Source: Tolypothrix carrinoi HA7290-LM1 (GTDB taxonomy: Bacteria; Cyanobacteriota; Cyanobacteriia; Cyanobacteriales; Nostocaceae). Taken from it: DNA of 55,518 nt. Each line of letters starts with the position of its first letter. Position 1 is the first letter of the stretch. This document shows positions 1-55,518 of the stretch, one piece after another. The DNA is taken from assembly GCA_019358935.1 (NCBI GenBank), contig JAHHIK010000055.1, positions 1 through 55,518 on the forward strand. Reading direction: 5' to 3'. Under the pieces are notes generated by a model that saw nothing but the letters and a program-made list of their open reading frames with translations, was not told where the DNA came from and made no database searches. The position numbers were made by a program, and so were the translations under genes.

Positions 1-3000
1 ACAATATGGTGCATCACCACCAGCAACACGTGTTCTTTTTCTTTTAGCTTGAGCAAACTCGCTCGCACTAACGGGTCAACAGCCAAATCAAACGGTCGGC
101 TTGCTTCTTCAATTGCCAGTTGTTGGCTAGTAATTTCTTGCTGTGTTTGGTCTAGCTGTTGCAAGTCTACAACTTGCAATGTTAAGGTCAAGCTGCTGGC
201 AATCACACTAATCGGTTGTCCGTCTACTGTCACGAAGTTGGTGCGTAGGGCTTCGTGGCGGCTGATGATCTCATTGAGACTGGACTCTAAAGCCGCAACG
301 TTGAGCTGACCTTGAAAACGCACTGCCACCGGAATGTTGTAAAAGCCACTATCAACTTCTAACTGCTGTAGGAACCACAAGCGTTGTTGGGCAAACGAGA
401 GAGGCATTGACGACTGCCGTACCACTTTTACTATTGGCGGAGTTTGTCTTGATTGTCCTGTGTGCTGGTTCGTTTTGATGCACTCGGCTAAAGCAGCGAC
501 AGTGGGTTGCTCAAACAGGCTGCGTAATGGTAAGTCCACTGCAAATGTGCTTGCCACCCGCGAAATCAGTTGCGTTGCCAGTAATGAATGTCCGCCAAGT
601 TCAAAAAAGTTATCATAGACACCCACACGCTCTATACCCAGCAGCGATGCCCAGATGCCAGCGAGCATCTCTTCAGTTGGCGTTCTCGGAGCCACAAAGT
701 TGTGTGATTCAAGTTGCCCTCCGGGTTCGGGTAAGGCACGACGGTCAACTTTGCCATTGGGTGTCAGTGGCATCGCATCAAGCATCACAAAATAAGAGGG
801 CACCATATACTCGGGTAGCTGCTGATGTAGGAAGTCACGCAACTCGCTAATGGTGGGTGCAGGCTGTGTTAGCGGTACAATGTAAGCGACTAAGCGCTTA
901 TCACCTACAATTTCTTTGGCAATGACAACTGAAAGTTGCACGCTTGGGTGTTGGCGAAGTTGCGCCTCAATTTCTCCGAGTTCCATACGGAAGCCACGGA
1001 TCTTGACTTGGTGGTCAATGCGTCCGAGATATTCGATGTTGCCATCAGTGAGGTAGCGGACTAAATCTCCAGTTTTGTACAACCTTGAACCGGCATCGCC
1101 AAACGGGTTGGGAATAAACTTCTCTGCGGTTAACTCTGGACGGTTGAGGTAGCCACGAGCCAATCCATCCCCACCAATGTGCAATTCGCCCGGTACGCCT
1201 ACGGGTACAGGTTGCAAATTGGCATCGAGGAGATAAAATTGGGTGTTGGCAATTGCCCCTCCTATCGACACCGACCCAGAACCTGGCTGTACTTGGGATA
1301 CCGCTGACCAGATGGTGGTTTCTGTCGGACCGTACATATTCCACAAGCTATCTGCGCGTTCGAGCAATTGACTTGCAAGTTCCCGGGATAGGGCTTCACC
1401 GCCGCAGAGTATTTTTAATTGCTGGTTGCCAATCCACCCTGCTTGCATCAGTAGTCGCCAAGTGGCGGGTGTGCCTTGCATCACCGTCGCGCTAGATGTC
1501 GCCAAGGCGGCTGTGCTTTGACCACCGTCAGCAACAACTTCTCGATTGACGACTACACATGCACCTAAACTTAACGGCCCGAACAGTTCCAACGCGGCAA
1601 TGTCAAAGGTAATAGTAGTCACCGCCACCAAAACATCTGATGACACCAGACCCGGTTGGCGAGACATTGATGTTAAGAAATTTACCACGGCATCGTGGCG
1701 AATTTGCACTCCTTTGGGTCGTCCGGTGGAGCCGCTCGTATAAATTGCATAGGCGAGGTTGTCAGCTTGGACGCCACTGTCAGGGTTGGATGAACTGTGG
1801 TCGCTCTGCCAATTTTTGTCCAAGTAAACAACACGCCCATCATATTCGGTCAGCGTTGGCATCAGATGTTGTTGCACAAGCAGCACTTCTACACGGGCAT
1901 CTTCTAAAATGTACGCCAATCGCTCTGTTGGGTAGATCGGGTCAAGTGGTACATATGCTCCACCCGCCTTGAGAATGCCCAGCAGTCCCACCACCATCTC
2001 CATCGAGCGTTCCGTGCAAATACCAACCAACACCTCAGGTTCGACACCTAACGATAGTAGGTGGTGTGCCAGTTGGTTGGCTTTGGCGTTTAACTCTCGG
2101 TAGGTTAGTTGCTGGTCTTCAAACACCACTGCCACCGCATCTGGCGTTAAGTCAACTTGTTGTTCAAACAAGGAATGCAGGCACAAATGTTTGGGGTAGT
2201 CGGCTTGGGTGAGGTTCCATTCCACCAATATCTGATGTTGTTCTATGGCAGTCAGTAGCGCTATATCTGATAGCTTCTGTTGGGGATTGGCAACAATTGC
2301 TGAGAGCAGAGTTTGATAATGCCCTGCCATTCGCTCAATGGTGGCAGGGTCAAACAAATCTGTATTGTATTCGATTGACCCGCTTAATCCAAGGCTTGTG
2401 TTTTCTAGAGTCAGAGTCAAATCAAACTTGGCTGTCTCGCTTTCAAGTGGAAACGGTACAAGCGTTAAGTCAGTCAGTTCCAATTCTGGCATCGGTGCAT
2501 TTTGCAGCACAAACATCACTTGGAACAGTGGTGTGTAGCTCAAGGAACGTTCTGGCTGCAATTGTTCGACTAACTGCTCGAAGGGTAGGTCTTGATGAGC
2601 GTAAGCACCGAGTGCCACTTCCCGCACTTGTGACAGGAAATCGGCAAAACTGGGGTTGTTTGACAAATTGCTGCGTAGCACTAAAGTGTTGGCAAATAAT
2701 CCAATTAACCCCTCTGTTTCGCCACGATTGCGGTTGGCAATTGGTGTGCCCACGCAGATGTCACTTTGCCCGGTGTAGCGACTCAGCAATGTTTGAAATG
2801 CTGCCAGCAACGTCATGAACAAGGTTACTCCTTGTCGCTGGCTCAAGGCAAACAGCGCTGCGCTGTGTTCAACAGAGATGGCGAATTCGAGAGTAGCCCC
2901 CTTATAGGTTTGAATTGCCGGTCGCGGTCTATTTGTTGGTAGTTCCAACAAAGCAGTCGCACCCGATAGTTGTTGCTTCCAGTATGCTAGTTGCTTTGCC

Positions 3001-3788
3001 AGTACCTCCCCCTGTAGCCATTGCTGCTGCCACACCGCAAAGTCGGTGTACTGTATGGGCAATTCTGGCAGTGCAATTGCTGCTTGGTTGCACGTAGCTT
3101 GGTATACTGCTGCTAACTCCCGCACCAGCACGCCGATTGACCAACCATCTGAAACAATATGGTGCATCACCACCAGCAACACGTGTTCTTTTTCTTTTAG
3201 CTTGAGCAAACTCGCTCGCACTAACGGGTCAACAGCCAAATCAAACGGTCGGCTTGCTTCTTCAATTGCCAGTTGTTGGCAAGTGATTTCTCGCTGTGTT
3301 TGGGCTAGGTGTTGCAAATCCACAACTTGCAGTGTTAAGCCACGGTTTGGGTGAATTACACTAACCGGTTGTCCGTCTACTGTCACGAAGTTGGTGCGTA
3401 GGGCTTCGTGGCGGCTGATGATGTAATTCAGACTGGACTCTAAAGCCGCAACGTCGAGCTGACCTTGAAAACGCACAGTAACATAAATGTTGTAAAAGCC
3501 ACTATCAACTTCTAACTGCTGTAGGAACCACAAGCGTTGTTGGGCAAACGAGAGAGGTAGTTTTCCTTCTCGTGGAACGGGTAGAATGGGATCAAGAGTG
3601 GAACTTGAGGCAAGATTAGCCTTTTGCAGAAACGCAAGGATTTCTGCTTTGCGCTCTTGCAACTGAACACGAAGGGAAGGTGTCAGTGTTCCTTCCGGGG
3701 CACTACAGCGCAGGCGATCGCCATCAGCCCAAAGCTTTATATCCAAACTACACAGGTAAGATAAAAACTCTTCGATAATAATTTTCAT
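1..3788 (-). CDS. NRPS, truncated by window edge: TubC_N-type docking domain-C-A(Gly)-PCP-C...
   Basis: Absent from the ORF track (no stop in window). ATG at 3788 overlaps the upstream TGA and reads MKIIIEEFLSYLCSLDIKLWADGDRLRCSAPEGTLT. Motifs LSFAQQRLWFL, HHIVSDGWS, YTSGSTGRPKGV, TFDIAALELFGPL, NMYGPTETTIWS, DNFFELGGHSLLA, then a second C domain running off base 1. Confidence 0.92.
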   Translation of the reverse strand, partial: MKIIIEEFLSYLCSLDIKLWADGDRLRCSAPEGTLTPSLRVQLQERKAEILAFLQKANLASSSTLDPILPVPREGKLPLSFAQQRLWFLQQLEVDSGFYNIYVTVRFQGQLDVAALESSLNYIISRHEALRTNFVTVDGQPVSVIHPNRGLTLQVVDLQHLAQTQREITCQQLAIEEASRPFDLAVDPLVRASLLKLKEKEHVLLVVMHHIVSDGWSIGVLVRELAAVYQATCNQAAIALPELPIQYTDFAVWQQQWLQGEVLAKQLAYWKQQLSGATALLELPTNRPRPAIQTYKGATLEFAISVEHSAALFALSQRQGVTLFMTLLAAFQTLLSRYTGQSDICVGTPIANRNRGETEGLIGLFANTLVLRSNLSNNPSFADFLSQVREVALGAYAHQDLPFEQLVEQLQPERSLSYTPLFQVMFVLQNAPMPELELTDLTLVPFPLESETAKFDLTLTLENTSLGLSGSIEYNTDLFDPATIERMAGHYQTLLSAIVANPQQKLSDIALLTAIEQHQILVEWNLTQADYPKHLCLHSLFEQQVDLTPDAVAVVFEDQQLTYRELNAKANQLAHHLLSLGVEPEVLVGICTERSMEMVVGLLGILKAGGAYVPLDPIYPTERLAYILEDARVEVLLVQQHLMPTLTEYDGRVVYLDKNWQSDHSSSNPDSGVQADNLAYAIYTSGSTGRPKGVQIRHDAVVNFLTSMSRQPGLVSSDVLVAVTTITFDIAALELFGPLSLGACVVVNREVVADGGQSTAALATSSATVMQGTPATWRLLMQAGWIGNQQLKILCGGEALSRELASQLLERADSLWNMYGPTETTIWSAVSQVQPGSGSVSIGGAIANTQFYLLDANLQPVPVGVPGELHIGGDGLARGYLNRPELTAEKFIPNPFGDAGSRLYKTGDLVRYLTDGNIEYLGRIDHQVKIRGFRMELGEIEAQLRQHPSVQLSVVIAKEIVGDKRLVAYIVPLTQPAPTISELRDFLHQQLPEYMVPSYFVMLDAMPLTPNGKVDRRALPEPGGQLESHNFVAPRTPTEEMLAGIWASLLGIERVGVYDNFFELGGHSLLATQLISRVASTFAVDLPLRSLFEQPTVAALAECIKTNQHTGQSRQTPPIVKVVRQSSMPLSFAQQRLWFLQQLEVDSGFYNIPVAVRFQGQLNVAALESSLNEIISRHEALRTNFVTVDGQPISVIASSLTLTLQVVDLQQLDQTQQEITSQQLAIEEASRPFDLAVDPLVRASLLKLKEKEHVLLVVMHHI

Positions 3789-6700
3789 AATTCTATCTCC
3801 TCTCGGTTGTTCACCATCTCAACGGGGAGAGCACCTATCTGTTGTGCTATTGAACGAATTCTCTCAATATGCTTGGCGAGTCCTGCCACACTAGACTCCT
3901 CAAATAGGCTGTGCACGGGCAACTCAACTTGGAAGGTTTCGCGTATCCGAGAAATGACTAGAGTACCTAGCAAGGAATGTCCCCCTAACTCAAAGAAGTT
4001 GTCGTGAATGCCCACTTGCTCAATTCCAAGCAGTTGTTGCCAAATGTTAGCAATAGTTTGCTCCAGCTCATTGCGGGGAGCAACATAAGCATTGCTGAGT
4101 TCAGGTCTTGGATGTGCTGGTTTGGATGGGATAGTTTTATCTAACGGTTCCAAGAAAGATAGTGTTTTTGAAGCATTCTCCCACTCACCTCGAATCCCTA
4201 AATCTCTAGTTGATACCGCAACTTGAGGCAATTTACTTTCCAAAATGCGGCTTAAGGCATCTACGCCCTCATTGGGCAATATTCCTTGTTGAAGAATCTC
4301 ACTACGCAATTTTTGGAGTTCGAGTGGCAACGCTGTGTTTACTGCCATCCCCACCTCTTGCCAATTATCCCAGTTGGTACATACAGTGAAAGTACCACGT
4401 TTGGAATTTTTGTAGTGAGCAAAGGCATCAAGAAAGGCATTTGCACTAGCATAGTCTACCTGCCCAAATCCTCCTAGGATTGAAGTAGTTGATGATGTAA
4501 GGATAAAGAAATCCAACTGAATATCCTTGAGGATAGAATCGAGAATTAGCGTACCCTTCACTTTAGGTGCGAGAATTTTCTCTGCATCATCCGGGGTTTT
4601 ACCTTGAATTACGCCGCCTCCAGGAACTCCTGCGGCGTGGACTACTCCATTAATCTGACCAAATCGGTCTTTTGCCGAAGCAATAGCTTGTTGCATTTGT
4701 TGCTGATTGCTTGTATCTGCACTGACCACCAAAACTTCAGCACCTAGCTCTTCAAGTTCCTGAACTTTCCGGATTTTGCGGCTCACGCTATCTTGATCGT
4801 CATGACTAGCAAGCCATTGTTCCCACTCTTCTCTGGTGGGCAAAGCTGAACGTCCTATCAGGATAAGTTTGGCTTGTACAGTCTTCGCAAAATGTTCCGC
4901 TAGCACAAGTCCAATGCCTCCAAGTCCACCTGTAATCAAATAGACTCCACCTTCCCTTAACTGTGGTGTCGCTGCGCTGGACTTATCCAATCGAACTGGC
5001 TCAAAAGTTTGCACCCAGCGATGAAGACCACGATAAGCAATTACCCGATCGCTGGTAGTGGTTGTAAGTTCCGTCAGCAGATGGTCTGTGAGTTTTTCCT
5101 CGTGCCAACTTTCTGTTGAAGGAATGACAACATCAATGCTGCAACAGTTTATGTTTGGGTATTCTTGCGCTATGACCCTAACAGGTCCAAGTATAGTTGC
5201 TTTCTCTGGACACAGCACCTCAACGCCTGTCACTTCCTGCATATTGTTGGAAATAACCGCGATTTGCAGCTTATCATTCACAGTTTGTTTGCCAAGGGCT
5301 TGTGCTAAAAACAATAGACTGTAAAATCCTAAATCTTGAGCTGTGTCAACCGATTGCAGTCCTGATTCTGCTTCACTGTTCGGCGTGACACTCCATAAAT
5401 GTACAATCTTTTGTGGAATTTTGCCCAGTGTGTGCAGTTGATTAAGCAGGGCACCGTAGTCATTACTTTGTCTGGGATTTAGAGTATATAGGCGATCGCT
5501 CAACTTAGTAAACTCTGACCCGACCTTCACCGTAATGACATCGTGTCCCTCAAATTCAAGTTTTTTCACCAATTGGACACCCAAGCCACACTCATCGATA
5601 AATACAAGTGTATTCGATCGAACTGGTGTCTCACCTAATTTAGGGGCGATGAGCTGGGAACGTTTCCAGGAGGGAATGTAGAACCAGTCGGCAATGTCTG
5701 GCTTTTTATGTGGTACAGACGTTGAAGACAACATTTCTACATTACTCTTGACAGCGCTTGCTTGTTTTTGTGGTTCAATCCAGTAACGCTGGCGCTCAAA
5801 AGGATAAGTCGGCAAGGGGAGGCGATGACGCTGCTCATGGTGATAAAATCCCGACCAATTCACCTGTACGCCACTAAGCCAGAGCTTGCCTAATGTAGTC
5901 AGCAAAAATGCTACATCCGATTGGCGATCTCGCGGATGGCGTAAGCTCGAAAGCACTACTTGCTGGTTCCCCTTATCTGGATGCTGTCTGACTAATGTGC
6001 TTAATGTCTGTCCGGGTCCAACCTCCAGCAGGATTTGCTCCGGTTCTTTTAAGAACTGTTGCACACCCTCACCAAAACGTACTGTGGAGCGCAGATGGTT
6101 TGCCCAATAGTTTGGATCTGTTGCTTGTGCCGCAGTAATCCAAGTGCCCGTGACGTTGGATGTGTAGGAAATTTTTGGGGGCTTTAACTTAACTTTTTTG
6201 ACCTGCTCAATGAACGACCCAAGTATGGGTTCCATCATTTTTGAATGGAAGGCATGGGAGGTATGTAAACGGCGACACTCCACACCTTGTTCGGCTAAGT
6301 GGTTCTCTAATGCCTCTACAGCTTCAGCGATCCCTGAAACTACGCAAAAGCTCGGTCCGTTAATCGCAGCTAAAGAGAGTTCATTGCCCAAGAGGGTTTG
6401 CACCTTCTCTTCTGGAAGGGGAACGGAAAGCATTGTCCCTGAGGGCAGTTGTTGCATCAGCTGTCCCCGTGCAGTCACCAAGGTTAGGGCATCTTCCAGG
6501 GAGAAAACATTTGCCAGACACGCTGCAACATATTCACCGATGCTGTGACCGATCATCGCTTGCGGACGCACTCCCCATTCCATCCATAACTTTGCCAAAG
6601 CGTACTCAATCACAAACAGCGCTGGCTGTGCAATAGCTGTCTGTTTAATTTGCTGTGCAGCTTCTTCGGCGCGTTCTTCGCTTGGGTACAGCACATGGCG

Positions 6701-8431
6701 CAGGTCAAGCCCCAAGTGGGGTTTGAGGAGTTCCGAGCAAATATCCACCTGCTTGCGAAATGTCGGCTCAGTCTGGTAAAGTTCTAGAGCCATATTAACG
6801 TACTGCGCTCCCTGCCCTGAAAACATAAACACTACAGGTCGAGCCTTCGGTTCTATGAAGCTTGTAAAAACTTGTTTTGCATCCAGGGAATTAAGTGCGA
6901 TCGCTACCTCGTTAATATCTTGACAAACCAGCATCCGTCGGTGGTCGAAACCTCGGCGACCCACTTGCAACGTATGAGCAACATCAGCTAGGTTAATATC
7001 TGGATGCTGTTCGAGGTAAGCAGCCAAATTCGCTGTTGCACTTTCTAAAGCTGTATCGGTTTTAGCCGAGAGCAACAACAACTGCCAGGGACGAGAAGGA
7101 CCTGATGGTTCAACAGCAGGGGCTTCTTCAAGTACCACATGGGCATTTGTCCCTCCAAAACCAAAAGAACTGACTCCCGCACGGCAAGGAGTACCATTTG
7201 CCTTCCATTCTGAAAGTGTGCTATTGACGTAAAAAGGGCTGTTATCAAAATCTATCTGAGGGTTAGGCTGCTCAAAGTGCAAACTAGGAGGTATTTGTTT
7301 ATGTTTAAGGGCTAGGACAGTTTTAATAAGACTTGAAATACCAGCTGCTCTATCCAGATGCCCGATATTGCTTTTTACAGAACCAATGGCACAGAAGCCT
7401 TTCTTCTGTGTTCTGGCGCGAAAAGCCTGTGTCAGTGCTGTGACTTCAATCGGATCTCCTATAGATGTTCCAGTTCCGTGGGTTTCTATATAGCTGACAG
7501 TATCTGGCTCTACTCCAGCGGCAGATAAAGCCTCTAAAATCACATTCGCTTGACCATCCACACTGGGCGCTGTATAACTAACTTTTAAAAACCCATCGTT
7601 ATTTATAGCCGAACCTTTGATAACAGCATGAACGAAGTCGCCATCAGCAATGGCATCCTCTAATCTTTTCAAAACCACAATGCCCAAACCGTTACCAAAA
7701 ATAGTTCCCTGTGCTTTAGCATCAAAGGGGCGGCAATGCCCATCAGGTGATAAAATACCCTCTTGTCGATGGTAGTACCCAGCTTTTTGTGGCACTTGTA
7801 TTGACACACCACCAGCTAAAGCCATATCACATTCACTATTTAGCAAGCTTTGGCAAGCCAAATGAACAGCTACCAACGATGTAGAACAATAAGTTTGAAT
7901 ATTAATGCTTGGTCCTTTCAGGTTTAATTTATAAGAAACACGAGTAGCTAAAGAATCTTTATCATTTCCCAAAGAAATCATTTCTTCTAATCCCGTGACA
8001 TCAGGATTTGAATAAAGATTCAACATGTAGCTACTCATGCTGCTGCCAGCATAAACTCCAATAGAACCCTGAGCAGAACCGCCGTAACCAGCAACCTCAA
8101 GGGCTTCCCAAGCACACTCTAAGAAAAGGCGATGTTGTGGATCTATAATTTCGGCTTCTTTTGGAGAAAAGCTGAAGAACGAAGCGTCTAACAACTCTAT
8201 ATCTTTGAGTAGGGGTTTTGCTTTTACATAGTTAGGGTCATTTAGCTTTGCCTGGTCTATACCTGAAGTCTCCAGTTCCTCTTCACTTAAAAAGGAAATT
8301 GACTCCACACCGTTTTGCAGATTCTGCCAAAATTCTTCAATATTTTTTGCTCCAGGAAACCGACCAACCATACCAATAATGGCTATGTCTAAATCATCGA
8401 TCGCGTCTTCCAATTTTTCTGAGTTTTTCAT
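3785..8431 (-). CDS. cis-AT type I PKS module KS-AT(malonyl)-KR-ACP
   Basis: KS QTYCSTSL/HGTGT/GHLD; AT GHSIGEY and HAFHS; KR GGLGGIG and YASAN, no LDD; carrier GGHSLL; C-terminal acidic motif REEIEL. Confidence 0.95.
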   Translation of the reverse strand: MKNSEKLEDAIDDLDIAIIGMVGRFPGAKNIEEFWQNLQNGVESISFLSEEELETSGIDQAKLNDPNYVKAKPLLKDIELLDASFFSFSPKEAEIIDPQHRLFLECAWEALEVAGYGGSAQGSIGVYAGSSMSSYMLNLYSNPDVTGLEEMISLGNDKDSLATRVSYKLNLKGPSINIQTYCSTSLVAVHLACQSLLNSECDMALAGGVSIQVPQKAGYYHRQEGILSPDGHCRPFDAKAQGTIFGNGLGIVVLKRLEDAIADGDFVHAVIKGSAINNDGFLKVSYTAPSVDGQANVILEALSAAGVEPDTVSYIETHGTGTSIGDPIEVTALTQAFRARTQKKGFCAIGSVKSNIGHLDRAAGISSLIKTVLALKHKQIPPSLHFEQPNPQIDFDNSPFYVNSTLSEWKANGTPCRAGVSSFGFGGTNAHVVLEEAPAVEPSGPSRPWQLLLLSAKTDTALESATANLAAYLEQHPDINLADVAHTLQVGRRGFDHRRMLVCQDINEVAIALNSLDAKQVFTSFIEPKARPVVFMFSGQGAQYVNMALELYQTEPTFRKQVDICSELLKPHLGLDLRHVLYPSEERAEEAAQQIKQTAIAQPALFVIEYALAKLWMEWGVRPQAMIGHSIGEYVAACLANVFSLEDALTLVTARGQLMQQLPSGTMLSVPLPEEKVQTLLGNELSLAAINGPSFCVVSGIAEAVEALENHLAEQGVECRRLHTSHAFHSKMMEPILGSFIEQVKKVKLKPPKISYTSNVTGTWITAAQATDPNYWANHLRSTVRFGEGVQQFLKEPEQILLEVGPGQTLSTLVRQHPDKGNQQVVLSSLRHPRDRQSDVAFLLTTLGKLWLSGVQVNWSGFYHHEQRHRLPLPTYPFERQRYWIEPQKQASAVKSNVEMLSSTSVPHKKPDIADWFYIPSWKRSQLIAPKLGETPVRSNTLVFIDECGLGVQLVKKLEFEGHDVITVKVGSEFTKLSDRLYTLNPRQSNDYGALLNQLHTLGKIPQKIVHLWSVTPNSEAESGLQSVDTAQDLGFYSLLFLAQALGKQTVNDKLQIAVISNNMQEVTGVEVLCPEKATILGPVRVIAQEYPNINCCSIDVVIPSTESWHEEKLTDHLLTELTTTTSDRVIAYRGLHRWVQTFEPVRLDKSSAATPQLREGGVYLITGGLGGIGLVLAEHFAKTVQAKLILIGRSALPTREEWEQWLASHDDQDSVSRKIRKVQELEELGAEVLVVSADTSNQQQMQQAIASAKDRFGQINGVVHAAGVPGGGVIQGKTPDDAEKILAPKVKGTLILDSILKDIQLDFFILTSSTTSILGGFGQVDYASANAFLDAFAHYKNSKRGTFTVCTNWDNWQEVGMAVNTALPLELQKLRSEILQQGILPNEGVDALSRILESKLPQVAVSTRDLGIRGEWENASKTLSFLEPLDKTIPSKPAHPRPELSNAYVAPRNELEQTIANIWQQLLGIEQVGIHDNFFELGGHSLLGTLVISRIRETFQVELPVHSLFEESSVAGLAKHIERIRSIAQQIGALPVEMVNNREEIEL

Positions 8432-8453
8432 ATAATTATCCTTTTACCAAAAA

Positions 8454-11400
8454 TTATTTTGAAATCCGCTGGCGTTGCTTTTTCTTCTCTCTTCGTTTTT
8501 GCCCTCGATCAAAACTGGACTCACCAAGAAGATCTTGATTTTCATCACCACTTAAAATTTCTGCAAGGGAACTGACGGTAGGACTTTTATAAAGACTGAC
8601 TAAAGGAATTTGAATATTCAATTCTTTCTGCATCTGGGAAATAACCTGGATACTTATCAGAGAATTACCTCCCAAATCAAAAAAGTTGTCATGAATACCT
8701 ACTTTCTCAATTCCGAGGACTTGTTGCCAGATTTCGGCAACTATTTGCTCAACCTCATTGCGAGCCGCAACGTAATTATTCCCTAAATTGGGGCGGGGAT
8801 AGGTTGGTTTGTCAAGATTTGCCGTCGCTAATTTCTCTGACAAAAGCGCTAATTCTTTTCCCCGCAATTGGAAAGAATTGTTCTGATCAATTACCGATTG
8901 GAGGTCTTTTGTTGACACAACAATCTGAGGCTGCTTAATTCGCAAAATGCGACCAAACGCTTCGACACCCTCTTGAGGTAATATTCCTTTTTTAAGACTT
9001 TCTTCACGCCCCTGTTTGATCTGATCTGGCACTGCGGTTTCCACTGCCATCCCTACTTCTTGCCAAGCATCCCAGTTAATTGATACTGTAAATTGACCAG
9101 ATTTGGTAGCATGACGCTGGGCGTACACATCTAAAAAGGCATTCGCCGCACAATAATCTACCTGTCCAAAATCACCAAGGATGGAACTTATGGATGAACA
9201 AAGCACAAAGAAATCTAGATTGATATTCTTTAAAGCCTCTTCTAATACTAGTGTACCATTAACTTTCGGTGCTAGCACACTGGTGGCTGTATCCAGCGTC
9301 TTGAGTTGAACCACGCCGCCACCGGCAATACCCGCTGCGTGGATGACACCATTAATCTGACCAAATTGTTTTAATGCCTGAGCAATTACTGCCTGCATTT
9401 GTTCGGGATTAGCGACATCGGCACTTTTGAGTTGAACCTGTGCGCCCAATTCTTCAAGAGCCAACACTTTCTGGAGTTTGCGGCTGACAGCATCCTGGCT
9501 ATCATGAGTTGCTAGCCATTCAGACCAGTGCGATCGCTCGGGTAGCTCCTTTCGTCCGATCAGGATTAACTTAGCTTGTACTGTTTTAGCTAAGTATTCA
9601 GCTAATACTAACCCAATTCCACCAAGTCCACCAGTGATTAGGTAAACTCCTTCTTGCTTTAACCTGGTTTTACCTGCAATATTATCGTCTAAATGGATTT
9701 TCTCAAAGGTTTGAACCCAGCGGTGATGCCCACGGTAGGCAACTATGTTTTCACTCGTCTGTACTGTAAATTCCGTTAAAAGGTTATCTACCAGTTGTTG
9801 TGTTGGTGTTTCCGAATAAGGAATCACTACATCAATGCAACAGCAGGTTAAGTTGGGGTATTCTTGTGGAATCACTTTGCACGGTCCTAACACCGTTGCC
9901 TTCTCAGGACACAACCTCTCCTCGCCAGTGACATCATATATATTGCTGGTGACGACCATCAGCTTAATGGGGTCAGTAATATTCTCTTCTCCCACCGCTT
10001 GTGCTAGGAAAAGCAGACTCCTGAAGCCGAGATTTTGAAAATCTTCAAAAAATTGATGCGGTGATTTCGTCAGTTCATCTAGCTTGTTGTTGAGCAGTGT
10101 ATCATTGGGTGTGACGCTCCAAAAGTGGGCGATCGCGTTTGGGTTCAAATCCTGCTTTTGAAGTGCTTGGAACAAGGCATTATAGTCATCTGGTTGTTGA
10201 GGATTAATGGCGTATGTACGGTCATTGAGTTTGGTAAATTGCTGTCCCATCGTCACGGCGATCGCATCCTGACCCTGTTGTTCAAGTCGTTTTGCGATTT
10301 CCTCTCCGATTCCATAGGCATCTACAAAAACCAACCAGCATAACTTTTGCCCTGCCAGTTCTCCGTTTTGAAAAAGCTCAGGTGGTGTGGATTCTTTCCA
10401 ACGAGGAACATAGAACCAGTCGGCAATATTTGGCTTCTTGTGTAATGGTTCTTGTGATACTGTAGCTTGGGCAAATGAGGGATTTGGCTTAATCCAGTAA
10501 GGCTGGCGTTCAAAAGGATATGTCGGTAGGGGGATGCGATGGCGTTGTTCATGGGTGTAAAAACTAGACCAATCGATTTCAACCCCCAACAACCAAAGCC
10601 GACCCAAAGTGTTAAGTAAAAATGCTACATCTGACTGTTGCTCCTGTGGATGACGCATTGAGGTCAGTACCGCCAACTTTTCTGTTTGATGCTGAAGAGC
10701 AAAAGTACTTAATGTCCGCCCTGGTCCAATTTCCAGTAAAATGCGCTCATGTGTTTGAACTAACTGAGCAATTCCTTCATTAAAATGTACTGGCTGTCGT
10801 AAATGCCTTGCCCAATAGTTGGGGTCTGTTGCTTCTGTTGCGGTAATCCAAGTTCCACTGACATTGGACACAAACGGAATTTGGGGGGGATTGAGTTTGA
10901 CGAGTTGTAACAACTGGGTGAATGGCTGAATGATGGGTTCCATCATTTGAGAATGAAAAGCATGACTCGTATGCAGTTGCCGACATGCTACACCTTTTTC
11001 TTGTAGCTGCTGTTGCAATTGTTCTACAGCTGACAAGGAACCTGACACCACACAGTAGGAAGGTGCATTGCTTGCTGCTAAAGACAGTTCCTTTGTCAGC
11101 AAAGGTTTCACCTGTTGTTCGGGAAGTTGAACTGAGAGCATTCCCCCTTGAGGTAACTGCTGCATCAGTTTTCCTCGCTTCGCTACTAGTGCTAAGGCAT
11201 CGTCAAGCGAGAAAACTCCAGCCACGGTAGCAGCTACGTACTCTCCAATGCTGTGACCAATCATCGCTTCCGGATGCACACCCCATGCGATCCACAACTG
11301 AGCAAGAGCGTACTCAATTACAAACAGCGCTGGCTGGGTAATAGCAGTTTGTAGCAGATACTGTGCGGCTTGTTGAGTTTGTTCTTCATTGGGATAAAGT

Positions 11401-13142
11401 ACAGTACGCAAATCCATTCCGATGTGAGGTTTGAGCAATTGACTACAGTAATCGACTTGCTCTCTAAAAATAGGCTCACTTTCGTAGAGTTCCCTGCCCA
11501 TATTAACGTACTGCGCTCCCTGCCCGGAAAACATAAACACAACAGGTCGAGCTTTGGTCTCTATGAAGCTTGTAAAAACTTGTTTTGGATCTAGGGGATT
11601 AAGTGCGATCGCTACCTCGTTAATCTCTTGGCAAACCAGCATCCGTCGATGGTCGAAACCCTGGCGACCGATGCTTTGCGTGTAAGCAACATCAGCGAGG
11701 TTAATTTCAGGATGCTGTTTTAAGTGTTTGACCAAATTTGCAGTTGCAGTATCAAGTGCAGAGTCGGTTTTGGCTGAGAGAACCAGCAACTGCCAAGGTC
11801 TAGATTTTCCAGAAGATTCAATAGTAGGGGCTTCTTCTAGGATGACATGGGCATTAGTACCGCCGATGCCAAAAGAACTGACCCCAGCTCGGCGCTTAGT
11901 TTCGTCGGTTTTCCATTCGCGCAGAGTCGTGTTGACGTAAAAGGGACTATTGGCAAAATCAATCTTGGGATTGGGCTTTTCAAAGTGTAGCGTCGGTGGC
12001 AGCAACTTGTGTTTAAGCGCAAGGACTGTTTTGATCAGACCCGTTACACCAGCAGCAGCATCTAAATGTCCAACATTTGTTTTCACCGAACCGATCGCAC
12101 AGAAACCCTTCTTTTGGGTTGTACCACGAAAAGCTTGTGTCAGCGCGGCGATTTCAATCGGGTCTCCCAGAACTGTTCCGGTTCCGTGGGCTTCTATATA
12201 GGTGATTGTTTCGGTCTCAATGCCAGCTATAGCCTGAGCCTCTGAAATCACTGCTGATTGACCTTCCACACTAGGAGCAGTATAACCAACTTTTGACGAA
12301 CCGTCGTTATTGATAGCTGAACCTTTTATGATTGCATGGATGCAGTCTCCATCAGCAAGGGCATCCGATAGGCGCTTCAGAAGGACGATTCCTACACCGT
12401 TGCCGCTAACAGTTCCCTGAGCTTGGGCATCAAAGGCTCGGCAGTGTCCATCGGGAGAAAAAATCATGCCTTCTTGATACAAATAACCTGCCTTTTGTGT
12501 AAGGCAGATTGAAACACCACCAGCTATTACCATATCACACTGGTAATTCAGCAAGCTTTGGCATCCCATTTGGACAGCCACTAATGACGTAGAGCAGGCA
12601 GTGCTAACGTTAACACTCGGTCCTTTGAGGTTCAGCTTGTAAGAGACTCGCGTAGGCACAAAGTCTTTATCATTGCTAATAAAAATTTGATAGGTGCCCA
12701 CCGATTCGATTTGGTCGCGGTTTGAGACTAAGTTATGGAGCAAGTAGGTATTCAAACCGGCACCAGCGTAAACACCAATTTGACCATTGTATGTTTCAGA
12801 GTTGTAACCAGCATTTTCAAGAACCTCCCAAGCACACTCCAAAAAGAGGCGGTGTTGGGGGTCCATAACTTCAGCTTCCTTAGGTGTAAAGCCGAAGAAT
12901 GACGCATCAAACATCTCTACGTCTGACAACAAAGCATTTGCTTTGACATAGTTTTGGTCATTCAGTAAAGCTGGGTCTATGCCTGAAGCCTCTAATTCCT
13001 CATCAGTGAAAAATGAAATGGACTCCACACCGTCGCGTAGATTTTGCCAAAATTCATTAACATTTTTGGCTCCCGGAAAACGACCAGCCATGCCAATTAT
13101 AGCTATAGGTTCCAAACCATCTTGTGTTTCCCAGTTATCCAT
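8454..13142 (-). CDS. cis-AT type I PKS module KS(post-NRPS type)-AT(malonyl)-KR-ACP
   Basis: KS NDKDFVPTRVSYKLNLKGPS...TACSTSL; AT GHSIGEY/HAFHS; KR GGLGGIG, YCAAN, no LDD; carrier GGNSL; basic C-terminal tail. Confidence 0.95.
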   Translation of the reverse strand: MDNWETQDGLEPIAIIGMAGRFPGAKNVNEFWQNLRDGVESISFFTDEELEASGIDPALLNDQNYVKANALLSDVEMFDASFFGFTPKEAEVMDPQHRLFLECAWEVLENAGYNSETYNGQIGVYAGAGLNTYLLHNLVSNRDQIESVGTYQIFISNDKDFVPTRVSYKLNLKGPSVNVSTACSTSLVAVQMGCQSLLNYQCDMVIAGGVSICLTQKAGYLYQEGMIFSPDGHCRAFDAQAQGTVSGNGVGIVLLKRLSDALADGDCIHAIIKGSAINNDGSSKVGYTAPSVEGQSAVISEAQAIAGIETETITYIEAHGTGTVLGDPIEIAALTQAFRGTTQKKGFCAIGSVKTNVGHLDAAAGVTGLIKTVLALKHKLLPPTLHFEKPNPKIDFANSPFYVNTTLREWKTDETKRRAGVSSFGIGGTNAHVILEEAPTIESSGKSRPWQLLVLSAKTDSALDTATANLVKHLKQHPEINLADVAYTQSIGRQGFDHRRMLVCQEINEVAIALNPLDPKQVFTSFIETKARPVVFMFSGQGAQYVNMGRELYESEPIFREQVDYCSQLLKPHIGMDLRTVLYPNEEQTQQAAQYLLQTAITQPALFVIEYALAQLWIAWGVHPEAMIGHSIGEYVAATVAGVFSLDDALALVAKRGKLMQQLPQGGMLSVQLPEQQVKPLLTKELSLAASNAPSYCVVSGSLSAVEQLQQQLQEKGVACRQLHTSHAFHSQMMEPIIQPFTQLLQLVKLNPPQIPFVSNVSGTWITATEATDPNYWARHLRQPVHFNEGIAQLVQTHERILLEIGPGRTLSTFALQHQTEKLAVLTSMRHPQEQQSDVAFLLNTLGRLWLLGVEIDWSSFYTHEQRHRIPLPTYPFERQPYWIKPNPSFAQATVSQEPLHKKPNIADWFYVPRWKESTPPELFQNGELAGQKLCWLVFVDAYGIGEEIAKRLEQQGQDAIAVTMGQQFTKLNDRTYAINPQQPDDYNALFQALQKQDLNPNAIAHFWSVTPNDTLLNNKLDELTKSPHQFFEDFQNLGFRSLLFLAQAVGEENITDPIKLMVVTSNIYDVTGEERLCPEKATVLGPCKVIPQEYPNLTCCCIDVVIPYSETPTQQLVDNLLTEFTVQTSENIVAYRGHHRWVQTFEKIHLDDNIAGKTRLKQEGVYLITGGLGGIGLVLAEYLAKTVQAKLILIGRKELPERSHWSEWLATHDSQDAVSRKLQKVLALEELGAQVQLKSADVANPEQMQAVIAQALKQFGQINGVIHAAGIAGGGVVQLKTLDTATSVLAPKVNGTLVLEEALKNINLDFFVLCSSISSILGDFGQVDYCAANAFLDVYAQRHATKSGQFTVSINWDAWQEVGMAVETAVPDQIKQGREESLKKGILPQEGVEAFGRILRIKQPQIVVSTKDLQSVIDQNNSFQLRGKELALLSEKLATANLDKPTYPRPNLGNNYVAARNEVEQIVAEIWQQVLGIEKVGIHDNFFDLGGNSLISIQVISQMQKELNIQIPLVSLYKSPTVSSLAEILSGDENQDLLGESSFDRGQKRREKKKQRQRISK

Positions 13143-16100
13143 TGGTTTTCTTCCTTTGTTTCATAAGTGGTCGTCGTTTTAGAGCTTCTATTTGCTTGCT
13201 GGCACGGTCATTGATTTTCTGCAAAGTAGGTGTTTCCACATCATGTTTCTGGCTGAGATATTGTGCCAAAGAACTTATACTTGGATATTTAAACAAGTCA
13301 ACTACTGAGATTTCCCTGTTAATGTTTTCTAGTAACTTGTGATGAAGTTTGTTATGAACTTGGATGATCAGGAGTGAATGACCACCAACTTCAAAGAAAT
13401 TGTCGTGGACACCTACTTTTTCTAGATTCAGCACCTCTTGCCATACAGCAGAAATAAGTCGCTCTACCTCGTTTCGAGGTGCAACGTACGCTTCCACCTC
13501 TAGTCTAGTTTGGTCGGGATCTGGTAGTGCCTTGCGGTCAACTTTACCATTGGGTGTGAGTGGCAGGGTATCAAGCACTACAAAAGAAGTTGGCACCATG
13601 TAATCGGGCAGTTGCTGTTTGAGGAACGATCGCAACTGTGCAATCTCTGGTGCTGCCTCACTCTGGGGTAGCAGATAGGCAACTAAGCGCTTATCACCCG
13701 CAATCTCTTTGGCAATGACAACGGCTTGTTGCACAGTTGGGTGTTGGCTCAACAGTGCCTCAATTTCGCCCAATTCGATACGGAAGCCACGTACCTTTAC
13801 TTGGTAGTCAATGCGTCCGAGATACTCAATGTTGCCATCTATTAAATAGCGGACTAAATCCCCAGTTTTGTATAATCTTTGACCAGCATCCCCAAACGGG
13901 TTGGGAATGAACTTATCGGCAGTTAACTCTGGTCGGTTGAGGTAGCCCCGCGCCAAGCCATCGCCACCGATGTGCAATTCACCCGGTACGCCTACTGGTA
14001 CTGGTTGCAGATGGGTGTCGAGGATGTAGAATTGGGTGTTGGCGATCGCTCCTCCGATGGACACCGACCCAGAACCTGCCTGAACTTGGGATACCGCTGA
14101 CCAAATGGTGGTCTCTGTCGGACCGTACATATTCCACAGGGTATCCGTGCGCTCAAGTAATTGCGCTGCAAGTTCCCGGGATAAAGCTTCGCCACCGCAG
14201 AGTATTTTCAATTGCGGGTTACCCAAAAAGCCTGCTGAAGTCAGCATTCGCCAAGTGGCGGGTGTGCCTTGCATCACCGTGGCGCTTGCTGCCGCCAAGG
14301 CAGTGCTTTGACCGCCGTCGGCAATAATATCGCGGGTTAGGACGACGCGTGCGCCTAAGCTTAACGGTCCGAACAACTCCAACGCGGCAATGTCAAAGGT
14401 AATGGTCGTCACCGCCACCAGCACATCTTCGGACACAATTCCTGGTTTGTGGGACATTGAGCTTAAGAAATTGACCACGGCGCTGTGGCGAATTTGTACT
14501 CCTTTGGGTCGTCCGGTGGAGCCGGAGGTGTAAATGGCATAAGCCAAGTTCTCGGCGCTGACGTTGCTGTTGGGGTTGGATGAGTTGTACTCCTTGGGCG
14601 AATATGAGTCCAAGTAGACAATATGCCCGTGGGTGTCGGCTAGAAGGTCTGCTAAATGTTGTTGTGTCAGTAGCACTTCTACACGGGCATCTTCTAAAAT
14701 GTACGCCAATCGCTCTCTTGGGTAGATCGGGTCGAGGGGCACATATGCGCCACCCGCTTTGAGAATTGCCAGCAGTCCCACCACCATCTCACTAGAGCGT
14801 TCCGTGCAAATACCGACTAACACTTCCGGTTTTACACCCAATGCTTGTAGGTGGTGTGCCAGTTGGTTGGCTTTGGCGTTTAACTCGCGATATGTGAGTT
14901 GTTCCGAATCAAACACAACTGCCACCGCATCGGGTGTTAAGTGAACCTGTTGCTCAAACAACTGATGCAGACATAATTGTTTGGGGTAGTCGGCTTGGGT
15001 GTTGTTCCACTCCCGTAATATCTGGTGTTGTTCGCTGGCAGTTAGCAGTGGTAGGTCTGATAGCTTTTGCTGTGGATTGACAACGACAGCTTCGAGTAAA
15101 GTTTGATAATGCCCTACCATCCGCTCAATTGTGGCGGCATCAAACAAGTCAGTGTTGTATTCAAAAAAGCCGCTTAATCCAGCGCTTGTGTTCTCCAGAA
15201 CTAAAGTTAAATCAAACTTGGCTGTAGAACTTTCGATTGGCAACGCACAGAGGGTTAAGTCGGTCAGTTCCAATTCTGGCATCGGTGCATTTTGCAGCAC
15301 AAACATCACTTGGAACAGTGGTGTATAGCTTAAAGAACGCTGCGGCTGCAATTGCTCGACTAACTGTTCAAAGGGTAGGTCTTGATGAGCGTAAGCTCCC
15401 AGTGCTACTTCCCGCATTTGCGACAGGAAATCGCTAAAACTGGGGTTGCCAGATAAATTGCTCCGCAGCACTAAAGTGTTGACAAATAAACCAATTAACC
15501 CCTCTATTTCACTGCGATTGCGGTTGGCAATTGGCGTGCCAACGCAGATATCAGTTTGCCCGCTGTAACGACTCAGCAATGTTTGGAACGCTGCTAAGAG
15601 TGTCATGAACAGCGTCACTTCTTGTTTCTGGCTGAAGGCAGCGATCGCTGCACTCAGTTGAGAGGAGAGTGAGAATGTCTGTGTTGCCCCCTTGTAAGTT
15701 TGAATCGCAGGTCGCGGTCGGTCGGTGGGCAGTTCCAACAAAGCCGGAACACCCGCAAGTTGTTGCTGCCAGTATGTCAATTGCTGTGCCAGCACTTCTT
15801 GTTGCAACCACTGCTGCTGCCAGACAGCAAAATCAGCATATTGTATGGGCAACTCTGGTAGCGCAATTGGCATTTCGTTGCACCCAGCTTGATAGACTGC
15901 TGCTATCTCCCGAATAAGTACGCCGATTGACCACCCATCTGAAACTATGTGGTGCATCACCAACAGCAGGACGTGTTCTTTTTCTGTAAGCTGGAACAAA
16001 CTAGCCCGCATTAACAGATCGCTTGCCAAGTCAAACGGTTGTGCTGCTTCTTCAATGATTAATTGTCGGCAAGCGATTTCCCGCCCTGTGGGTTCTAGCT

Positions 16101-19100
16101 GTTGCAAGTCGTAGACTGCTAGTGGTAAGGTCGAGCTGCTGGCAATCACTTGCATTGGTTGCCCATTTACCTGAATAAAGTTGGTGCGTAGGGCTTCGTG
16201 GCGGTTGATGATCTGATTGAGACTTTGCTCAAGGGCAGCGACATTGAGCTGACCTTGAAAACGCATCGCCACTGGAATGTTGTAAAAGCCGCTTTCTGGC
16301 TCAAACTGCTGTAGGAACCACAAGCGCTGTTGAGCAAACGACACTGGCATTTCAGGTTGCCGTGGGACTCTGACAATTGGTGTTTGTCTTTGTTGTCCGG
16401 TTTGCTGTACTGTGGCAATGTACTCAGCTAAGGCGGCAACAGTAGGTAACTCAAACAAGCTACGCAATGGTAATTCCACGGAGAATGTGCTTTGTAGGCG
16501 CGACATCAGTTGCGTTGCCAGTAACGAATGTCCTCCCAAGGTAAAGAAGTTGTCATGGACACCCACACGCTCTACACCCAGCAGCGATGCCCAAGTATTG
16601 GCGAGCATTTCTTCAATGGGTGTTCTGGGAGCAACAAAGTTGTGTGATTCAAGTTGTCCGGAGGGATCTGGTAGTGCCTTGCGGTCAACTTTACCATTAG
16701 GTGTGAGTGGCAGGGTATCAAGCACCACAAAAGAAGTTGGCACCATGTACTCGGGCAGTTGCTGTTTGAGGAACGATCGCAACTGTGCAATCTCTGGTGC
16801 TGCCTCACTCTGGGGTAGCAGATAGGCAACTAAGCGCTTATCACCCGCAATCTCTTTGGCAATGACAACGGCTTGTTGCACAGTTGGGTGTTGGCTCAAC
16901 AGTGCCTCAATTTCGCCCAATTCGATACGGAAGCCACGTACCTTTACTTGGTAGTCAATGCGTCCGAGATACTCAATGTTGCCATCTATTAAATAGCGGA
17001 CTAAATCCCCAGTTTTGTATAATCTTTGACCAGCATCCCCAAACGGGTTGGGAATGAACTTATCGGCAGTTAACTCTGGTCGGTTGAGGTAGCCCCGCGC
17101 CAAGCCATCGCCACCGATGTGCAATTCACCCGGTACGCCTACTGGTACTGGTTGCAGATTGGCATCGAGGATGTAGAATTGGGTGTTGGCGATCGCTCCT
17201 CCTATGGACACCGACCCAGAACCTGCCTGTACTTGAGACACCGCTGACCAAATGGTGGTCTCTGTCGGACCGTACATATTCCACAGGGTATCCGTGCGCT
17301 CAAGTAATTGCGCTGCCAGTTCGCGATCGAGGGCTTCACCACCGCAGAGTATTTTCAATTGTGGGTTGCCAAGGAAGCCGACTTGAAGGAGCGTTCGCCA
17401 AGTAGCTGGTGTGCCTTGCATCACTGTGGCGCTTGATGTCGCTAAGGCGGCAGTGCTTTGACCACCATCGGCAATCAGATCGGGGGTGAGGACGAGGCGT
17501 GCGCCTCTGCTCAATGGACCGAACAACTCCAACGCGGCAATGTCAAAGGTGATAGTCGTCACCGCCACCAGCACATCTTCGGACACAATTCCCGGTTTGT
17601 GGGACATTGAGCTTAAGAAATTCACCACGGCGCTGTGGCGAATTTGTACTCCTTTGGGTCGTCCGGTGGAACCGGAAGTGTAGATGGCATAAGCCAGGTT
17701 ATCGGCGCAGACATTGCTGTTGGGGTTGGATGAGTTGTACTCCTTGGGCGAATATGAGTCCAAGTAAACAACACGCCCATGTACATCCGGCAGTTTGTCC
17801 GCCACCGTAATTTGTGTGAGCAGTACTGAGGCACAGGAGTCTTCCAGGATATACGCCAGTCGCTCCGGTGGGTAGATCGGGTCGAGGGGTACATATGCAC
17901 CTCCCGCCTTCTGGATTGCCAGCAGTCCCACTAACATATCAGTAGAGCGTTCTGCACAAATGGCGACTAAGATTTCCGGTCCGACACCCAATGAAACTAG
18001 GTGATGTGCTAGTTGGTTGGCTTTGGCGTTTAACTCGCGGTATGTGAGTTGTTCATCTGAAAACACAACTGCCACAGCATCCGGTGTTTTCTCGACTTGT
18101 TGCTCAAATAACGAATGCAGGCACAAATATTTGGGGTAGTCGGCTTGGGTGTTGTTCCACTCCCGTAATATCTGGTGTTGTTCGGTGGCAGTTAGCAGTG
18201 GTAGGTCTGATAGCTTTTGCTGTGGATTGACAACAATTGCTTCTAGTAAAGTTTGATAATGTCCTACCATCCGCTCAATTGTGGCAGCGTCAAACAAGTC
18301 AGTGTTGTATTCGATTGACCCGTTGAATCCTCGCTCCGTGTTTTCTAGCGATAAAGTCAAATCAAACTTGGCTGTCTCGCTTTGAAGTGGCAATGGTACG
18401 AGCGTTAAGTCAGTCAGTTCCAACTCAGGCATCGGTGCATTTTGCAGCACAAACATCACTTGGAACAGTGGTGTGTGGCTTAAAGAACGCTCTGGCTGCA
18501 ATTGCTCGACTAACTGCTCAAAGGGTAGGTCTTGATGGGCGTAAGCTCCCAGTGCTACTTCCCGTACTTGCGACACTAAATCAGCAAAACTGGGATTGTT
18601 TGACAGATTACTGCGGAGTACTAAAGTGTTGACAAATAACCCAATTAACCCTTCTATTTCACTGCGATTGCGGTTGGCAATTGGTGTGCCAACGCAGATA
18701 TCAGTTTGCCCGCTGTAACGATACAGTAATGTTTGAAATGCTGCCAGCAACGTCATGAACAGGGTAACTCCCAGTCGCTGGCTCAAGGCAAACAGTGCCT
18801 CGCTGTGTTCAACAGAGATGGCGAATTCGAGAGTAGCCCCCCTGTAGGTTTGAATCGCTGGTCGTGGTCGGTCAGTTGGTAGTTCCAACAAAGCCGCAGC
18901 ACCCGCCAGTTGTTCCTTCCAGTATGTTAGTTGGGACTCAAGTACCTCCCCTTGCAACCACTGCTGCTGCCAATGAGCAAAGTCGGCATACTGAATCGGC
19001 AACTCTGGCAGTGCAATTGGCGTAGAGTTGCACTCCGCTTGGTAGACTGCTGCTAGCTCTCGCACAAGTACGCCCATTGACCAACCATCTGATACTATAT

Positions 19101-22100
19101 GATGTATCACTAGTAGCAGGACGTGTTCTGTCTCTCCTAGCTTGAGCAAACTAGCCCGCACTAACGGGTCAAGAGCTAGGTTAAACGGACGCGCTGCTTC
19201 TTCAATTGCCAATTGTTGGCAAGTGGTTTCTCGTTCCGTTTGGTTTAGCTGCTGCAAGTCTAGAACTTGCAGTGTTAAGGTCAAGCTGCTAGCAAACACC
19301 TGTATCGGTTGCCCATCTACGGTCACGAAATTGGTGCGTAAGACTTCGTGGCGGTTGACAATCTGATTGAGACTAAACGAGAGAGCCGCAACGTTAATCT
19401 GACCTTGAAAACGCATTGCCTCTGCGGTGTTGTAAAAGCCACTCTCAACTTCTAACTGCTGTAAAAACCACAAGCGTTGTTGGGCAAACGATAGTGGCAT
19501 TGACGACTGCCGTGGGATTCTAACAATTAAAGGAGCTTGTCTTGATTGTCCTTGTGAGAGTGTTGTATCGATGCACTCGGCTAAAGCAGCGACAGTGGGT
19601 TGCTCAAACAAACTGCGTAATGGTAAGTCCACGGCAAATGTGCTTTGCAACCGCGAAATCAATTGCGTTGCCAGTAAGGAATGTCCGCCGCTTTCAAAGA
19701 AATTGTCATAAATCCCCACACGTTCTACACCCAGCAGCAATGCCCAGATGCCAGCGAGTATCTCTTGTGTTGGCGTTCTCGGAGCCACAAAGTTGTGTGA
19801 TTCAGGTTGTGCTGTGGGTGTGGGTAAGGCACGACGGTCAACTTTGCCATTGGGTGTCAGTGGTAAGCTATCGAGCACCACAAAATAAGCGGGCACCATG
19901 TACTCGGGTAGCTGCTGATGTAGGAAGTCACGCAACTGTGTGGTGGTAGGTACTGACTGTGCGTGCGGAACAATGTAAGCTACCAAACGCTTGTCGTCTG
20001 CAATCTCTTTGGCAATGACAACGGCTTGTTGCACAGTTGGGTGTTGGCTCAAGAGTGCCTCAATTTCGCCCAATTCAATGCGGAAGCCACGTACCTTCAC
20101 CTGATGGTCAATGCGTCCGAGATACTCGATGTTGCCATCTATTAGGTAGCGGACTAAATCCCCAGTTTTGTACAAGCGACTCCCCGCATCGCCAAACGGG
20201 TTGGGAATGAATTTTTCAGCTGTCAACTCCGGTCGGTTGAGGTAGCCCCGCGTCAAGCCATCGCCACCAATGTGCAATTCCCCCGCGACACCCACTGGTA
20301 CTGGTTGTAAGTGCGAGTCTAGGATGTAAACTTGCGTGTTGGCGATCGCCTGACCAATAGGAATCGTGTTTTCAACCTTTCCTAGGAGATAGGTAGTAGA
20401 CCAGATGGTAGTCTCAGTAGGACCGTACATGTTGTAAAGTAACGATCGCATCCCAGTGAGATCCTCTGCCAGTGATACTGAAAGAGCTTCTCCACCGAGC
20501 ATAAGTTTCTTGAGCGATCCTAGGGCGTTAAGCGATTCCGGATTCATAGTCAGTATTCTTGCCAAAGCAGGGGTACACTGCATATGAGAAACACTGTGCC
20601 TTGTAATTTGTGCCGGTACTGAGTAGTCTTCTGCCTTTGTGCTTGTTGTTTTGTTACTGTTTTGCCTGACTATGTCCAGATAGTGAAGATTGGACATCAC
20701 CGAATCAAAGTCCATACCAAAATCAATCAAACACCCTAACTCGTCAACACCTACCGCCTTCAGTCGCTCAGTCATCTCCTGGCAAATAGTTGGTGTTCCA
20801 AAAAGAGCGCTAGTCTCAAAGTAGCGATTAAATGCATGAGATAAAATCACCTCCATATCATCTTCTGTGAAATCTTTGGAGTTGATATCTTTATTCATGC
20901 TTTGCGCCAAGCTTTTGAGCAAACCAACAGAAGATTTTAAATAGTTGCAAAAAGGCGTTCGGACTTTCTCGCGCACAGTATCAATATCTTCACCAACGAA
21001 AGTGTGAAGCATGAGTGTCACATGACCTGCACTTGCTCCATGACCAGACTTGCGCCAAGCGTCTCGATAAATCGCGATTTTTTCTGCCAGTTCCTCGATT
21101 GTCTGACCCAGTAAGTGAGTTAGTACGTTAGCTCCCATCTCACCTGCCATTTGAAATGTTTCTGGGTTGCCACTAGCGGTAATCCAAATTGGTAGTTTTT
21201 GCTGAAGCGGTCGTGGCAGAATCTTGACATCCACATTGTTTCCCGCACCGCCTTGCACAGAGACTGATTCTCCTCGCCAAAGCTTGTGAACGGTTTCGAT
21301 GTCGCGGCACATGATTTCCTTGCGACGCGTATAATTGTCTGGCGCAAATACAAAGTCATTCGCATGCCAGCCTGAGGCAAATGCAAGACCGACTCTGCCA
21401 TTCGACAGATTGTCCACCATCGACCATTCTTCAGCAACCCGAATTGGGTTATGAAGTGGTAAGACCACACTGCCTGCCCTGATTTGGATTCGCTCTGTGA
21501 TTGTTGCAATGGCAGCGCTGGTGACTGAAGGGTTGGGATAGAGACCTCCAAAATTATGGAAGTGACGTTCAGGTGTCCAAATTGCCGAGAAGCCGTGTTG
21601 ATCGGCAAATTTAGCACCTTCGAGCAAGAGTTTATATTTGTCTTGAGCCGTATCGTTTTCAGCGCTGGCAAAGTAAAACAGGCTAAAATCCATCTTTTTG
21701 GCTGCCAAGCGCGATCGCGCCGTGGCAGCAGAGGAAACGGCATCTTGTTCTCGCTGAATAACAACTTGAAATCCGCATGTCAGTGTCCAAAATAACTCCA
21801 ATACAGAAATGTCGAAACAGATGCTGGTAACTGCTAGCCAAGTGCCTGAAGCGTCGCCACCAATGCTGTCGTCCATTCCAGTAAAAAAGTTAACAACATT
21901 TTTGTGGCAAACCATTACCCCCTTCGGTTTTCCTGTGGAACCTGATGTGTAGATTACGTAGGCTATATTGTCACAAGTTACTCCACTCGTTAGGTTTGCC
22001 TCGCTCCGTTGGGCAATAAACTCCCAGTCTGAGTCCAAGTAAACAATACGCCCCTTGAAGTCGGGTAGTTTGTCCGCTACCGCCTGTTGTGTGAGCAGCA

Positions 22101-23985
22101 CTGAGGCACAGGAGTCAGAGAGGATGTACGCTAATCGCTCCGGTGGATAGATCGGGTCGAGGGGTACATATGTACCTCCCGCCTTGAGAATTCCCAACAG
22201 TCCCACTACCATATCCAGTGAACGTTCGACACAAATGCCCACCAGTACATCTGCTCCTACACCCAATGAGCGCAAGTGGTGTGCCAATTGATTCGCGCGA
22301 CAATTCAACTCATGGTAGGTCAGCTGTTGATTTTCATACACCAGTGCTACTGCATTTGGGGTACGCTCTACCTGCGACTCAAATAAGGAATGGATACACT
22401 TATCAGTAGGATACTCCACAGTCGTATCATTCCACTCTACCAATAACTGCTGTTGCTCAACTTCACTCAGCAGGGGCAATTGGCAGATCCGCTCAATCGG
22501 ATTGGCAACAATTCCCTCTAGCAATGTCTGGAAATGACCCGCCATCCGCTCAATGGTGCTAGCATCAAACAGGTCTGTATTATAATTGAAAAAACTCTTA
22601 AGCGATTCCTTTGTTTCAATTATGTCTAAGATCAAATCAAGCTGACCTTCTTGTTGCTCTATTTCAAATGGTTCCAGCAGTAAACCACCCCAGTTCTTTG
22701 GGATTCTTGTTTCGCTGTTGTTGAGTAAATCTACGACCTCATTTTGCTGTGGTTTTTGCAAGGAGAACGATACTTGGAATATTGGCGAATAGCTGGTATC
22801 GCGATTCGGCTGCAATTGTTTGACTAATAGTGGAAAGGGATAATCTTGATGGGCGAGCGCTCCTAATACCGTAGAACGGACTTGAGCTAGGAATGCTTTA
22901 AAAGTAGGATTACCCAAAAAATTTGCTCGCAGTACAACCTGATTGACAAAGTAACCAACAATGTTTGCAAATTCAGTCTTACTCCTACCTGTGGTTGGAG
23001 AACCCACCAAAATGTCTGACTGCCCTGTGTAGCGATGGAGTAGCACCTCAAAAGCTGCCAGAAGAATCATGTAAAGGGTTACTCCCTCAACTTGGGCTAA
23101 CTCTCTAAGCTTTTGTAGCAATTCTTTAGACAACTTAAAAGCATGGGAGGCTCCCTGATAAGTTTGTACTGATGGTCGAGGTCGGTCTATTGGTAGATTT
23201 AGTACTGGCAATTCACCAGCTAACTGTTGCTGCCAGTATTTCCAAAGATCCTCTCCTTGAGAGCTACTTAATGTTTGAGTCTGCCATTTAATAAAATCTT
23301 GATAGAAAAATTTTATTGTTGGTAAAGTTGCCTTGACTCCTTCTTTTTGAGCTGCATACAGTAACGGCAATTCGTTCACAAGCATCCAAATAGACCATCC
23401 GTCGCAGGCGATATGGTGGATGGTGATTAACAAAACATAGTCTTGTTCTGTGACACCAAACAAACTTACCCGCATGACAGATCGAGCTTCCAAATCAATT
23501 GGACGCTTGTACGCTTCAACGACCTGCTGCTTTAGTTCCTCCGAATTCCAAGTGGAAGCATCCACCTCTTCAAACCAGACTTCTTGAAACTGATGAACTT
23601 CTTGAACTGGTTCACCGTTTTGCTCGCGAAAAGTGGTACGCAGCATTGGATGGCGAGCTATCAGTGTCCCAAAAGCCTGTCGCAAGGCTAGAACATCTAA
23701 ATTGGAGCGGATGCGGGCTGTAAAAGCAACATTATAAGCTGCGCTTTCAGGTGCCAGCTTGTACAAAAACCATAGTGCTTGCTGACCGTGAGACAAAGGA
23801 TAGGTATTAGATGTTGCAGCACGCTTTTTGAGAGTATTTATAATTTCTAGTTTATGTTGCTTAATTTCGCTTAATAGTACTGGAGTCAACGCGTCCTGGG
23901 ATCCTCTGCAGCGCAGCTTATCACCCTCAACCCATAGTTCGACATTTTGCGTCGAAAGATTCTGGAGGAACTCAACTAAATTCAT
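13135..23985 (-). CDS. Trimodular NRPS: TubC_N-C-A(Gly-like, LLM inserted)-PCP-C-A(Gly)-PCP-C-A(Gly)-PCP
   Basis: C motifs HHIACDGWS and HHIVSDGWS x2. A-domain codes read by eye: DILQMGMIWK (module 1) and DILQLGMIWK (modules 2, 3), glycine-type. LLM segment MDFSLFYFAS...WTPERHFHNFGGLYPNP at about 21693-20670. Three GGHSLL carriers. Confidence 0.95.
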   Translation of the reverse strand: MNLVEFLQNLSTQNVELWVEGDKLRCRGSQDALTPVLLSEIKQHKLEIINTLKKRAATSNTYPLSHGQQALWFLYKLAPESAAYNVAFTARIRSNLDVLALRQAFGTLIARHPMLRTTFREQNGEPVQEVHQFQEVWFEEVDASTWNSEELKQQVVEAYKRPIDLEARSVMRVSLFGVTEQDYVLLITIHHIACDGWSIWMLVNELPLLYAAQKEGVKATLPTIKFFYQDFIKWQTQTLSSSQGEDLWKYWQQQLAGELPVLNLPIDRPRPSVQTYQGASHAFKLSKELLQKLRELAQVEGVTLYMILLAAFEVLLHRYTGQSDILVGSPTTGRSKTEFANIVGYFVNQVVLRANFLGNPTFKAFLAQVRSTVLGALAHQDYPFPLLVKQLQPNRDTSYSPIFQVSFSLQKPQQNEVVDLLNNSETRIPKNWGGLLLEPFEIEQQEGQLDLILDIIETKESLKSFFNYNTDLFDASTIERMAGHFQTLLEGIVANPIERICQLPLLSEVEQQQLLVEWNDTTVEYPTDKCIHSLFESQVERTPNAVALVYENQQLTYHELNCRANQLAHHLRSLGVGADVLVGICVERSLDMVVGLLGILKAGGTYVPLDPIYPPERLAYILSDSCASVLLTQQAVADKLPDFKGRIVYLDSDWEFIAQRSEANLTSGVTCDNIAYVIYTSGSTGKPKGVMVCHKNVVNFFTGMDDSIGGDASGTWLAVTSICFDISVLELFWTLTCGFQVVIQREQDAVSSAATARSRLAAKKMDFSLFYFASAENDTAQDKYKLLLEGAKFADQHGFSAIWTPERHFHNFGGLYPNPSVTSAAIATITERIQIRAGSVVLPLHNPIRVAEEWSMVDNLSNGRVGLAFASGWHANDFVFAPDNYTRRKEIMCRDIETVHKLWRGESVSVQGGAGNNVDVKILPRPLQQKLPIWITASGNPETFQMAGEMGANVLTHLLGQTIEELAEKIAIYRDAWRKSGHGASAGHVTLMLHTFVGEDIDTVREKVRTPFCNYLKSSVGLLKSLAQSMNKDINSKDFTEDDMEVILSHAFNRYFETSALFGTPTICQEMTERLKAVGVDELGCLIDFGMDFDSVMSNLHYLDIVRQNSNKTTSTKAEDYSVPAQITRHSVSHMQCTPALARILTMNPESLNALGSLKKLMLGGEALSVSLAEDLTGMRSLLYNMYGPTETTIWSTTYLLGKVENTIPIGQAIANTQVYILDSHLQPVPVGVAGELHIGGDGLTRGYLNRPELTAEKFIPNPFGDAGSRLYKTGDLVRYLIDGNIEYLGRIDHQVKVRGFRIELGEIEALLSQHPTVQQAVVIAKEIADDKRLVAYIVPHAQSVPTTTQLRDFLHQQLPEYMVPAYFVVLDSLPLTPNGKVDRRALPTPTAQPESHNFVAPRTPTQEILAGIWALLLGVERVGIYDNFFESGGHSLLATQLISRLQSTFAVDLPLRSLFEQPTVAALAECIDTTLSQGQSRQAPLIVRIPRQSSMPLSFAQQRLWFLQQLEVESGFYNTAEAMRFQGQINVAALSFSLNQIVNRHEVLRTNFVTVDGQPIQVFASSLTLTLQVLDLQQLNQTERETTCQQLAIEEAARPFNLALDPLVRASLLKLGETEHVLLLVIHHIVSDGWSMGVLVRELAAVYQAECNSTPIALPELPIQYADFAHWQQQWLQGEVLESQLTYWKEQLAGAAALLELPTDRPRPAIQTYRGATLEFAISVEHSEALFALSQRLGVTLFMTLLAAFQTLLYRYSGQTDICVGTPIANRNRSEIEGLIGLFVNTLVLRSNLSNNPSFADLVSQVREVALGAYAHQDLPFEQLVEQLQPERSLSHTPLFQVMFVLQNAPMPELELTDLTLVPLPLQSETAKFDLTLSLENTERGFNGSIEYNTDLFDAATIERMVGHYQTLLEAIVVNPQQKLSDLPLLTATEQHQILREWNNTQADYPKYLCLHSLFEQQVEKTPDAVAVVFSDEQLTYRELNAKANQLAHHLVSLGVGPEILVAICAERSTDMLVGLLAIQKAGGAYVPLDPIYPPERLAYILEDSCASVLLTQITVADKLPDVHGRVVYLDSYSPKEYNSSNPNSNVCADNLAYAIYTSGSTGRPKGVQIRHSAVVNFLSSMSHKPGIVSEDVLVAVTTITFDIAALELFGPLSRGARLVLTPDLIADGGQSTAALATSSATVMQGTPATWRTLLQVGFLGNPQLKILCGGEALDRELAAQLLERTDTLWNMYGPTETTIWSAVSQVQAGSGSVSIGGAIANTQFYILDANLQPVPVGVPGELHIGGDGLARGYLNRPELTADKFIPNPFGDAGQRLYKTGDLVRYLIDGNIEYLGRIDYQVKVRGFRIELGEIEALLSQHPTVQQAVVIAKEIAGDKRLVAYLLPQSEAAPEIAQLRSFLKQQLPEYMVPTSFVVLDTLPLTPNGKVDRKALPDPSGQLESHNFVAPRTPIEEMLANTWASLLGVERVGVHDNFFTLGGHSLLATQLMSRLQSTFSVELPLRSLFELPTVAALAEYIATVQQTGQQRQTPIVRVPRQPEMPVSFAQQRLWFLQQFEPESGFYNIPVAMRFQGQLNVAALEQSLNQIINRHEALRTNFIQVNGQPMQVIASSSTLPLAVYDLQQLEPTGREIACRQLIIEEAAQPFDLASDLLMRASLFQLTEKEHVLLLVMHHIVSDGWSIGVLIREIAAVYQAGCNEMPIALPELPIQYADFAVWQQQWLQQEVLAQQLTYWQQQLAGVPALLELPTDRPRPAIQTYKGATQTFSLSSQLSAAIAAFSQKQEVTLFMTLLAAFQTLLSRYSGQTDICVGTPIANRNRSEIEGLIGLFVNTLVLRSNLSGNPSFSDFLSQMREVALGAYAHQDLPFEQLVEQLQPQRSLSYTPLFQVMFVLQNAPMPELELTDLTLCALPIESSTAKFDLTLVLENTSAGLSGFFEYNTDLFDAATIERMVGHYQTLLEAVVVNPQQKLSDLPLLTASEQHQILREWNNTQADYPKQLCLHQLFEQQVHLTPDAVAVVFDSEQLTYRELNAKANQLAHHLQALGVKPEVLVGICTERSSEMVVGLLAILKAGGAYVPLDPIYPRERLAYILEDARVEVLLTQQHLADLLADTHGHIVYLDSYSPKEYNSSNPNSNVSAENLAYAIYTSGSTGRPKGVQIRHSAVVNFLSSMSHKPGIVSEDVLVAVTTITFDIAALELFGPLSLGARVVLTRDIIADGGQSTALAAASATVMQGTPATWRMLTSAGFLGNPQLKILCGGEALSRELAAQLLERTDTLWNMYGPTETTIWSAVSQVQAGSGSVSIGGAIANTQFYILDTHLQPVPVGVPGELHIGGDGLARGYLNRPELTADKFIPNPFGDAGQRLYKTGDLVRYLIDGNIEYLGRIDYQVKVRGFRIELGEIEALLSQHPTVQQAVVIAKEIAGDKRLVAYLLPQSEAAPEIAQLRSFLKQQLPDYMVPTSFVVLDTLPLTPNGKVDRKALPDPDQTRLEVEAYVAPRNEVERLISAVWQEVLNLEKVGVHDNFFEVGGHSLLIIQVHNKLHHKLLENINREISVVDLFKYPSISSLAQYLSQKHDVETPTLQKINDRASKQIEALKRRPLMKQRKKTNG

Positions 23986-26900
23986 AATTCAACTTCAATC
24001 CAATTATTTAAATTTGATGTCACTGCTAATTCGACAGATGCTTCTGTTGTAGATTGAACCTTTGTTAATTGTTCGTTCACGTAAGTTGTTATACTAGTGA
24101 CACTGAGTCCCTCCATGAATTTTACCATCGGGATGTCCACCCCGAAGTTATTTTGAACCCAGTTCCTTAGTTCTAGAGCCGTTAATGAGTCAAGTCCCAT
24201 ATTGTTCAAAGGCTTATCTACGTCCAGTTGGTTAGTTAAACTAAGAATTTTGGCAACTTCTTCTTGAATGTAAGCTGTTAATAAGGAGTGGCGATCGCTT
24301 ACTGCCGCAGACTTTAACTGTTGTAGAATTTCAGACTTTGGCACTGATGAGTGAGCGGTTTTCTCTTGAAGTTCTATCTTGACAAATGATTCAAAGAACA
24401 GCTGCGGTTGTTGACCTCTCACACTCAATTGCTGCCCCAAGACCGACCAATCGACTGGTACCACTCCTATCTGTGAAGTTACTTGTCCCAGCACCTGTTC
24501 TAATACCTGCAATCCCTGCTCTGGTGCGATGCTATCTAATCCCAAGGTCGAGTTGCTAGCTTGGTGACGGCTTGCTAAACTGGCTGCCATTCCAACTTCT
24601 GACCATGATCCCCAGTTGATACTCAAACCGGGTAATCCCATGGTGCGGCGATGCTGCATTAGCACATCCATAAAGGTATTGGCAGCTGCATAGTTGCCTT
24701 GACCGAGTGAACCAAATAAAGCCGCAACTGAAGAGAAGCAGACAAAGAAGTCAAGTGGTAATTCTTTAGTTAAGTTATGCAGATGCCAAGTTCCGCTCAC
24801 TTTCGGTGCCATAACTCTCACAAAGCGCTCCCAGTTCTGCTGCTGCAAGACTCCGTCATCCAAAACTCCAGCCGCGTGAATAATTCCTCGCAGCGGTGGC
24901 ATAGTTGCTTGAACTTTATGAAGTAACTGAGCAACATCTTCTTGTTTAGCAATGTCTGCAGAGGCAACCAACACTCTAGCTCCCATCTGTTCTAATTGCT
25001 GGATGGCTGCAACAGTTCTGTCGGAAGCGCCACGACGCCCAGCCAGGATAAGATGTCGCGCCCCTTGCTCAACTAACCAGTGTGCTACCTTAAGTCCTAA
25101 GGCTCCTAGACCGCCAGTAATGAGATAGCTACCATCTTCTCGCACCAGTTCCTCTAAATGATTTGCATTTGCTGCAATTTCTGGCTGAGAAACCACGACT
25201 TTGCCGATATGTTTAGCTTGCGCCATGTACCGGAAGGCATTAACCACTTCCTCCAGAGGAAAGACCTTGTGTGGCAAAGGTTTCAGCTTGCCGTCCTGGA
25301 ATTCCTGCATCAGTTCTTGCAACATAGAGGCGATCACTTTTGGCTCGTTCATTGAAATGTTGAACAGATCGAAAGGGAAGTAGGACACATCCGGTCTAGT
25401 CGCTTGTACCTGCTCATGCTCCCAAATGCCGATTTTACCAATTTCGACGAATCTTCCCCCTCGTCCCAATACCTCAAAGCTCTTGGAAATGAATTCACCA
25501 CTCAAGCTGTTAAGCACAATGTCCACACCCTGTCCCTGGGTAATTGCCATGATTTCTTCCGCAAAATCCAGGGTTCGGGAGTTCATCACATACTCCACGC
25601 CCATAGACTTGAGGAAGTCCCATTTACTTGGGCTAGCAGTGGCAAATACTTGTGCTCCTGCTGCTTGAGCAATCTGAACAGCTGCCTGACCAACACCACC
25701 AGCCGCTGCATGAATCAAAACGCGATCGCCTGGTTTGATTTTAGCCAAACACCGCAATCCGTAGTGTGCCGTCGTGAAGGCGATCGGAATTGTCGCTGCT
25801 GCTTCAAAGCTCAGTCCTTCCGGTTTGTGCCCTACCAAATTAGCATTGACAACGACAAAGCTGTTAAAACTACCTATAGCATTGGCTGCAATCACTTTGT
25901 CACCAACCTTAAAGTTGGTCACACCTTCACCTATTGCTACAATCTTGCCCGCACACTCCGCACCAAAGGGCAGGTCGTCTGTTGACTTAATCCCCAATTG
26001 CTCGATATTTTCCTTGAGCATTCCCAAGGCATTAAGCACATCTCGGAAGTTCAATCCGGTCTCACGGACTTGAATTTCCACTTCTCCTGCTCCTGGCTGG
26101 CGTCGGGTCAACGGTACTAAGGTTAGATTATCTAAAATACCGTACTCGGAAATCTTCAATTCAAATGGTTCAACGCCAATCTGAACTTGTCCTTGTTGAA
26201 CAGTCTCGCTCGACTGGTATCGCTCCAATCTAGGAACGTAACGCAAACCCTGGCGATACGCAATTTGGTTTTCTCGGTCTGGAGAGGATAGCTCTTCCAC
26301 CAAAGCTGAGATATTATCGTCTGCTACCGGATCTAAATCCAAACACATGCACTGCAGATCGGGGTGTTCCAGAGTTATGACCTTACCCAGTCCCCACAAT
26401 GGAGACTGTTGAACTTGCACTAGGGAAGCTCCTCCAACCAACTGTGCTCCTTTGGTTACCAACCATAAATGTTGCAACCCAGACAATTGAATCATAGACA
26501 GGGCTTGAACCAAGTGAAGAACACTACCGCTGCCTAAACTTTGCGCCCATTGTAAAGCACCCGAAGAAAGCTCATTACTCGCTGACTCTAAACTCCACAA
26601 ATGCACAATCCCACACAAAGAAGATTCGCCATCCTTACCAATGTCCTGAAGTAAACGTTGGAAGTCTGCAAGTGCTAGTGGATCAAGCTCGTAATGTTCT
26701 GATGCTATCTGCTTATAGGTGGAGCCAACAAAAGCTAGAACACAGCTATCGCCTTGTGCTCTCAATTGTTTAGCTAGTTTTGTACCAATGCCAGTGCTAT
26801 CTGCAAAGATGAGCCAGTTGCTTTGCTGTTTGGGACTTACTGATGACGATTGAGGCTGACGTGGCTGAGGTTTCCACATGACTTGATACAGCCAGCTTCC

Positions 26901-29900
26901 TAAATTTTCCTTTTGAAGCATGCGCTGCAAAACTTTGGAGTTAGTTCGTCTGACGGTTAGTCCCTCCACCTGAGCAATAACCACTCCATTCGGGTCTAGT
27001 AGACTCAAATCAGCGCTCAACAGTTGCTGCTCTAACCCCTTAGCTTGTAGAATTTTGACTTGACTCCATAATAAATGAGTATTGGGGCGATCATAAATTC
27101 TCAAGCGCTCTACACTCACAGGTAAATAAGCATTTTGCCGCTCATCTCTTGAAAAAATACCCGCTATAACCTGAGAGCTAGCGTCTAGGAGAATAGGATG
27201 TAATTGATACTGAGCAACTTCTGAGTGTAATACTTCTGGCAATCTAATTTGTCCGATCGCCTCTTGTTGACGTTTCCTAATTTGTACAACCGCTTGAAAG
27301 CTTGGACCAAAGTTGATGCCTACAGCCTGAAATTGTTGATAGAACTCAGCAACAGAAACTTCCTCTGGGTATTGAGTTTGTAAAGCAGTTAAGTCTACCG
27401 ATTCTGGCAAGAGTGCTGCTTCGTCCCTCTTGATTTTTCCAATTGCGTGTAATGTCCAGATGGGTTTCTCTTCATTCTGACTTTCTGTGAGGCTAAAGAT
27501 TTGGAAAGAGTAGCCATAAGTCTCTTGAGGCGTCAACAGCATTTGCAGAGTTTTACCCTCATCTTTTGGCAACATCAAAACTTGCTGAATCTCAACATTC
27601 TCTAGCACCAAATTTGAGGATTTGAAGACAGCTGCTCCTGCTGCGAAAGCCATCTCCAAGTAAGCTGTGGCTGGTACAATTACCACACCAAAAATGTTAT
27701 GAGCCTTCAGATAAGCTGGCGAATCTTGACTGATTTGGGACTGGAAATGAATATTCTCAGAACCCGGTAGATGCAAGCGTTGACCAAGTAAGGGATGATA
27801 CTTTTTAGCATTTATACTTATTGACGAAAGCTGCGTTTGATGATGGGTAATATTAGTCGTCTCCACCCAACAGCGCTGTCGTTGAAACGGATACGTAGGC
27901 AACACCACTCGCCGATGTGCATACTCCCGGTCAAACCCTGACCAGTCTACCTCAGTTCCACGTATGTATAACTGTGCTAAACTCTGCAGCATCTGCTGCC
28001 AATCTGACTGCCCCGGACGCAAGCTCGCAAGCCAAACTCCCACTTGTTCGCTTAAGCAGTTACGCCCCATCCCCAACAATGTCGCTTTGGCTCCTATCTC
28101 TAGAAACACCTCATAACCCTTTGCATGCAGTGTCTTGATACTTTTGGCAAATTGTACCGGACGCCGTAAATGTTGACACCAGTAATCAGGCGAAATCTCT
28201 TGCGATGTCAGTTGTTCTCCTGTGAGGTTGGAGATGAACTCAATTTGGGGAGTGGCGTAATTGACTGTGGCTGCTACCTCACGAAATTGAGCCAGTATTG
28301 GCTCCATTAGTGGTGAGTGGAAGGCGTGTGATGTTTGTAGCTTTTTCGTTGTGATTCCTGCTGCTTCTAAGGAGGCACAGATACTTACGACTGCCTGCAC
28401 TTCACCAGATATCACCGTGTTTTCTGGTCCATTAAAAGCTGCAATCGCTACTTTATCTGGCTCTAACTCCGTGATAGGACGTATGGATTCCTCCGAGGCA
28501 AATACTGCGACCATCTCACCACCAGCAGGCAAACTTTGCATCAGTTGGCTTCTTGCTACAATCAACTTGAGTCCATCTTCCAAACTCAAGACTCCCGCTA
28601 CAGTGGCAGCGACGTATTCCCCGACACTATGACCCATGACTGCATCTGGAACAATGCCCCAAGATTTCCACAACTGGAACAGGGCATATTCTATGGCAAA
28701 TAGGGCTGGTTGCGTGTAAGCTGTTTGGTTTAATTTTGGATTTTGGATTTCTCCGTCAAGCTCAGAGGACGACAAAACCTCTGGATATAGGATAGATAAC
28801 AGCGACTCGCCCAGGTAGGGACGTAAAATTTCGTCGCAACGGTTTATAGTTTGTCTAAAAACAGGGGCAATTTCATAGAGTTGACGCCCCATATTAATGT
28901 ATTGTGATCCTTGTCCTGTGAATAAAAATGCTATTTTCGAGTGCTTGCTGAGTGCTTGAGCGCTATAAAGTCCTGTTGTCGTTTCGCCTCTAGTAAAAGC
29001 CCCTAGCTGTTCGTATAATTCCACGGCTGATTGGGCTACCACAGCTAGCCGATAGTCAAAATGCGTACGCCCTGTATTAGCAGTAAAACACATGTCTTCT
29101 ACGGCTAACAATGGATTCGCTCTTAGGTAATTCTCATACCGAAGTGCTAACTGCTTGAGTGCCTCAGAGGTCTTCGCTGATAGCGTCAGCAGATGCATGG
29201 GGCGTTCCACTTGAACTGCCACTGTCTCTAATACTGGTGCTTCTTCCAACACTATATGCGCATTTGTACCACTCATGCCAAAGGAACTGACTCCCGCCAA
29301 CCGCCGTTTTTCTCCTGAAAACCAAGGCATTGGCGACTTTGGCACCACCACTGGCAGTTCATCCCAGTTGATGTAAGGACTCGGATGTTTGAAGTGCAGG
29401 TGGGGTGGAATCTCGTTATGTTGGAGGGAAAGCACCACCTTGATGACACCCGCTACTCCTGCTGCTGCTTCCAGGTGACCCATGTTAGTTTTCACTGAAC
29501 CAATTACCAGAGGGTTCTCTGGCGATCGCCCTTCACCCAGCACAGTTCCTAAAGCTCTTACCTCAATCGGGTCTCCCAAAGACGTTGCCGTACCGTGAGC
29601 CTCCACATAGTTTATTTCCGAAGGCTCTACCTTAGCGTTCTTGAGTGCTTGGCGAATCAGCACTTGTTGAGCCGAACCATTGGGAACCGTCAAACCACTG
29701 CTGGGTCCATCGTGGTTAATCGCTGAACCCCGAATAACAGCTAAGATGTTGTCTCGATCTGCCTCAGCATCCGAGAGACGCTTGAGAACTAAAACCCCGC
29801 ATCCCTCGCCCCGCGCAAAACCATTGGCAGCGGCATCGAAGGTGTAGCAGCGACCATCAGGGGAGAGGGCATGAGACCTGGATAGAAAAATATTTACTCC

Positions 29901-30629
29901 TGGTGACAGCATCAGTTGTACCCCGCCAGTCAAAGCCATATCGCACTCTCCGGTGCGGAGGCTTTTACAGGCTAAATGGATAGCCACCAACGAAGAAGAG
30001 CAAGCGGTATCCATAGATACGCTTGGACCCTGTAGCCCTAGAATATAGGACAATCGACCAGACGCAAAGCAAAAGCCATTACCCGTGCCGTCATAAGCGC
30101 TAATGTGTGTATTACCAGAATTCAGTTGCAATTGTGCATAATCATTTTGACCAATACCCACAAAAACGCCAGTTCGGCTATTAACTAAAGACTTTGGTGC
30201 AATTCCAGCCCTCTCCAAAGCTTCCCAGCTCACCTCTAAGAGTAACCGCTGCTGCGGATCTATGCTCGCCGCCTCTCTAGGGGAAATCCCAAAGAACAGG
30301 GGGTCGAACTGGTCTACCTGTTGCTGCAAAAATCCACCCATACGGGTGTACATTTTCCCTTGGGCATCGGGGTCTGGGTCATAGAAATCATTGATATTCC
30401 AGCGGTCATGGGGAACTTCTACCATCGCATCTACACCATCGCGCATCAGTCTCCAGAAAGCATCCGGATCGTCAGCACCCCCAGGGAAACGGCAGCCGAT
30501 ACCAATAATAGCGATCGGCTCTGTTTTTGAACGCTCAACCGCCTCAAGTTTGGTTCGCGCTTCTTTCAACGCCAGAAGAAGTCGTTGTGATTCAGACAGT
30601 TTTTCTATTCTATCAGAAATGTCGCCCAT
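23982..30629 (-). CDS. Fully reducing cis-AT PKS module KS-AT(malonyl)-DH-ER-KR-ACP
   Basis: [32 protein letters not shown] plus [30 protein letters not shown] (B-type), YAAAN; ACP GLDSL; C-terminal NNWIEVEL. Confidence 0.95.
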
Positions 30630-30630
30630 T

Positions 30631-33600
30631 TCAGTTTCCCCTTACTAAATTTTCTAGTTTCGCGAGTTCCTCGGCAATTGATGCTTCTATTCCATCATCG
30701 GAAATCTCTTCTACCTGTGATAAAGCCAAGGCTTGCTCGTCTTCACCTTTAGGTAACTCCGTGTCACTTGCCGCAGGTAACTCCCAACCCATAACCTTCT
30801 TAGCCAGATATCCGGCAACATCTTTAATCGTCGGAAATTCAAAGGTTAAAGTCACTGGAAGAGAAACGCCAAAACTAGCTTCCAAACGGTTCTTTAGCTC
30901 GACTGCCATCAGAGAGTCCATGCCCATGTCAAAAAAACCTTGTTGCGAATCTGGCAATTTGGATGGCTCAAGCTTCAGTACCTTGGCGACTTCACCTTGA
31001 ATGTAAGCAGTTAAGACAGAGAAGCGATCGCTTGCCGAGTACTGTTTTAACTGTTGTAAAATATCACTCTTTGATACCTCTAACCTTTCAGTTTGTAGCT
31101 GTGTTTGGTTCTTAAGTTCGGAAAGCAGCGGGGATAACTCAGAGAAGGGCAAATTTAAAAGAAGTTGCGACCAGTTAACCGACACCACTCCAACCTGAGA
31201 CAGGTCTTGTTGAAGTAACAGTTGCAGCATTTCTAATCCTTGCTGGGGTGCAATTCTCTCAATCCCTAAACGAGCAAGACCCTCATGTGCCTTACGTCCG
31301 TAGGGTGTAGCTGCGTGACCAATATCAGCCCAAGGTCCCCAATTGATGCTCAGAGCAGGTTGACCGTGAGCACGTCGGTGATGTGCCAGAGCATCAAGAA
31401 AAGCATTGGCTGCTGCATAGTTTCCTTGACCGGGCATACTCACCAGGCAAGCAGCAGAAGAGAAAAGAACGAAGAAATCCAAAGGGCTATTCTGCGTTAG
31501 AGTATGTAGATTCCAAGCACCCTCAACCTTAGCTGTTCTAACCTTGATAAAGCGCTGCCAGTCTTGCTGAACCAATAAGCTATCGTCAAGAACTCCTGCT
31601 AAGTGAACAACACCGCGTAGCGGCAGTTGAGAGCGCTCGATATCTGCAATAACTTTGGCTACTTGCTCTTGACTAGATACATCTAAGAGTACTGTCTTGA
31701 CTTCAACACCAAGCTTTTTGAATTCGCTCAACGTTTGATTAGCTGTCTCGGAAGCTGCACTACGTCCTAACAGCACCAGATGTTTTGCTCCTCGCTCGAC
31801 CATCCAACGTGCAACCAACAGTCCCAAACCGCCTAACCCACCAGTAATCAAGTAGGTGGCGTCAGGTAATAAATCCGATTGTCTAACTGGCAAGAGCATT
31901 TTCCTGGCATATCTCAGGCGGGCGACATAACGCTGTTCCTGACGGAAAGCTATTTGGTTTTCTCCATCTGGATTTTGTATGGTATTAAACAGCAGCCCAG
32001 CAGCTTCGTCCAATGACGATGACCGTTCGAGATCCACAAGTGTTGTTGGAAGGTTTGGGTATTCAACAGAGACCACTCGTCCCAATCCCCATAAAGGTGC
32101 CTGAGCAACTGCCAACGTTGTAGACTCCTTACTAACTGGCTGTGTTCCCTTAGTTACAAACCATATAGGCAGCTTTGTTGTCGCTGTCTGAGCCAGTGCT
32201 TGAATTAAGTGCAAGGCGCTAGCAACACTTAATACCTGATCTTTCTCTAGAGTAGCGATGGTCGTCTCTTCTAGAGGCGTTGTGTCTAAACTCCACAAAT
32301 GCACCACACCCAGGCAAGGCGATCGCGTCTCCCCCAGTATGGTCTGAATTAACTGATGCATTTGTTCTGGAACGCTGGGGTTGAGACAAAATTGCCCCTC
32401 CAGTGAAACCTTGTAGGCTTCACCTGGGGTAACCATAAAGCAGGTTTCTCCTCGTGCTTTTAACAGTGCTGCCAGCTTTTGTCCTATACCACTCTTGTCT
32501 GTAAATATCAGCCAGCTACCTGGCTGTTGTGGTGGCAGAGACTCTTTTTCTTCTTGCAGCTTGAGCTGCCACTGTAGTTCGTAAAGCCAATCCTGTAGAG
32601 AATTTGTATGCGTTTCTACAAGGTTATCTTGGTTACTACGTTTAACTCCGTGGGTAGTTCGCTGTAATCGCAACCCAGAAACAGTGACTACTACATTCCC
32701 TAACCGATCCAGAAGGTGCACATCTCCTTCCAATAATGGGTCAGCACTATTGCTTACCTCTGACCGCAGAACAGCGTGACTCCAAAGGGTCTGGTCAATG
32801 CGACCGTGGAGTTCCAAACTGCGAAGACCAGCAGGTATGTAAAGCGTACCGCTATTATTTGAAAGACTGTAAGTTGGTAGTGCAGCTACTAACACTTGGA
32901 AACAAGCATCCAAGAATGCCGGGTGGATTTTGTAAGCATCTGCTGATGGTTTGAGTTCTTCAAGTAGCTGCACTAGCCCTAAGGCTTCCCCATCACGTCG
33001 CCAGATGTGTTCTATACCCTGAAAACTCGCTTCCAACTGCACGCTGTATTGGCGCAACTTGTGATAAAATTCCGAACCAGCAATTTCCTCTTGACATCGA
33101 GCTTGGATTTGTTCTGGTAGTTCTAAACTAGAATTAGCACCATTAGTTGAAGTTGCCGAAAAACTTAACTCGGCAGTCAAGGTTTCGGGTACAGTTAAAG
33201 AACGATGTAGCGGCGATCGCTTTTGAGCGACATTATTGTAACGCTCTTGGAGTTGATTTAAATAAGGTAGATGCTTTAAAATTAAATCTGCGCTAGGTCC
33301 AAAGTCGAGCAGACAAGCTGCTTCATCGACACCTATACTATCTAATTGCTCTAGCAAATTAACACAGGTTTCTGGTGTTCCGATGAGTCCTCTAGAAGAA
33401 GCAAATCTTTCAAATAAGAAATTAACAAAATCATCCAGGTCTTTTGGAGACATGGCAGCGATATTTATGCTGTGACCTCTACTGCTGCCAAGATTCTTAA
33501 GCAGACCGATGTTTGACTTGAGATATTCGCAGTAGGGTGCGCGAACCAGCTCGCGGACAACATTCATGTCCTCTCCAACAAAGGTATGCAACATCACCGT

Positions 33601-34275
33601 TACCACACCTGTTTGGGGATCGTGTCCGTGCTTCGCGCGTGCCTGGCGATAAAGGGCAATTTTTTCGGCTAACTGCTCAATGCTCTGATCTAGTAGATGA
33701 GTCAAAAGATTGGCACCAATCTCCCCAGCTTTAATAAAAGTTTGGGGGCTTCCGGCAGCTGTGAGCCAAACAGGTAATTCTTTTTGGATTGGCGTTGGGT
33801 AGATCCGCAGATCAATCTGGTTCCCAATGCCATTTGTTGCCTGGATGGATTCCCCCTGCCACAGTTTTTGTACTATCTCGATGCCAGAAAACATTTCTTT
33901 ATGGCGATCTTGATATTTTTCTGGAAAGAAAGCAAAGTCATCAGGGTTCCAGCCAGGAGCAAAGGAAATTCCTACCCTACCTCCGGACAAATTATCGACA
34001 ACAGCCCACTCTTCCGCAATCCGAATGGGATTGTGTATTGGCACTACCACACTACCAGCCTGCAAGCGGAGGTGCTTAGTTTCCCTTGCTAGTGCCGCGT
34101 GCAACACTGCTGGATTTGGGTAAAGACATCCAAACTTTGTAAAATGCCGTTCTGGTACCCACAAACTAGAAAAGCCGTGTTGGTCTGCAAATTTAGCACT
34201 GTCAATAACCAGATGATATTTATCTCCGATTAAAGCTTCTTCACTGCTGGCAAAAAACATTAAGCCGAACTGCAT
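30631..34275 (-). CDS. PKS half-module: luciferase-like monooxygenase - C-terminal half of DH - KR - ACP
   Basis: N-terminus MQFGLMFFAS...WVPERHFTKFGCLYPNP (LLM, about aa 1-345); DH second half [45 protein letters not shown] 8 nt before the ATG. Confidence 0.9.
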   Translation of the reverse strand: MQFGLMFFASSEEALIGDKYHLVIDSAKFADQHGFSSLWVPERHFTKFGCLYPNPAVLHAALARETKHLRLQAGSVVVPIHNPIRIAEEWAVVDNLSGGRVGISFAPGWNPDDFAFFPEKYQDRHKEMFSGIEIVQKLWQGESIQATNGIGNQIDLRIYPTPIQKELPVWLTAAGSPQTFIKAGEIGANLLTHLLDQSIEQLAEKIALYRQARAKHGHDPQTGVVTVMLHTFVGEDMNVVRELVRAPYCEYLKSNIGLLKNLGSSRGHSINIAAMSPKDLDDFVNFLFERFASSRGLIGTPETCVNLLEQLDSIGVDEAACLLDFGPSADLILKHLPYLNQLQERYNNVAQKRSPLHRSLTVPETLTAELSFSATSTNGANSSLELPEQIQARCQEEIAGSEFYHKLRQYSVQLEASFQGIEHIWRRDGEALGLVQLLEELKPSADAYKIHPAFLDACFQVLVAALPTYSLSNNSGTLYIPAGLRSLELHGRIDQTLWSHAVLRSEVSNSADPLLEGDVHLLDRLGNVVVTVSGLRLQRTTHGVKRSNQDNLVETHTNSLQDWLYELQWQLKLQEEKESLPPQQPGSWLIFTDKSGIGQKLAALLKARGETCFMVTPGEAYKVSLEGQFCLNPSVPEQMHQLIQTILGETRSPCLGVVHLWSLDTTPLEETTIATLEKDQVLSVASALHLIQALAQTATTKLPIWFVTKGTQPVSKESTTLAVAQAPLWGLGRVVSVEYPNLPTTLVDLERSSSLDEAAGLLFNTIQNPDGENQIAFRQEQRYVARLRYARKMLLPVRQSDLLPDATYLITGGLGGLGLLVARWMVERGAKHLVLLGRSAASETANQTLSEFKKLGVEVKTVLLDVSSQEQVAKVIADIERSQLPLRGVVHLAGVLDDSLLVQQDWQRFIKVRTAKVEGAWNLHTLTQNSPLDFFVLFSSAACLVSMPGQGNYAAANAFLDALAHHRRAHGQPALSINWGPWADIGHAATPYGRKAHEGLARLGIERIAPQQGLEMLQLLLQQDLSQVGVVSVNWSQLLLNLPFSELSPLLSELKNQTQLQTERLEVSKSDILQQLKQYSASDRFSVLTAYIQGEVAKVLKLEPSKLPDSQQGFFDMGMDSLMAVELKNRLEASFGVSLPVTLTFEFPTIKDVAGYLAKKVMGWELPAASDTELPKGEDEQALALSQVEEISDDGIEASIAEELAKLENLVRGN

Positions 34276-37200
34276 AATTTTTTCTCCTGTTCGTTACTGT
34301 GAGCAATTTTTGCAGTTGCGTGCAGTGTCCACTTTTTAGAGGATGGGTCTGCATCTGTTGGGCGGCTGTAAACTTGAAAAGATGTTAAGCCATCCACATC
34401 AGTAGCAAGGATAATCTGAACGGTTTGAGTGCCATTCTCAGGAATGAAGAGTACATTGTGCAGTTCCAAATCCCTGACTTGGTGAAATCCCCCAAAAACT
34501 TCTTCGCAAGCAACCAAAGCCATTTCTAAGTAAACTGCGACAGGTACAACTGCGGCTCCAAGGAGTCGATGCTGCGTTAGATAAGGGAGGCGGCGCTTAT
34601 CAAGCTCAATTTCCCAAAAGTAATGGTTGGGAAGATGCGCTAGGTTTTTTAATTGAGGACCTAAAAGCGGATGTCCCTTGGTATCGTTTGAGTTCTGCCA
34701 AGTTTCCAGAGGCTGCGAGTTTTTCGATGGTAGTTTTGTCTCAATCCAATAGCGCGATCGCTCCCACGGATAAGTCGGTAAATTCACTCTTTGTCCCTGA
34801 TTTTCTTGGTAAAAACCAGACCAGTCTACGTCTACTCCATGTACGTACAGTTCCCCCAAACTTTCGAGCATTTGCTGACAATCTGACTGTCCTTGGCGCA
34901 AACTGGGGAGCCAAACTCCCTCGACTGCGGGCAAGCAGTTGCGACCCATCCCCAACAACGTTGGTTTTGGTCCAATCTCCACAAACACCTCATAACCAGA
35001 GGTATGAAGTGTCTTTAAACTTTCAGCAAATTCTACGGGGGAACGTAAATGGCGACACCAGTAGTCAGGGGTGATATCTGATGTCAGTTGCTCACCCGTG
35101 AGGTTGGAGACGACCGTCATTTGGGGAGCTGCGTAGGTAACATTGTCCGCCACCTCACGGAATTGAGCCAGTATCGGCTCCATCAGTGGTGAGTGGAAGG
35201 CGTGGGAGGTTTGTAGCTTTTTAGTTTTAATTTTTGCTGCTTCTAATTGGGTACAGATTGCCTGCACTGCTTGCGCCTCTCCAGAAATTACGGTGTTCTG
35301 CAACCCATTATAAGCGGCAAATGATACTTTTTTATTATCAATTTCATGAAGTTTCCGTATAAATGCGGGTGAGGCAAACACTGCTACCATCTCACCACCA
35401 GTCGGCAAACTCTGCATCAAGCGGGCACGTTCGCTGATGAGCTTTAGTCCATCCTCCAAGGTGAAGACTCCCGCTACAGTTGCAGCGACGTATTCCCCTA
35501 CACTATGACCCATCACCGCTGATGGGTCAATGCCCCAAGATTTCCACAATTGCACCAAAGCATATTCTAGGGCGAATAAAGCAGGTTGGGTATAAGCGGT
35601 CTGGTCTAGCGGTGAAGCCTCGCCCGGTTTGGGATAGAGGACTTGCAGCAGTGACTGCCCCAAGTAGGGACGCAGAATTTCATCGCAGCGGTCGAGGGCT
35701 TGCCGGAAGATGGGCGCATTTTCGTAGAGTTGGCGTCCCATGCCCAAATACTGAGAGCCTTGACCAGTAAACAAAAACGCTATTTTCTGGCGCTTGCTGT
35801 TGTTTACCTGACCGCTTACTAGTTTGGCAGTCTCTTTCTTAGCAGCGAAGGCTTCTAGCTGTTCTCGTAACTGCACGGTAGATTCAGCAACTACGGCAAG
35901 GCGGTGGTTAAAATGCGATCGCCCCGTATTAGCAGTAAAACAAACATCGAAAAGCGATACTTCAGGATGAGACGCTAAGAAATCTACATAACTTTGTGCT
36001 AGTTCCGAAAGTGCCTTCTCGCTTTTTGCTGAAAGCGTCAAAAGGTGCATCTTGGGTTGAATATCATTAGCACTTGTGGTGGTAGGTGGTGCTTCTTCCA
36101 GGATGACATGACAATTTGTGCCACCGAAGCCAAATGAGCTTACCCCTGCCAAGCGGCGTTCTGTGAGCGCAACCCAAGGCTGGCGTTCAGTAGGGATAGA
36201 AAAAGTTGTTCCTTTTAGGGAAATATAAGGATTTAGCTGCTCCAAATGCAGATTCGGTGGTATCTCCGCGTGTTGCATTGAAAGTACCACCTTGATCAGT
36301 CCAGCAATTCCAGCAGCACCCTCTAAATGACCAATATTAGTTTTAACCGAGCCAATCCAACAGGGTTGATCTGGCTCCCGACCCTGCATTAGCACGGCTT
36401 TTAGGGATTTAACTTCGATTGGGTCTCCCAAAGAGGTGGCAGTGCCGTGAGCTTCAACATAGCTAATTTGCGTTGATGCCACGCCTGCATTTTCCAAGGC
36501 TTCACGGATAACCGCCTGTTGGGAAGGTCCATTGGGTGCTGTCAGTCCATTGCTCAGACCATCTTGGTTAACTGCTGAACCTTTGATAATTGCTTGAATA
36601 TTGTCTTTATCCCGAAGTGCATCTTTTAGGCGCTTAAGAACTACTATGCCGCAGCCCTCCCCCCTTACGTAACCGTTAGCACTTGCGTCAAAGGTTTTAC
36701 ACCGACCATCAGCTGACATCATGTGTGCTTGAGAGAAAGTTATGCTCGGCTCAGGGGACAGAATCAAGTTTACCCCTCCAACTAAGCACAGATTGGACTC
36801 GCCGTTCTGCAAACTTTGACACGCGAAGTGGACTGCAACCAAGGAAGAAGAGCAAGCAGTATCTAGTGCCACACTCGGTCCTCGTAAATCCAGCACATAG
36901 GATACGCGGTTAGCGGCAATGGAGAAAGCAGTTCCTGTACCGCTGTGTGCATTAATACCGGATAATTTCTGGTAGGTAAGTCTGTGATAGTCAGCATTAC
37001 ATATGCCGATAAAAACTCCAGTCTTGCTGCCTGCTAGCTTTTGCGGTACAATTGCGGCGTTTTCTAGAGCTTCCCAAGCGACCTCCAACAATAATCTTTG
37101 CTGGGGGTCCATCGGTTCTGCCTCACGAGGGGAAATGCCGAAGAAGCTTGGTTCAAATTGATCTACCTGCTCTAGGAAGCCACCCCAACGGGTATTCATT

Positions 37201-37376
37201 TTTTCTGGAGTAGCTGGCTTTGGGTCATACAAGGTGTCAATATCCCAGCGTTCTTTTGGTACTTCCGTAATGGTATCCACCCCGTTACGCAAGAGCTGCC
37301 AGAATGATTCTGGGTTGTTAGCACCAGGAAAACGACAGCCAGTACCGATAATTGCTATAGGTTCCATTTCCTTCAC
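34260..37376 (-). CDS. PKS half-module: KS-AT(malonyl)-N-terminal half of DH
   Basis: [30 protein letters not shown]; ends with HPLLG...HRLLGAAVVP (DH catalytic His motif)...WTLHATAKI, then stops. Start may be the ATG at 37367 (MEPIAIIG). Confidence 0.92.
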   Translation of the reverse strand: MKEMEPIAIIGTGCRFPGANNPESFWQLLRNGVDTITEVPKERWDIDTLYDPKPATPEKMNTRWGGFLEQVDQFEPSFFGISPREAEPMDPQQRLLLEVAWEALENAAIVPQKLAGSKTGVFIGICNADYHRLTYQKLSGINAHSGTGTAFSIAANRVSYVLDLRGPSVALDTACSSSLVAVHFACQSLQNGESNLCLVGGVNLILSPEPSITFSQAHMMSADGRCKTFDASANGYVRGEGCGIVVLKRLKDALRDKDNIQAIIKGSAVNQDGLSNGLTAPNGPSQQAVIREALENAGVASTQISYVEAHGTATSLGDPIEVKSLKAVLMQGREPDQPCWIGSVKTNIGHLEGAAGIAGLIKVVLSMQHAEIPPNLHLEQLNPYISLKGTTFSIPTERQPWVALTERRLAGVSSFGFGGTNCHVILEEAPPTTTSANDIQPKMHLLTLSAKSEKALSELAQSYVDFLASHPEVSLFDVCFTANTGRSHFNHRLAVVAESTVQLREQLEAFAAKKETAKLVSGQVNNSKRQKIAFLFTGQGSQYLGMGRQLYENAPIFRQALDRCDEILRPYLGQSLLQVLYPKPGEASPLDQTAYTQPALFALEYALVQLWKSWGIDPSAVMGHSVGEYVAATVAGVFTLEDGLKLISERARLMQSLPTGGEMVAVFASPAFIRKLHEIDNKKVSFAAYNGLQNTVISGEAQAVQAICTQLEAAKIKTKKLQTSHAFHSPLMEPILAQFREVADNVTYAAPQMTVVSNLTGEQLTSDITPDYWCRHLRSPVEFAESLKTLHTSGYEVFVEIGPKPTLLGMGRNCLPAVEGVWLPSLRQGQSDCQQMLESLGELYVHGVDVDWSGFYQENQGQRVNLPTYPWERSRYWIETKLPSKNSQPLETWQNSNDTKGHPLLGPQLKNLAHLPNHYFWEIELDKRRLPYLTQHRLLGAAVVPVAVYLEMALVACEEVFGGFHQVRDLELHNVLFIPENGTQTVQIILATDVDGLTSFQVYSRPTDADPSSKKWTLHATAKIAHSNEQEKKLCSSA

Positions 37377-37414
37377 GTATCATTACTAATGTGCTAGCCA
37401 ATTAAGGACGGGGA

Positions 37415-38287
37415 TTAATTACGAGGGTTGTCAATGCGGCGCATGGAAATTCGCAATAGGTCCATAGTTCCTATGTGGAAACCAATCTTACAAAAGTTGA
37501 GATATTTTTCATATTTGGCAACCACTTCCTCCCCAACCAGGTTGACTGCTTCTTCCCTGTTCGCTTTTAGCCTATTGAGCCAAACTTTGAGCGTGCGTTC
37601 GTAATGTTCGCGATCGTTTTGAAGTGTGACAATCTCGAAAATCCGTTCGCTCGCTTTGGCGATATCTGCAATAGTTGGTAAATCTGATTCGGGGAATATA
37701 TCATCGCCGATGAACTTGCTCATGTCTTGTTTGCGACAGTTACCATGAGCGATTGTTTGAAGCGATACCCAACCTCCTGGTTTCAGCCACTGGTGACAGC
37801 GCTGTAAAAATGTACGATAGCCCTCTATTTTCTCAGATTCGGAAAAATCCGGTTTAGCAAAGTGCTCGAAGGCACCAATGGAAATTATTGCGTCGTAAGG
37901 TTCTTTTGGAGAATGGTCTGACCAGCTCTCTAACTTAACTTCAATTTGTGGATGGTTCAACGACGCAATCCAGTCTGCCTGTGCCTTGCTCAAGGTCAGA
38001 CCAACACCCTGCTCAACACCATAGATTTCCACAAGGCGCTTTAATGTGGAACCCCAGCCGCAACCTACATCTAAAACTCGTTTGACACCCTTTGCTCTAG
38101 CCCGCTCAATATGAAAGTCAATTTTTCTTAACTGCGCTAATTCGAGGTCATCGTTTTCTTCCCAAAGCGCAGACGAATAAGTGTTGGTGCTGTCAAGCCA
38201 AATTCGATAAAAATCGTTACTCACATCATAATGATGCTGAATTGCCTCTACCGATGCACCAGGATTTTGAGTTTTCACAGAATTCAT
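37415..38287 (-). CDS. SAM-dependent methyltransferase, cyclopropane/mycolic-acid synthase (CMAS) family
   Basis: HHYDVSNDFY...TYSSALW, VLDVGCGWG, SIGAFEHF, IFPESDLP, HYERTL; 290 aa; GGAGG RBS upstream. Confidence 0.88.
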   Translation of the reverse strand: MNSVKTQNPGASVEAIQHHYDVSNDFYRIWLDSTNTYSSALWEENDDLELAQLRKIDFHIERARAKGVKRVLDVGCGWGSTLKRLVEIYGVEQGVGLTLSKAQADWIASLNHPQIEVKLESWSDHSPKEPYDAIISIGAFEHFAKPDFSESEKIEGYRTFLQRCHQWLKPGGWVSLQTIAHGNCRKQDMSKFIGDDIFPESDLPTIADIAKASERIFEIVTLQNDREHYERTLKVWLNRLKANREEAVNLVGEEVVAKYEKYLNFCKIGFHIGTMDLLRISMRRIDNPRN

Positions 38288-38319
38288 AGCAATGTCCTCC
38301 CTTTGACAAGCTGATTAAA

Positions 38320-38451
38320 AATTCATAATTGATAATTCATAATTATGTTTGGTGATGGGGATTTCAACCCCACCTGAAACTAGACTGCCTGTAGAGGCAC
38401 TCCTTTACAAACCCTTTTTAATTATGAATTATAAGTTAATAATTATGAATT
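38320..38451. repeat. Small element bounded by inverted heptamer (ATAATTC/GAATTAT) STRR-like repeats
   Basis: Left aattcataattgataattcataatt, right aattatgaattataagttaataattatgaatt, internal hairpin ggtgatgggg...ccccacc. Confidence 0.6.
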
Positions 38452-38595
38452 AGGTTGACCTGATTGTTGCTGATTTCAAAAACCCATTATTAGGGCGCAA
38501 ACCGCCTCACGCTCACCAGTTAACCGCACGTTTATTGCCAAGAAATGGTGAGGCGGTATATGCTTGACCTATTTTGGAGAGTTTTTTCCTAAGGC

Positions 38596-38934
38596 TTACA
38601 CGTTTACTTTCAATTCCTCAGCTAAATGCCGCGCCAGACCCTCAATGGTAGGGTAATCGTAGAGTAAAGTAGGATCGATTTCATATCCAAGCCAGTCCTG
38701 TAAGTCACCACTCAGACTTATTGCTGCTGAGGAATCCAGACCGTAGCGCTCGAAGGGAATCGTGACATCAATCTCATTTGAGTTAATTTCCAGTTGTTTT
38801 GCCAGATAGGAGACAAGCCAGACTTGAATTTCTGTTGCAGTCGGCGGCTCCTTTTGTGCATTTTTTTTCGCATCGGCATTGTTATTTCCAGAAATCGTAG
38901 GCATCTCGTTGACTTGAACATTCTGCATTTCCAT
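38596..38934 (-). CDS. Stand-alone acyl carrier protein (starter ACP)
   Basis: EIQVWLVSYLAKQLEI...FERYGLDSSAA...PTLLYDYPTIEGLA; downstream of FAAL and desaturase. Confidence 0.92.
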   Translation of the reverse strand: MEMQNVQVNEMPTISGNNNADAKKNAQKEPPTATEIQVWLVSYLAKQLEINSNEIDVTIPFERYGLDSSAAISLSGDLQDWLGYEIDPTLLYDYPTIEGLARHLAEELKVNV

Positions 38935-38990
38935 TGATTGTGCCTCTACAAGTTTAACTAAGACGTTTTTTCACACGGCGACTGAAAGTA

Positions 38991-39998
38991 CTAGGCGATT
39001 TTTTTGGCTTCTTTTTTGGCTTCTATCATGCCTGCTGTGGGAGACTTGACATCCCAGACTAGACCAATCATTTCAAGAACTCGAATTACCCAGTAACCGA
39101 GGTCAATTTGCCACCATGAGAGTCCGAACTTTGCTGAGTTTGGAAAAGCATGATGGTTGTTGTGCCACGCTTCCCCACCAGTGGGAATGGCTAGCCAGAT
39201 ATTGTTCCTACTCCAATCGCCTGTATCAAAGGGACGGTTGCCAAAAAGATGGGTGATTGAGTTAATGCTGTTGGTAGCCTGATATGTGAGGAACAAGCGG
39301 ACAAGACCACCCCACAAAAATCCTGATAGAACACCCATCCAAGTCTGGGTCAAAATTCCGCCTAAGATAGCAGGGATGAATAGACCCAGAAGTACCCAAA
39401 CGTAGTAAAGCTGGTTGACTTTGGAGATGACAGGATCTCGAAGCAAGTCTTTGGCAAATAGAAAAGTATTAGTGATTTCCTGGGTAAACGTCCAGCCAAC
39501 GTGGGAATGCCATAAACCCTGGAGAAAACCTAGCTGTTGATCGTCCTTGACATATGGAGAATGGCTATCCCCAGATTCATCGCTGAACTGGTGATGACGC
39601 CGATGAGTGCTCACCCAAAAAATGACCGGACCTTGGCAAGCCATAGACCCCAAAATGGCGAGTATAACTCTAACCCAAGTATGAGTCTTAAAGGTGCAGT
39701 GCGAAAACTGCCGATGAAAACCCACACTAATCGCAGTCACGGTCAAGACGTACATGGCGATTAACAGCCCTACTTCTATTGGACTAATTCCCGAACGCGA
39801 GGCTATGGCAATTGCTACTACCGTTCCAAGTAAAGGAATTAAGACACTAGCCAAGGCATGAAGCTGCTGTGGAGTTTTCAGGCGATCGCTTTTGATTGTT
39901 ATTTTCTGCTTATGAGGTGAACTCACAAGAGCTTCATCTGTTTTTGTGCTATCTAAATACATCGTCATTGGTTTAGTTTGATTGCTTTTGCTGTTCAC
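38991..39998 (-). CDS. Membrane-bound fatty acyl desaturase (delta-9-like, JamB-like context)
   Basis: Three histidine boxes HRQFSH, HRRHH, HNNHH with hydrophobic segments; GTG start overlaps the FAAL stop. Confidence 0.92.
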   Translation of the reverse strand: MNSKSNQTKPMTMYLDSTKTDEALVSSPHKQKITIKSDRLKTPQQLHALASVLIPLLGTVVAIAIASRSGISPIEVGLLIAMYVLTVTAISVGFHRQFSHCTFKTHTWVRVILAILGSMACQGPVIFWVSTHRRHHQFSDESGDSHSPYVKDDQQLGFLQGLWHSHVGWTFTQEITNTFLFAKDLLRDPVISKVNQLYYVWVLLGLFIPAILGGILTQTWMGVLSGFLWGGLVRLFLTYQATNSINSITHLFGNRPFDTGDWSRNNIWLAIPTGGEAWHNNHHAFPNSAKFGLSWWQIDLGYWVIRVLEMIGLVWDVKSPTAGMIEAKKEAKKIA

Positions 39999-41830
39999 AA
40001 ACTTTGATTTGCTGCCATAGTTTTTGTTGCTTGTGTTTCTTGCAGTTGTTGCAATAAAGAATCAACTTCACTATCCAAATGCAGGAATTTCGTTTTGTTC
40101 TGAGGATTCTCACTCCAATCTTGCACCACATCTAAACTTCCACTTACAAAACCAGATCGACAAGCATGACGCTGAATTTTATTACTGGAAGTTTTGCAAA
40201 TAGTGCCAGTCCTAACTAATACCGCAGCATAAACCTGGAGACCGTGATGCGTCGCTACGCTGTGGCGGATATTTCCAACTACCTCATTCACATCCAGTTT
40301 TCGCAGGTAAGAGCGCTCCACCTCATGAACAATTACCAGTCGTTCTTCACCCTTTACCTCTACCGCAAACGCTGCCCCGCAACCACGCCGCAGTGCCGGA
40401 TGACTCCTCTCTACGGTCAGTTCAATGTCTTGGGGATAATGGTTTTGCCCTCGGATGATAATAACATCTTTGATGCGCCCCGTGACAAACAACTCGCCAT
40501 TCTGCAAGAATCCTAAGTCCCCCGTCCGCAGGAACAGTCCCTCTTCTGTGTCTAGCAGTTGCGCTCCAAAGGTTTGCTTTGTCTGTTCTGGTCGATTCCA
40601 ATAGCCCTGTGCCACACTCGAACCTGATACCCAAATTTCACCTATCTCATTGGGCTTACAGCGGGTCATTGTCTCTGGATTGGCAATGACAACCTTCATG
40701 TCTTGCAAGGCTTGACCGCAACCAACCACTGTTTGGCTGGCGGAATCCTCCTTGCTAGCTGTAACTACGCGATTTTGCTCTAGCGCTTCTTTTTGAACGT
40801 TTTGCAGGACTGGCGCTTGGCTTGCATGACCACCAGAAATGATCAGAGTCGTTTCTGCCATGCCGTAACAGGGGTAGAATGCCTCGCGGCGGAAGCCACA
40901 AGGTGCAAAAGCCGCTACAAAACGCTCCATAGTTTCGGGACGGATCTGTTCGGCTCCGTTGAAAGCTATCTGCCAACTACTGAGGTCGAGAGTCGCCCGC
41001 TCTTCCTCCGTAATCTTGTTCACGCATAGCTCGTAAGCAAAACTAGGTCCGCCGCTGGTGGTGCCTTTATATTGAGAAATTGCCGTCAGCCAGCGCAAAG
41101 GCTTTTGTAGGAAGTTTTCCGGCGACATAAGTATGACGGGGAATCCACCATAGAGGGGCTGTAGGACTCCACCAATCAACCCCATATCATGGTAAGGAGG
41201 CAGCCATATAACTCCCTTGCTGTTGGGGGTATGCTCAAAACACTTATGGATCAGAGTTGAATTGTGCAGCAAATTGCCATGACTTACCATTACCCCTTTC
41301 GGTGTTCCGGTAGAACCTGAGGTATACTGGAGAAAAGCTAGGGTACTGCTTTCCAAAGCTGTTCTCTGCCATGACTCCGCCTGATGTTCGTCAATGTTGT
41401 CAGTAGCCAAACAGCGCAATCCAGCTAGTTCTGCATTCTCGGCAAACCGACTCTCGATGTTACTCAATAGAGCTTCTGTGGTGAGTAACACCTGAGGTTG
41501 GGCATCTGCCACAATCGCCTCGATTCGGGACATTTTTTGATTGCGCCTGGGTGGATAAGCGGGAACAGCCACAACAGAGGCGTACAGACATCCGAAAAAG
41601 GCGGCAATGAATTCTAGACCGGATGGATATAGCAGTAAAGCTCGTTGTCCGGTAGCTCCTATGCTCTGGAGTTGAGCCGCGATCGCCCGTGCCTGTCGGT
41701 CCAATTCTCCATAAGTCAGACTACTTAATTCTGTGTCTGTGTCTTTTATAAAGGTATAAGCTCTTTGGTCTTGCTGCTGTTGCGACCTTTCTCTCAAGAC
41801 ATCTACCAAAGTAGAAAATTCTTGTAACAT
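39995..41830 (-). CDS. Fatty acyl-AMP ligase (FAAL)
   Basis: FLQYTSGSTGTPKGV, WLPPYHDMGLIG, CYGMAETTL followed by the FAAL-type insertion (QKEALEQNRVVTAS...), LRTGDLGF; AGGAG upstream. Confidence 0.93.
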   Translation of the reverse strand: MLQEFSTLVDVLRERSQQQQDQRAYTFIKDTDTELSSLTYGELDRQARAIAAQLQSIGATGQRALLLYPSGLEFIAAFFGCLYASVVAVPAYPPRRNQKMSRIEAIVADAQPQVLLTTEALLSNIESRFAENAELAGLRCLATDNIDEHQAESWQRTALESSTLAFLQYTSGSTGTPKGVMVSHGNLLHNSTLIHKCFEHTPNSKGVIWLPPYHDMGLIGGVLQPLYGGFPVILMSPENFLQKPLRWLTAISQYKGTTSGGPSFAYELCVNKITEEERATLDLSSWQIAFNGAEQIRPETMERFVAAFAPCGFRREAFYPCYGMAETTLIISGGHASQAPVLQNVQKEALEQNRVVTASKEDSASQTVVGCGQALQDMKVVIANPETMTRCKPNEIGEIWVSGSSVAQGYWNRPEQTKQTFGAQLLDTEEGLFLRTGDLGFLQNGELFVTGRIKDVIIIRGQNHYPQDIELTVERSHPALRRGCGAAFAVEVKGEERLVIVHEVERSYLRKLDVNEVVGNIRHSVATHHGLQVYAAVLVRTGTICKTSSNKIQRHACRSGFVSGSLDVVQDWSENPQNKTKFLHLDSEVDSLLQQLQETQATKTMAANQSL

Positions 41831-42911
41831 TATATTTTGAATACTCCTAATTATTAGACAGGTGGATTTTGATGAAATGTTTTCGTATGAAGTTACCAGA
41901 TTAGCGATCGCTCACTTTAATGAATGCTGAAAATGCTGCTTTTAACTTCACTTATTCGTTTTTTTACTTGATTTACAGTGTACCAAGCGCTACTCCGCTT
42001 TTATGCATTTTAAGATTTATGCTACTCCATCCTCCGTGCATTCACTTAAATTTAATTTATCTTATTATGTTCTATGATATCCATTATTTACTGAAAATAT
42101 ACATAAACTTTATATAACCCTTTAATCTTTAAATAACCCAATCGTGACTCACAGCTTGTTTTTCAGACAAGATGCACCATAAGCGCAACTGTACTAAGAC
42201 TATCATTACTGAAAGCTCTAGCACTTAATTATTTAGTAAAAATTTTAACTTAAATCTTTAGTATTGAAGTATACTGTTAGTTTTACGCTTGATGACTTCA
42301 ACTTTAATAATGTGCCACGGTTATATTTGTCGAAAATCTAGTCTGAATCCCCGCAACAATATTCTTTTTCTCTCATAAAACATTTACATTCCTATACAAT
42401 AGAGTGTTATTGAAACTACACGATTTGTCAACATTAATTTGTAATCTCTTCTCTAAAGAGGATAACCAAATCCATCACAACTGCTATAAACTAGCGAGAC
42501 TTTAATAAGTTAAACTAATATAAAATTAAGTATAAAAAGAGACATAAAACCTGAAAATAATACATGTATAGGTTCATCAAAAGCATCGTCAGCCTACATT
42601 TACTTACTTTCTGAACATTATTTACCAACTACTTTTGCAGATGTTCCTACATATGCTAAAATTAACACGCCAAACAAAGAAGATTTTAAAAATTAGATAA
42701 AGATTATAAGCTGGCAAGGCAGATTTATAAAGATTAAATGAACATCTCATCAATAATATTTATATCTTTCTCAAGATAGATTATGAAAAAATCATTTGTC
42801 TTTCTAAAGATAGATTATGAAAAAAAATTTGTCTTTCTCAAGATAGATATCTAAAACAATCAAAGCAAGATAATAATTTGTAAATATCAAAGAAAAAAGC
42901 CAAACAGAAAA
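41831..42911. promoter_or_regulatory. AT-rich divergent intergenic region between the BGC and a small peptide gene
   Basis: About 1.08 kb, visibly very AT-rich, no credible ORF, flanked by divergent start codons. Promoters not individually located. Confidence 0.6.
42765..42848. repeat. Three copies of the imperfect palindrome TCTTTCT-(C/A)A-AGATAGA at 34/33-bp period
   Basis: Copies start at 42765, 42799, 42832; linkers ttatgaaaaaatcatttg and ttatgaaaaaaaatttg; ends about 65 bp before the ATG at 42912. Confidence 0.85.
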
Positions 42912-43127
42912 ATGTATCAGGCAAAACAAAAGGCAACTAAAGCTGACAATGAAGCAAATGTTTGGGAGCAGGAAGAGGAACTGGATGATGCAGATTTAAT
43001 GACTGTGGTAGGTGGGTTTTTGGATGTAAGTAATAACAATGTGTACATCCCTATTGGTGGACTTACATTACTGGGAGGGGGTTCGGGAGGATCTGGAGGT
43101 CCGGTATTTTCCAATTCTAAGGATTAA
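42912..43127 (+). CDS. Double-glycine-leader small peptide (bacteriocin/RiPP-type precursor), 71 aa
   Basis: Leader ends ELDDADLMTVVGG; 36-aa core FLDVSNNNVYIPIGGLTLLGGGSGGSGGPVFSNSKD. Confidence 0.78.
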   Translation: MYQAKQKATKADNEANVWEQEEELDDADLMTVVGGFLDVSNNNVYIPIGGLTLLGGGSGGSGGPVFSNSKD

Positions 43128-43194
43128 ATGGACTTGGGGGCTTACTCGACAATGGTCTCCACAATGGTCAGTTACTAATTTATTAACTTCGCTC

Positions 43195-43465
43195 TTCATA
43201 ATTCATAATTTCGGGTGCAAGCCCACGCCACTTGCGCTCTGCCTGTGGAACCCGTCCACCATATAAGGCTTGGTGCAGTCCCCCATCTCCTGTCACCAGA
43301 CGCTCATAGCGTTCGACGGGAACCGCTCCAAAAGGGGGCTGCTGAACTTTACTTGGCTCCTCAATTTATTGATGGTAACAAATAAATTTCCGCTTCCTAA
43401 ATCTTGCCCCCACATTCATGTGTGGGGTAATAATTATGAATTATGAATTATGAATTATGAATTAT
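43195..43465. repeat. Element bounded by inverted heptamer STRR-like repeats
   Basis: Left ttcataattcataattt, right tandem AATTATG run at about 43432-43465, internal hairpin ccccacattcatgtgtgggg. Confidence 0.6.
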
Positions 43466-43479
43466 ATTGACTTTATGCC

Positions 43480-43722
43480 TGTTGAACATATGCAGGCAGT
43501 GGTTGCGAGAAGATCTTCGTTATCACACATGTTATCAATCTCCTGCTGAACTGATTGAACGTGTTTATTCATTTGAACAAGACATTAATTCCCATCCCTT
43601 TGAAATTTGCGATCGCCTGCAACAAATTCAAAGAAAAAATCACCACCAAACAAATCTGCTCGTCATCTGACAATTTCATTCTTGAAGCCCTATTCTATGC
43701 AGCTTCATCTTAAATTGGTATA
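43480..43722 (+). pseudogene. Degenerate transposase 3' fragment(s), IS630-like, with a probable IS end
   Basis: QWLREDLRYHTCYQSPAELIERVYSFEQDINSHPFEICDRL resembles C-termini of cyanobacterial IS630-family transposases (from memory); no start region. Confidence 0.4.
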
Positions 43723-43968
43723 ACTGGTTCTGTAGTGTGATGATAAATTGGACGAACTTTTAAATCTACAGTTTTAAAACTACGAAAAGCCTGCTCGACT
43801 TGAGAGAGGCTCTTATAAGCTTTAACAGTCTCCTCGGCTTCTAAAACTTCTTTATCAACAGAAGTGCGAATGACATATAAACCGTCGATCGCAGCTTCAC
43901 GCTCAATACTTTGCGTATTTCGCTCGCAGTCAAAACTATCTGCTTGAATGTTAACTTTTAAGTGCTTA
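43710..43968 (-). pseudogene. IS1634-family transposase internal fragment
   Basis: Manual translation: EREAAIDGLYVIRTSV...ETVKAYKSLSQVEQAFRSFKTVDLKVRPIYHH; no start codon. Confidence 0.75.
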
Positions 43969-44192
43969 CAAGAGCGTATTCTTGTTTTGCCTGGGTTCCC
44001 AATTACTATTTACACCCAACTTGCAGGTCAATCATTTACCCTTGAGTAGGCTTTTTTCCAACTCCTTTAAAAATGGGCGAACCCGGAGATGTAAAGCTTA
44101 GTTCTTGTGTTCTTATTCAAACACCCCACTTCCTAATTGACTGAAGTGTTAATATTGGTCTGTTGATGTTTTCGTCACTTTGACAGCGAGTA

Positions 44193-44228
44193 TCCCCCAC
44201 CTTTTGGGTGTACCGTTATGGTGGGGGA
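44193..44228. repeat. Hairpin TCCCCCACC...GGTGGGGGA, possible IS200/IS605-type end relic
   Basis: 9-bp perfect inverted repeat; family assignment is by resemblance only. Confidence 0.35.
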
Positions 44229-44405
44229 CTTACGCCGAAACTATTAAATTCATGACCAAATGTCTTTCTACTTAACTCTCTATTAGGTATCCAGCCCTGG
44301 AAATCTGAGAAACCGTTAGAGTATTTGTAGAACTGCCGCTCGGTCAACAAATTTAATAAAAAGTTGCAACCCTTTCGGGCTAACATTTTCAGATCGTAGG
44401 GTGGA

Positions 44406-44431
44406 TTAAGGTTGGACTAGTCCAACCTTAA
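44406..44431 (-). terminator. Perfect 26-bp palindrome overlapping the peptide stop codon
   Basis: TTAAGGTTGGACT-AGTCCAACCTTAA; no clear U-tract, so the terminator role is uncertain. Confidence 0.5.
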
Positions 44432-44646
44432 CCTTTAAAAAATGCTCCGCCGGGACCAAAATATCCCTGTTCCCCATTTGAACCAGAGTATTGTACGGTT
44501 CCTCCACTGACTAATACAGTAGTTGAGTCATCCTGAAAGAAGATAGCTCCTCCAGAGACTTGGCTTAATTGTTCATCCGTAAGTTCGGTAAAAAGTTCAT
44601 CAACAATGTTAGCTGGTTGCACATCAGTCATTTTGATGTTAGACAT
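44428..44646 (-). CDS. Double-glycine-leader small peptide (bacteriocin/RiPP-type precursor), 72 aa
   Basis: AAGGAG RBS just before the ATG at 44646. Leader MSNIKMTDVQPANIVDELFTELTDEQLSQVSGG; 39-aa core AIFFQDDSTTVLVSGGTVQYSGSNGEQGYFGPGGAFFKG. Confidence 0.82.
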   Translation of the reverse strand: MSNIKMTDVQPANIVDELFTELTDEQLSQVSGGAIFFQDDSTTVLVSGGTVQYSGSNGEQGYFGPGGAFFKG

Positions 44647-45107
44647 GAATACTCCTTGGTTTGTGTTTGTGTTAATAAGCACCCTGTCAACTGTATATAG
44701 TATAACACGGGACTGCATTGAACATAGCATATGTAACAGGTAAAAAATTAGACTAAATTTTTGTAATTGATATATTTTTTTTGTTTTTTTATTTAATTAG
44801 TCTTGTCATCTATCGCAAGTTTGACTTTCCCATTATCTTAAGTAATAACCTTAGTTACGGGTTAGGCGGCAGAGGAGTGCGAAGCACCCAAAGAGCTATG
44901 CGATCGCCCGTCTACAAACTGTGCGATCGTGCGACTTCAAGTAACTAAAGAATATAAATACACAAACTAGATTCAAGCATGAAATTTTACTCATTTTCTA
45001 AATACTTTTTTAAGAGTAAATGCAATGCAGGAATGCTTCAACTTTAAGTAAAAACCCTTCCTCAGGTACAAGCATGAATCGATTTCGGGAACACGCAAGT
45101 TATCCCT

Positions 45108-45208
45108 GCAAAAACCCCGGAGCCTTATGGGGACAGCCTTCAACGCCCATAAGGCTCCGGGGTGGTTGCGGATCTATTAAACGAACGCTTGTGCCCCATA
45201 AGTCTTGG
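45108..45208. repeat. Structured repeat with 18-bp perfect inverted repeat, related to 51667-51790
   Basis: ACCCCGGAGCCTTATGGG (45114-45131) / CCCATAAGGCTCCGGGGT (45146-45163); CCCCATAAGTCTTGG at 45194-45208. Confidence 0.7.
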
Positions 45209-45308
45209 TCAGGTGTCGCCCACCTTACCACTGTTTAAATATAATGCCTTACATGTTGCTTAATATAGTGATGATACGGCTCATCCTTGCGCTTGGAATT
45301 CTTTTTTC

Positions 45309-45421
45309 GGCGTTGCTAATTTCATGTATGACGCAGGATTTTGCGTGATATCAGAACCTTTGTAGAGACGCGATACCCTTGCGTTTCTACATCCGAATTC
45401 ATACCGCGATTCAGCAACGCC
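45309..45421. mobile_element. MITE-like element with 23-bp imperfect TIRs and an internal REP-like palindrome
   Basis: TIRs GGCGTTGCTaattTcatGTATGA vs GGCGTTGCTgaaTcgcgGTATGA (reverse strand); internal TGTAGAGACGC...GCGTTTCTACA; flanks CTTTTTTC/CTTTTTCC could be a target duplication. Confidence 0.65.
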
Positions 45422-45765
45422 CTTTTTCCGCATTACTTTCAACGAAATTTGACTTTCTTCATAGAGGTCGTCTTCGATTGGTGCGATGTAGAAGTCGCGT
45501 GTTTATAACTCCTGTTGGAGTTAGTTTATGAGCAAAGAGCCTCCTAAGAAGCGTGGATTTTGTCCCACTGTCCCCACGTAAAAGAGTTGTAAAACTCTGG
45601 CTACGTTGATAGTAAGTAATGAAATCAACCGAATGCAAGCAACGATTGTATCCAAACCTGGAAGCCGCTCTTTGGGTAAGGGCAAGGGGAAGTTTGAAAG
45701 GGTAGAGATGGACACGCGCTAACCCTTTGCCAGATATCGTCAACCGACCTTTATCAATTCAAGTG

Positions 45766-46728
45766 TCAGACGATGCTGCTTCCTTTAAATCTCTTACTAC
45801 CATCTGCTCCAAAGATGTCCCGATCCCAATACGGTTCAGAACCGAAGCGAGATAGCAAGAAGTCGATGAACACACGCACCTTCGCTGGCAGGTTACGACC
45901 TGAAGGGTAAACCGCATATAAGCCAAGAGGCAATCGCATATACTGCCTTAGGATAACCTGCAATTCCCCACTCATGACCGCTTTGTGAATGATAAAGGTT
46001 GGCAGTACAGCAATGCCACACCCGGAGATTGCCGCCTCACGAAGTGCGTCACCATTGTTGATCCGCAGCGCACAAGGCACGTCCACGGCTTGCAATTCTC
46101 CATTCAGGGGGTCGGGAAACTGCCAGTACAGTCGGTCATCCACGTTTGAATACGCTAGACCTTGATGCTCTATTAAGTCTTCCAGTGTCTTCGGGATACC
46201 ATTTTTCCGCAAGTAAGTGGGACTTGCACATATCGCATGACGAATTGGTGCGATGTATTGAGCAACCAGTGAAGCGTCTTGGAGTCTGCTGATTCTTACA
46301 GCTAGGTCGAACCCATCATTAATGATATCAACCCGTCGATCATTGAGATCTAAATCCACCGTGACACGTCTGTGGTTAGCCAAAAATTCGTTGAGCATTG
46401 GGGCAAGACAATGGATTCCGAATGACATCGGTCCGCTAACCCTTAATGTGCCAACCGGGGTGGCGCTGCCCTGTGATGCGATGTCCTCTGCTTCCTGAAG
46501 ATCGGATAACAGACGAACGCAGCGAGCATAGAATTCGGCTCCGGTGTCCGTCAGACTCAGTTGTCGCGTCGTTCGATTCAGCAACTGCGTCCCCAGCCGA
46601 TTTTCTAATTCTCGCACTCGACGGCTGACTGCGGACTTCGCGAGTCCCAGTCGGTCAGCGGCAATGACAAAGCTATTGGCTTGAACAACGGCAACAAACG
46701 TTCGGATGTCTTCAAAGCGATCTAACAT
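45766..46728 (-). CDS. LysR-family transcriptional regulator (CrgA/DmlR-like)
   Basis: HTH FVAVVQANSFVIAADRLGLAKSAVSRRVRELENRLGTQLLNRTTRQLSLT; GTLRVSGP; AKVRVFIDFL. Confidence 0.95.
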   Translation of the reverse strand: MLDRFEDIRTFVAVVQANSFVIAADRLGLAKSAVSRRVRELENRLGTQLLNRTTRQLSLTDTGAEFYARCVRLLSDLQEAEDIASQGSATPVGTLRVSGPMSFGIHCLAPMLNEFLANHRRVTVDLDLNDRRVDIINDGFDLAVRISRLQDASLVAQYIAPIRHAICASPTYLRKNGIPKTLEDLIEHQGLAYSNVDDRLYWQFPDPLNGELQAVDVPCALRINNGDALREAAISGCGIAVLPTFIIHKAVMSGELQVILRQYMRLPLGLYAVYPSGRNLPAKVRVFIDFLLSRFGSEPYWDRDIFGADGSKRFKGSSIV

Positions 46729-46739
46729 TGTTCACCACC

Positions 46740-46758
46740 AGAGAACAGTTTGTTCTCT
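46740..46758. promoter_or_regulatory. Inverted repeat AGAGAACA-GTT-TGTTCTCT, candidate LysR operator
   Basis: 8-bp perfect arms 12 bp upstream of the LysR start, in the divergent intergenic region. Confidence 0.5.
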
Positions 46759-46957
46759 AAAAATGCACATTGTGCTTCAATGCTATCATTCGTCAGGGTC
46801 AACGAAAACACATTCCGACGCGCAAGACACGCATTCTTAGTTTAGCCAATCTCTCCGTCCACTTGAATCGCTTTTGTGTAAGCACAAAACCAGCAAAAAA
46901 ACTTTACACCCTAAGGCACTGAATACTTTACACCTAATTAATTAAGAGGATATTGCC

Positions 46958-47608
46958 ATGATCCAAGCTACTGCTACACCCGGTAAAACACTGCTTACAC
47001 CGTCAAACCATACGCTACTTTTGATCGATCAGCAGTCGATGATGGCATTGACGACGCAATCGCATTCGGCTCTTGAGTTACGCAGCAATGCTGCACTAGT
47101 CGCCAAAGCGGCGAAGACATTTGAGGTTTCGACGATTTTGACCACTGCTGCTGCCAAGTCCTTCGCGGGTCCCATGATTGATGAAACTCGTTCAGTGTTC
47201 CCCAATGACGAAGTGATTGATCGCACGACGATGAATGCTTGGGAGGACGAGCAGATCACCGAACGTGTAAACAAGATTGGCAAAGACAAGATTGTCCTTG
47301 CTGGACTGTGGACATCTGTATGTATCGCTTGGCCCGCACTGTCGGCAATCGAGCAGGGCTTTGAAGTCTATGTTATTGCCGATGCCTGTGGTGATGTCAG
47401 TGTTGAGGCGCACAATAGAGGCATGGAACGCATGGTGCAGCACGGTGTTCAGCCGATCACCGCTTTGGAATACCTGCTTGAACTGCAACGCGACTGGGCA
47501 CGGACAGAAACCTACGAATCTACTACTGAAGTCTCCATGTCCCACGGAGGTGGTTTCGGAATCGGCATCATCTATGCCGAAACCATGTTCGGCAAGCGTG
47601 TCGGTTAA
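46958..47608 (+). CDS. Isochorismatase-family cysteine hydrolase, YcaC-like
   Basis: LLLIDQQ, IDRTTMNAWED, AGLWTSVC, ADACG, LELQRDWAR; GAGGA RBS; divergent from LysR. Confidence 0.88.
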   Translation: MIQATATPGKTLLTPSNHTLLLIDQQSMMALTTQSHSALELRSNAALVAKAAKTFEVSTILTTAAAKSFAGPMIDETRSVFPNDEVIDRTTMNAWEDEQITERVNKIGKDKIVLAGLWTSVCIAWPALSAIEQGFEVYVIADACGDVSVEAHNRGMERMVQHGVQPITALEYLLELQRDWARTETYESTTEVSMSHGGGFGIGIIYAETMFGKRVG

Positions 47609-47679
47609 TCAATGCAGTCAGTTATGCAGGCGGTATCCCGCCTGTGTCTCTTCTGACAGACAAGAGCGCGATCGCTCCT

Positions 47680-47857
47680 TGTCATCTTTGATTACTGAGC
47701 GGGTAAAGTTGCGCCCAAACACTCGTGTTTCAGTTCAAAGTTGCGCTAAGTGAGGGTCTTCCCCTTCTTTCAGGATGGCGATCGCACTTACTCATTTTCG
47801 GGAGAGATAGTTACCCAGGTTTTTGACCCGCTTGTAAGTGATAGTTTCAATTTTCAT
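47680..47857 (-). pseudogene. Degraded small hypothetical gene
   Basis: MKIETITYKRVKNLGNYLSRK* then a shifted-frame AILKEGEDPHLA; resembles mobile-element-associated cyanobacterial hypotheticals (from memory). 3' limit approximate. Confidence 0.35.
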
Positions 47858-48769
47858 GGTGGTGATAAAATATGTCTGTCTGAGTTTTCAGGCGATGCCT
47901 TTGACGGCAACGCGCTCCTTTGAACGCACTCTCCACACAGAAAGCGCTTCGCCCACTCAAAGATAAGCTATCCTTATTCAATGACCTCCTCCCCCAGGTC
48001 AAAAACCACCTCAAAACGTCCCTTCGGAATCATCCTGAGCAAAGTTTTTATGTGCCCCTCGGCTTCGGTACGCCGGCGATCTGCGGGCAACGCAAACCAG
48101 GCGGGTAGGTTCAAAACAACGGAAAATTGCCCACGGGTTTATGTTGGGTTTGTATTTTGGTTCCATATCAAGTTTGTCAATTGTTTAAAAAAACACTCTT
48201 TATAAAGCCACAAGCGTAATGCTGGTGTTTTACTACGTCATCGTCCAATGGGAGTGCTGAGATCGCAATCGTGACTACTGCTGCATAGGCATTTCCTCAT
48301 ATATATTTGCGCTTTCTTACACGCTCACACTACGAAGCATTAAGGGCGTGTAAGAAAGTGCCACTACTGGGCCGCCCTGTAGCGCCCACAGTTTCACTAC
48401 TGGCACGGTTTAAAAAGGGTAAATGCTAGTAATTTAAGTGATTTTCGTGTTTAGTGTCCTCAAAAGCGAAACTCCGGAAAGCTTTTGGGGTTCGGGGGCT
48501 GATTTTATGTGACTGGTTGCACTCTCAACTCAACTGCACAGCAGGTCTTTAAGTCGCACCTTTGCGGGCGCTTCTGGCTGCTATCTCTGCGGCGGTTACG
48601 TCTGAGTGAGTACTCTGTCCGTCGACACGCCGCGCTTGGGGAAGCGGTTGAGGGGTGAGGTGTTGCACGAGTTTATTTCATATGTAACTATTGCTAATAT
48701 ATTATATGAATGAAACTATTCAAGCGTTTTATTCATATATAAAGGTTTCATAAGAATACGCGGGATGCG

Positions 48770-49408
48770 GGAAACGAGCGCGGCTTTAGCCCTTCCTAGG
48801 GAAGCGACAACATCGCTATTTTAACTGCCGTGGTATTTGTATTATCCGTGATGTGGGTCATCAATGTAGCGTCTGATAGCTTCACTGCTGACGTTACCTG
48901 CGGTACTAACAAAATAGCTATTAGTCCATAAAGAAGGTAATTTTAGTAAAGACGGAAACTCTTTTCTAAGGTAATAACTAGAACGACCTTTAAAGGCTTT
49001 GACTACAAGGTGCGGGGTATCTGTAGGTTTAACGCTAACAAATAAATGTATATGGTCTGGGGCTACTTCTAACGCTAGGATATCCCAACCTTTTTCTATG
49101 GCTAACTCTAAAAAAATTTGACGTGTTCTTGTTGCTATCTCCCCCACTAAAACTTTTTTTCTACGCTTTGGAATCCATACAAAATGGTAATTAACCAAGA
49201 ATTTAACATGGTTGTGGGTTTTGTAATCTTCTTGGGTTAGCATAATCTTTTTGTTGTTTTCTCCCTACCTATTGACACTCCTAGTGTAGTCGATTAGTAT
49301 GGGGAAGTCAACAAAATTTTGGCAGGTCGAACCAGTGGCTAAAACCAAGAAAACAATGCGGCACGTTTGGTGGTGGAAGCTCCCAGGTGAAAGCTGCCTT
49401 GGGAGTTC
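48770..49408 (-). mobile_element. IS200/IS605-family element with tnpA only
   Basis: tnpA plus hairpin CTCCCAGG...CCTTGGGAG at 49380-49405, where the neighbouring gene breaks off; left boundary approximate. Confidence 0.6.
48842..49243 (-). CDS. tnpA: IS200/IS605 Y1 (HUH) transposase
   Basis: YHFVWIPKRRKKVL, HUH motif PDHIHLFV, LWTNSYFVST, catalytic Tyr in IRRYI; 133 aa and open. Confidence 0.93.
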   Translation of the reverse strand: MLTQEDYKTHNHVKFLVNYHFVWIPKRRKKVLVGEIATRTRQIFLELAIEKGWDILALEVAPDHIHLFVSVKPTDTPHLVVKAFKGRSSYYLRKEFPSLLKLPSLWTNSYFVSTAGNVSSEAIRRYIDDPHHG

Positions 49409-50092
49409 GGAATTGTAATAATGCCAACAAATAACTTGATGTGGATGATAAATATCCCATCCCCTTGTCCATGCTCTCACAGAAGTTAAAAATTCTTCGC
49501 CGAAAAAATAAATGTTAGGATCGGAAGGTACTTCGCGGATAATAGATGATAAAGCAAAATTAAATCCACCAGCAATAAAAGCACCAACTTGAGGACAAGA
49601 ATATCGGCTTAAATCCTCACCACTACCTTTAAAAGTTACAATACCTGATTTGCGAAATTGGTCAAACTTGATTCCAGTAATAAGATTATTTAATATTGTC
49701 CTAGGAAAAGCGTAACTAGGCGGATAAGCACTTAAAATAGGTTTTTCGCTTGGGCATAGATTTAGCATATTAATTAATAAAATATCCCATTGTTTGATAA
49801 AACGCATATGAGAATCAATTTGTAGAGTATATTTTTCCCCTTGCCATAATTTTTGAACTTCAGATCGTGCCCAACCAACTCCTTGAGATTTCGAAGCTAA
49901 AATACTTTTGATCCGACAGTTTTTGATATTTTTAAGAGTATCAATATAACGTAGTTCTGACTATGATTGATATTGCCAACAAATACCAAAACTCAAAAAT
50001 TCAGGAGAATGTGCCTGTTCTATAGCATCTTTTCTAGTAGGAATAAGTTCTATGTCTAGGTAAAAAGCAATTTGAACAAAAATTGTGTTCAT
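49409..50092 (-). pseudogene. GlcNAc-transferase family (Skp1 hydroxyproline GlcNAc-transferase-like) pseudogene
   Basis: ATG at 50092 (MNTIFVQIA), in-frame TAG at codon 44 (49961-49963), then GVGWARS, LQIDSHMRF, ILSAYP, FFGEEF, RAWTRGWDIYHP...WHYY. 3' end replaced by IS sequence. Confidence 0.72.
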
Positions 50093-51059
50093 CTCTATTA
50101 ATTTAATCCCCAGAGCGTTTGTTTGTTTCCGGGAGTAGTTGACCTAAATACCCACCCACACCAACTGAGCGCTAAGTCCCCAAAGGTTGGGGAAAGTTAT
50201 GGTCTGCGATCGCCAACGCAAAGGCACCAATTACCAGAATAATTACTCCTTACGGATCTAACAGTAATCGGGAAACGCATCTTAACTTTCATCTGACTTT
50301 GGCTTGTACTTTAATTCAGCTTTCAGTTCATTGATTTCCCCAAGAAGCCGCTGCCGATTTCTGGTCAATTTTCTCTTCACTCTTCGTGTATTAAATAATC
50401 AATTTGTTCAAAGCGTTCGGCATAAGCCGCCATGTGGATACCAAAACTAAGCTCGTTTTCAGCAATCCGATTAATCAGCTTAGTTTGAAATTTTCAATTG
50501 CATCATAAATTGCAGCCTTTACTCGAAATACCAGGGTAAGCAACCGCGATCAACACCGCAACTCCCAAACAGGATATCAAGATTATTTTTCACGCTATTA
50601 ACCCGTCCCAAATAAGAAATTAAGACCAACAGAGAGCGTTGTTGGCACTAAGAAGCGTTAAATTTCCGTTTGCCACAATTTGTAATTGATAGGTAATGGG
50701 TCTTCTGGTCCTCCATCCACCAGGTTGAGCGCTGCTTTTGTAAAAAATCCTACGCTCTCTTTAGATGCTTGCACTTTATATTTTTTCGCTGTGTCTCCCG
50801 CAGCGATCGCCATTGGCTTATAGAAAGTAAGCTACTTTAGGAAGTTTTCTAGGAGATCCGCCTTCTTCCCGGCCTGGCTTTTTATACTCTGCTTTGTTCC
50901 TGGCGTATAGCAACTCTCTTTCAAGCTGTGCAATGCTTTTGTGTCTTCCCATATTTCGTTTGATTAAAATGCTGTTTTCACAGTTGTAGCAAGCGTTTTG
51001 GGTCTTTATTTCCAGCCGGACAACTATACTTATCCAGTAAATATTTCATGAAGTTCAAA

Positions 51060-51605
51060 CTAAACCCGCTCTATCACGCTTCTAAGCCGACTTCCACTGG
51101 TTGCTACCAGGTTTACTGGATTTAGTTGACCTTGGATCAATAGCTGGGCATATCGAAACTTGACATCAGCGCGGCGTCGTTTGATAGGCTTTTTTACTGT
51201 TCTCCCATAAACTCGGTGGGTTCCGGGGTTTACGGGATATAAGCGGTCATGTTCAACAAATTGAAAATAATCGCGGTTGAAAGAGTGTGATTGAATTTCC
51301 AATACGTTCTTAATTACTCTTTCAGCTTCAGTTTTACTTTTAACTAATAACCGTAAATCGTAACCTTTTTCTGCATCAAAATAAGTGGATTTGTACCAGC
51401 CTTTTTCCCAAGTAAATGGGGGAGTGGCGAATACTGATTTAATCTTTGTGGCTAAAGTTTCGGCGTTAGCTCTACTAATAGTTTCACTAGTTTCATGCAT
51501 TAGTCTAAAGGTAATTTCGCCTTCTAGCTGTGGTATTTTTTGTTGACCGTGAGTTTCGTCATCATATTTCTCTAAAAAATATAATTTAATTTGTGCTCGA
51601 AATTT
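51060..51605 (-). pseudogene. 5'-truncated hypothetical gene, possibly phage/plasmid-derived
   Basis: Frame stays open upstream of the track's Met (KFRAQIKLYFLEKY...GEITFRLMHETSETIS) up to the repeat/IS4 junction; function unknown. Confidence 0.45.
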
Positions 51606-51666
51606 CCAATCAGCTTGTACTTCGGAAACGGGAATCCCATAAACTGGACCTGAGGGCGACGTCTTC

Positions 51667-51790
51667 CCAAGACTTATGGGGACAGGCTTCTCGATTCGGG
51701 GAGACGCGTTGCGCGTTCATCACGCTTGAGTGTCGTGGGAAATTGCGGATCTCCAATACAAGCCTGTCCCCATAAGGCGAAGGGTTATTG
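51667..51790. repeat. Structured repeat with 17-bp perfect inverted repeat
   Basis: CTTATGGGGACAGGCTT (51673-51689) / AAGCCTGTCCCCATAAG (51760-51776). Confidence 0.7.
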
Positions 51791-53060
51791 CAGGGGGGTG
51801 ACATGAAAGCTAGAATGTAGATAAGATAAGCTTCATAGCTCTCTGACCTTGTAAATAGTACTCCAGCTTATTAGGACTTAATCTCATTAACTCTAAGATT
51901 AACCCCCAACAAGAATCTATAAAATTAACCGATGCTTGTCCATATAAGCCGATGTAAAAACTACTATGTCAACTCTTAGCACGCCCATATTCCTTAATCC
52001 GACCAACATATTTCTGCACACCTTTAGTCTTAATCTTTTGCCCTTTAAAAGTAGCTGAACTGTAGGCGATAGTTATCAATAAAATTAGAGAAATTAATCG
52101 TTCATCCCGAACATTACTAACTTCCATGTTGTAGCCGCCACTCTGAAAATCTCTAAACATTTCTTCAATGTCAAATCTTTTTTTGTAGCTGGCGAACGCT
52201 GATTTTAAATCTCCTAGATTTGTCAGGATAAACCATCCTTCTTTATGTGCTATTCTTCCATTTTTACGTTTCCATTTTCCAGCTAGATTAAAACCCCCAA
52301 TTTTTTGGGTCTTAGTCACCTTTATCCCTTCGATAAACAAAGAAACCCCAGGCTGTAATCCTAAATCATTTAATTCTTTCCAAACGCCATCTTCTATTTC
52401 AATAAATTCATTCTTTTTTCATCTCAAACAAAACATTAATTCTTCGTCCCTAAGCCAGTTAGCTAATTTTACCCTTGCAAAATTCTCGGTCTCCCAAGAC
52501 AATTGTTTTATATCCTTTAAACAAGGGTAATATTTGATAAATAAATTTTATTTGTTCGCAAAGATTACTGCTTCCTAATTTGGGGAGAAATTCCAAGTAT
52601 ATAGGAATAGCTCTTTGGTCATAAATTATGCTAATCATAATTAAATTTTTCCGTTCCCAAATAGTTCTATCAATTACTAAGTAAATAGGTTGATTCGCTG
52701 TCCAATTTTCAGCTAGCCAGTCTTTAAGCATTGGGAACCAAAGTGTTTTGATGTTGAGGTTCGGTAATGATAAAAATCTTTGTACTTTTTTACGTCTACT
52801 CTCAAATAAAATTGGTATTGGTATAGAATTAGGCAATTTTCTCTAAACTTATTTCTCTTATATCTTGCAAGATTTTAATCAAAATATTGAAAAACAAAAA
52901 TTCTGATGGTTCTAGTTTCTTTTCTAAGTGTGTCTGGTACAATGGTGGTAACATTTTCAATCTTATTGGTCTTATTGACAATTCCGACCTATCTTTTTCT
53001 ACTATAATTCCGTCAACTTTATACATAGTAAGCATTACGGGGTGCTTGTCACCCCGTCAG
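51791..53060 (-). mobile_element. IS4-family element with frameshifted transposase
   Basis: Three ORF pieces (52829-53035, 52459-52836, 51969-52340) carrying IDRT, GDREF and YKKRFDIEEMFRDF (YREK-type); inverted ends GGGGTGACA near 51795 and TGTCACCCCGTCAG at 53047-53060. Confidence 0.82.
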
Positions 53061-53243
53061 GGATGCAATAGCAGACGATTTTTATCAAGATCAACGCGAT
53101 CGCTGGATAGATGGAGTAAGATTTAATGCCTAAAAACTTTACTAAACTTATTCATAGTTAATTCTTACAAAGAAGTTAGTAGAAGGTTTTGCATATCCTA
53201 AGTGATATATAATTATCTAGAGCTAGACTTTTAAGAGTAGAAA

Positions 53244-54562
53244 ATGTACGCTATTAAACGAGAGCTAAAATTGAATAATAAAGAAGTTAGTCTCTTGCGC
53301 GGCATATCTGGTTTTAAACGTTTTGTCTATAATTACGGGCTATCTCTTCTCATATATTCTTGGGACTTTGAAAACGTCAAAGCGACTGATTCCAAACGGA
53401 TAGATGCCATCAAAAAGGTTTTTACTCAGGTAACAATGCAGAAACCGGAAAATACATGGATGAAAAAATATCCATCAACGGTTTATCAATCTGCTTTTAT
53501 CGATCCAAAATCAGCATTTTCGCTCTGGGCGTAGAAATGAAGCAGGCTTTCCGGTTAAGAAAAGAAAACGGAAAGGCGATTCCTTCACCGTTTATAAGAC
53601 ATCTGGCATCTATCCAGAAAAAGGCAATCCAGCGCTGCCTTTCACTAATAGAGTTGTTATAAATGAAAAAACGCGAATCACTTTACCAGGATTAAAAACC
53701 TTTAGATTAAAAGAACCTATCAACTACACATGCAGTTCTCAAACATTTACAGTGTCTCGAACTGCAAAGAAATGGTTCGTATCTTTTGCTAATAACGCTG
53801 AGAAATTACCTCCACTAATCCATCCTGTTGAAAAAATTGGAGTTGACCGAGCGTGTAAAATCCTTGGCGACTTGTTCCGACGATTCTCAATATTCTATGC
53901 TGGGTTCTCAGTTAGATGCCGAGAAGTCGGCGGGGCGTCCGGTTCGATTAGTGCGATCGCGTATAGAGCGCCAAAACCGCGAAGTTACTATTTAAGGAGT
54001 TAGTCAAAACGATTTGAAAGAGAGTGAAGGTTTTAAGGCTAACGCCAATATGGGTAGGCTGAATAACCAGAAGTTTGTTCAAATGCCTTTGGGTAAGCTA
54101 AAAGACCGATTAAAACAGCTTTGCGATTTACATGGCATCAAGTTTCAAGAAACCGAAGAATCTTACACCTCAAAAGCAAGCTATCAAGTGGTTTCTCCCT
54201 ACCCAAATACGGCGAAAAACCAGAAGGGGAGCAAGCGCGTTGCGTATTTTCCACATATACGCTTATGTTCCTCCGCTTCCCCCAAAACGTGCCGAGAAAG
54301 TTGTAGCGACTTGCGTTGGAAAGCCTTTACTGAAAGCGGATTGAGCGTGGTTTGTATCGGTCTGCTAATGGCTCAGTTGTTAATGCAGACCTTAATGGGG
54401 CTGCAAATATTCGTAAGAATTGTAGCCAGCTTTTCTTCGCTTAGACCTAGGCTTACTGGGTAGACGGTCTTTGACAACCGTAGCGAGAGTTAGGCTTTGG
54501 GTGCTACCTAAGTGTACTCCGTCCGCAGAATCGAGTGTGTCAGCGCGACCTGAGAGTGTCAA
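53244..54562 (+). pseudogene. tnpB: Fragmented TnpB (IS200/IS605 OrfB) relic(s) with a putative right end
   Basis: MYAIKRELKLNNKE...RFVYNYGL; KWFVSF...KIGVD; NQKFVQMPLGKLK...EESYTSKAS; NADLNGAANI; ends GTGTCAA at 54562; many stops and frameshifts. Confidence 0.8.
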
Positions 54563-54589
54563 TCATACAATAAAATTGAGGTTGTTGTT

Positions 54590-54989
54590 GTGATATGTAA
54601 AAATGGCAAGACCGAAGAAGCTAGCAGAAGACTCGATTCGAGCAACATTCCTGATCGGCCAGAAGGATTGGGAAAACTTCAAGATTCAAGCTCATTCAAT
54701 GGGGCTGAACAGGTCGGACTTGATCAGGTTAATAGCTCAGGGCAAGATTTCCTTGGGACAACAAACCAATACGGAGACACTCCTGCTGGGAAAATCGTAG
54801 AGCGCCTCAAGCTTATTAAGCAGAAACATTTGTCGTATGTTAAAGTGCATCAGCAGAGGTTGGAGGCTCGGCTTGACGAAAGTAGGGAAGAAGAGGAAAG
54901 TTTCTTTGAAAGCCATTCAAGAACTTGAACAAGAAATTTACGACCTAGTTTCGAGCCAGGGAACATCTAATACAGAACAAATCGAATAA
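54590..54989 (+). pseudogene. Overlapping coiled-coil hypothetical gene, apparently frameshifted near 54905
   Basis: GKIVERLKLIKQKHLSYVKVHQQRLEARLDESREEEESFF continues in another frame as KAIQELEQEIYDLVSSQ...; true start unclear. Confidence 0.4.
54603..54800 (+). CDS. Small ribbon-helix-helix (CopG-like) DNA-binding protein
   Basis: MARPKK...RATFLIGQKDWENFKIQAHSMGLNRSDLIRLIA fits the strand-helix-G-x-x-RS-helix pattern. Confidence 0.55.
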   Translation: MARPKKLAEDSIRATFLIGQKDWENFKIQAHSMGLNRSDLIRLIAQGKISLGQQTNTETLLLGKS

Positions 54990-55023
54990 AGCCGTCCCCT
55001 TCTCGCGGTAGGGACGGCTTTTT
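54988..55023 (+). terminator. Rho-independent terminator
   Basis: AAAGCCGTCCC-N12-GGGACGGCTTTTT. Confidence 0.75.
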
Positions 55024-55298
55024 GATGGGTGCTTTTCGTAGTGCGATAGGTGCGATCTAAGATGGATCGAGCGATCGCACTCCGCAGGAAAAGGGACTAC
55101 TTCTAGTCTATACCCTAACCGCCTTGGCGGTTGCTATAAGTAAAATTGCCTCACTTTTAGAACAAATTGATCGCGTGTTAAGCGTGCTTGACGCGCTTTT
55201 ATTCTTAAAACAGTTAGTTCAAGAAATACAATCAGGTCAGCTTTGAAATAGCTGAAGATGCCAATAATTGATGACGAGGAAAACCTTGCCGCTAGCAA

Positions 55299-55518
55299 TA
55301 AGCTGCTCCACATTTAACTTGCAATAACAGCGTTACCTCGATTCTTAATCTTTCTCTGCCATTTGATAATTAATTCTTCCTGGTTTAACACCCTATTTAA
55401 TAATGCTTCAAGCTCGGAAACCGACTTAAATAATCGATGAGCTATATATTCCTTTGCTGAATGCCATACAAGTTCAATTAAGTTATAATCAGGACTATAA
55501 GCAGGTAAAAAATATAAT
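55299..55518 (-). mobile_element. IS630-family transposase 3' end, cut by window edge
   Basis: LYFLPAYSPDYNLIELVWHSAKEYIAHRLFKSVSELE...AVIAS*, stop at 55314-55316; probable end at TA 55299. Confidence 0.85.

Follow-up and report, generated by a model that had tools for sequence, protein, structure and literature searches.

What does the assembly line encoded at this locus make, and is it as isolated as a preliminary description implied in calling it an orphan? The window – the whole stretch of 55,518 nucleotides analysed – is the entire contig C55 of the Tolypothrix carrinoi HA7290-LM1 genome (G000). Between positions 3 and 41830 its minus strand encodes one fatty acyl-AMP ligase (FAAL), one membrane desaturase, one acyl carrier protein (ACP), one methyltransferase of the CMAS family, four PKS modules of malonyl type and four NRPS modules coded for glycine; two luciferase-like monooxygenases (LLMs) are embedded in the line. 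All genes and domains previously claimed were recovered by Pfam and motif checks, on that strand and in their expected places; the Pfam E-values of the window's domains range from 1e-20 to 0, so chance matches are of no concern. What is read from the DNA is the presence of domains, and all chemistry given below is deduced from it.

The contig ends inside a C domain, and the expectation that the line continues beyond this edge was borne out: contig C174 of the same genome carries the remainder (...PCP-E, an MFS exporter and C-A(Gly)-PCP-reductase). In G001, a genome of the same genus, a single contig holds the whole line, and its Gly modules number six. Between the C174 proteins and their G001 counterparts (the C-terminal part of NRPS2, the MFS protein and NRPS3) identity is 95-97%, and C174:10745-10877 is 98% identical to window positions 586-718. 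From the arrangement in G001 we infer that C55 and C174 join and that G000 also has a fifth Gly module: the six Gly A domains are all present in G001, while G000 has four in the window and one more on C174, the fifth falling in the assembly gap. The window would then carry the first 42 kb of a hybrid PKS/NRPS line of ~52 kb. Upstream of the FAAL gene lies a conserved low-GC region, probably the cluster's left border and its promoter/leader region, beyond which synteny with G001 ends; within it no Rfam family reached gathering score, and promoter-like sites were not above those in shuffled sequences. Remnants of IS200, DDE and TnpB elements occur on the cluster flanks, which are not syntenic with G001.

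Table 1. Features of the window, in the order of the proposed assembly line, with the upstream region last.
Feature	Positions	Strand	Evidence
Fatty acyl-AMP ligase (FAAL), 611 aa, starter activation	39995..41830	-	Pfam AMP-binding 3e-71 and DIP2-like C domain
Membrane fatty-acid desaturase, 335 aa	38991..39998	-	Pfam FA_desaturase 1.9e-21
Free-standing ACP, 112 aa	38596..38934	-	Pfam PP-binding 1.4e-16; Ser of GLDSS motif present
CMAS/CFAS-family SAM methyltransferase, 290 aa	37415..38287	-	Pfam CMAS 2.6e-68, 230.7 bits
PKS module 1, first protein: KS-AT(malonyl)-DH N-terminal hotdog half	34260..37376	-	Pfam; DH half about 34362-34673
PKS module 1, second protein: LLM-DH C-terminal half-KR-ACP	30631..34275	-	Pfam Bac_luciferase aa 1-318, PS-DH aa 387-544, KR, PP-binding
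Embedded monooxygenase 1 (LLM 1, PuwE type)	33322..34275	-	TIGR04020 487.8 bits (cut-off 244.45); PDB 6ket PuwE 8.5e-122
PKS module 2: KS-AT(malonyl)-DH-ER-KR-ACP, fully reducing	23982..30629	-	Pfam and motifs
NRPS1, 3616 aa: docking-C-A(Gly, LLM inside)-PCP, C-A(Gly)-PCP, C-A(Gly)-PCP	13135..23985	-	Pfam: 3 C, 3 A (one split), 3 PCP, TubC_N, LLM
Embedded monooxygenase 2 (LLM 2), A domain of Gly module 1, between a4 and a5	20743..21681	-	TIGR04020 548.2 bits; PDB 6ket PuwE 8e-132
PKS module 3: KS-AT(malonyl)-KR-carrier	8454..13142	-	Pfam; KS triad, HAFHS and KR catalytic Tyr present
PKS module 4: KS-AT(malonyl)-KR-carrier	3785..8431	-	Pfam and motifs
NRPS2, first 1262 aa: docking-C-A(Gly)-PCP-C (first 141 aa)	3..3788	-	Pfam; code DILQLGMIWK; cut by contig end
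Low-GC DNA, about 1.3 kb, upstream of FAAL gene	41831..43143	.	Conserved with G001 (86.8% over 1317 bases, blastn)

The line appears to be primed with a modified fatty acid. The FAAL – which matches the NCBIfam fatty-acid-AMP ligase models at E 1e-142, yet stays under the model cut-offs – would charge the free ACP with a long-chain fatty acid. The desaturase has three His boxes (aa 95, 132 and 279) and, with 100 bits, falls below the 400-bit cut-off of the DesA equivalog; it would make a double bond in the ACP-bound chain, which the methyltransferase would then alkylate with SAM. The same logic applies to FshA/D/E/F of fischerazole, where FAAL, ACP and desaturase make an unsaturated, ACP-bound acyl chain on which the CFAS-like FshF is shown to act (PMC13548996). 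The methyltransferase matches CmaA1 (1kp9) at 2e-42, falls under every NCBIfam cyclopropane-synthase cut-off, and retains E140. Its chemistry is not fixed, because the CmaA1 bicarbonate ligands C35 and H167 are absent, being replaced by Ser and Gln (among 121 aligned sequences, 114 have Q and seven have E at the H167 position): the modification may be a cyclopropane, a methyl or a vinyl branch, the type not being predictable. The four-gene cassette is widespread, and is complete and in order in 17 of the 25 related loci examined.

Substrate codes, the HAFHS rule and the KR motif rules are the predictive rules of the field. All four ATs of the window contain GHSxG (GHSVG in module 1) together with HAFHS, in line with the malonyl specificity already proposed, and all four KSs have the Cys, His and His of the active site. 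Module 1 is divided between two proteins whose boundary lies inside the DH, and the boundary is the same in G001, G016, L007, L013, L014 and the cyanochelin protein BAU16016. The N-terminal half has the His of HxxxGxxxxP, and the C-terminal half keeps DxxxQ and a degenerate GYxYGPxF: the catalytic His and Asp are both retained. In the Rhizonema and Scytonema homologs His has become Tyr and Asp has become Glu, which indicates that a DH in this split architecture can lose catalysis; here it may serve as a scaffold or docking element. Module 1 would add malonate, with its KR (LDD motif present) generating a beta-hydroxyl and LLM 1, a predicted alpha-hydroxylase of the ketide, an alpha-hydroxyl. 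The outcome would be a 2,3-diol as in cyanochelin B, which is described as carrying a 2,3-dihydroxy-2-methylacyl group (PMC12628792). The 92% identity of LLM 1 to its counterpart in G016, a genome of a different genus, suggests selection. Module 2 is expected to add a fully reduced C2 unit; its ortholog in G001 is without DH and ER.

The reading of the DILQ-type codes as glycine likewise stands. DILQ(L/M)GMIWK was extracted by motif offsets from all four A domains in the window (DILQMGMIWK, DILQLGMIWK and DILQLGMIWK in NRPS1), and the same extraction on the cyanochelin B cluster returned DILQLGLIW at both positions that NMR assigns to Gly or a Gly-derived unit, which supports glycine. NRPS1 would add Gly-Gly-Gly. 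LLM 2, 53.6% identical to LLM 1, occupies aa 769-1081 of this protein, between a4 (FDISVLE, aa 723-731) and a5 (YGPTE, aa 1186), and would hydroxylate the alpha-carbon of the first glycine; the resulting carbinolamide most likely survives in the product, as it does in solanimycin B. PKS modules 3 and 4 would extend the third glycine to 6-amino-3,5-dihydroxyhexanoyl (the LDD motif looked for in the module-3 KR is absent), and TubC_N docking domains are found at both PKS-to-NRPS handovers. NRPS2, whose G001 ortholog has 2650 aa and reads C-A-PCP-C-A-PCP-E, would add Gly-Gly.

Beyond the window the line ends with two further Gly modules, the last one reductive, together with a relic E domain and the MFS gene. 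The E domain matches TIGR01720, and its best PDB matches are PCP-E didomains (PvdL 1e-173, TycA 6e-122, GrsA 5isw 3e-121), as against 4e-24 for a C domain; it comes after an achiral glycine module and its HHxxxDG reads HHxxxDV. This terminal domain may be a relic that docks NRPS2 to NRPS3. NRPS3 (C-A(Gly)-PCP-R), whose R domain scores 379.7 bits against TIGR01746 (cut-off 213), would add the sixth glycine and release the chain by reduction, after which the MFS protein would export the product. The terminus is most likely ethanolamine as in cyanochelin B, where this group was assigned by NMR and proposed from BAU16060 (PMC12628792).

The earlier colinear sketch – modified acyl plus two ketides, then (hydroxy)Gly-Gly-6-amino-3,5-dihydroxyhexanoyl-Gly-... 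– holds as a prediction from the domain string and the malonyl and glycine assignments, and can be extended: the most likely product is a modified fatty acyl with a 4,5-diol-(alpha-hydroxy)Gly-Gly-(6-amino-3,5-dihydroxyhexanoyl)-Gly-Gly-ethanolamine. With a probability of roughly 0.6, we consider the locus an orphan relative of cyanochelin-type lines in which glycines would have replaced the metal-binding residues: a modified-acyl, hexaglycine line that keeps its hydroxyglycine and releases the chain reductively.

The alternative that touches this reading most directly concerns LLM 2. An LLM at a4-a5 in the myxothiazol and melithiazol modules and in FshJ is, in the published accounts, tied to primary-amide chain release (PMC13548996, PMC10204066), and by this likeness the position of LLM 2 favours cleavage, not retention. 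If the first Gly module were a scission point, then N-acyl-alpha-hydroxyglycyl-S-PCP would collapse as proposed for MtaG/MelG/FshJ, a dihydroxy fatty acyl primary amide would be released, and the glyoxylyl thioester would be extended to glyoxylyl-Gly-Gly-aminodiol-Gly-Gly-ethanolamine, a molecule both small and polar: one line would yield two products, or else a full-length product would break after release. Acyclic carbinolamides are described as tending to split into aldehyde and amide (PMC10204066), and the cluster has no gene to cap the hydroxyl, such as an O-methyltransferase. However, the known or proposed cleaving modules are described as terminal with a TE (PMC13548996), whereas a normal C domain follows here; compared with its counterpart in the fourth Gly module of the window it shows 82% identity (78% for the third-module C), pointing to a C domain without specialisation. 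Nor is the arrangement confined to this line: a mid-line Gly A(LLM) followed by a C-type domain occurs in six of ten parsed cases (from 11 contiguous matches among 150 representatives), and G000 has a second such module in its C29 cluster. The downstream modules (six counted), the exporter and the reductase are kept at 88-98% in G001, which a single long product fits better. We regard scission as unlikely.

Solanimycin A is reported to arise when the monooxygenase step is skipped (PMC10204066). Were one or both such steps skipped or inactive here, or the module-1 DH active, position 1 would be expected to hold plain glycine, and/or the 2,3-diol to give way to an enoyl or 2-oxo group. A flavin reductase gene is absent from the cluster (window and C174) and the DH retains its His and Asp, but cyanochelin B keeps its diol although its DH has both residues (PMC12628792), and the substitutions in Rhizonema and Scytonema count against an active DH; both LLMs are full length and far above the TIGR04020 cut-off, and selection on LLM 1 across genera is suggested by its conservation. 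These outcomes are, in our judgement, quite improbable. If the cluster derived from a cyanochelin-like siderophore line and were now silent or decaying, with Gly modules having overwritten its own through gene conversion and with its product no longer useful, this would account for Gly modules that are about 80% identical to one another at the DNA level, for the altered E domain behind an achiral module, and for the IS200/DDE/TnpB remnants on flanks not syntenic with G001. This reading is nevertheless hard to reconcile with reading frames unbroken over about 50 kb in both G000 and G001, with the intactness of every catalytic motif checked in the window, with G001 orthologs that for most genes are 88-98% identical at the protein level, with near-identical DNA (at least 90%) in three of 11 same-genus genomes, or with a Tolypothrix record that has the first 10 pieces of the cluster at 89-99%; we consider decay very improbable.

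As to orphan status, no compound or cluster with such a domain order was found in the literature searched, and the product is undescribed; the line is nonetheless less isolated than had been implied, as its head and tail resemble those of cyanochelin B and its cassette and Gly A(LLM) those of fischerazole. Indeed, none of the line's unusual enzyme parts is without precedent in other pathways. By published description, the fischerazole cluster (fsh, Fischerella sp. PCC 9431) shares the FAAL (FshA), desaturase (FshD), free ACP (FshE) and CFAS/CMAS methyltransferase (FshF), and FshJ has a monooxygenase set into its Gly-specific A domain (PMC13548996). In contrast to fsh as described there, the window cluster lacks halogenases, P450 and a thiazole module, its PKS modules have intact active sites where those of fsh are predicted inactive, and its LLM 2 module is mid-line where FshJ is terminal (MOx-nMT-T-TE) (PMC13548996). 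MtaG and MelG (myxothiazol, melithiazol), compared by description, similarly have a Gly A domain with a flavin monooxygenase between a4 and a5 and alpha-carbon hydroxylation there (PMC13548996, PMC10204066); they are last modules, followed by a TE and release of a primary amide, whereas the LLM 2 module is followed by a C domain and further modules in the window (six counted) and on C174 (three counted). SolF of solanimycin (Dickeya solani) is described as a Gly module in mid-line position that contains a flavin monooxygenase, and the alpha-hydroxyglycine is retained in solanimycin B; the monooxygenase of SolF lies at a8-a9 rather than a4-a5, and the organism and remaining pathway are unrelated (PMC10204066). 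PuwE of the puwainaphycin synthetase (PDB 6ket), the best solved-structure match of both LLMs, is the proposed source of the 2-hydroxyl in a 3-amino-2-hydroxy acyl unit, and is described as having an NRPS module on one side and an aminotransferase-containing PKS module on the other (PMC4219810); the window cluster has no aminotransferase.

The cyanochelin B cluster (ccs, Leptolyngbya sp. NIES-3755 plasmid 2, AP017310.1) is likewise FAAL-primed and shows the same split: FAAL-ACP-KS-AT-DH N half (BAU16016), then LLM-DH C half-cMT-KR-ACP (BAU16015). Identities are 58% for the FAAL (FAAL part of BAU16016), 60% for KS-AT and 66% for LLM 1 (BAU16015). In both clusters an E domain (55%) closes the penultimate NRPS and the last gene is C-A(Gly)-PCP-reductase with the code DILQLGLIW; among 72,556 plasmid records the best match of NRPS3 is BAU16060 of that cluster (C-A(Gly)-PCP-TD, 52% overall). 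The beta-hydroxy-Asp modules, Asp hydroxylase, thiazoline-forming Cy module and cMT of cyanochelin B are missing here, and no TonB receptor was found among the genes of the window and C174. In their place – relative to cyanochelin B – the Tolypothrix line has the desaturase/CMAS cassette and a second PKS module; it also has two KR-only PKS modules in mid-line and six Gly modules, of which one contains an LLM.

The window is a complete contig of 55,518 bp, one of 184 in a draft genome of 7.96 Mb, and carries the cluster as 11 consecutive minus-strand reading frames that run from 41830 to 3 and either overlap or are separated by short gaps (of at most ~310 bp). The assembly line set out in the preliminary description is borne out in full by Pfam domains, active-site motifs and adenylation (A) domain codes. 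Motif checks of the window found the Cys-His-His triad in each of the four KS domains, both GHSxG and HAFHS in each of the four ATs and, in all four KRs, the catalytic Tyr as well as the glycine-rich motif for NAD(P)H binding; the carrier-protein serines are all in place. These motifs support the view that the window enzymes are intact.

Features of the assembly line, of the compared clusters and of their surroundings.
Feature	Location	Strand	Basis and remarks
FAAL, first gene of the line	window	minus	Pfam
Membrane fatty-acid desaturase	window	minus	Pfam; three His boxes present
ACP, 112 aa	window	minus	Pfam
CMAS-family methyltransferase	window 37415-38287	minus	Pfam
KS-AT-DH(N half)	window	minus	Pfam
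LLM-DH(C half)-KR-ACP (PKS1b)	window 30631-34275	minus	Pfam; LLM 1 at 33322-34275
KS-AT-DH-ER-KR-ACP	window 23982-30629	minus	Pfam; 2215 aa
dock-C-A[LLM]-PCP-C-A-PCP-C-A-PCP (NRPS1)	window 13135-23985	minus	Pfam; 3616 aa; LLM 2 at 20743-21681
KS-AT-KR-carrier proteins (two)	window	minus	Pfam
dock-C-A-PCP-C(141 aa) (NRPS2)	window 3-3788	minus	Pfam; cut at contig edge
PCP + C-like domain, MFS transporter, C-A-PCP-reductase (NRPS3)	C174		gene order
Upstream region of FAAL gene	window 41831-43143		1.3 kb, ~35% GC, apparently non-coding
IS200-like transposase	window 48842-49807		by truncated GlcNAc-transferase fragment
DDE_3 fragment	window 55314-55517		at contig end
Cas12f/TnpB-type fragment	C174 (L006) 1616-1954		downstream of NRPS3
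FAAL-primed PKS/NRPS cluster	C29, ~1000-63600	minus	loci L001-L005
PLP-dependent decarboxylase, two KR-only PKS modules, methyltransferase, C-A-PCP-TE	C29		after C-A(LLM)-PCP
Module 2 ortholog	G001:C1 770854-775803		1650 aa, without DH/ER
Sister cluster, another genus of the family	G016:C2, ~271000-325000		loci L104-L109

The ten specificity positions of each A domain were read by their offset from the a4, a5 and a10 motifs, the offsets being those that we take to follow from GrsA numbering. The code is DILQMGMIWK for the A domain that bears a luciferase-like monooxygenase (LLM) and DILQLGMIWK for the other three of the window. The extraction was checked on the cyanochelin B cluster, the product of which was solved by NMR: the protein responsible for Phe2-Gly3 gives a Phe-type code plus DILQLGLIW, and the last, Gly-derived position gives DILQLGLIW, from which the window codes are one or two positions apart. 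Gly codes are also present in six of six A domains of the same-genus genome G001 and in the A domain of contig C174, on which the line ends.

Read along transcription, C174 (10.9 kb) opens inside a PCP, and its first 133 bases in that sense are 98% identical to the PCP-proximal window positions 586-718. In G001 the whole locus lies on a single 1.44-Mb contig; most orthologs are 88-98% identical at the protein level, and NRPS2 is a protein of 2650 aa with the layout C-A-PCP-C-A-PCP-'C'. The proteins of C174 match the C-terminus of this NRPS2, the MFS transporter and NRPS3 at 95-97% identity. By the G001 layout, then, what is missing at the break between the two contigs would be about one copy of the repeated Gly module (such modules are ~80% identical among themselves at the DNA level). 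By its matches the terminal 'C' of NRPS2 appears to be an epimerization-type domain: the top PDB entries are PCP-E didomains (PvdL, 1e-173; TycA, 6e-122; GrsA, 3e-121), whereas the match to a true C domain has 4e-24, and TIGR01720 is matched too. At the place of the HHxxxDG motif the domain has HHLAVDVVSW, with V for G, and the preceding residue is an achiral Gly. The last domain of NRPS3 passes the thioester-reductase model TIGR01746 (379.7 bits; cut-off 213.35), with TGATGFLG (the NAD(P) motif) and YQQSK (YxxxK) visible.

A further cluster of the same genome, on contig C29, was considered as the continuation of the window line: its modules are 63-67% identical, but it has a FAAL-ACP-C-A start protein of its own and is a separate cluster. 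Its genes include an Asp/Asn beta-hydroxylase and a glycosyltransferase, and the adjoining AMIN-domain TonB receptor, periplasmic binding protein and ABC exporter give it a siderophore-like look. The KS domains of its KR-only PKS modules are ~67% identical to the KS of PKS4 in the window.

The starter genes of the window – FAAL, membrane desaturase, free ACP and a CFAS/CMAS-family methyltransferase, together upstream of a PKS – have their counterpart in FshA/D/E/F of the fischerazole cluster. There the substrate of the CFAS-like FshF is described as a cis-olefinic acyl chain, bound to ACP and furnished by FAAL, ACP and desaturase; in vitro the enzyme formed a cyclopropane as well as a vinyl branch (PMC13548996). 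Of 25 related loci compared, 17 have the order FAAL-desaturase-ACP-CMAS; most are cyanobacterial, and KS-AT usually comes next. Aligned to CmaA1, the window methyltransferase keeps E140, with Ser in place of C35 and Gln in place of H167; C35 and H167, with E140 (CmaA1 numbering), are presumably the bicarbonate-binding residues of CmaA1. Across an alignment of the window protein with its 120 closest homologs (P0001-P0120, some myxobacterial or from other phyla), Glu140 is invariant and position 167 is Gln or Glu in 121 of 121 sequences. Unlike CmaA1, PcaA and E. coli CFAS, the window enzyme has no Cys/His at C35/H167, and it scores under the NCBIfam equivalog cut-offs (188 vs 390 and 174 vs 400) for assignment as a canonical cyclopropane synthase.

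The cassette varies among the compared loci. Three tandem CMAS paralogs accompany it at L013, L014 and L031 (Scytonema, Rhizonema), and three tandem desaturases at L015-L017 and L019 (Roholtiella, Komarekiella, Nostoc sp. MG11), with two ACPs at three of these four triple-desaturase loci (L016, L017, L019); the tandem CMAS or desaturase copies suggest multiply modified acyl starters. At L029 (Brasilonema sp. CT11) the FAAL, desaturase and ACP are 79%, 90% and 82% identical to those of the window, the adjacent CMAS only 57%: the parts of the cassette thus differ in history.

Both ends of the line resemble the cyanochelin B cluster. In a search of 72,556 plasmid records, NRPS3 was matched best by the last gene of that cluster (BAU16060; 52% over 99% of the length), located on plasmid 2 of Leptolyngbya sp. 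NIES-3755. Both lines have an E-domain NRPS and then a terminal C-A(Gly)-PCP-reductase gene, the C174 E domain being 55% identical (BAU16061) and the C, A and R domains of the last gene 51-56%. The head of cyanochelin B consists of FAAL-ACP-KS-AT-DH(N half), then LLM-DH(C half)-cMT-KR-ACP, with the same split as in the window (BAU16016/BAU16015) and identities of 58% for FAAL, 60% for KS-AT and 66% for LLM; such a PKS module, primed by an FAAL and with a flavin monooxygenase built in to give a hydroxylated acyl head, is a feature of cyanochelin-type siderophore clusters. The protein boundary within the split DH is kept in both compared genomes of the family (G001 and G016), in a named Tolypothrix record, and in Rhizonema and Scytonema, and so is not a sequencing frameshift. 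The head of cyanochelin B is described as 2,3-dihydroxy-2-methylacyl (PMC12628792): the beta-hydroxyl survives although the DH keeps its catalytic His and Asp, and in the Rhizonema and Scytonema homologs these residues are replaced by Tyr and Glu, respectively. On both grounds we take the split DH to be a scaffold rather than a dehydratase.

The resemblance does not extend to the parts concerned with metal. Pfam scans of the cluster proteins of the window contig and C174 found no beta-hydroxy-Asp/DHABA modules, Asp beta-hydroxylase or TauD; no A domain read has a code for a metal-binding residue (every one, including all six in G001, is of the Gly type); and no genes for a TonB-dependent receptor or for siderophore uptake lie in the cluster flanks on these two contigs. 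Of the four cyanochelin features looked for, two are thereby missing, the beta-hydroxy-Asp machinery and the uptake genes. The line for cyanochelin C, as described in a preprint, also differs in architecture from the window cluster.

Both monooxygenases match the full model TIGR04020 (MupA/Atu3671 FMN-dependent LLM; cut-off 244.45), LLM 1 with 487.8 bits and LLM 2 with 548.2; the two share 53.6% identity, and for both the closest solved structure is the PuwE domain (PDB 6ket). Alpha-hydroxylation has been proposed for the PuwE monooxygenase domain (PMC4219810), for such domains in PKS modules generally (PMC10204066), and for the monooxygenase domain of palmerolide module 9. In the first Gly module, a4 lies at aa 723-731, the LLM at 769-1081 and a5 at 1186. 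Compared by description, an a4-a5 monooxygenase in a Gly A domain is also a property of MtaG and MelG (myxothiazol, melithiazol) and of FshJ, in which the module is reported to be terminal and amide-releasing (PMC13548996). Unlike these last modules, which end in PCP-TE, the A(LLM) domain of the window leads to a PCP and a C domain; the latter has HHIVSDGWS at aa 1628, and nine further modules follow, of which six lie in the window and three on C174. A survey of the best 150 of 1.84 billion protein representatives, a ranking led by giant multi-module NRPSs, gave 11 contiguous matches to the A(LLM) unit. Ten of these were parsed for motifs (P0194 was left out): all have Gly-like codes, and in six a C- or E-type domain comes next, the remainder being terminal or truncated. 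Full-length matches occur in eight of 301 genomes of the order, that of the window included. The mid-line form is rare yet recurrent, and within the literature examined this type of module is uncharacterised.

What becomes of the chain at this module can be read in two ways. In one, the module is a point of scission: a labile N-acyl-alpha-hydroxyglycine would join the lipid tail to a polar hexaglycine-polyol head, and one line would deliver a fatty dihydroxy primary amide together with a glyoxylyl-peptide alcohol. The split could take place on the enzyme, or the product could be a pro-form that cleaves itself once exported. That mid-line Gly A(LLM) modules recur would suit a general strategy of chain splitting, or of masked aldehydes, in NRPS lines, and so would the second such module in the same genome (the mid-line C-A(LLM)-PCP protein of C29, 66% identical to that of the window). 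In the other, the chain passes on whole to the C domain. SolF, also a mid-line Gly module although with its flavin monooxygenase at a8-a9, is described as leaving an alpha-hydroxyglycine in solanimycin B (PMC10204066). We consider it unlikely that the module cuts the chain, and the labile joint with its two products is similarly doubtful.

The whole-chain reading, by colinearity, makes the most likely product R-CH(OH)-CH(OH)-CH2-CH2-CO-NH-CH(OH)-CO-Gly-NH-CH2-CH(OH)-CH2-CH(OH)-CH2-CO-Gly-Gly-NH-CH2-CH2-OH, where R would be a fatty chain, desaturated and then SAM-alkylated. The least certain steps of this prediction are the fate of the alpha-hydroxyglycine, the outcome of the methyltransferase, and release as aldehyde or as alcohol.

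Comparison with G016, a genome from a different genus of the family that holds a sister cluster, suggests how such a line arose. The order in that cluster is FAAL-ACP-PKS, split LLM module, KR-only PKS, Gly, Gly, PKS, Ser-E, Ser-E, MFS, C-A-PCP-R, with an aromatic-type code in the last module; a further Ser-E NRPS is present, and desaturase and CMAS are absent. Against the window line the LLM is 92% identical, and the MFS and R domain are each 80% identical. The G016 E domains have the canonical motif and are placed after chiral residues, so that the Tolypothrix line looks like the same frame with later positions overwritten by duplicated Gly modules. On this overwriting view the E domain of NRPS2 would be a relic that serves for docking to the next C domain, which is 74-75% identical to G016 C domains that follow E domains; the cluster as a whole appears to be a cyanochelin-like frame in which duplicated Gly modules have taken the place of the metal-binding residues. 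Between the two Tolypothrix genomes the reductive loop of module 2 differs, being DH-ER-KR in the window and KR only in G001 (KS-AT 82% identical), and PKS1b reaches no more than 70.6% identity between neighbours that are 96-98% identical. Together these differences point to a recombination hot spot. By the change in the reductive loop the congeners of the two genomes should differ by one oxygen.

Synteny with G001 reaches 1.3 kb beyond the FAAL gene on its upstream side and 0.5 kb past the downstream end of NRPS3, and the borders of the cluster were set there. The flanks contain a LysR regulator, an isochorismatase-family gene, a truncated glycosyltransferase and the remnants of mobile elements listed in the table. 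The region upstream of the FAAL gene is conserved with G001 (87%) although the surrounding context differs. No Rfam family reaches its gathering score anywhere in the window, and promoter-like sites are not above chance (13 vs 11.9 expected).

Should the line be functional, its product would be an unusual amphiphile, with a diol-bearing modified fatty tail and six glycine-derived units without side chains; it would bear a carbinolamide and a 1,3-diol and would end in ethanolamine. No such amphiphile is described in the searchable cyanobacterial lipopeptide literature. The preliminary description knew of no cyanobacterial compound or cluster of this order, and the full texts searched, drawn chiefly from open journals, hold no match. 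The cluster is a natural experiment on a non-terminal a4-a5 monooxygenase Gly module (hemiaminal kept vs chain cut). It also bears on what CFAS-like methyltransferases of the H167Q clade make from ACP-bound olefins and on how a two-protein split DH scaffolds an alpha-hydroxylase, and it illustrates module-level evolution, the congeners being set apart by a single reductive loop. The cluster does not amount to a new kind of system. A Gly-ketide-ketide-Gly logic belongs also to crocacin. Judged from its sequence, the cluster resembles parts of cyanochelin and of MtaG-type systems and would be a member of neither; it lacks the beta-hydroxy-Asp machinery and uptake genes of the former, and its monooxygenase-bearing Gly module is not, as in the latter, the terminal one.

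What the first reader, a model, noticed from the sequence alone, without database searches (positions are those of the whole stretch)
32660..34680. PKS dehydratase split between two genes with a luciferase-like monooxygenase wedged between the hot-dog halves
Seen: the upstream protein ends right after the DH half carrying the catalytic His (HRLLGAAVVP). The next protein opens with a full LLM, then the half carrying the catalytic Asp (HPAFLDACFQ), then KR-ACP. The genes overlap by 16 nt and the second has its own AGGAG RBS, so the split looks real. Established: cis-AT DHs are double-hot-dog folds with His and Asp from different halves. Inference: the two halves reassemble in trans, serving as the docking interface, and place the oxygenase next to the ACP-bound intermediate for on-line hydroxylation, epoxidation or Baeyer-Villiger chemistry.
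Basis: partly seen in the sequence, partly recalled or inferred. Interest (0 to 1): 0.86.

Follow-up and report, generated by a model that had tools for sequence, protein, structure and literature searches.

The report
Flavin hydroxylase nested in split PKS dehydratase
One polyketide synthase module is cut into two proteins in the middle of its dehydratase fold, with a flavin oxygenase at the cut; the cut is real, but this module type is widespread and also occurs in a locus matching the pathway of the antifungal occidiofungin.

Summary
On the minus strand, gene 34260-37376 encodes KS-AT plus the N-terminal hot-dog of a PKS dehydratase (DH). Gene 30631-34275 encodes a complete TIGR04020 luciferase-like monooxygenase (LLM), the C-terminal hot-dog, KR and ACP. 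There is a 16-nt overlap and an AGGAG 8 nt before the ATG.

It is not an artefact. All 12 cyanobacterial loci that hold both halves are cut at the same point, with different junction geometries. A second split copy lies in the same genome. Contigs of three other runs bridge the junction without an indel.

Single-chain forms also exist. A Burkholderia locus that fits the occidiofungin cluster has the same cut. The acid assigned to that pathway carries hydroxyls on both carbons this module would build.

Most likely the LLM alpha-hydroxylates the ACP-bound beta-keto intermediate and the KR reduces it to a 2,3-diol. The DH fold then acts mainly as scaffold and as the interface between the two proteins. 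The catalytic His is kept in only 35 of 55 relatives, and a complex model scored 0.82 against a best control of 0.00.

This scan reported the same module type twice before on other DNA. Verdict: a new member of a known kind that is poorly described in print.

The parts
34260..37376 (-). Gene 1 (P0001, 1038 aa): KS-AT plus the N-terminal hot-dog of the DH fold
   Evidence: ORF; translation; Pfam
36240..37367 (-). KS domain (aa 4-379)
   Evidence: PF00109 3e-103 and PF02801 8.9e-46
34830..35777 (-). AT domain (aa 534-849). It holds GHSVGE and HAFH; reading these as a malonyl signature is my recollection.
   Evidence: PF00698 2e-63; motifs read
34263..34673 (-). DH N-terminal hot-dog (aa 902-1038). 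It has the HPLLG and HRLLGAAVVP motifs; His936 is encoded at 34569-34571.
   Evidence: PF21089 3e-21; aligned with relatives and with a canonical DH; matches the N halves of CurK, CurF and CurJ DH
34260..34275 (-). 16-nt overlap: stop TAA of gene 1 at 34260-34262, start ATG of gene 2 at 34273-34275
   Evidence: the same junction in L001 and L002; no indel in the contigs of 3 other runs
34284..34288 (-). AGGAG, 8 nt upstream of the ATG of gene 2, inside the coding end of gene 1
   Evidence: read; the same letters in L001-L003
30631..34275 (-). Gene 2 (P0002, 1214 aa): LLM, DH C-terminal hot-dog, KR, ACP
33250..34269 (-). LLM domain (aa 3-342), MupA/Atu3671 family
   Evidence: TIGR04020 497.9 bits, cut-off 244.45; PDB 6KET 'PuwE' E 1.2e-124
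32644..33117 (-). DH C-terminal hot-dog (aa 387-544). HPAFLDACFQ is present, with Asp456 encoded at 32908-32910. LEA stands where canonical DHs have Y/F-G-P.
   Evidence: PF14765 2.1e-33; matches the C halves of CurF, CurK and CurJ DH; motif columns
31324..31860 (-). KR domain (aa 806-984). An LDD motif is present; reading it as a B-type signature is my recollection.
   Evidence: PF08659 1.4e-70; motif read
30805..31005 (-). ACP (aa 1091-1157)
   Evidence: PF00550 3.7e-16

Best explanation
This is one cis-AT PKS extension module made of two polypeptides. The cut lies in the linker between the two hot-dog halves of a DH-like fold, and at that same point a complete FMN-dependent LLM is inserted.

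Shown here:
- the domain order and the cut;
- that the cut is conserved in relatives;
- that single-chain forms of the same module exist.

Inferred:
1. The N hot-dog (end of protein 1) and the C hot-dog (after the LLM in protein 2) reassemble into one double hot-dog. This is the only evident contact holding KS-AT to LLM-KR-ACP.
2. After KS-AT extends the chain with malonate, the LLM alpha-hydroxylates the ACP-bound beta-ketoacyl thioester, using reduced flavin from a separate reductase and O2.
3. The KR then reduces the beta-keto group, so the module hands a 2,3-dihydroxyacyl chain to the next module (KS-AT-DH-ER-KR-ACP).
4. The DH fold acts mainly as a scaffold and causes no net dehydration, although this copy still has its His and Asp.
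For: The split is real.
- All 12 cyanobacterial loci that hold both halves stop just after the N hot-dog, and the next ORF starts at the LLM (M[QKR]FGLMFF). The junctions differ: -16, +18, +48, +72 (four loci), +116 to +125 (three loci) and +270 nt.
- The same genome has a second split copy on contig C63.
- In a sample of 401 genomes of the phylum, 4 genomes held 5 LLM+DHc copies. All 5 sit in open frames of 1176-1254 aa, the size of the split form.
- Contigs of runs X2, X4 and X5 span the junction with no indel between 33700 and 34716.

Single-chain forms exist.
- P0126 has DHn at 884-988, LLM at 1036-1348 and DHc at 1395-1556. P0134 has the same order.

Reassembly of the halves.
- Complex prediction gave ipSAE 0.82, against 0.00 for the best of 3 controls. 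That mark was reached by 116 of 157 solved complexes and 2 of 215 mismatched pairs. The runs agree in at least 75% of contacts, and the partner's pLDDT is at least 74.
- The confident contacts use only DHc residues (411-489 and 540). They include Asp456 against His48 of the fragment, which is His936 of P0001.
- This pass may reflect memory of solved single-chain DH structures.
- A split DH is known in cremimycin, where CmiP3 and CmiP2 were active once joined artificially (review passages).

Function of the LLM.
- The closest solved chain is the PuwE oxygenase domain, E 1e-124. PuwE is assigned the 2-hydroxyl of a 3-amino-2-hydroxy acid (passages).
- Other TIGR04020 LLMs in PKS modules are read as alpha-hydroxylases (passages).

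The diol.
- In Burkholderia arboris locus L026, a 1469-aa ORF ends in DHn, and a 3324-bp ORF encodes LLM-DHc-KR-ACP. The 3324 bp equals the published size of ocfI.
- The next ORF is KS-AT-KR-ACP-KS-AT-ACP.
- The product's acid is 3-amino-5,6,7-trihydroxystearic acid. By colinearity, C7-OH and C6-OH come from this module.
- Disrupting the ocfI homologue 6477 abolished haemolysis.

The DH as scaffold.
- The catalytic His is kept in 35 of 55 relatives: 7 of 14 split and 28 of 41 fused.
- An aromatic residue at the YGP position is kept in 36 of 169.
- Variants without a KR exist, so they have no beta-hydroxyl to remove: LLM-DHc-ACP-AmT..., LLM-DHc-ACP and LLM-DHc-ACP-TE.
Against: - This copy and its nearest relatives (L001-L003) keep both His936 and Asp456, so a catalytic role for the dyad here is not excluded.
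- Asp is kept in 141 of 169 relatives, and Glu in a further 20. That is more conservation than a pure scaffold needs.
- The product of this cluster is unknown.
- No flavin reductase gene was found among the window ORFs scanned.
- L025 and L026 are identified as ocf clusters only because gene order and sizes match a published table. The link from module to C6/C7 is a colinearity inference, not an experiment.
- The complex model is the program's own confidence, and it gave no confident position for the LLM relative to DHn.
- The two protein lists used for the counts are the top hits of two searches, not an unbiased sample.
Confidence: 0.6

Rival explanations
1. The reassembled DH is catalytically active and works with the LLM. 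After alpha-hydroxylation and ketoreduction it dehydrates the 2,3-diol to an enol, which becomes an alpha-keto thioester. Alternatively, its His acts as the base that enolises the beta-keto thioester for attack on the flavin hydroperoxide.
For: - His936 and Asp456 are both kept in the window and in L001-L003.
- They touch in the complex model.
- Asp or Glu is kept in 161 of 169 relatives.
- Alpha-hydroxy and alpha-keto products from an FMN monooxygenase acting with a PKS DH that has LGP in place of YGP are reported for the myxoglucamides (passages).
Against: - His is absent in 20 of 55 relatives that have the same architecture.
- The YGP motif is lost here.
- The occidiofungin acid keeps both hydroxyls although that copy has the His.
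- MupA needs no DH.
Confidence: 0.15
2. Ordinary KR then DH chemistry gives a 2-enoyl thioester. The LLM then epoxidises it, or oxidises another position. A diol, if any, would arise by opening of the epoxide.
For: - KR, His and Asp are all present in this copy.
- Some LLMs are epoxidases, as cited for mensacarcin in the passages read.
Against: - KR-less and His-less relatives keep the LLM-in-DH layout.
- The characterised relatives of this LLM family act on the alpha carbon of beta-keto or aminoacyl thioesters.
- The YGP motif is lost.
Confidence: 0.1
3. The LLM performs a Baeyer-Villiger type or chain-shortening oxidation, as proposed for CalD and MndB.
For: LLMs of this family are credited with alpha-hydroxylation followed by Baeyer-Villiger-type chain shortening in calyculin and mandelalide (passages).
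Against: - The module has an apparently intact KR and ACP and is followed by a normal extension module.
- The occidiofungin acid shows plain hydroxylation at the matching carbon.
Confidence: 0.05
4. The split is a sequencing or assembly frameshift, or a recent pseudogenising mutation, in a gene that is normally fused.
For: - Fused forms exist elsewhere.
- The two frames overlap by 16 nt.
Against: - 12 of 12 related loci are cut at the same point, with six different junction geometries.
- A second split copy lies in the same genome.
- The junction is identical in L001 and L002.
- Contigs of three other runs show no indel.
- The LLM model starts at residue 3 of the second ORF, which has its own AGGAG.
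Confidence: 0.02

Closest known systems
OcfJ/OcfI module of the occidiofungin (burkholdine) cluster, seen here in Burkholderia arboris locus L026 and Burkholderia sp. FXe9 locus L025
   Same: - The cut is at the same place...KS-DHn in one protein, LLM-DHc-KR-ACP in the next.
- LLM+DHc is 54% identical over 97% of the query.
- The genes overlap (4 nt there, 16 nt here).
- Both modules are primed by a FAAL.
   Different: - In Burkholderia, FAAL and ACP are fused to the KS, and Pfam found no AT between KS and DHn. Here FAAL and ACP are separate genes and an AT is present.
- In the passages I read, ocfI is called a flavin-dependent monooxygenase and ocfJ an NRP synthetase. The split DH is not mentioned.
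- The products differ, and the product here is unknown.
Split dehydratase of the cremimycin PKS (CmiP3/CmiP2); PDB 6K97 'Fusion DH' may be that construct, judged from its name only
   Same: - A cis-AT PKS DH is divided between two consecutive polypeptides.
- The joined halves dehydrate (review passages).
- The DHn here matches 6K97 at E 1.3e-5.
   Different: - The passages read mention no inserted domain there.
- That DH is an active dehydratase. Here a 340-aa LLM follows the cut, and the DH probably does not dehydrate.
- I did not read the primary paper (Kawasaki et al. 2019), so I do not know the exact cut site.
PuwE oxygenase domain (PDB 6KET) and the AmT+Ox modules that make 3-amino-2-hydroxy acids (puwainaphycin, microginin, tychonamide-type)
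   Same: - It is the closest solved relative of the LLM, E 1.2e-124 over aa 1-345.
- It is assigned an alpha-hydroxylation on a FAAL-primed PKS chain.
- Relatives such as P0133 have LLM-DHc-ACP-AmT.
   Different: - Those modules use an aminotransferase instead of a KR.
- The papers I read describe a monooxygenase domain but no DH halves around it.
MupA and OocM (trans-acting) and the integrated LLM of palmerolide module 9, in trans-AT PKSs
   Same: - Same TIGR04020 family.
- MupA alpha-hydroxylates an ACP-bound beta-keto thioester and needs a separate FMN reductase.
- Palmerolide pairs an LLM with a KR next to an alpha,beta-dioxygenated unit.
   Different: - Those are free-standing enzymes, or domains of trans-AT modules, that work with an ACP-KS0 bimodule.
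- In the passages read, none is nested in a DH fold.

Membership tests
PKS dehydratase, double hot-dog (PF21089 + PF14765) | N-terminal hot-dog with HPLL and HxxxGxxxxP (catalytic His) | tested here: met
   PF21089 at 75.7 bits; GHPLLG and HRLLGAAVVP align with the canonical DH of the next module
PKS dehydratase, double hot-dog (PF21089 + PF14765) | C-terminal hot-dog with DxxxQ/H (catalytic Asp) | tested here: met
   PF14765 at 115.7 bits; LDACFQ aligns with the canonical LDASSQ
PKS dehydratase, double hot-dog (PF21089 + PF14765) | GYxYGPxF motif (motif name recalled) | tested here: not met
   L-E-A stands where the canonical DH of the same window has F-G-P. In relatives the position is aromatic in 36 of 169 and Pro is kept in 18 of 169.
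PKS dehydratase, double hot-dog (PF21089 + PF14765) | Both halves on one chain, joined by a short linker | tested here: not met
   A stop codon follows the N half. The C half starts 386 residues into the next protein.
PKS dehydratase, double hot-dog (PF21089 + PF14765) | Dehydrates a 3-hydroxyacyl-ACP | not testable with these tools
   Indirect evidence only: His is lost in 20 of 55 relatives, and the beta-hydroxyl is kept in the occidiofungin acid.
MupA/Atu3671 FMN-dependent LLM (TIGR04020) | Full-length match above the curated cut-off | tested here: met
   497.9 bits against 244.45; model positions 1-340 of 341
MupA/Atu3671 FMN-dependent LLM (TIGR04020) | FMNH2- and O2-dependent oxidation of a carrier-bound thioester | not testable with these tools
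   Inferred from MupA and from the role assigned to PuwE
Split-DH PKS junction (cremimycin type) | DH divided between consecutive PKS polypeptides | tested here: met
Split-DH PKS junction (cremimycin type) | The halves associate into one fold | tested here: inconclusive
   The model supports this (ipSAE 0.82, best control 0.00; Asp456 against His936) but does not show it, and it may rest on memory of solved DH structures.
LLM-nested-in-DH hydroxylation module (OcfJ/OcfI type) | Order DHn / LLM-DHc-(KR)-ACP, with the cut or linker directly before the LLM | tested here: met
   Window; L026; 12 loci; fused P0126 and P0134
LLM-nested-in-DH hydroxylation module (OcfJ/OcfI type) | The product carries oxygen on both the alpha and the beta carbon of the unit built by the module | not testable with these tools
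   The product of this cluster is unknown. The feature is seen only for occidiofungin.

The most novel reading that the evidence does not exclude
The double hot-dog may be a working half of a composite oxidation site rather than a relic. In this reading the His936/Asp456 dyad, rebuilt across two polypeptides, either enolises the beta-ketoacyl-ACP so that the flavin hydroperoxide of the nested LLM can attack the alpha carbon, or converts the 2,3-diol into an alpha-keto thioester. A dehydratase fold would then have been recruited as the base catalyst of an oxygenase, and the cut would let the cell assemble it from two chains.
Probability: 0.15. Interest if true: 0.7.

Novelty: new member of a known kind. 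Interest (0 to 1): 0.4.

Why it matters
**Annotation.** Automatic pipelines and the occidiofungin passages I read label these proteins simply as a monooxygenase or an NRPS. That hides a PKS module assembled from two chains through a split hot-dog fold.

**Structure prediction.** Recognising the unit should improve predictions for orphan lipopeptide clusters. Wherever KS-(AT)-DHn | LLM-DHc-KR-ACP occurs, expect an alpha,beta-diol. With AmT in place of KR, expect a 3-amino-2-hydroxy acid.

**Engineering.** The unit offers a natural, portable junction for putting an on-line hydroxylase into cis-AT PKSs.

**Limits.** For this window alone the gain is modest. It is one more example of the type, in an orphan cluster primed by a FAAL, a desaturase and an ACP.

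Tried and rejected
**Literature.** All 10 searches of the held library were used.
- (LLM + PKS + dehydratase + split) found 0 papers.
- Searches found papers on LLMs, on split DH and on occidiofungin. None of the listings or passages I read describes an LLM nested between DH halves.
- TIGR04020 as a single word, Atu3671 and 'interrupted dehydratase' had no occurrence in any of the 11 papers one search listed.
- (6KET, PuwE, 6K97) was wasted: matching by word start returned unrelated papers.
- Subscription papers and all supplements were not seen and could hold such a description. Among them are Gu et al. 2011 on the ocf cluster and Kawasaki et al. 2019 on the cremimycin split DH.

**A guess not followed.** I wondered whether hassallidin's 2,3-dihydroxy fatty acid comes from such a module. 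One search returned only a review, and I did not pursue it.

**Earlier notes near this place.** There were none.

**Burkholderia sp. FXe9 (L025).** The ocfI-like region has stops in frame in that record. I used L026 instead.

**Frameshift or artefact reading.** Rejected.

**Flavin reductase gene.** None was seen among the 15 window ORFs scanned. Small ORFs were not scanned.

**Tree.** One search is a FastTree run on 169 rows. Its count of 8 state changes is rough, and two rows with an unclear N-terminus (P0027, P0078) are among the states counted.

Full report
**1. What is there**

The finding lies in a run of minus-strand biosynthetic genes. ORF 34260-37376 (P0001, 1038 aa) holds KS, AT and PKS_DH_N (aa 902-1005). 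It stops 33 residues after that match.

ORF 30631-34275 (P0002, 1214 aa) opens with a full MupA/Atu3671-type luciferase-like monooxygenase: TIGR04020, aa 3-342, 497.9 bits against a cut-off of 244. It continues with PS-DH (aa 387-544), KR and ACP.

The HRLLGAAVVP motif (His936) is on the first protein and HPAFLDACFQ (Asp456) on the second. The stop TAA (34260-34262) and the ATG (34273-34275) give a 16-nt overlap. AGGAG lies 8 nt before the ATG.

**2. It is not an artefact**

A scan of species-representative genomes gave 24 loci. Twelve cyanobacterial loci hold both DH halves and the LLM (L001-L008, L017-L020).
- In all 12 the upstream frame stops 2 to 14 residues after the last strand of the N hot-dog (W-x-L-H/Y-A-x-A-x-I/V-H).
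- In all 12 the next ORF starts with M-Q/K/R-FGLMFF.
- The junction DNA differs: an overlap of 16 nt (L001, L002, as here), and gaps of 18, 48, 72 (four loci), 116-125 (three loci) and 270 nt.

The window's own genome has a second copy on contig C63. It is 61% identical and also split, with a 43-nt gap.

In a sample of 401 genomes of the phylum, 4 genomes (G000 included) held 5 copies that cover LLM plus DHc. All 5 lie in open frames of 1176-1254 aa, the size of the split form.

Assembled contigs of four runs cover 33700-34900 in one piece. X1 may be the source of this DNA. X2, X4 and X5 are 95-99% alike and show only substitutions, plus three single-base deletions at 34717-34728, with nothing at the junction. 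These are contigs, not raw reads.

**3. The module type is widespread and also exists as one chain**

A search with LLM+DHc (aa 1-560) among proteins of similar length gave 5076 proteins at E <= 0.001 among the 8000 candidates scored. The 120 listed all carry PF00296 and PF14765. They come from cyanobacteria, Acidobacterium, Archangium, Paraburkholderia, Ktedonobacteria and Chloroflexota.

Among longer proteins there are single chains with KS-AT-DHn-LLM-DHc-KR-ACP, some preceded by FAAL-ACP. Pfam confirmed the order in P0126 and P0134.

I classified the 241 listed hits by blastp against parts of the window's proteins:
- 126 start with the LLM followed by DHc (P0002 itself included);
- 41 have a KS upstream and DHc downstream on one chain;
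- the rest carry the LLM in other contexts.

These are top hits of two searches, not an unbiased sample.

On a FastTree tree of the LLM-DHc part of 169 proteins, the split, fused and other states need at least 8 changes. The cut has therefore been made or healed several times.

In the fused forms, 15-30 residues link the N hot-dog to the LLM. The split forms end within that linker.

**4. What the LLM does elsewhere**

- The closest solved chain is 6KET 'PuwE', E 1.2e-124 over aa 1-345.
- PuwE's monooxygenase is assigned the 2-hydroxyl of the 3-amino-2-hydroxy-4-methyl acid of puwainaphycins (passages of PMC4219810).
- The same AmT+Ox pairing is described for other cyanobacterial beta-amino acids (passages of PMC13252402).
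- An LLM domain is annotated in micD of a microginin cluster (PMC9594780).
- The palmerolide paper lists further TIGR04020 LLMs in PKSs as alpha-hydroxylases, and two with Baeyer-Villiger-type chain shortening (passages of PMC8739492).

**5. Test of the occidiofungin lead**

Two earlier notes of this scan, on other genomes, said the same unit occurs in the occidiofungin cluster. I checked this myself.

A tblastn of plasmid and replicon records found Burkholderia sp. FXe9 and B. arboris with 54% identity over 97-98% of LLM+DHc.

In the FXe9 record the gene order matches the published ocf table. The sizes also match: 951, 987 and 1617 bp for the epimerase, dioxygenase and hydroxylase genes (against Table 1 of PMC9494966).

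In B. arboris (L026):
- ORF 4595-9004 is FAAL-ACP-KS-DHn, with PF21089 at aa 1339-1443 of 1469.
- ORF 9001-12324 is LLM-DHc-KR-ACP.
- The next ORF begins KS-AT-KR-ACP-KS-AT-ACP.

The fatty amino acid of occidiofungin is 3-amino-5,6,7-trihydroxystearic acid (passages of PMC9792986; also PMC8877233).

Read colinearly, the split module builds C7 and C6, both hydroxylated. The next module gives C5-OH, and the last, with an aminotransferase, gives the 3-amino group. This is an inference from domain order. It is the only case where the module can be set beside a known structure, and there the beta-hydroxyl survives.

Disruption of the ocfI homologue (gene 6477) in B. vietnamiensis abolished haemolysis (passages of PMC3442841), so the split protein is needed.

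**6. State of the DH**

Aligned with the canonical DH of the next module in this window, this copy keeps HPLL, the His motif and the Asp motif. It has L-E-A where the canonical DH has F-G-P.

Across 169 relatives:
- the Asp position is D in 141 and E in 20;
- the aromatic of the YGP motif is kept in only 36;
- the Pro of that motif is kept in 18.

Across 55 N halves (14 split, 41 fused), the catalytic His is kept in 35. It is replaced by Tyr in 15, Asn in 2 and other residues in 3. Among the 13 paired cyanobacterial copies, only the window, L001-L003 and L017 have both His and Asp.

Variants without a KR exist: LLM-DHc-ACP-AmT-C-A-PCP (P0133), LLM-DHc-ACP (P0047) and LLM-DHc-ACP-TE (P0102). 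In these a dehydratase would have no substrate.

Together this says the fold is kept for reasons other than dehydration. For this particular copy, an active dyad cannot be excluded.

**7. Do the halves meet?**

I folded the tail of P0001 (aa 889-1038) with P0002 aa 1-560, each with an alignment of 13 paired copies.
- The score was ipSAE 0.82, and the best of 3 controls was 0.00.
- That mark was reached by 116 of 157 solved complexes and 2 of 215 mismatched pairs.
- The runs agree in at least 75% of contacts, and the partner's pLDDT is at least 74.
- The confident contacts involve only DHc residues (411-418, 440-459, 480-489, 540). They include Asp456 with residue 48 of the fragment, which is His936.
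- No LLM residue is in the confident interface.

Because many single-chain DH structures are solved, this pass may come from memory. It shows that the two pieces look like one DH, not that they bind.

An independent precedent is the DH split between CmiP3 and CmiP2 of cremimycin, which dehydrated once the parts were joined (review passages, PMC11284099). PDB 6K97 'Fusion DH' matches the N half at E 1.3e-5.

P0001 has no C-terminal docking element, and P0002 starts directly with the LLM. The hot-dog pair is therefore the only evident link between them.

**8. Likely working in this cluster**

Gene order along the minus strand, starting upstream:
- a FAAL (39995-41830);
- a fatty-acid desaturase (38991-39998);
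- an ACP (38596-38934);
- a CMAS-type methyltransferase (37415-38287);
- the split module;
- KS-AT-DH-ER-KR-ACP (23982-30629);
- a three-module NRPS (13135-23985);
- two KS-AT-KR-ACP modules;
- a further NRPS that runs off the window.

The most likely sequence of events is:
1. The fatty acyl starter is passed to the KS of P0001 and extended with malonate. (The AT has HAFH; calling that a malonyl signature is my recollection.)
2. The LLM hydroxylates C2 of the beta-ketoacyl-ACP.
3. The KR reduces C3.
4. The 2,3-dihydroxyacyl chain moves on to the next module.

Shown: the anatomy, its conservation and the existence of fused forms. Inferred: the association of the halves, the substrate and timing of hydroxylation, and the silence of the DH.

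**9. Novelty**

LLM oxygenase domains in PKS and NRPS lines, alpha-hydroxylation by this family, and split DH domains are each in print.

In none of my ten searches of the held library did a listing or passage I read describe an LLM nested between the DH halves, or the recurrent cut there. The occidiofungin passages label the two genes without it. Subscription papers and supplements were not seen.

The scan itself reported the same unit twice before on other DNA. This window therefore adds a further, well-documented member, and a second copy in the same genome, rather than a new kind.

Noticed in passing
window 13135-23985 (-), protein aa 769-1081 (about 20740-21680): The three-module NRPS carries a second luciferase-like monooxygenase, 51% identical to the PKS one. 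It lies before the first AMP-binding_C (aa 1307-1381). Pfam reports AMP-binding in 4 stretches for 3 modules, which fits an adenylation domain interrupted by the oxygenase.
   Followed up: no
G000 contig C63 24784-26418 (+), locus L028: The same genome holds a second split LLM-in-DH module. The upstream ORF ends ...WTLYATAQVHL, and the LLM ORF starts 43 nt later. The His is kept and Asp is replaced by Glu.
   Followed up: partly
window 37415-41830 (-): A FAAL, a membrane fatty-acid desaturase, a free ACP and a CMAS-type (cyclopropane-synthase-like) methyltransferase stand directly upstream of the PKS. The first three resemble the JamA/B/C alkyne-forming trio, which is my recollection and was not tested. 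The starter may therefore be an unsaturated and methyl- or cyclopropyl-modified fatty acid.
   Followed up: no
L026 4595-9004 (Burkholderia arboris): The OcfJ-sized protein has FAAL-ACP-KS followed by the KS-AT linker families and DHn. Pfam found no acyltransferase domain, so that module may be loaded in trans.
   Followed up: no
L025 20001-23320 (Burkholderia sp. FXe9): In this record the ocfI-like and ocfH-like regions are broken into several annotated CDSs and have stops in frame. This may be assembly error or decay.
   Followed up: no
window 42001-44000 and 48842-49243 (-): G+C drops to 0.35 just upstream of the cluster. An IS200-like Y1 transposase ORF lies at 48842-49243.
   Followed up: no
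G000 contig C29 24743-25798 (-), locus L029: A third LLM of this family (53% identical, LLM part only) sits inside a 1487-aa open frame.
   Followed up: no
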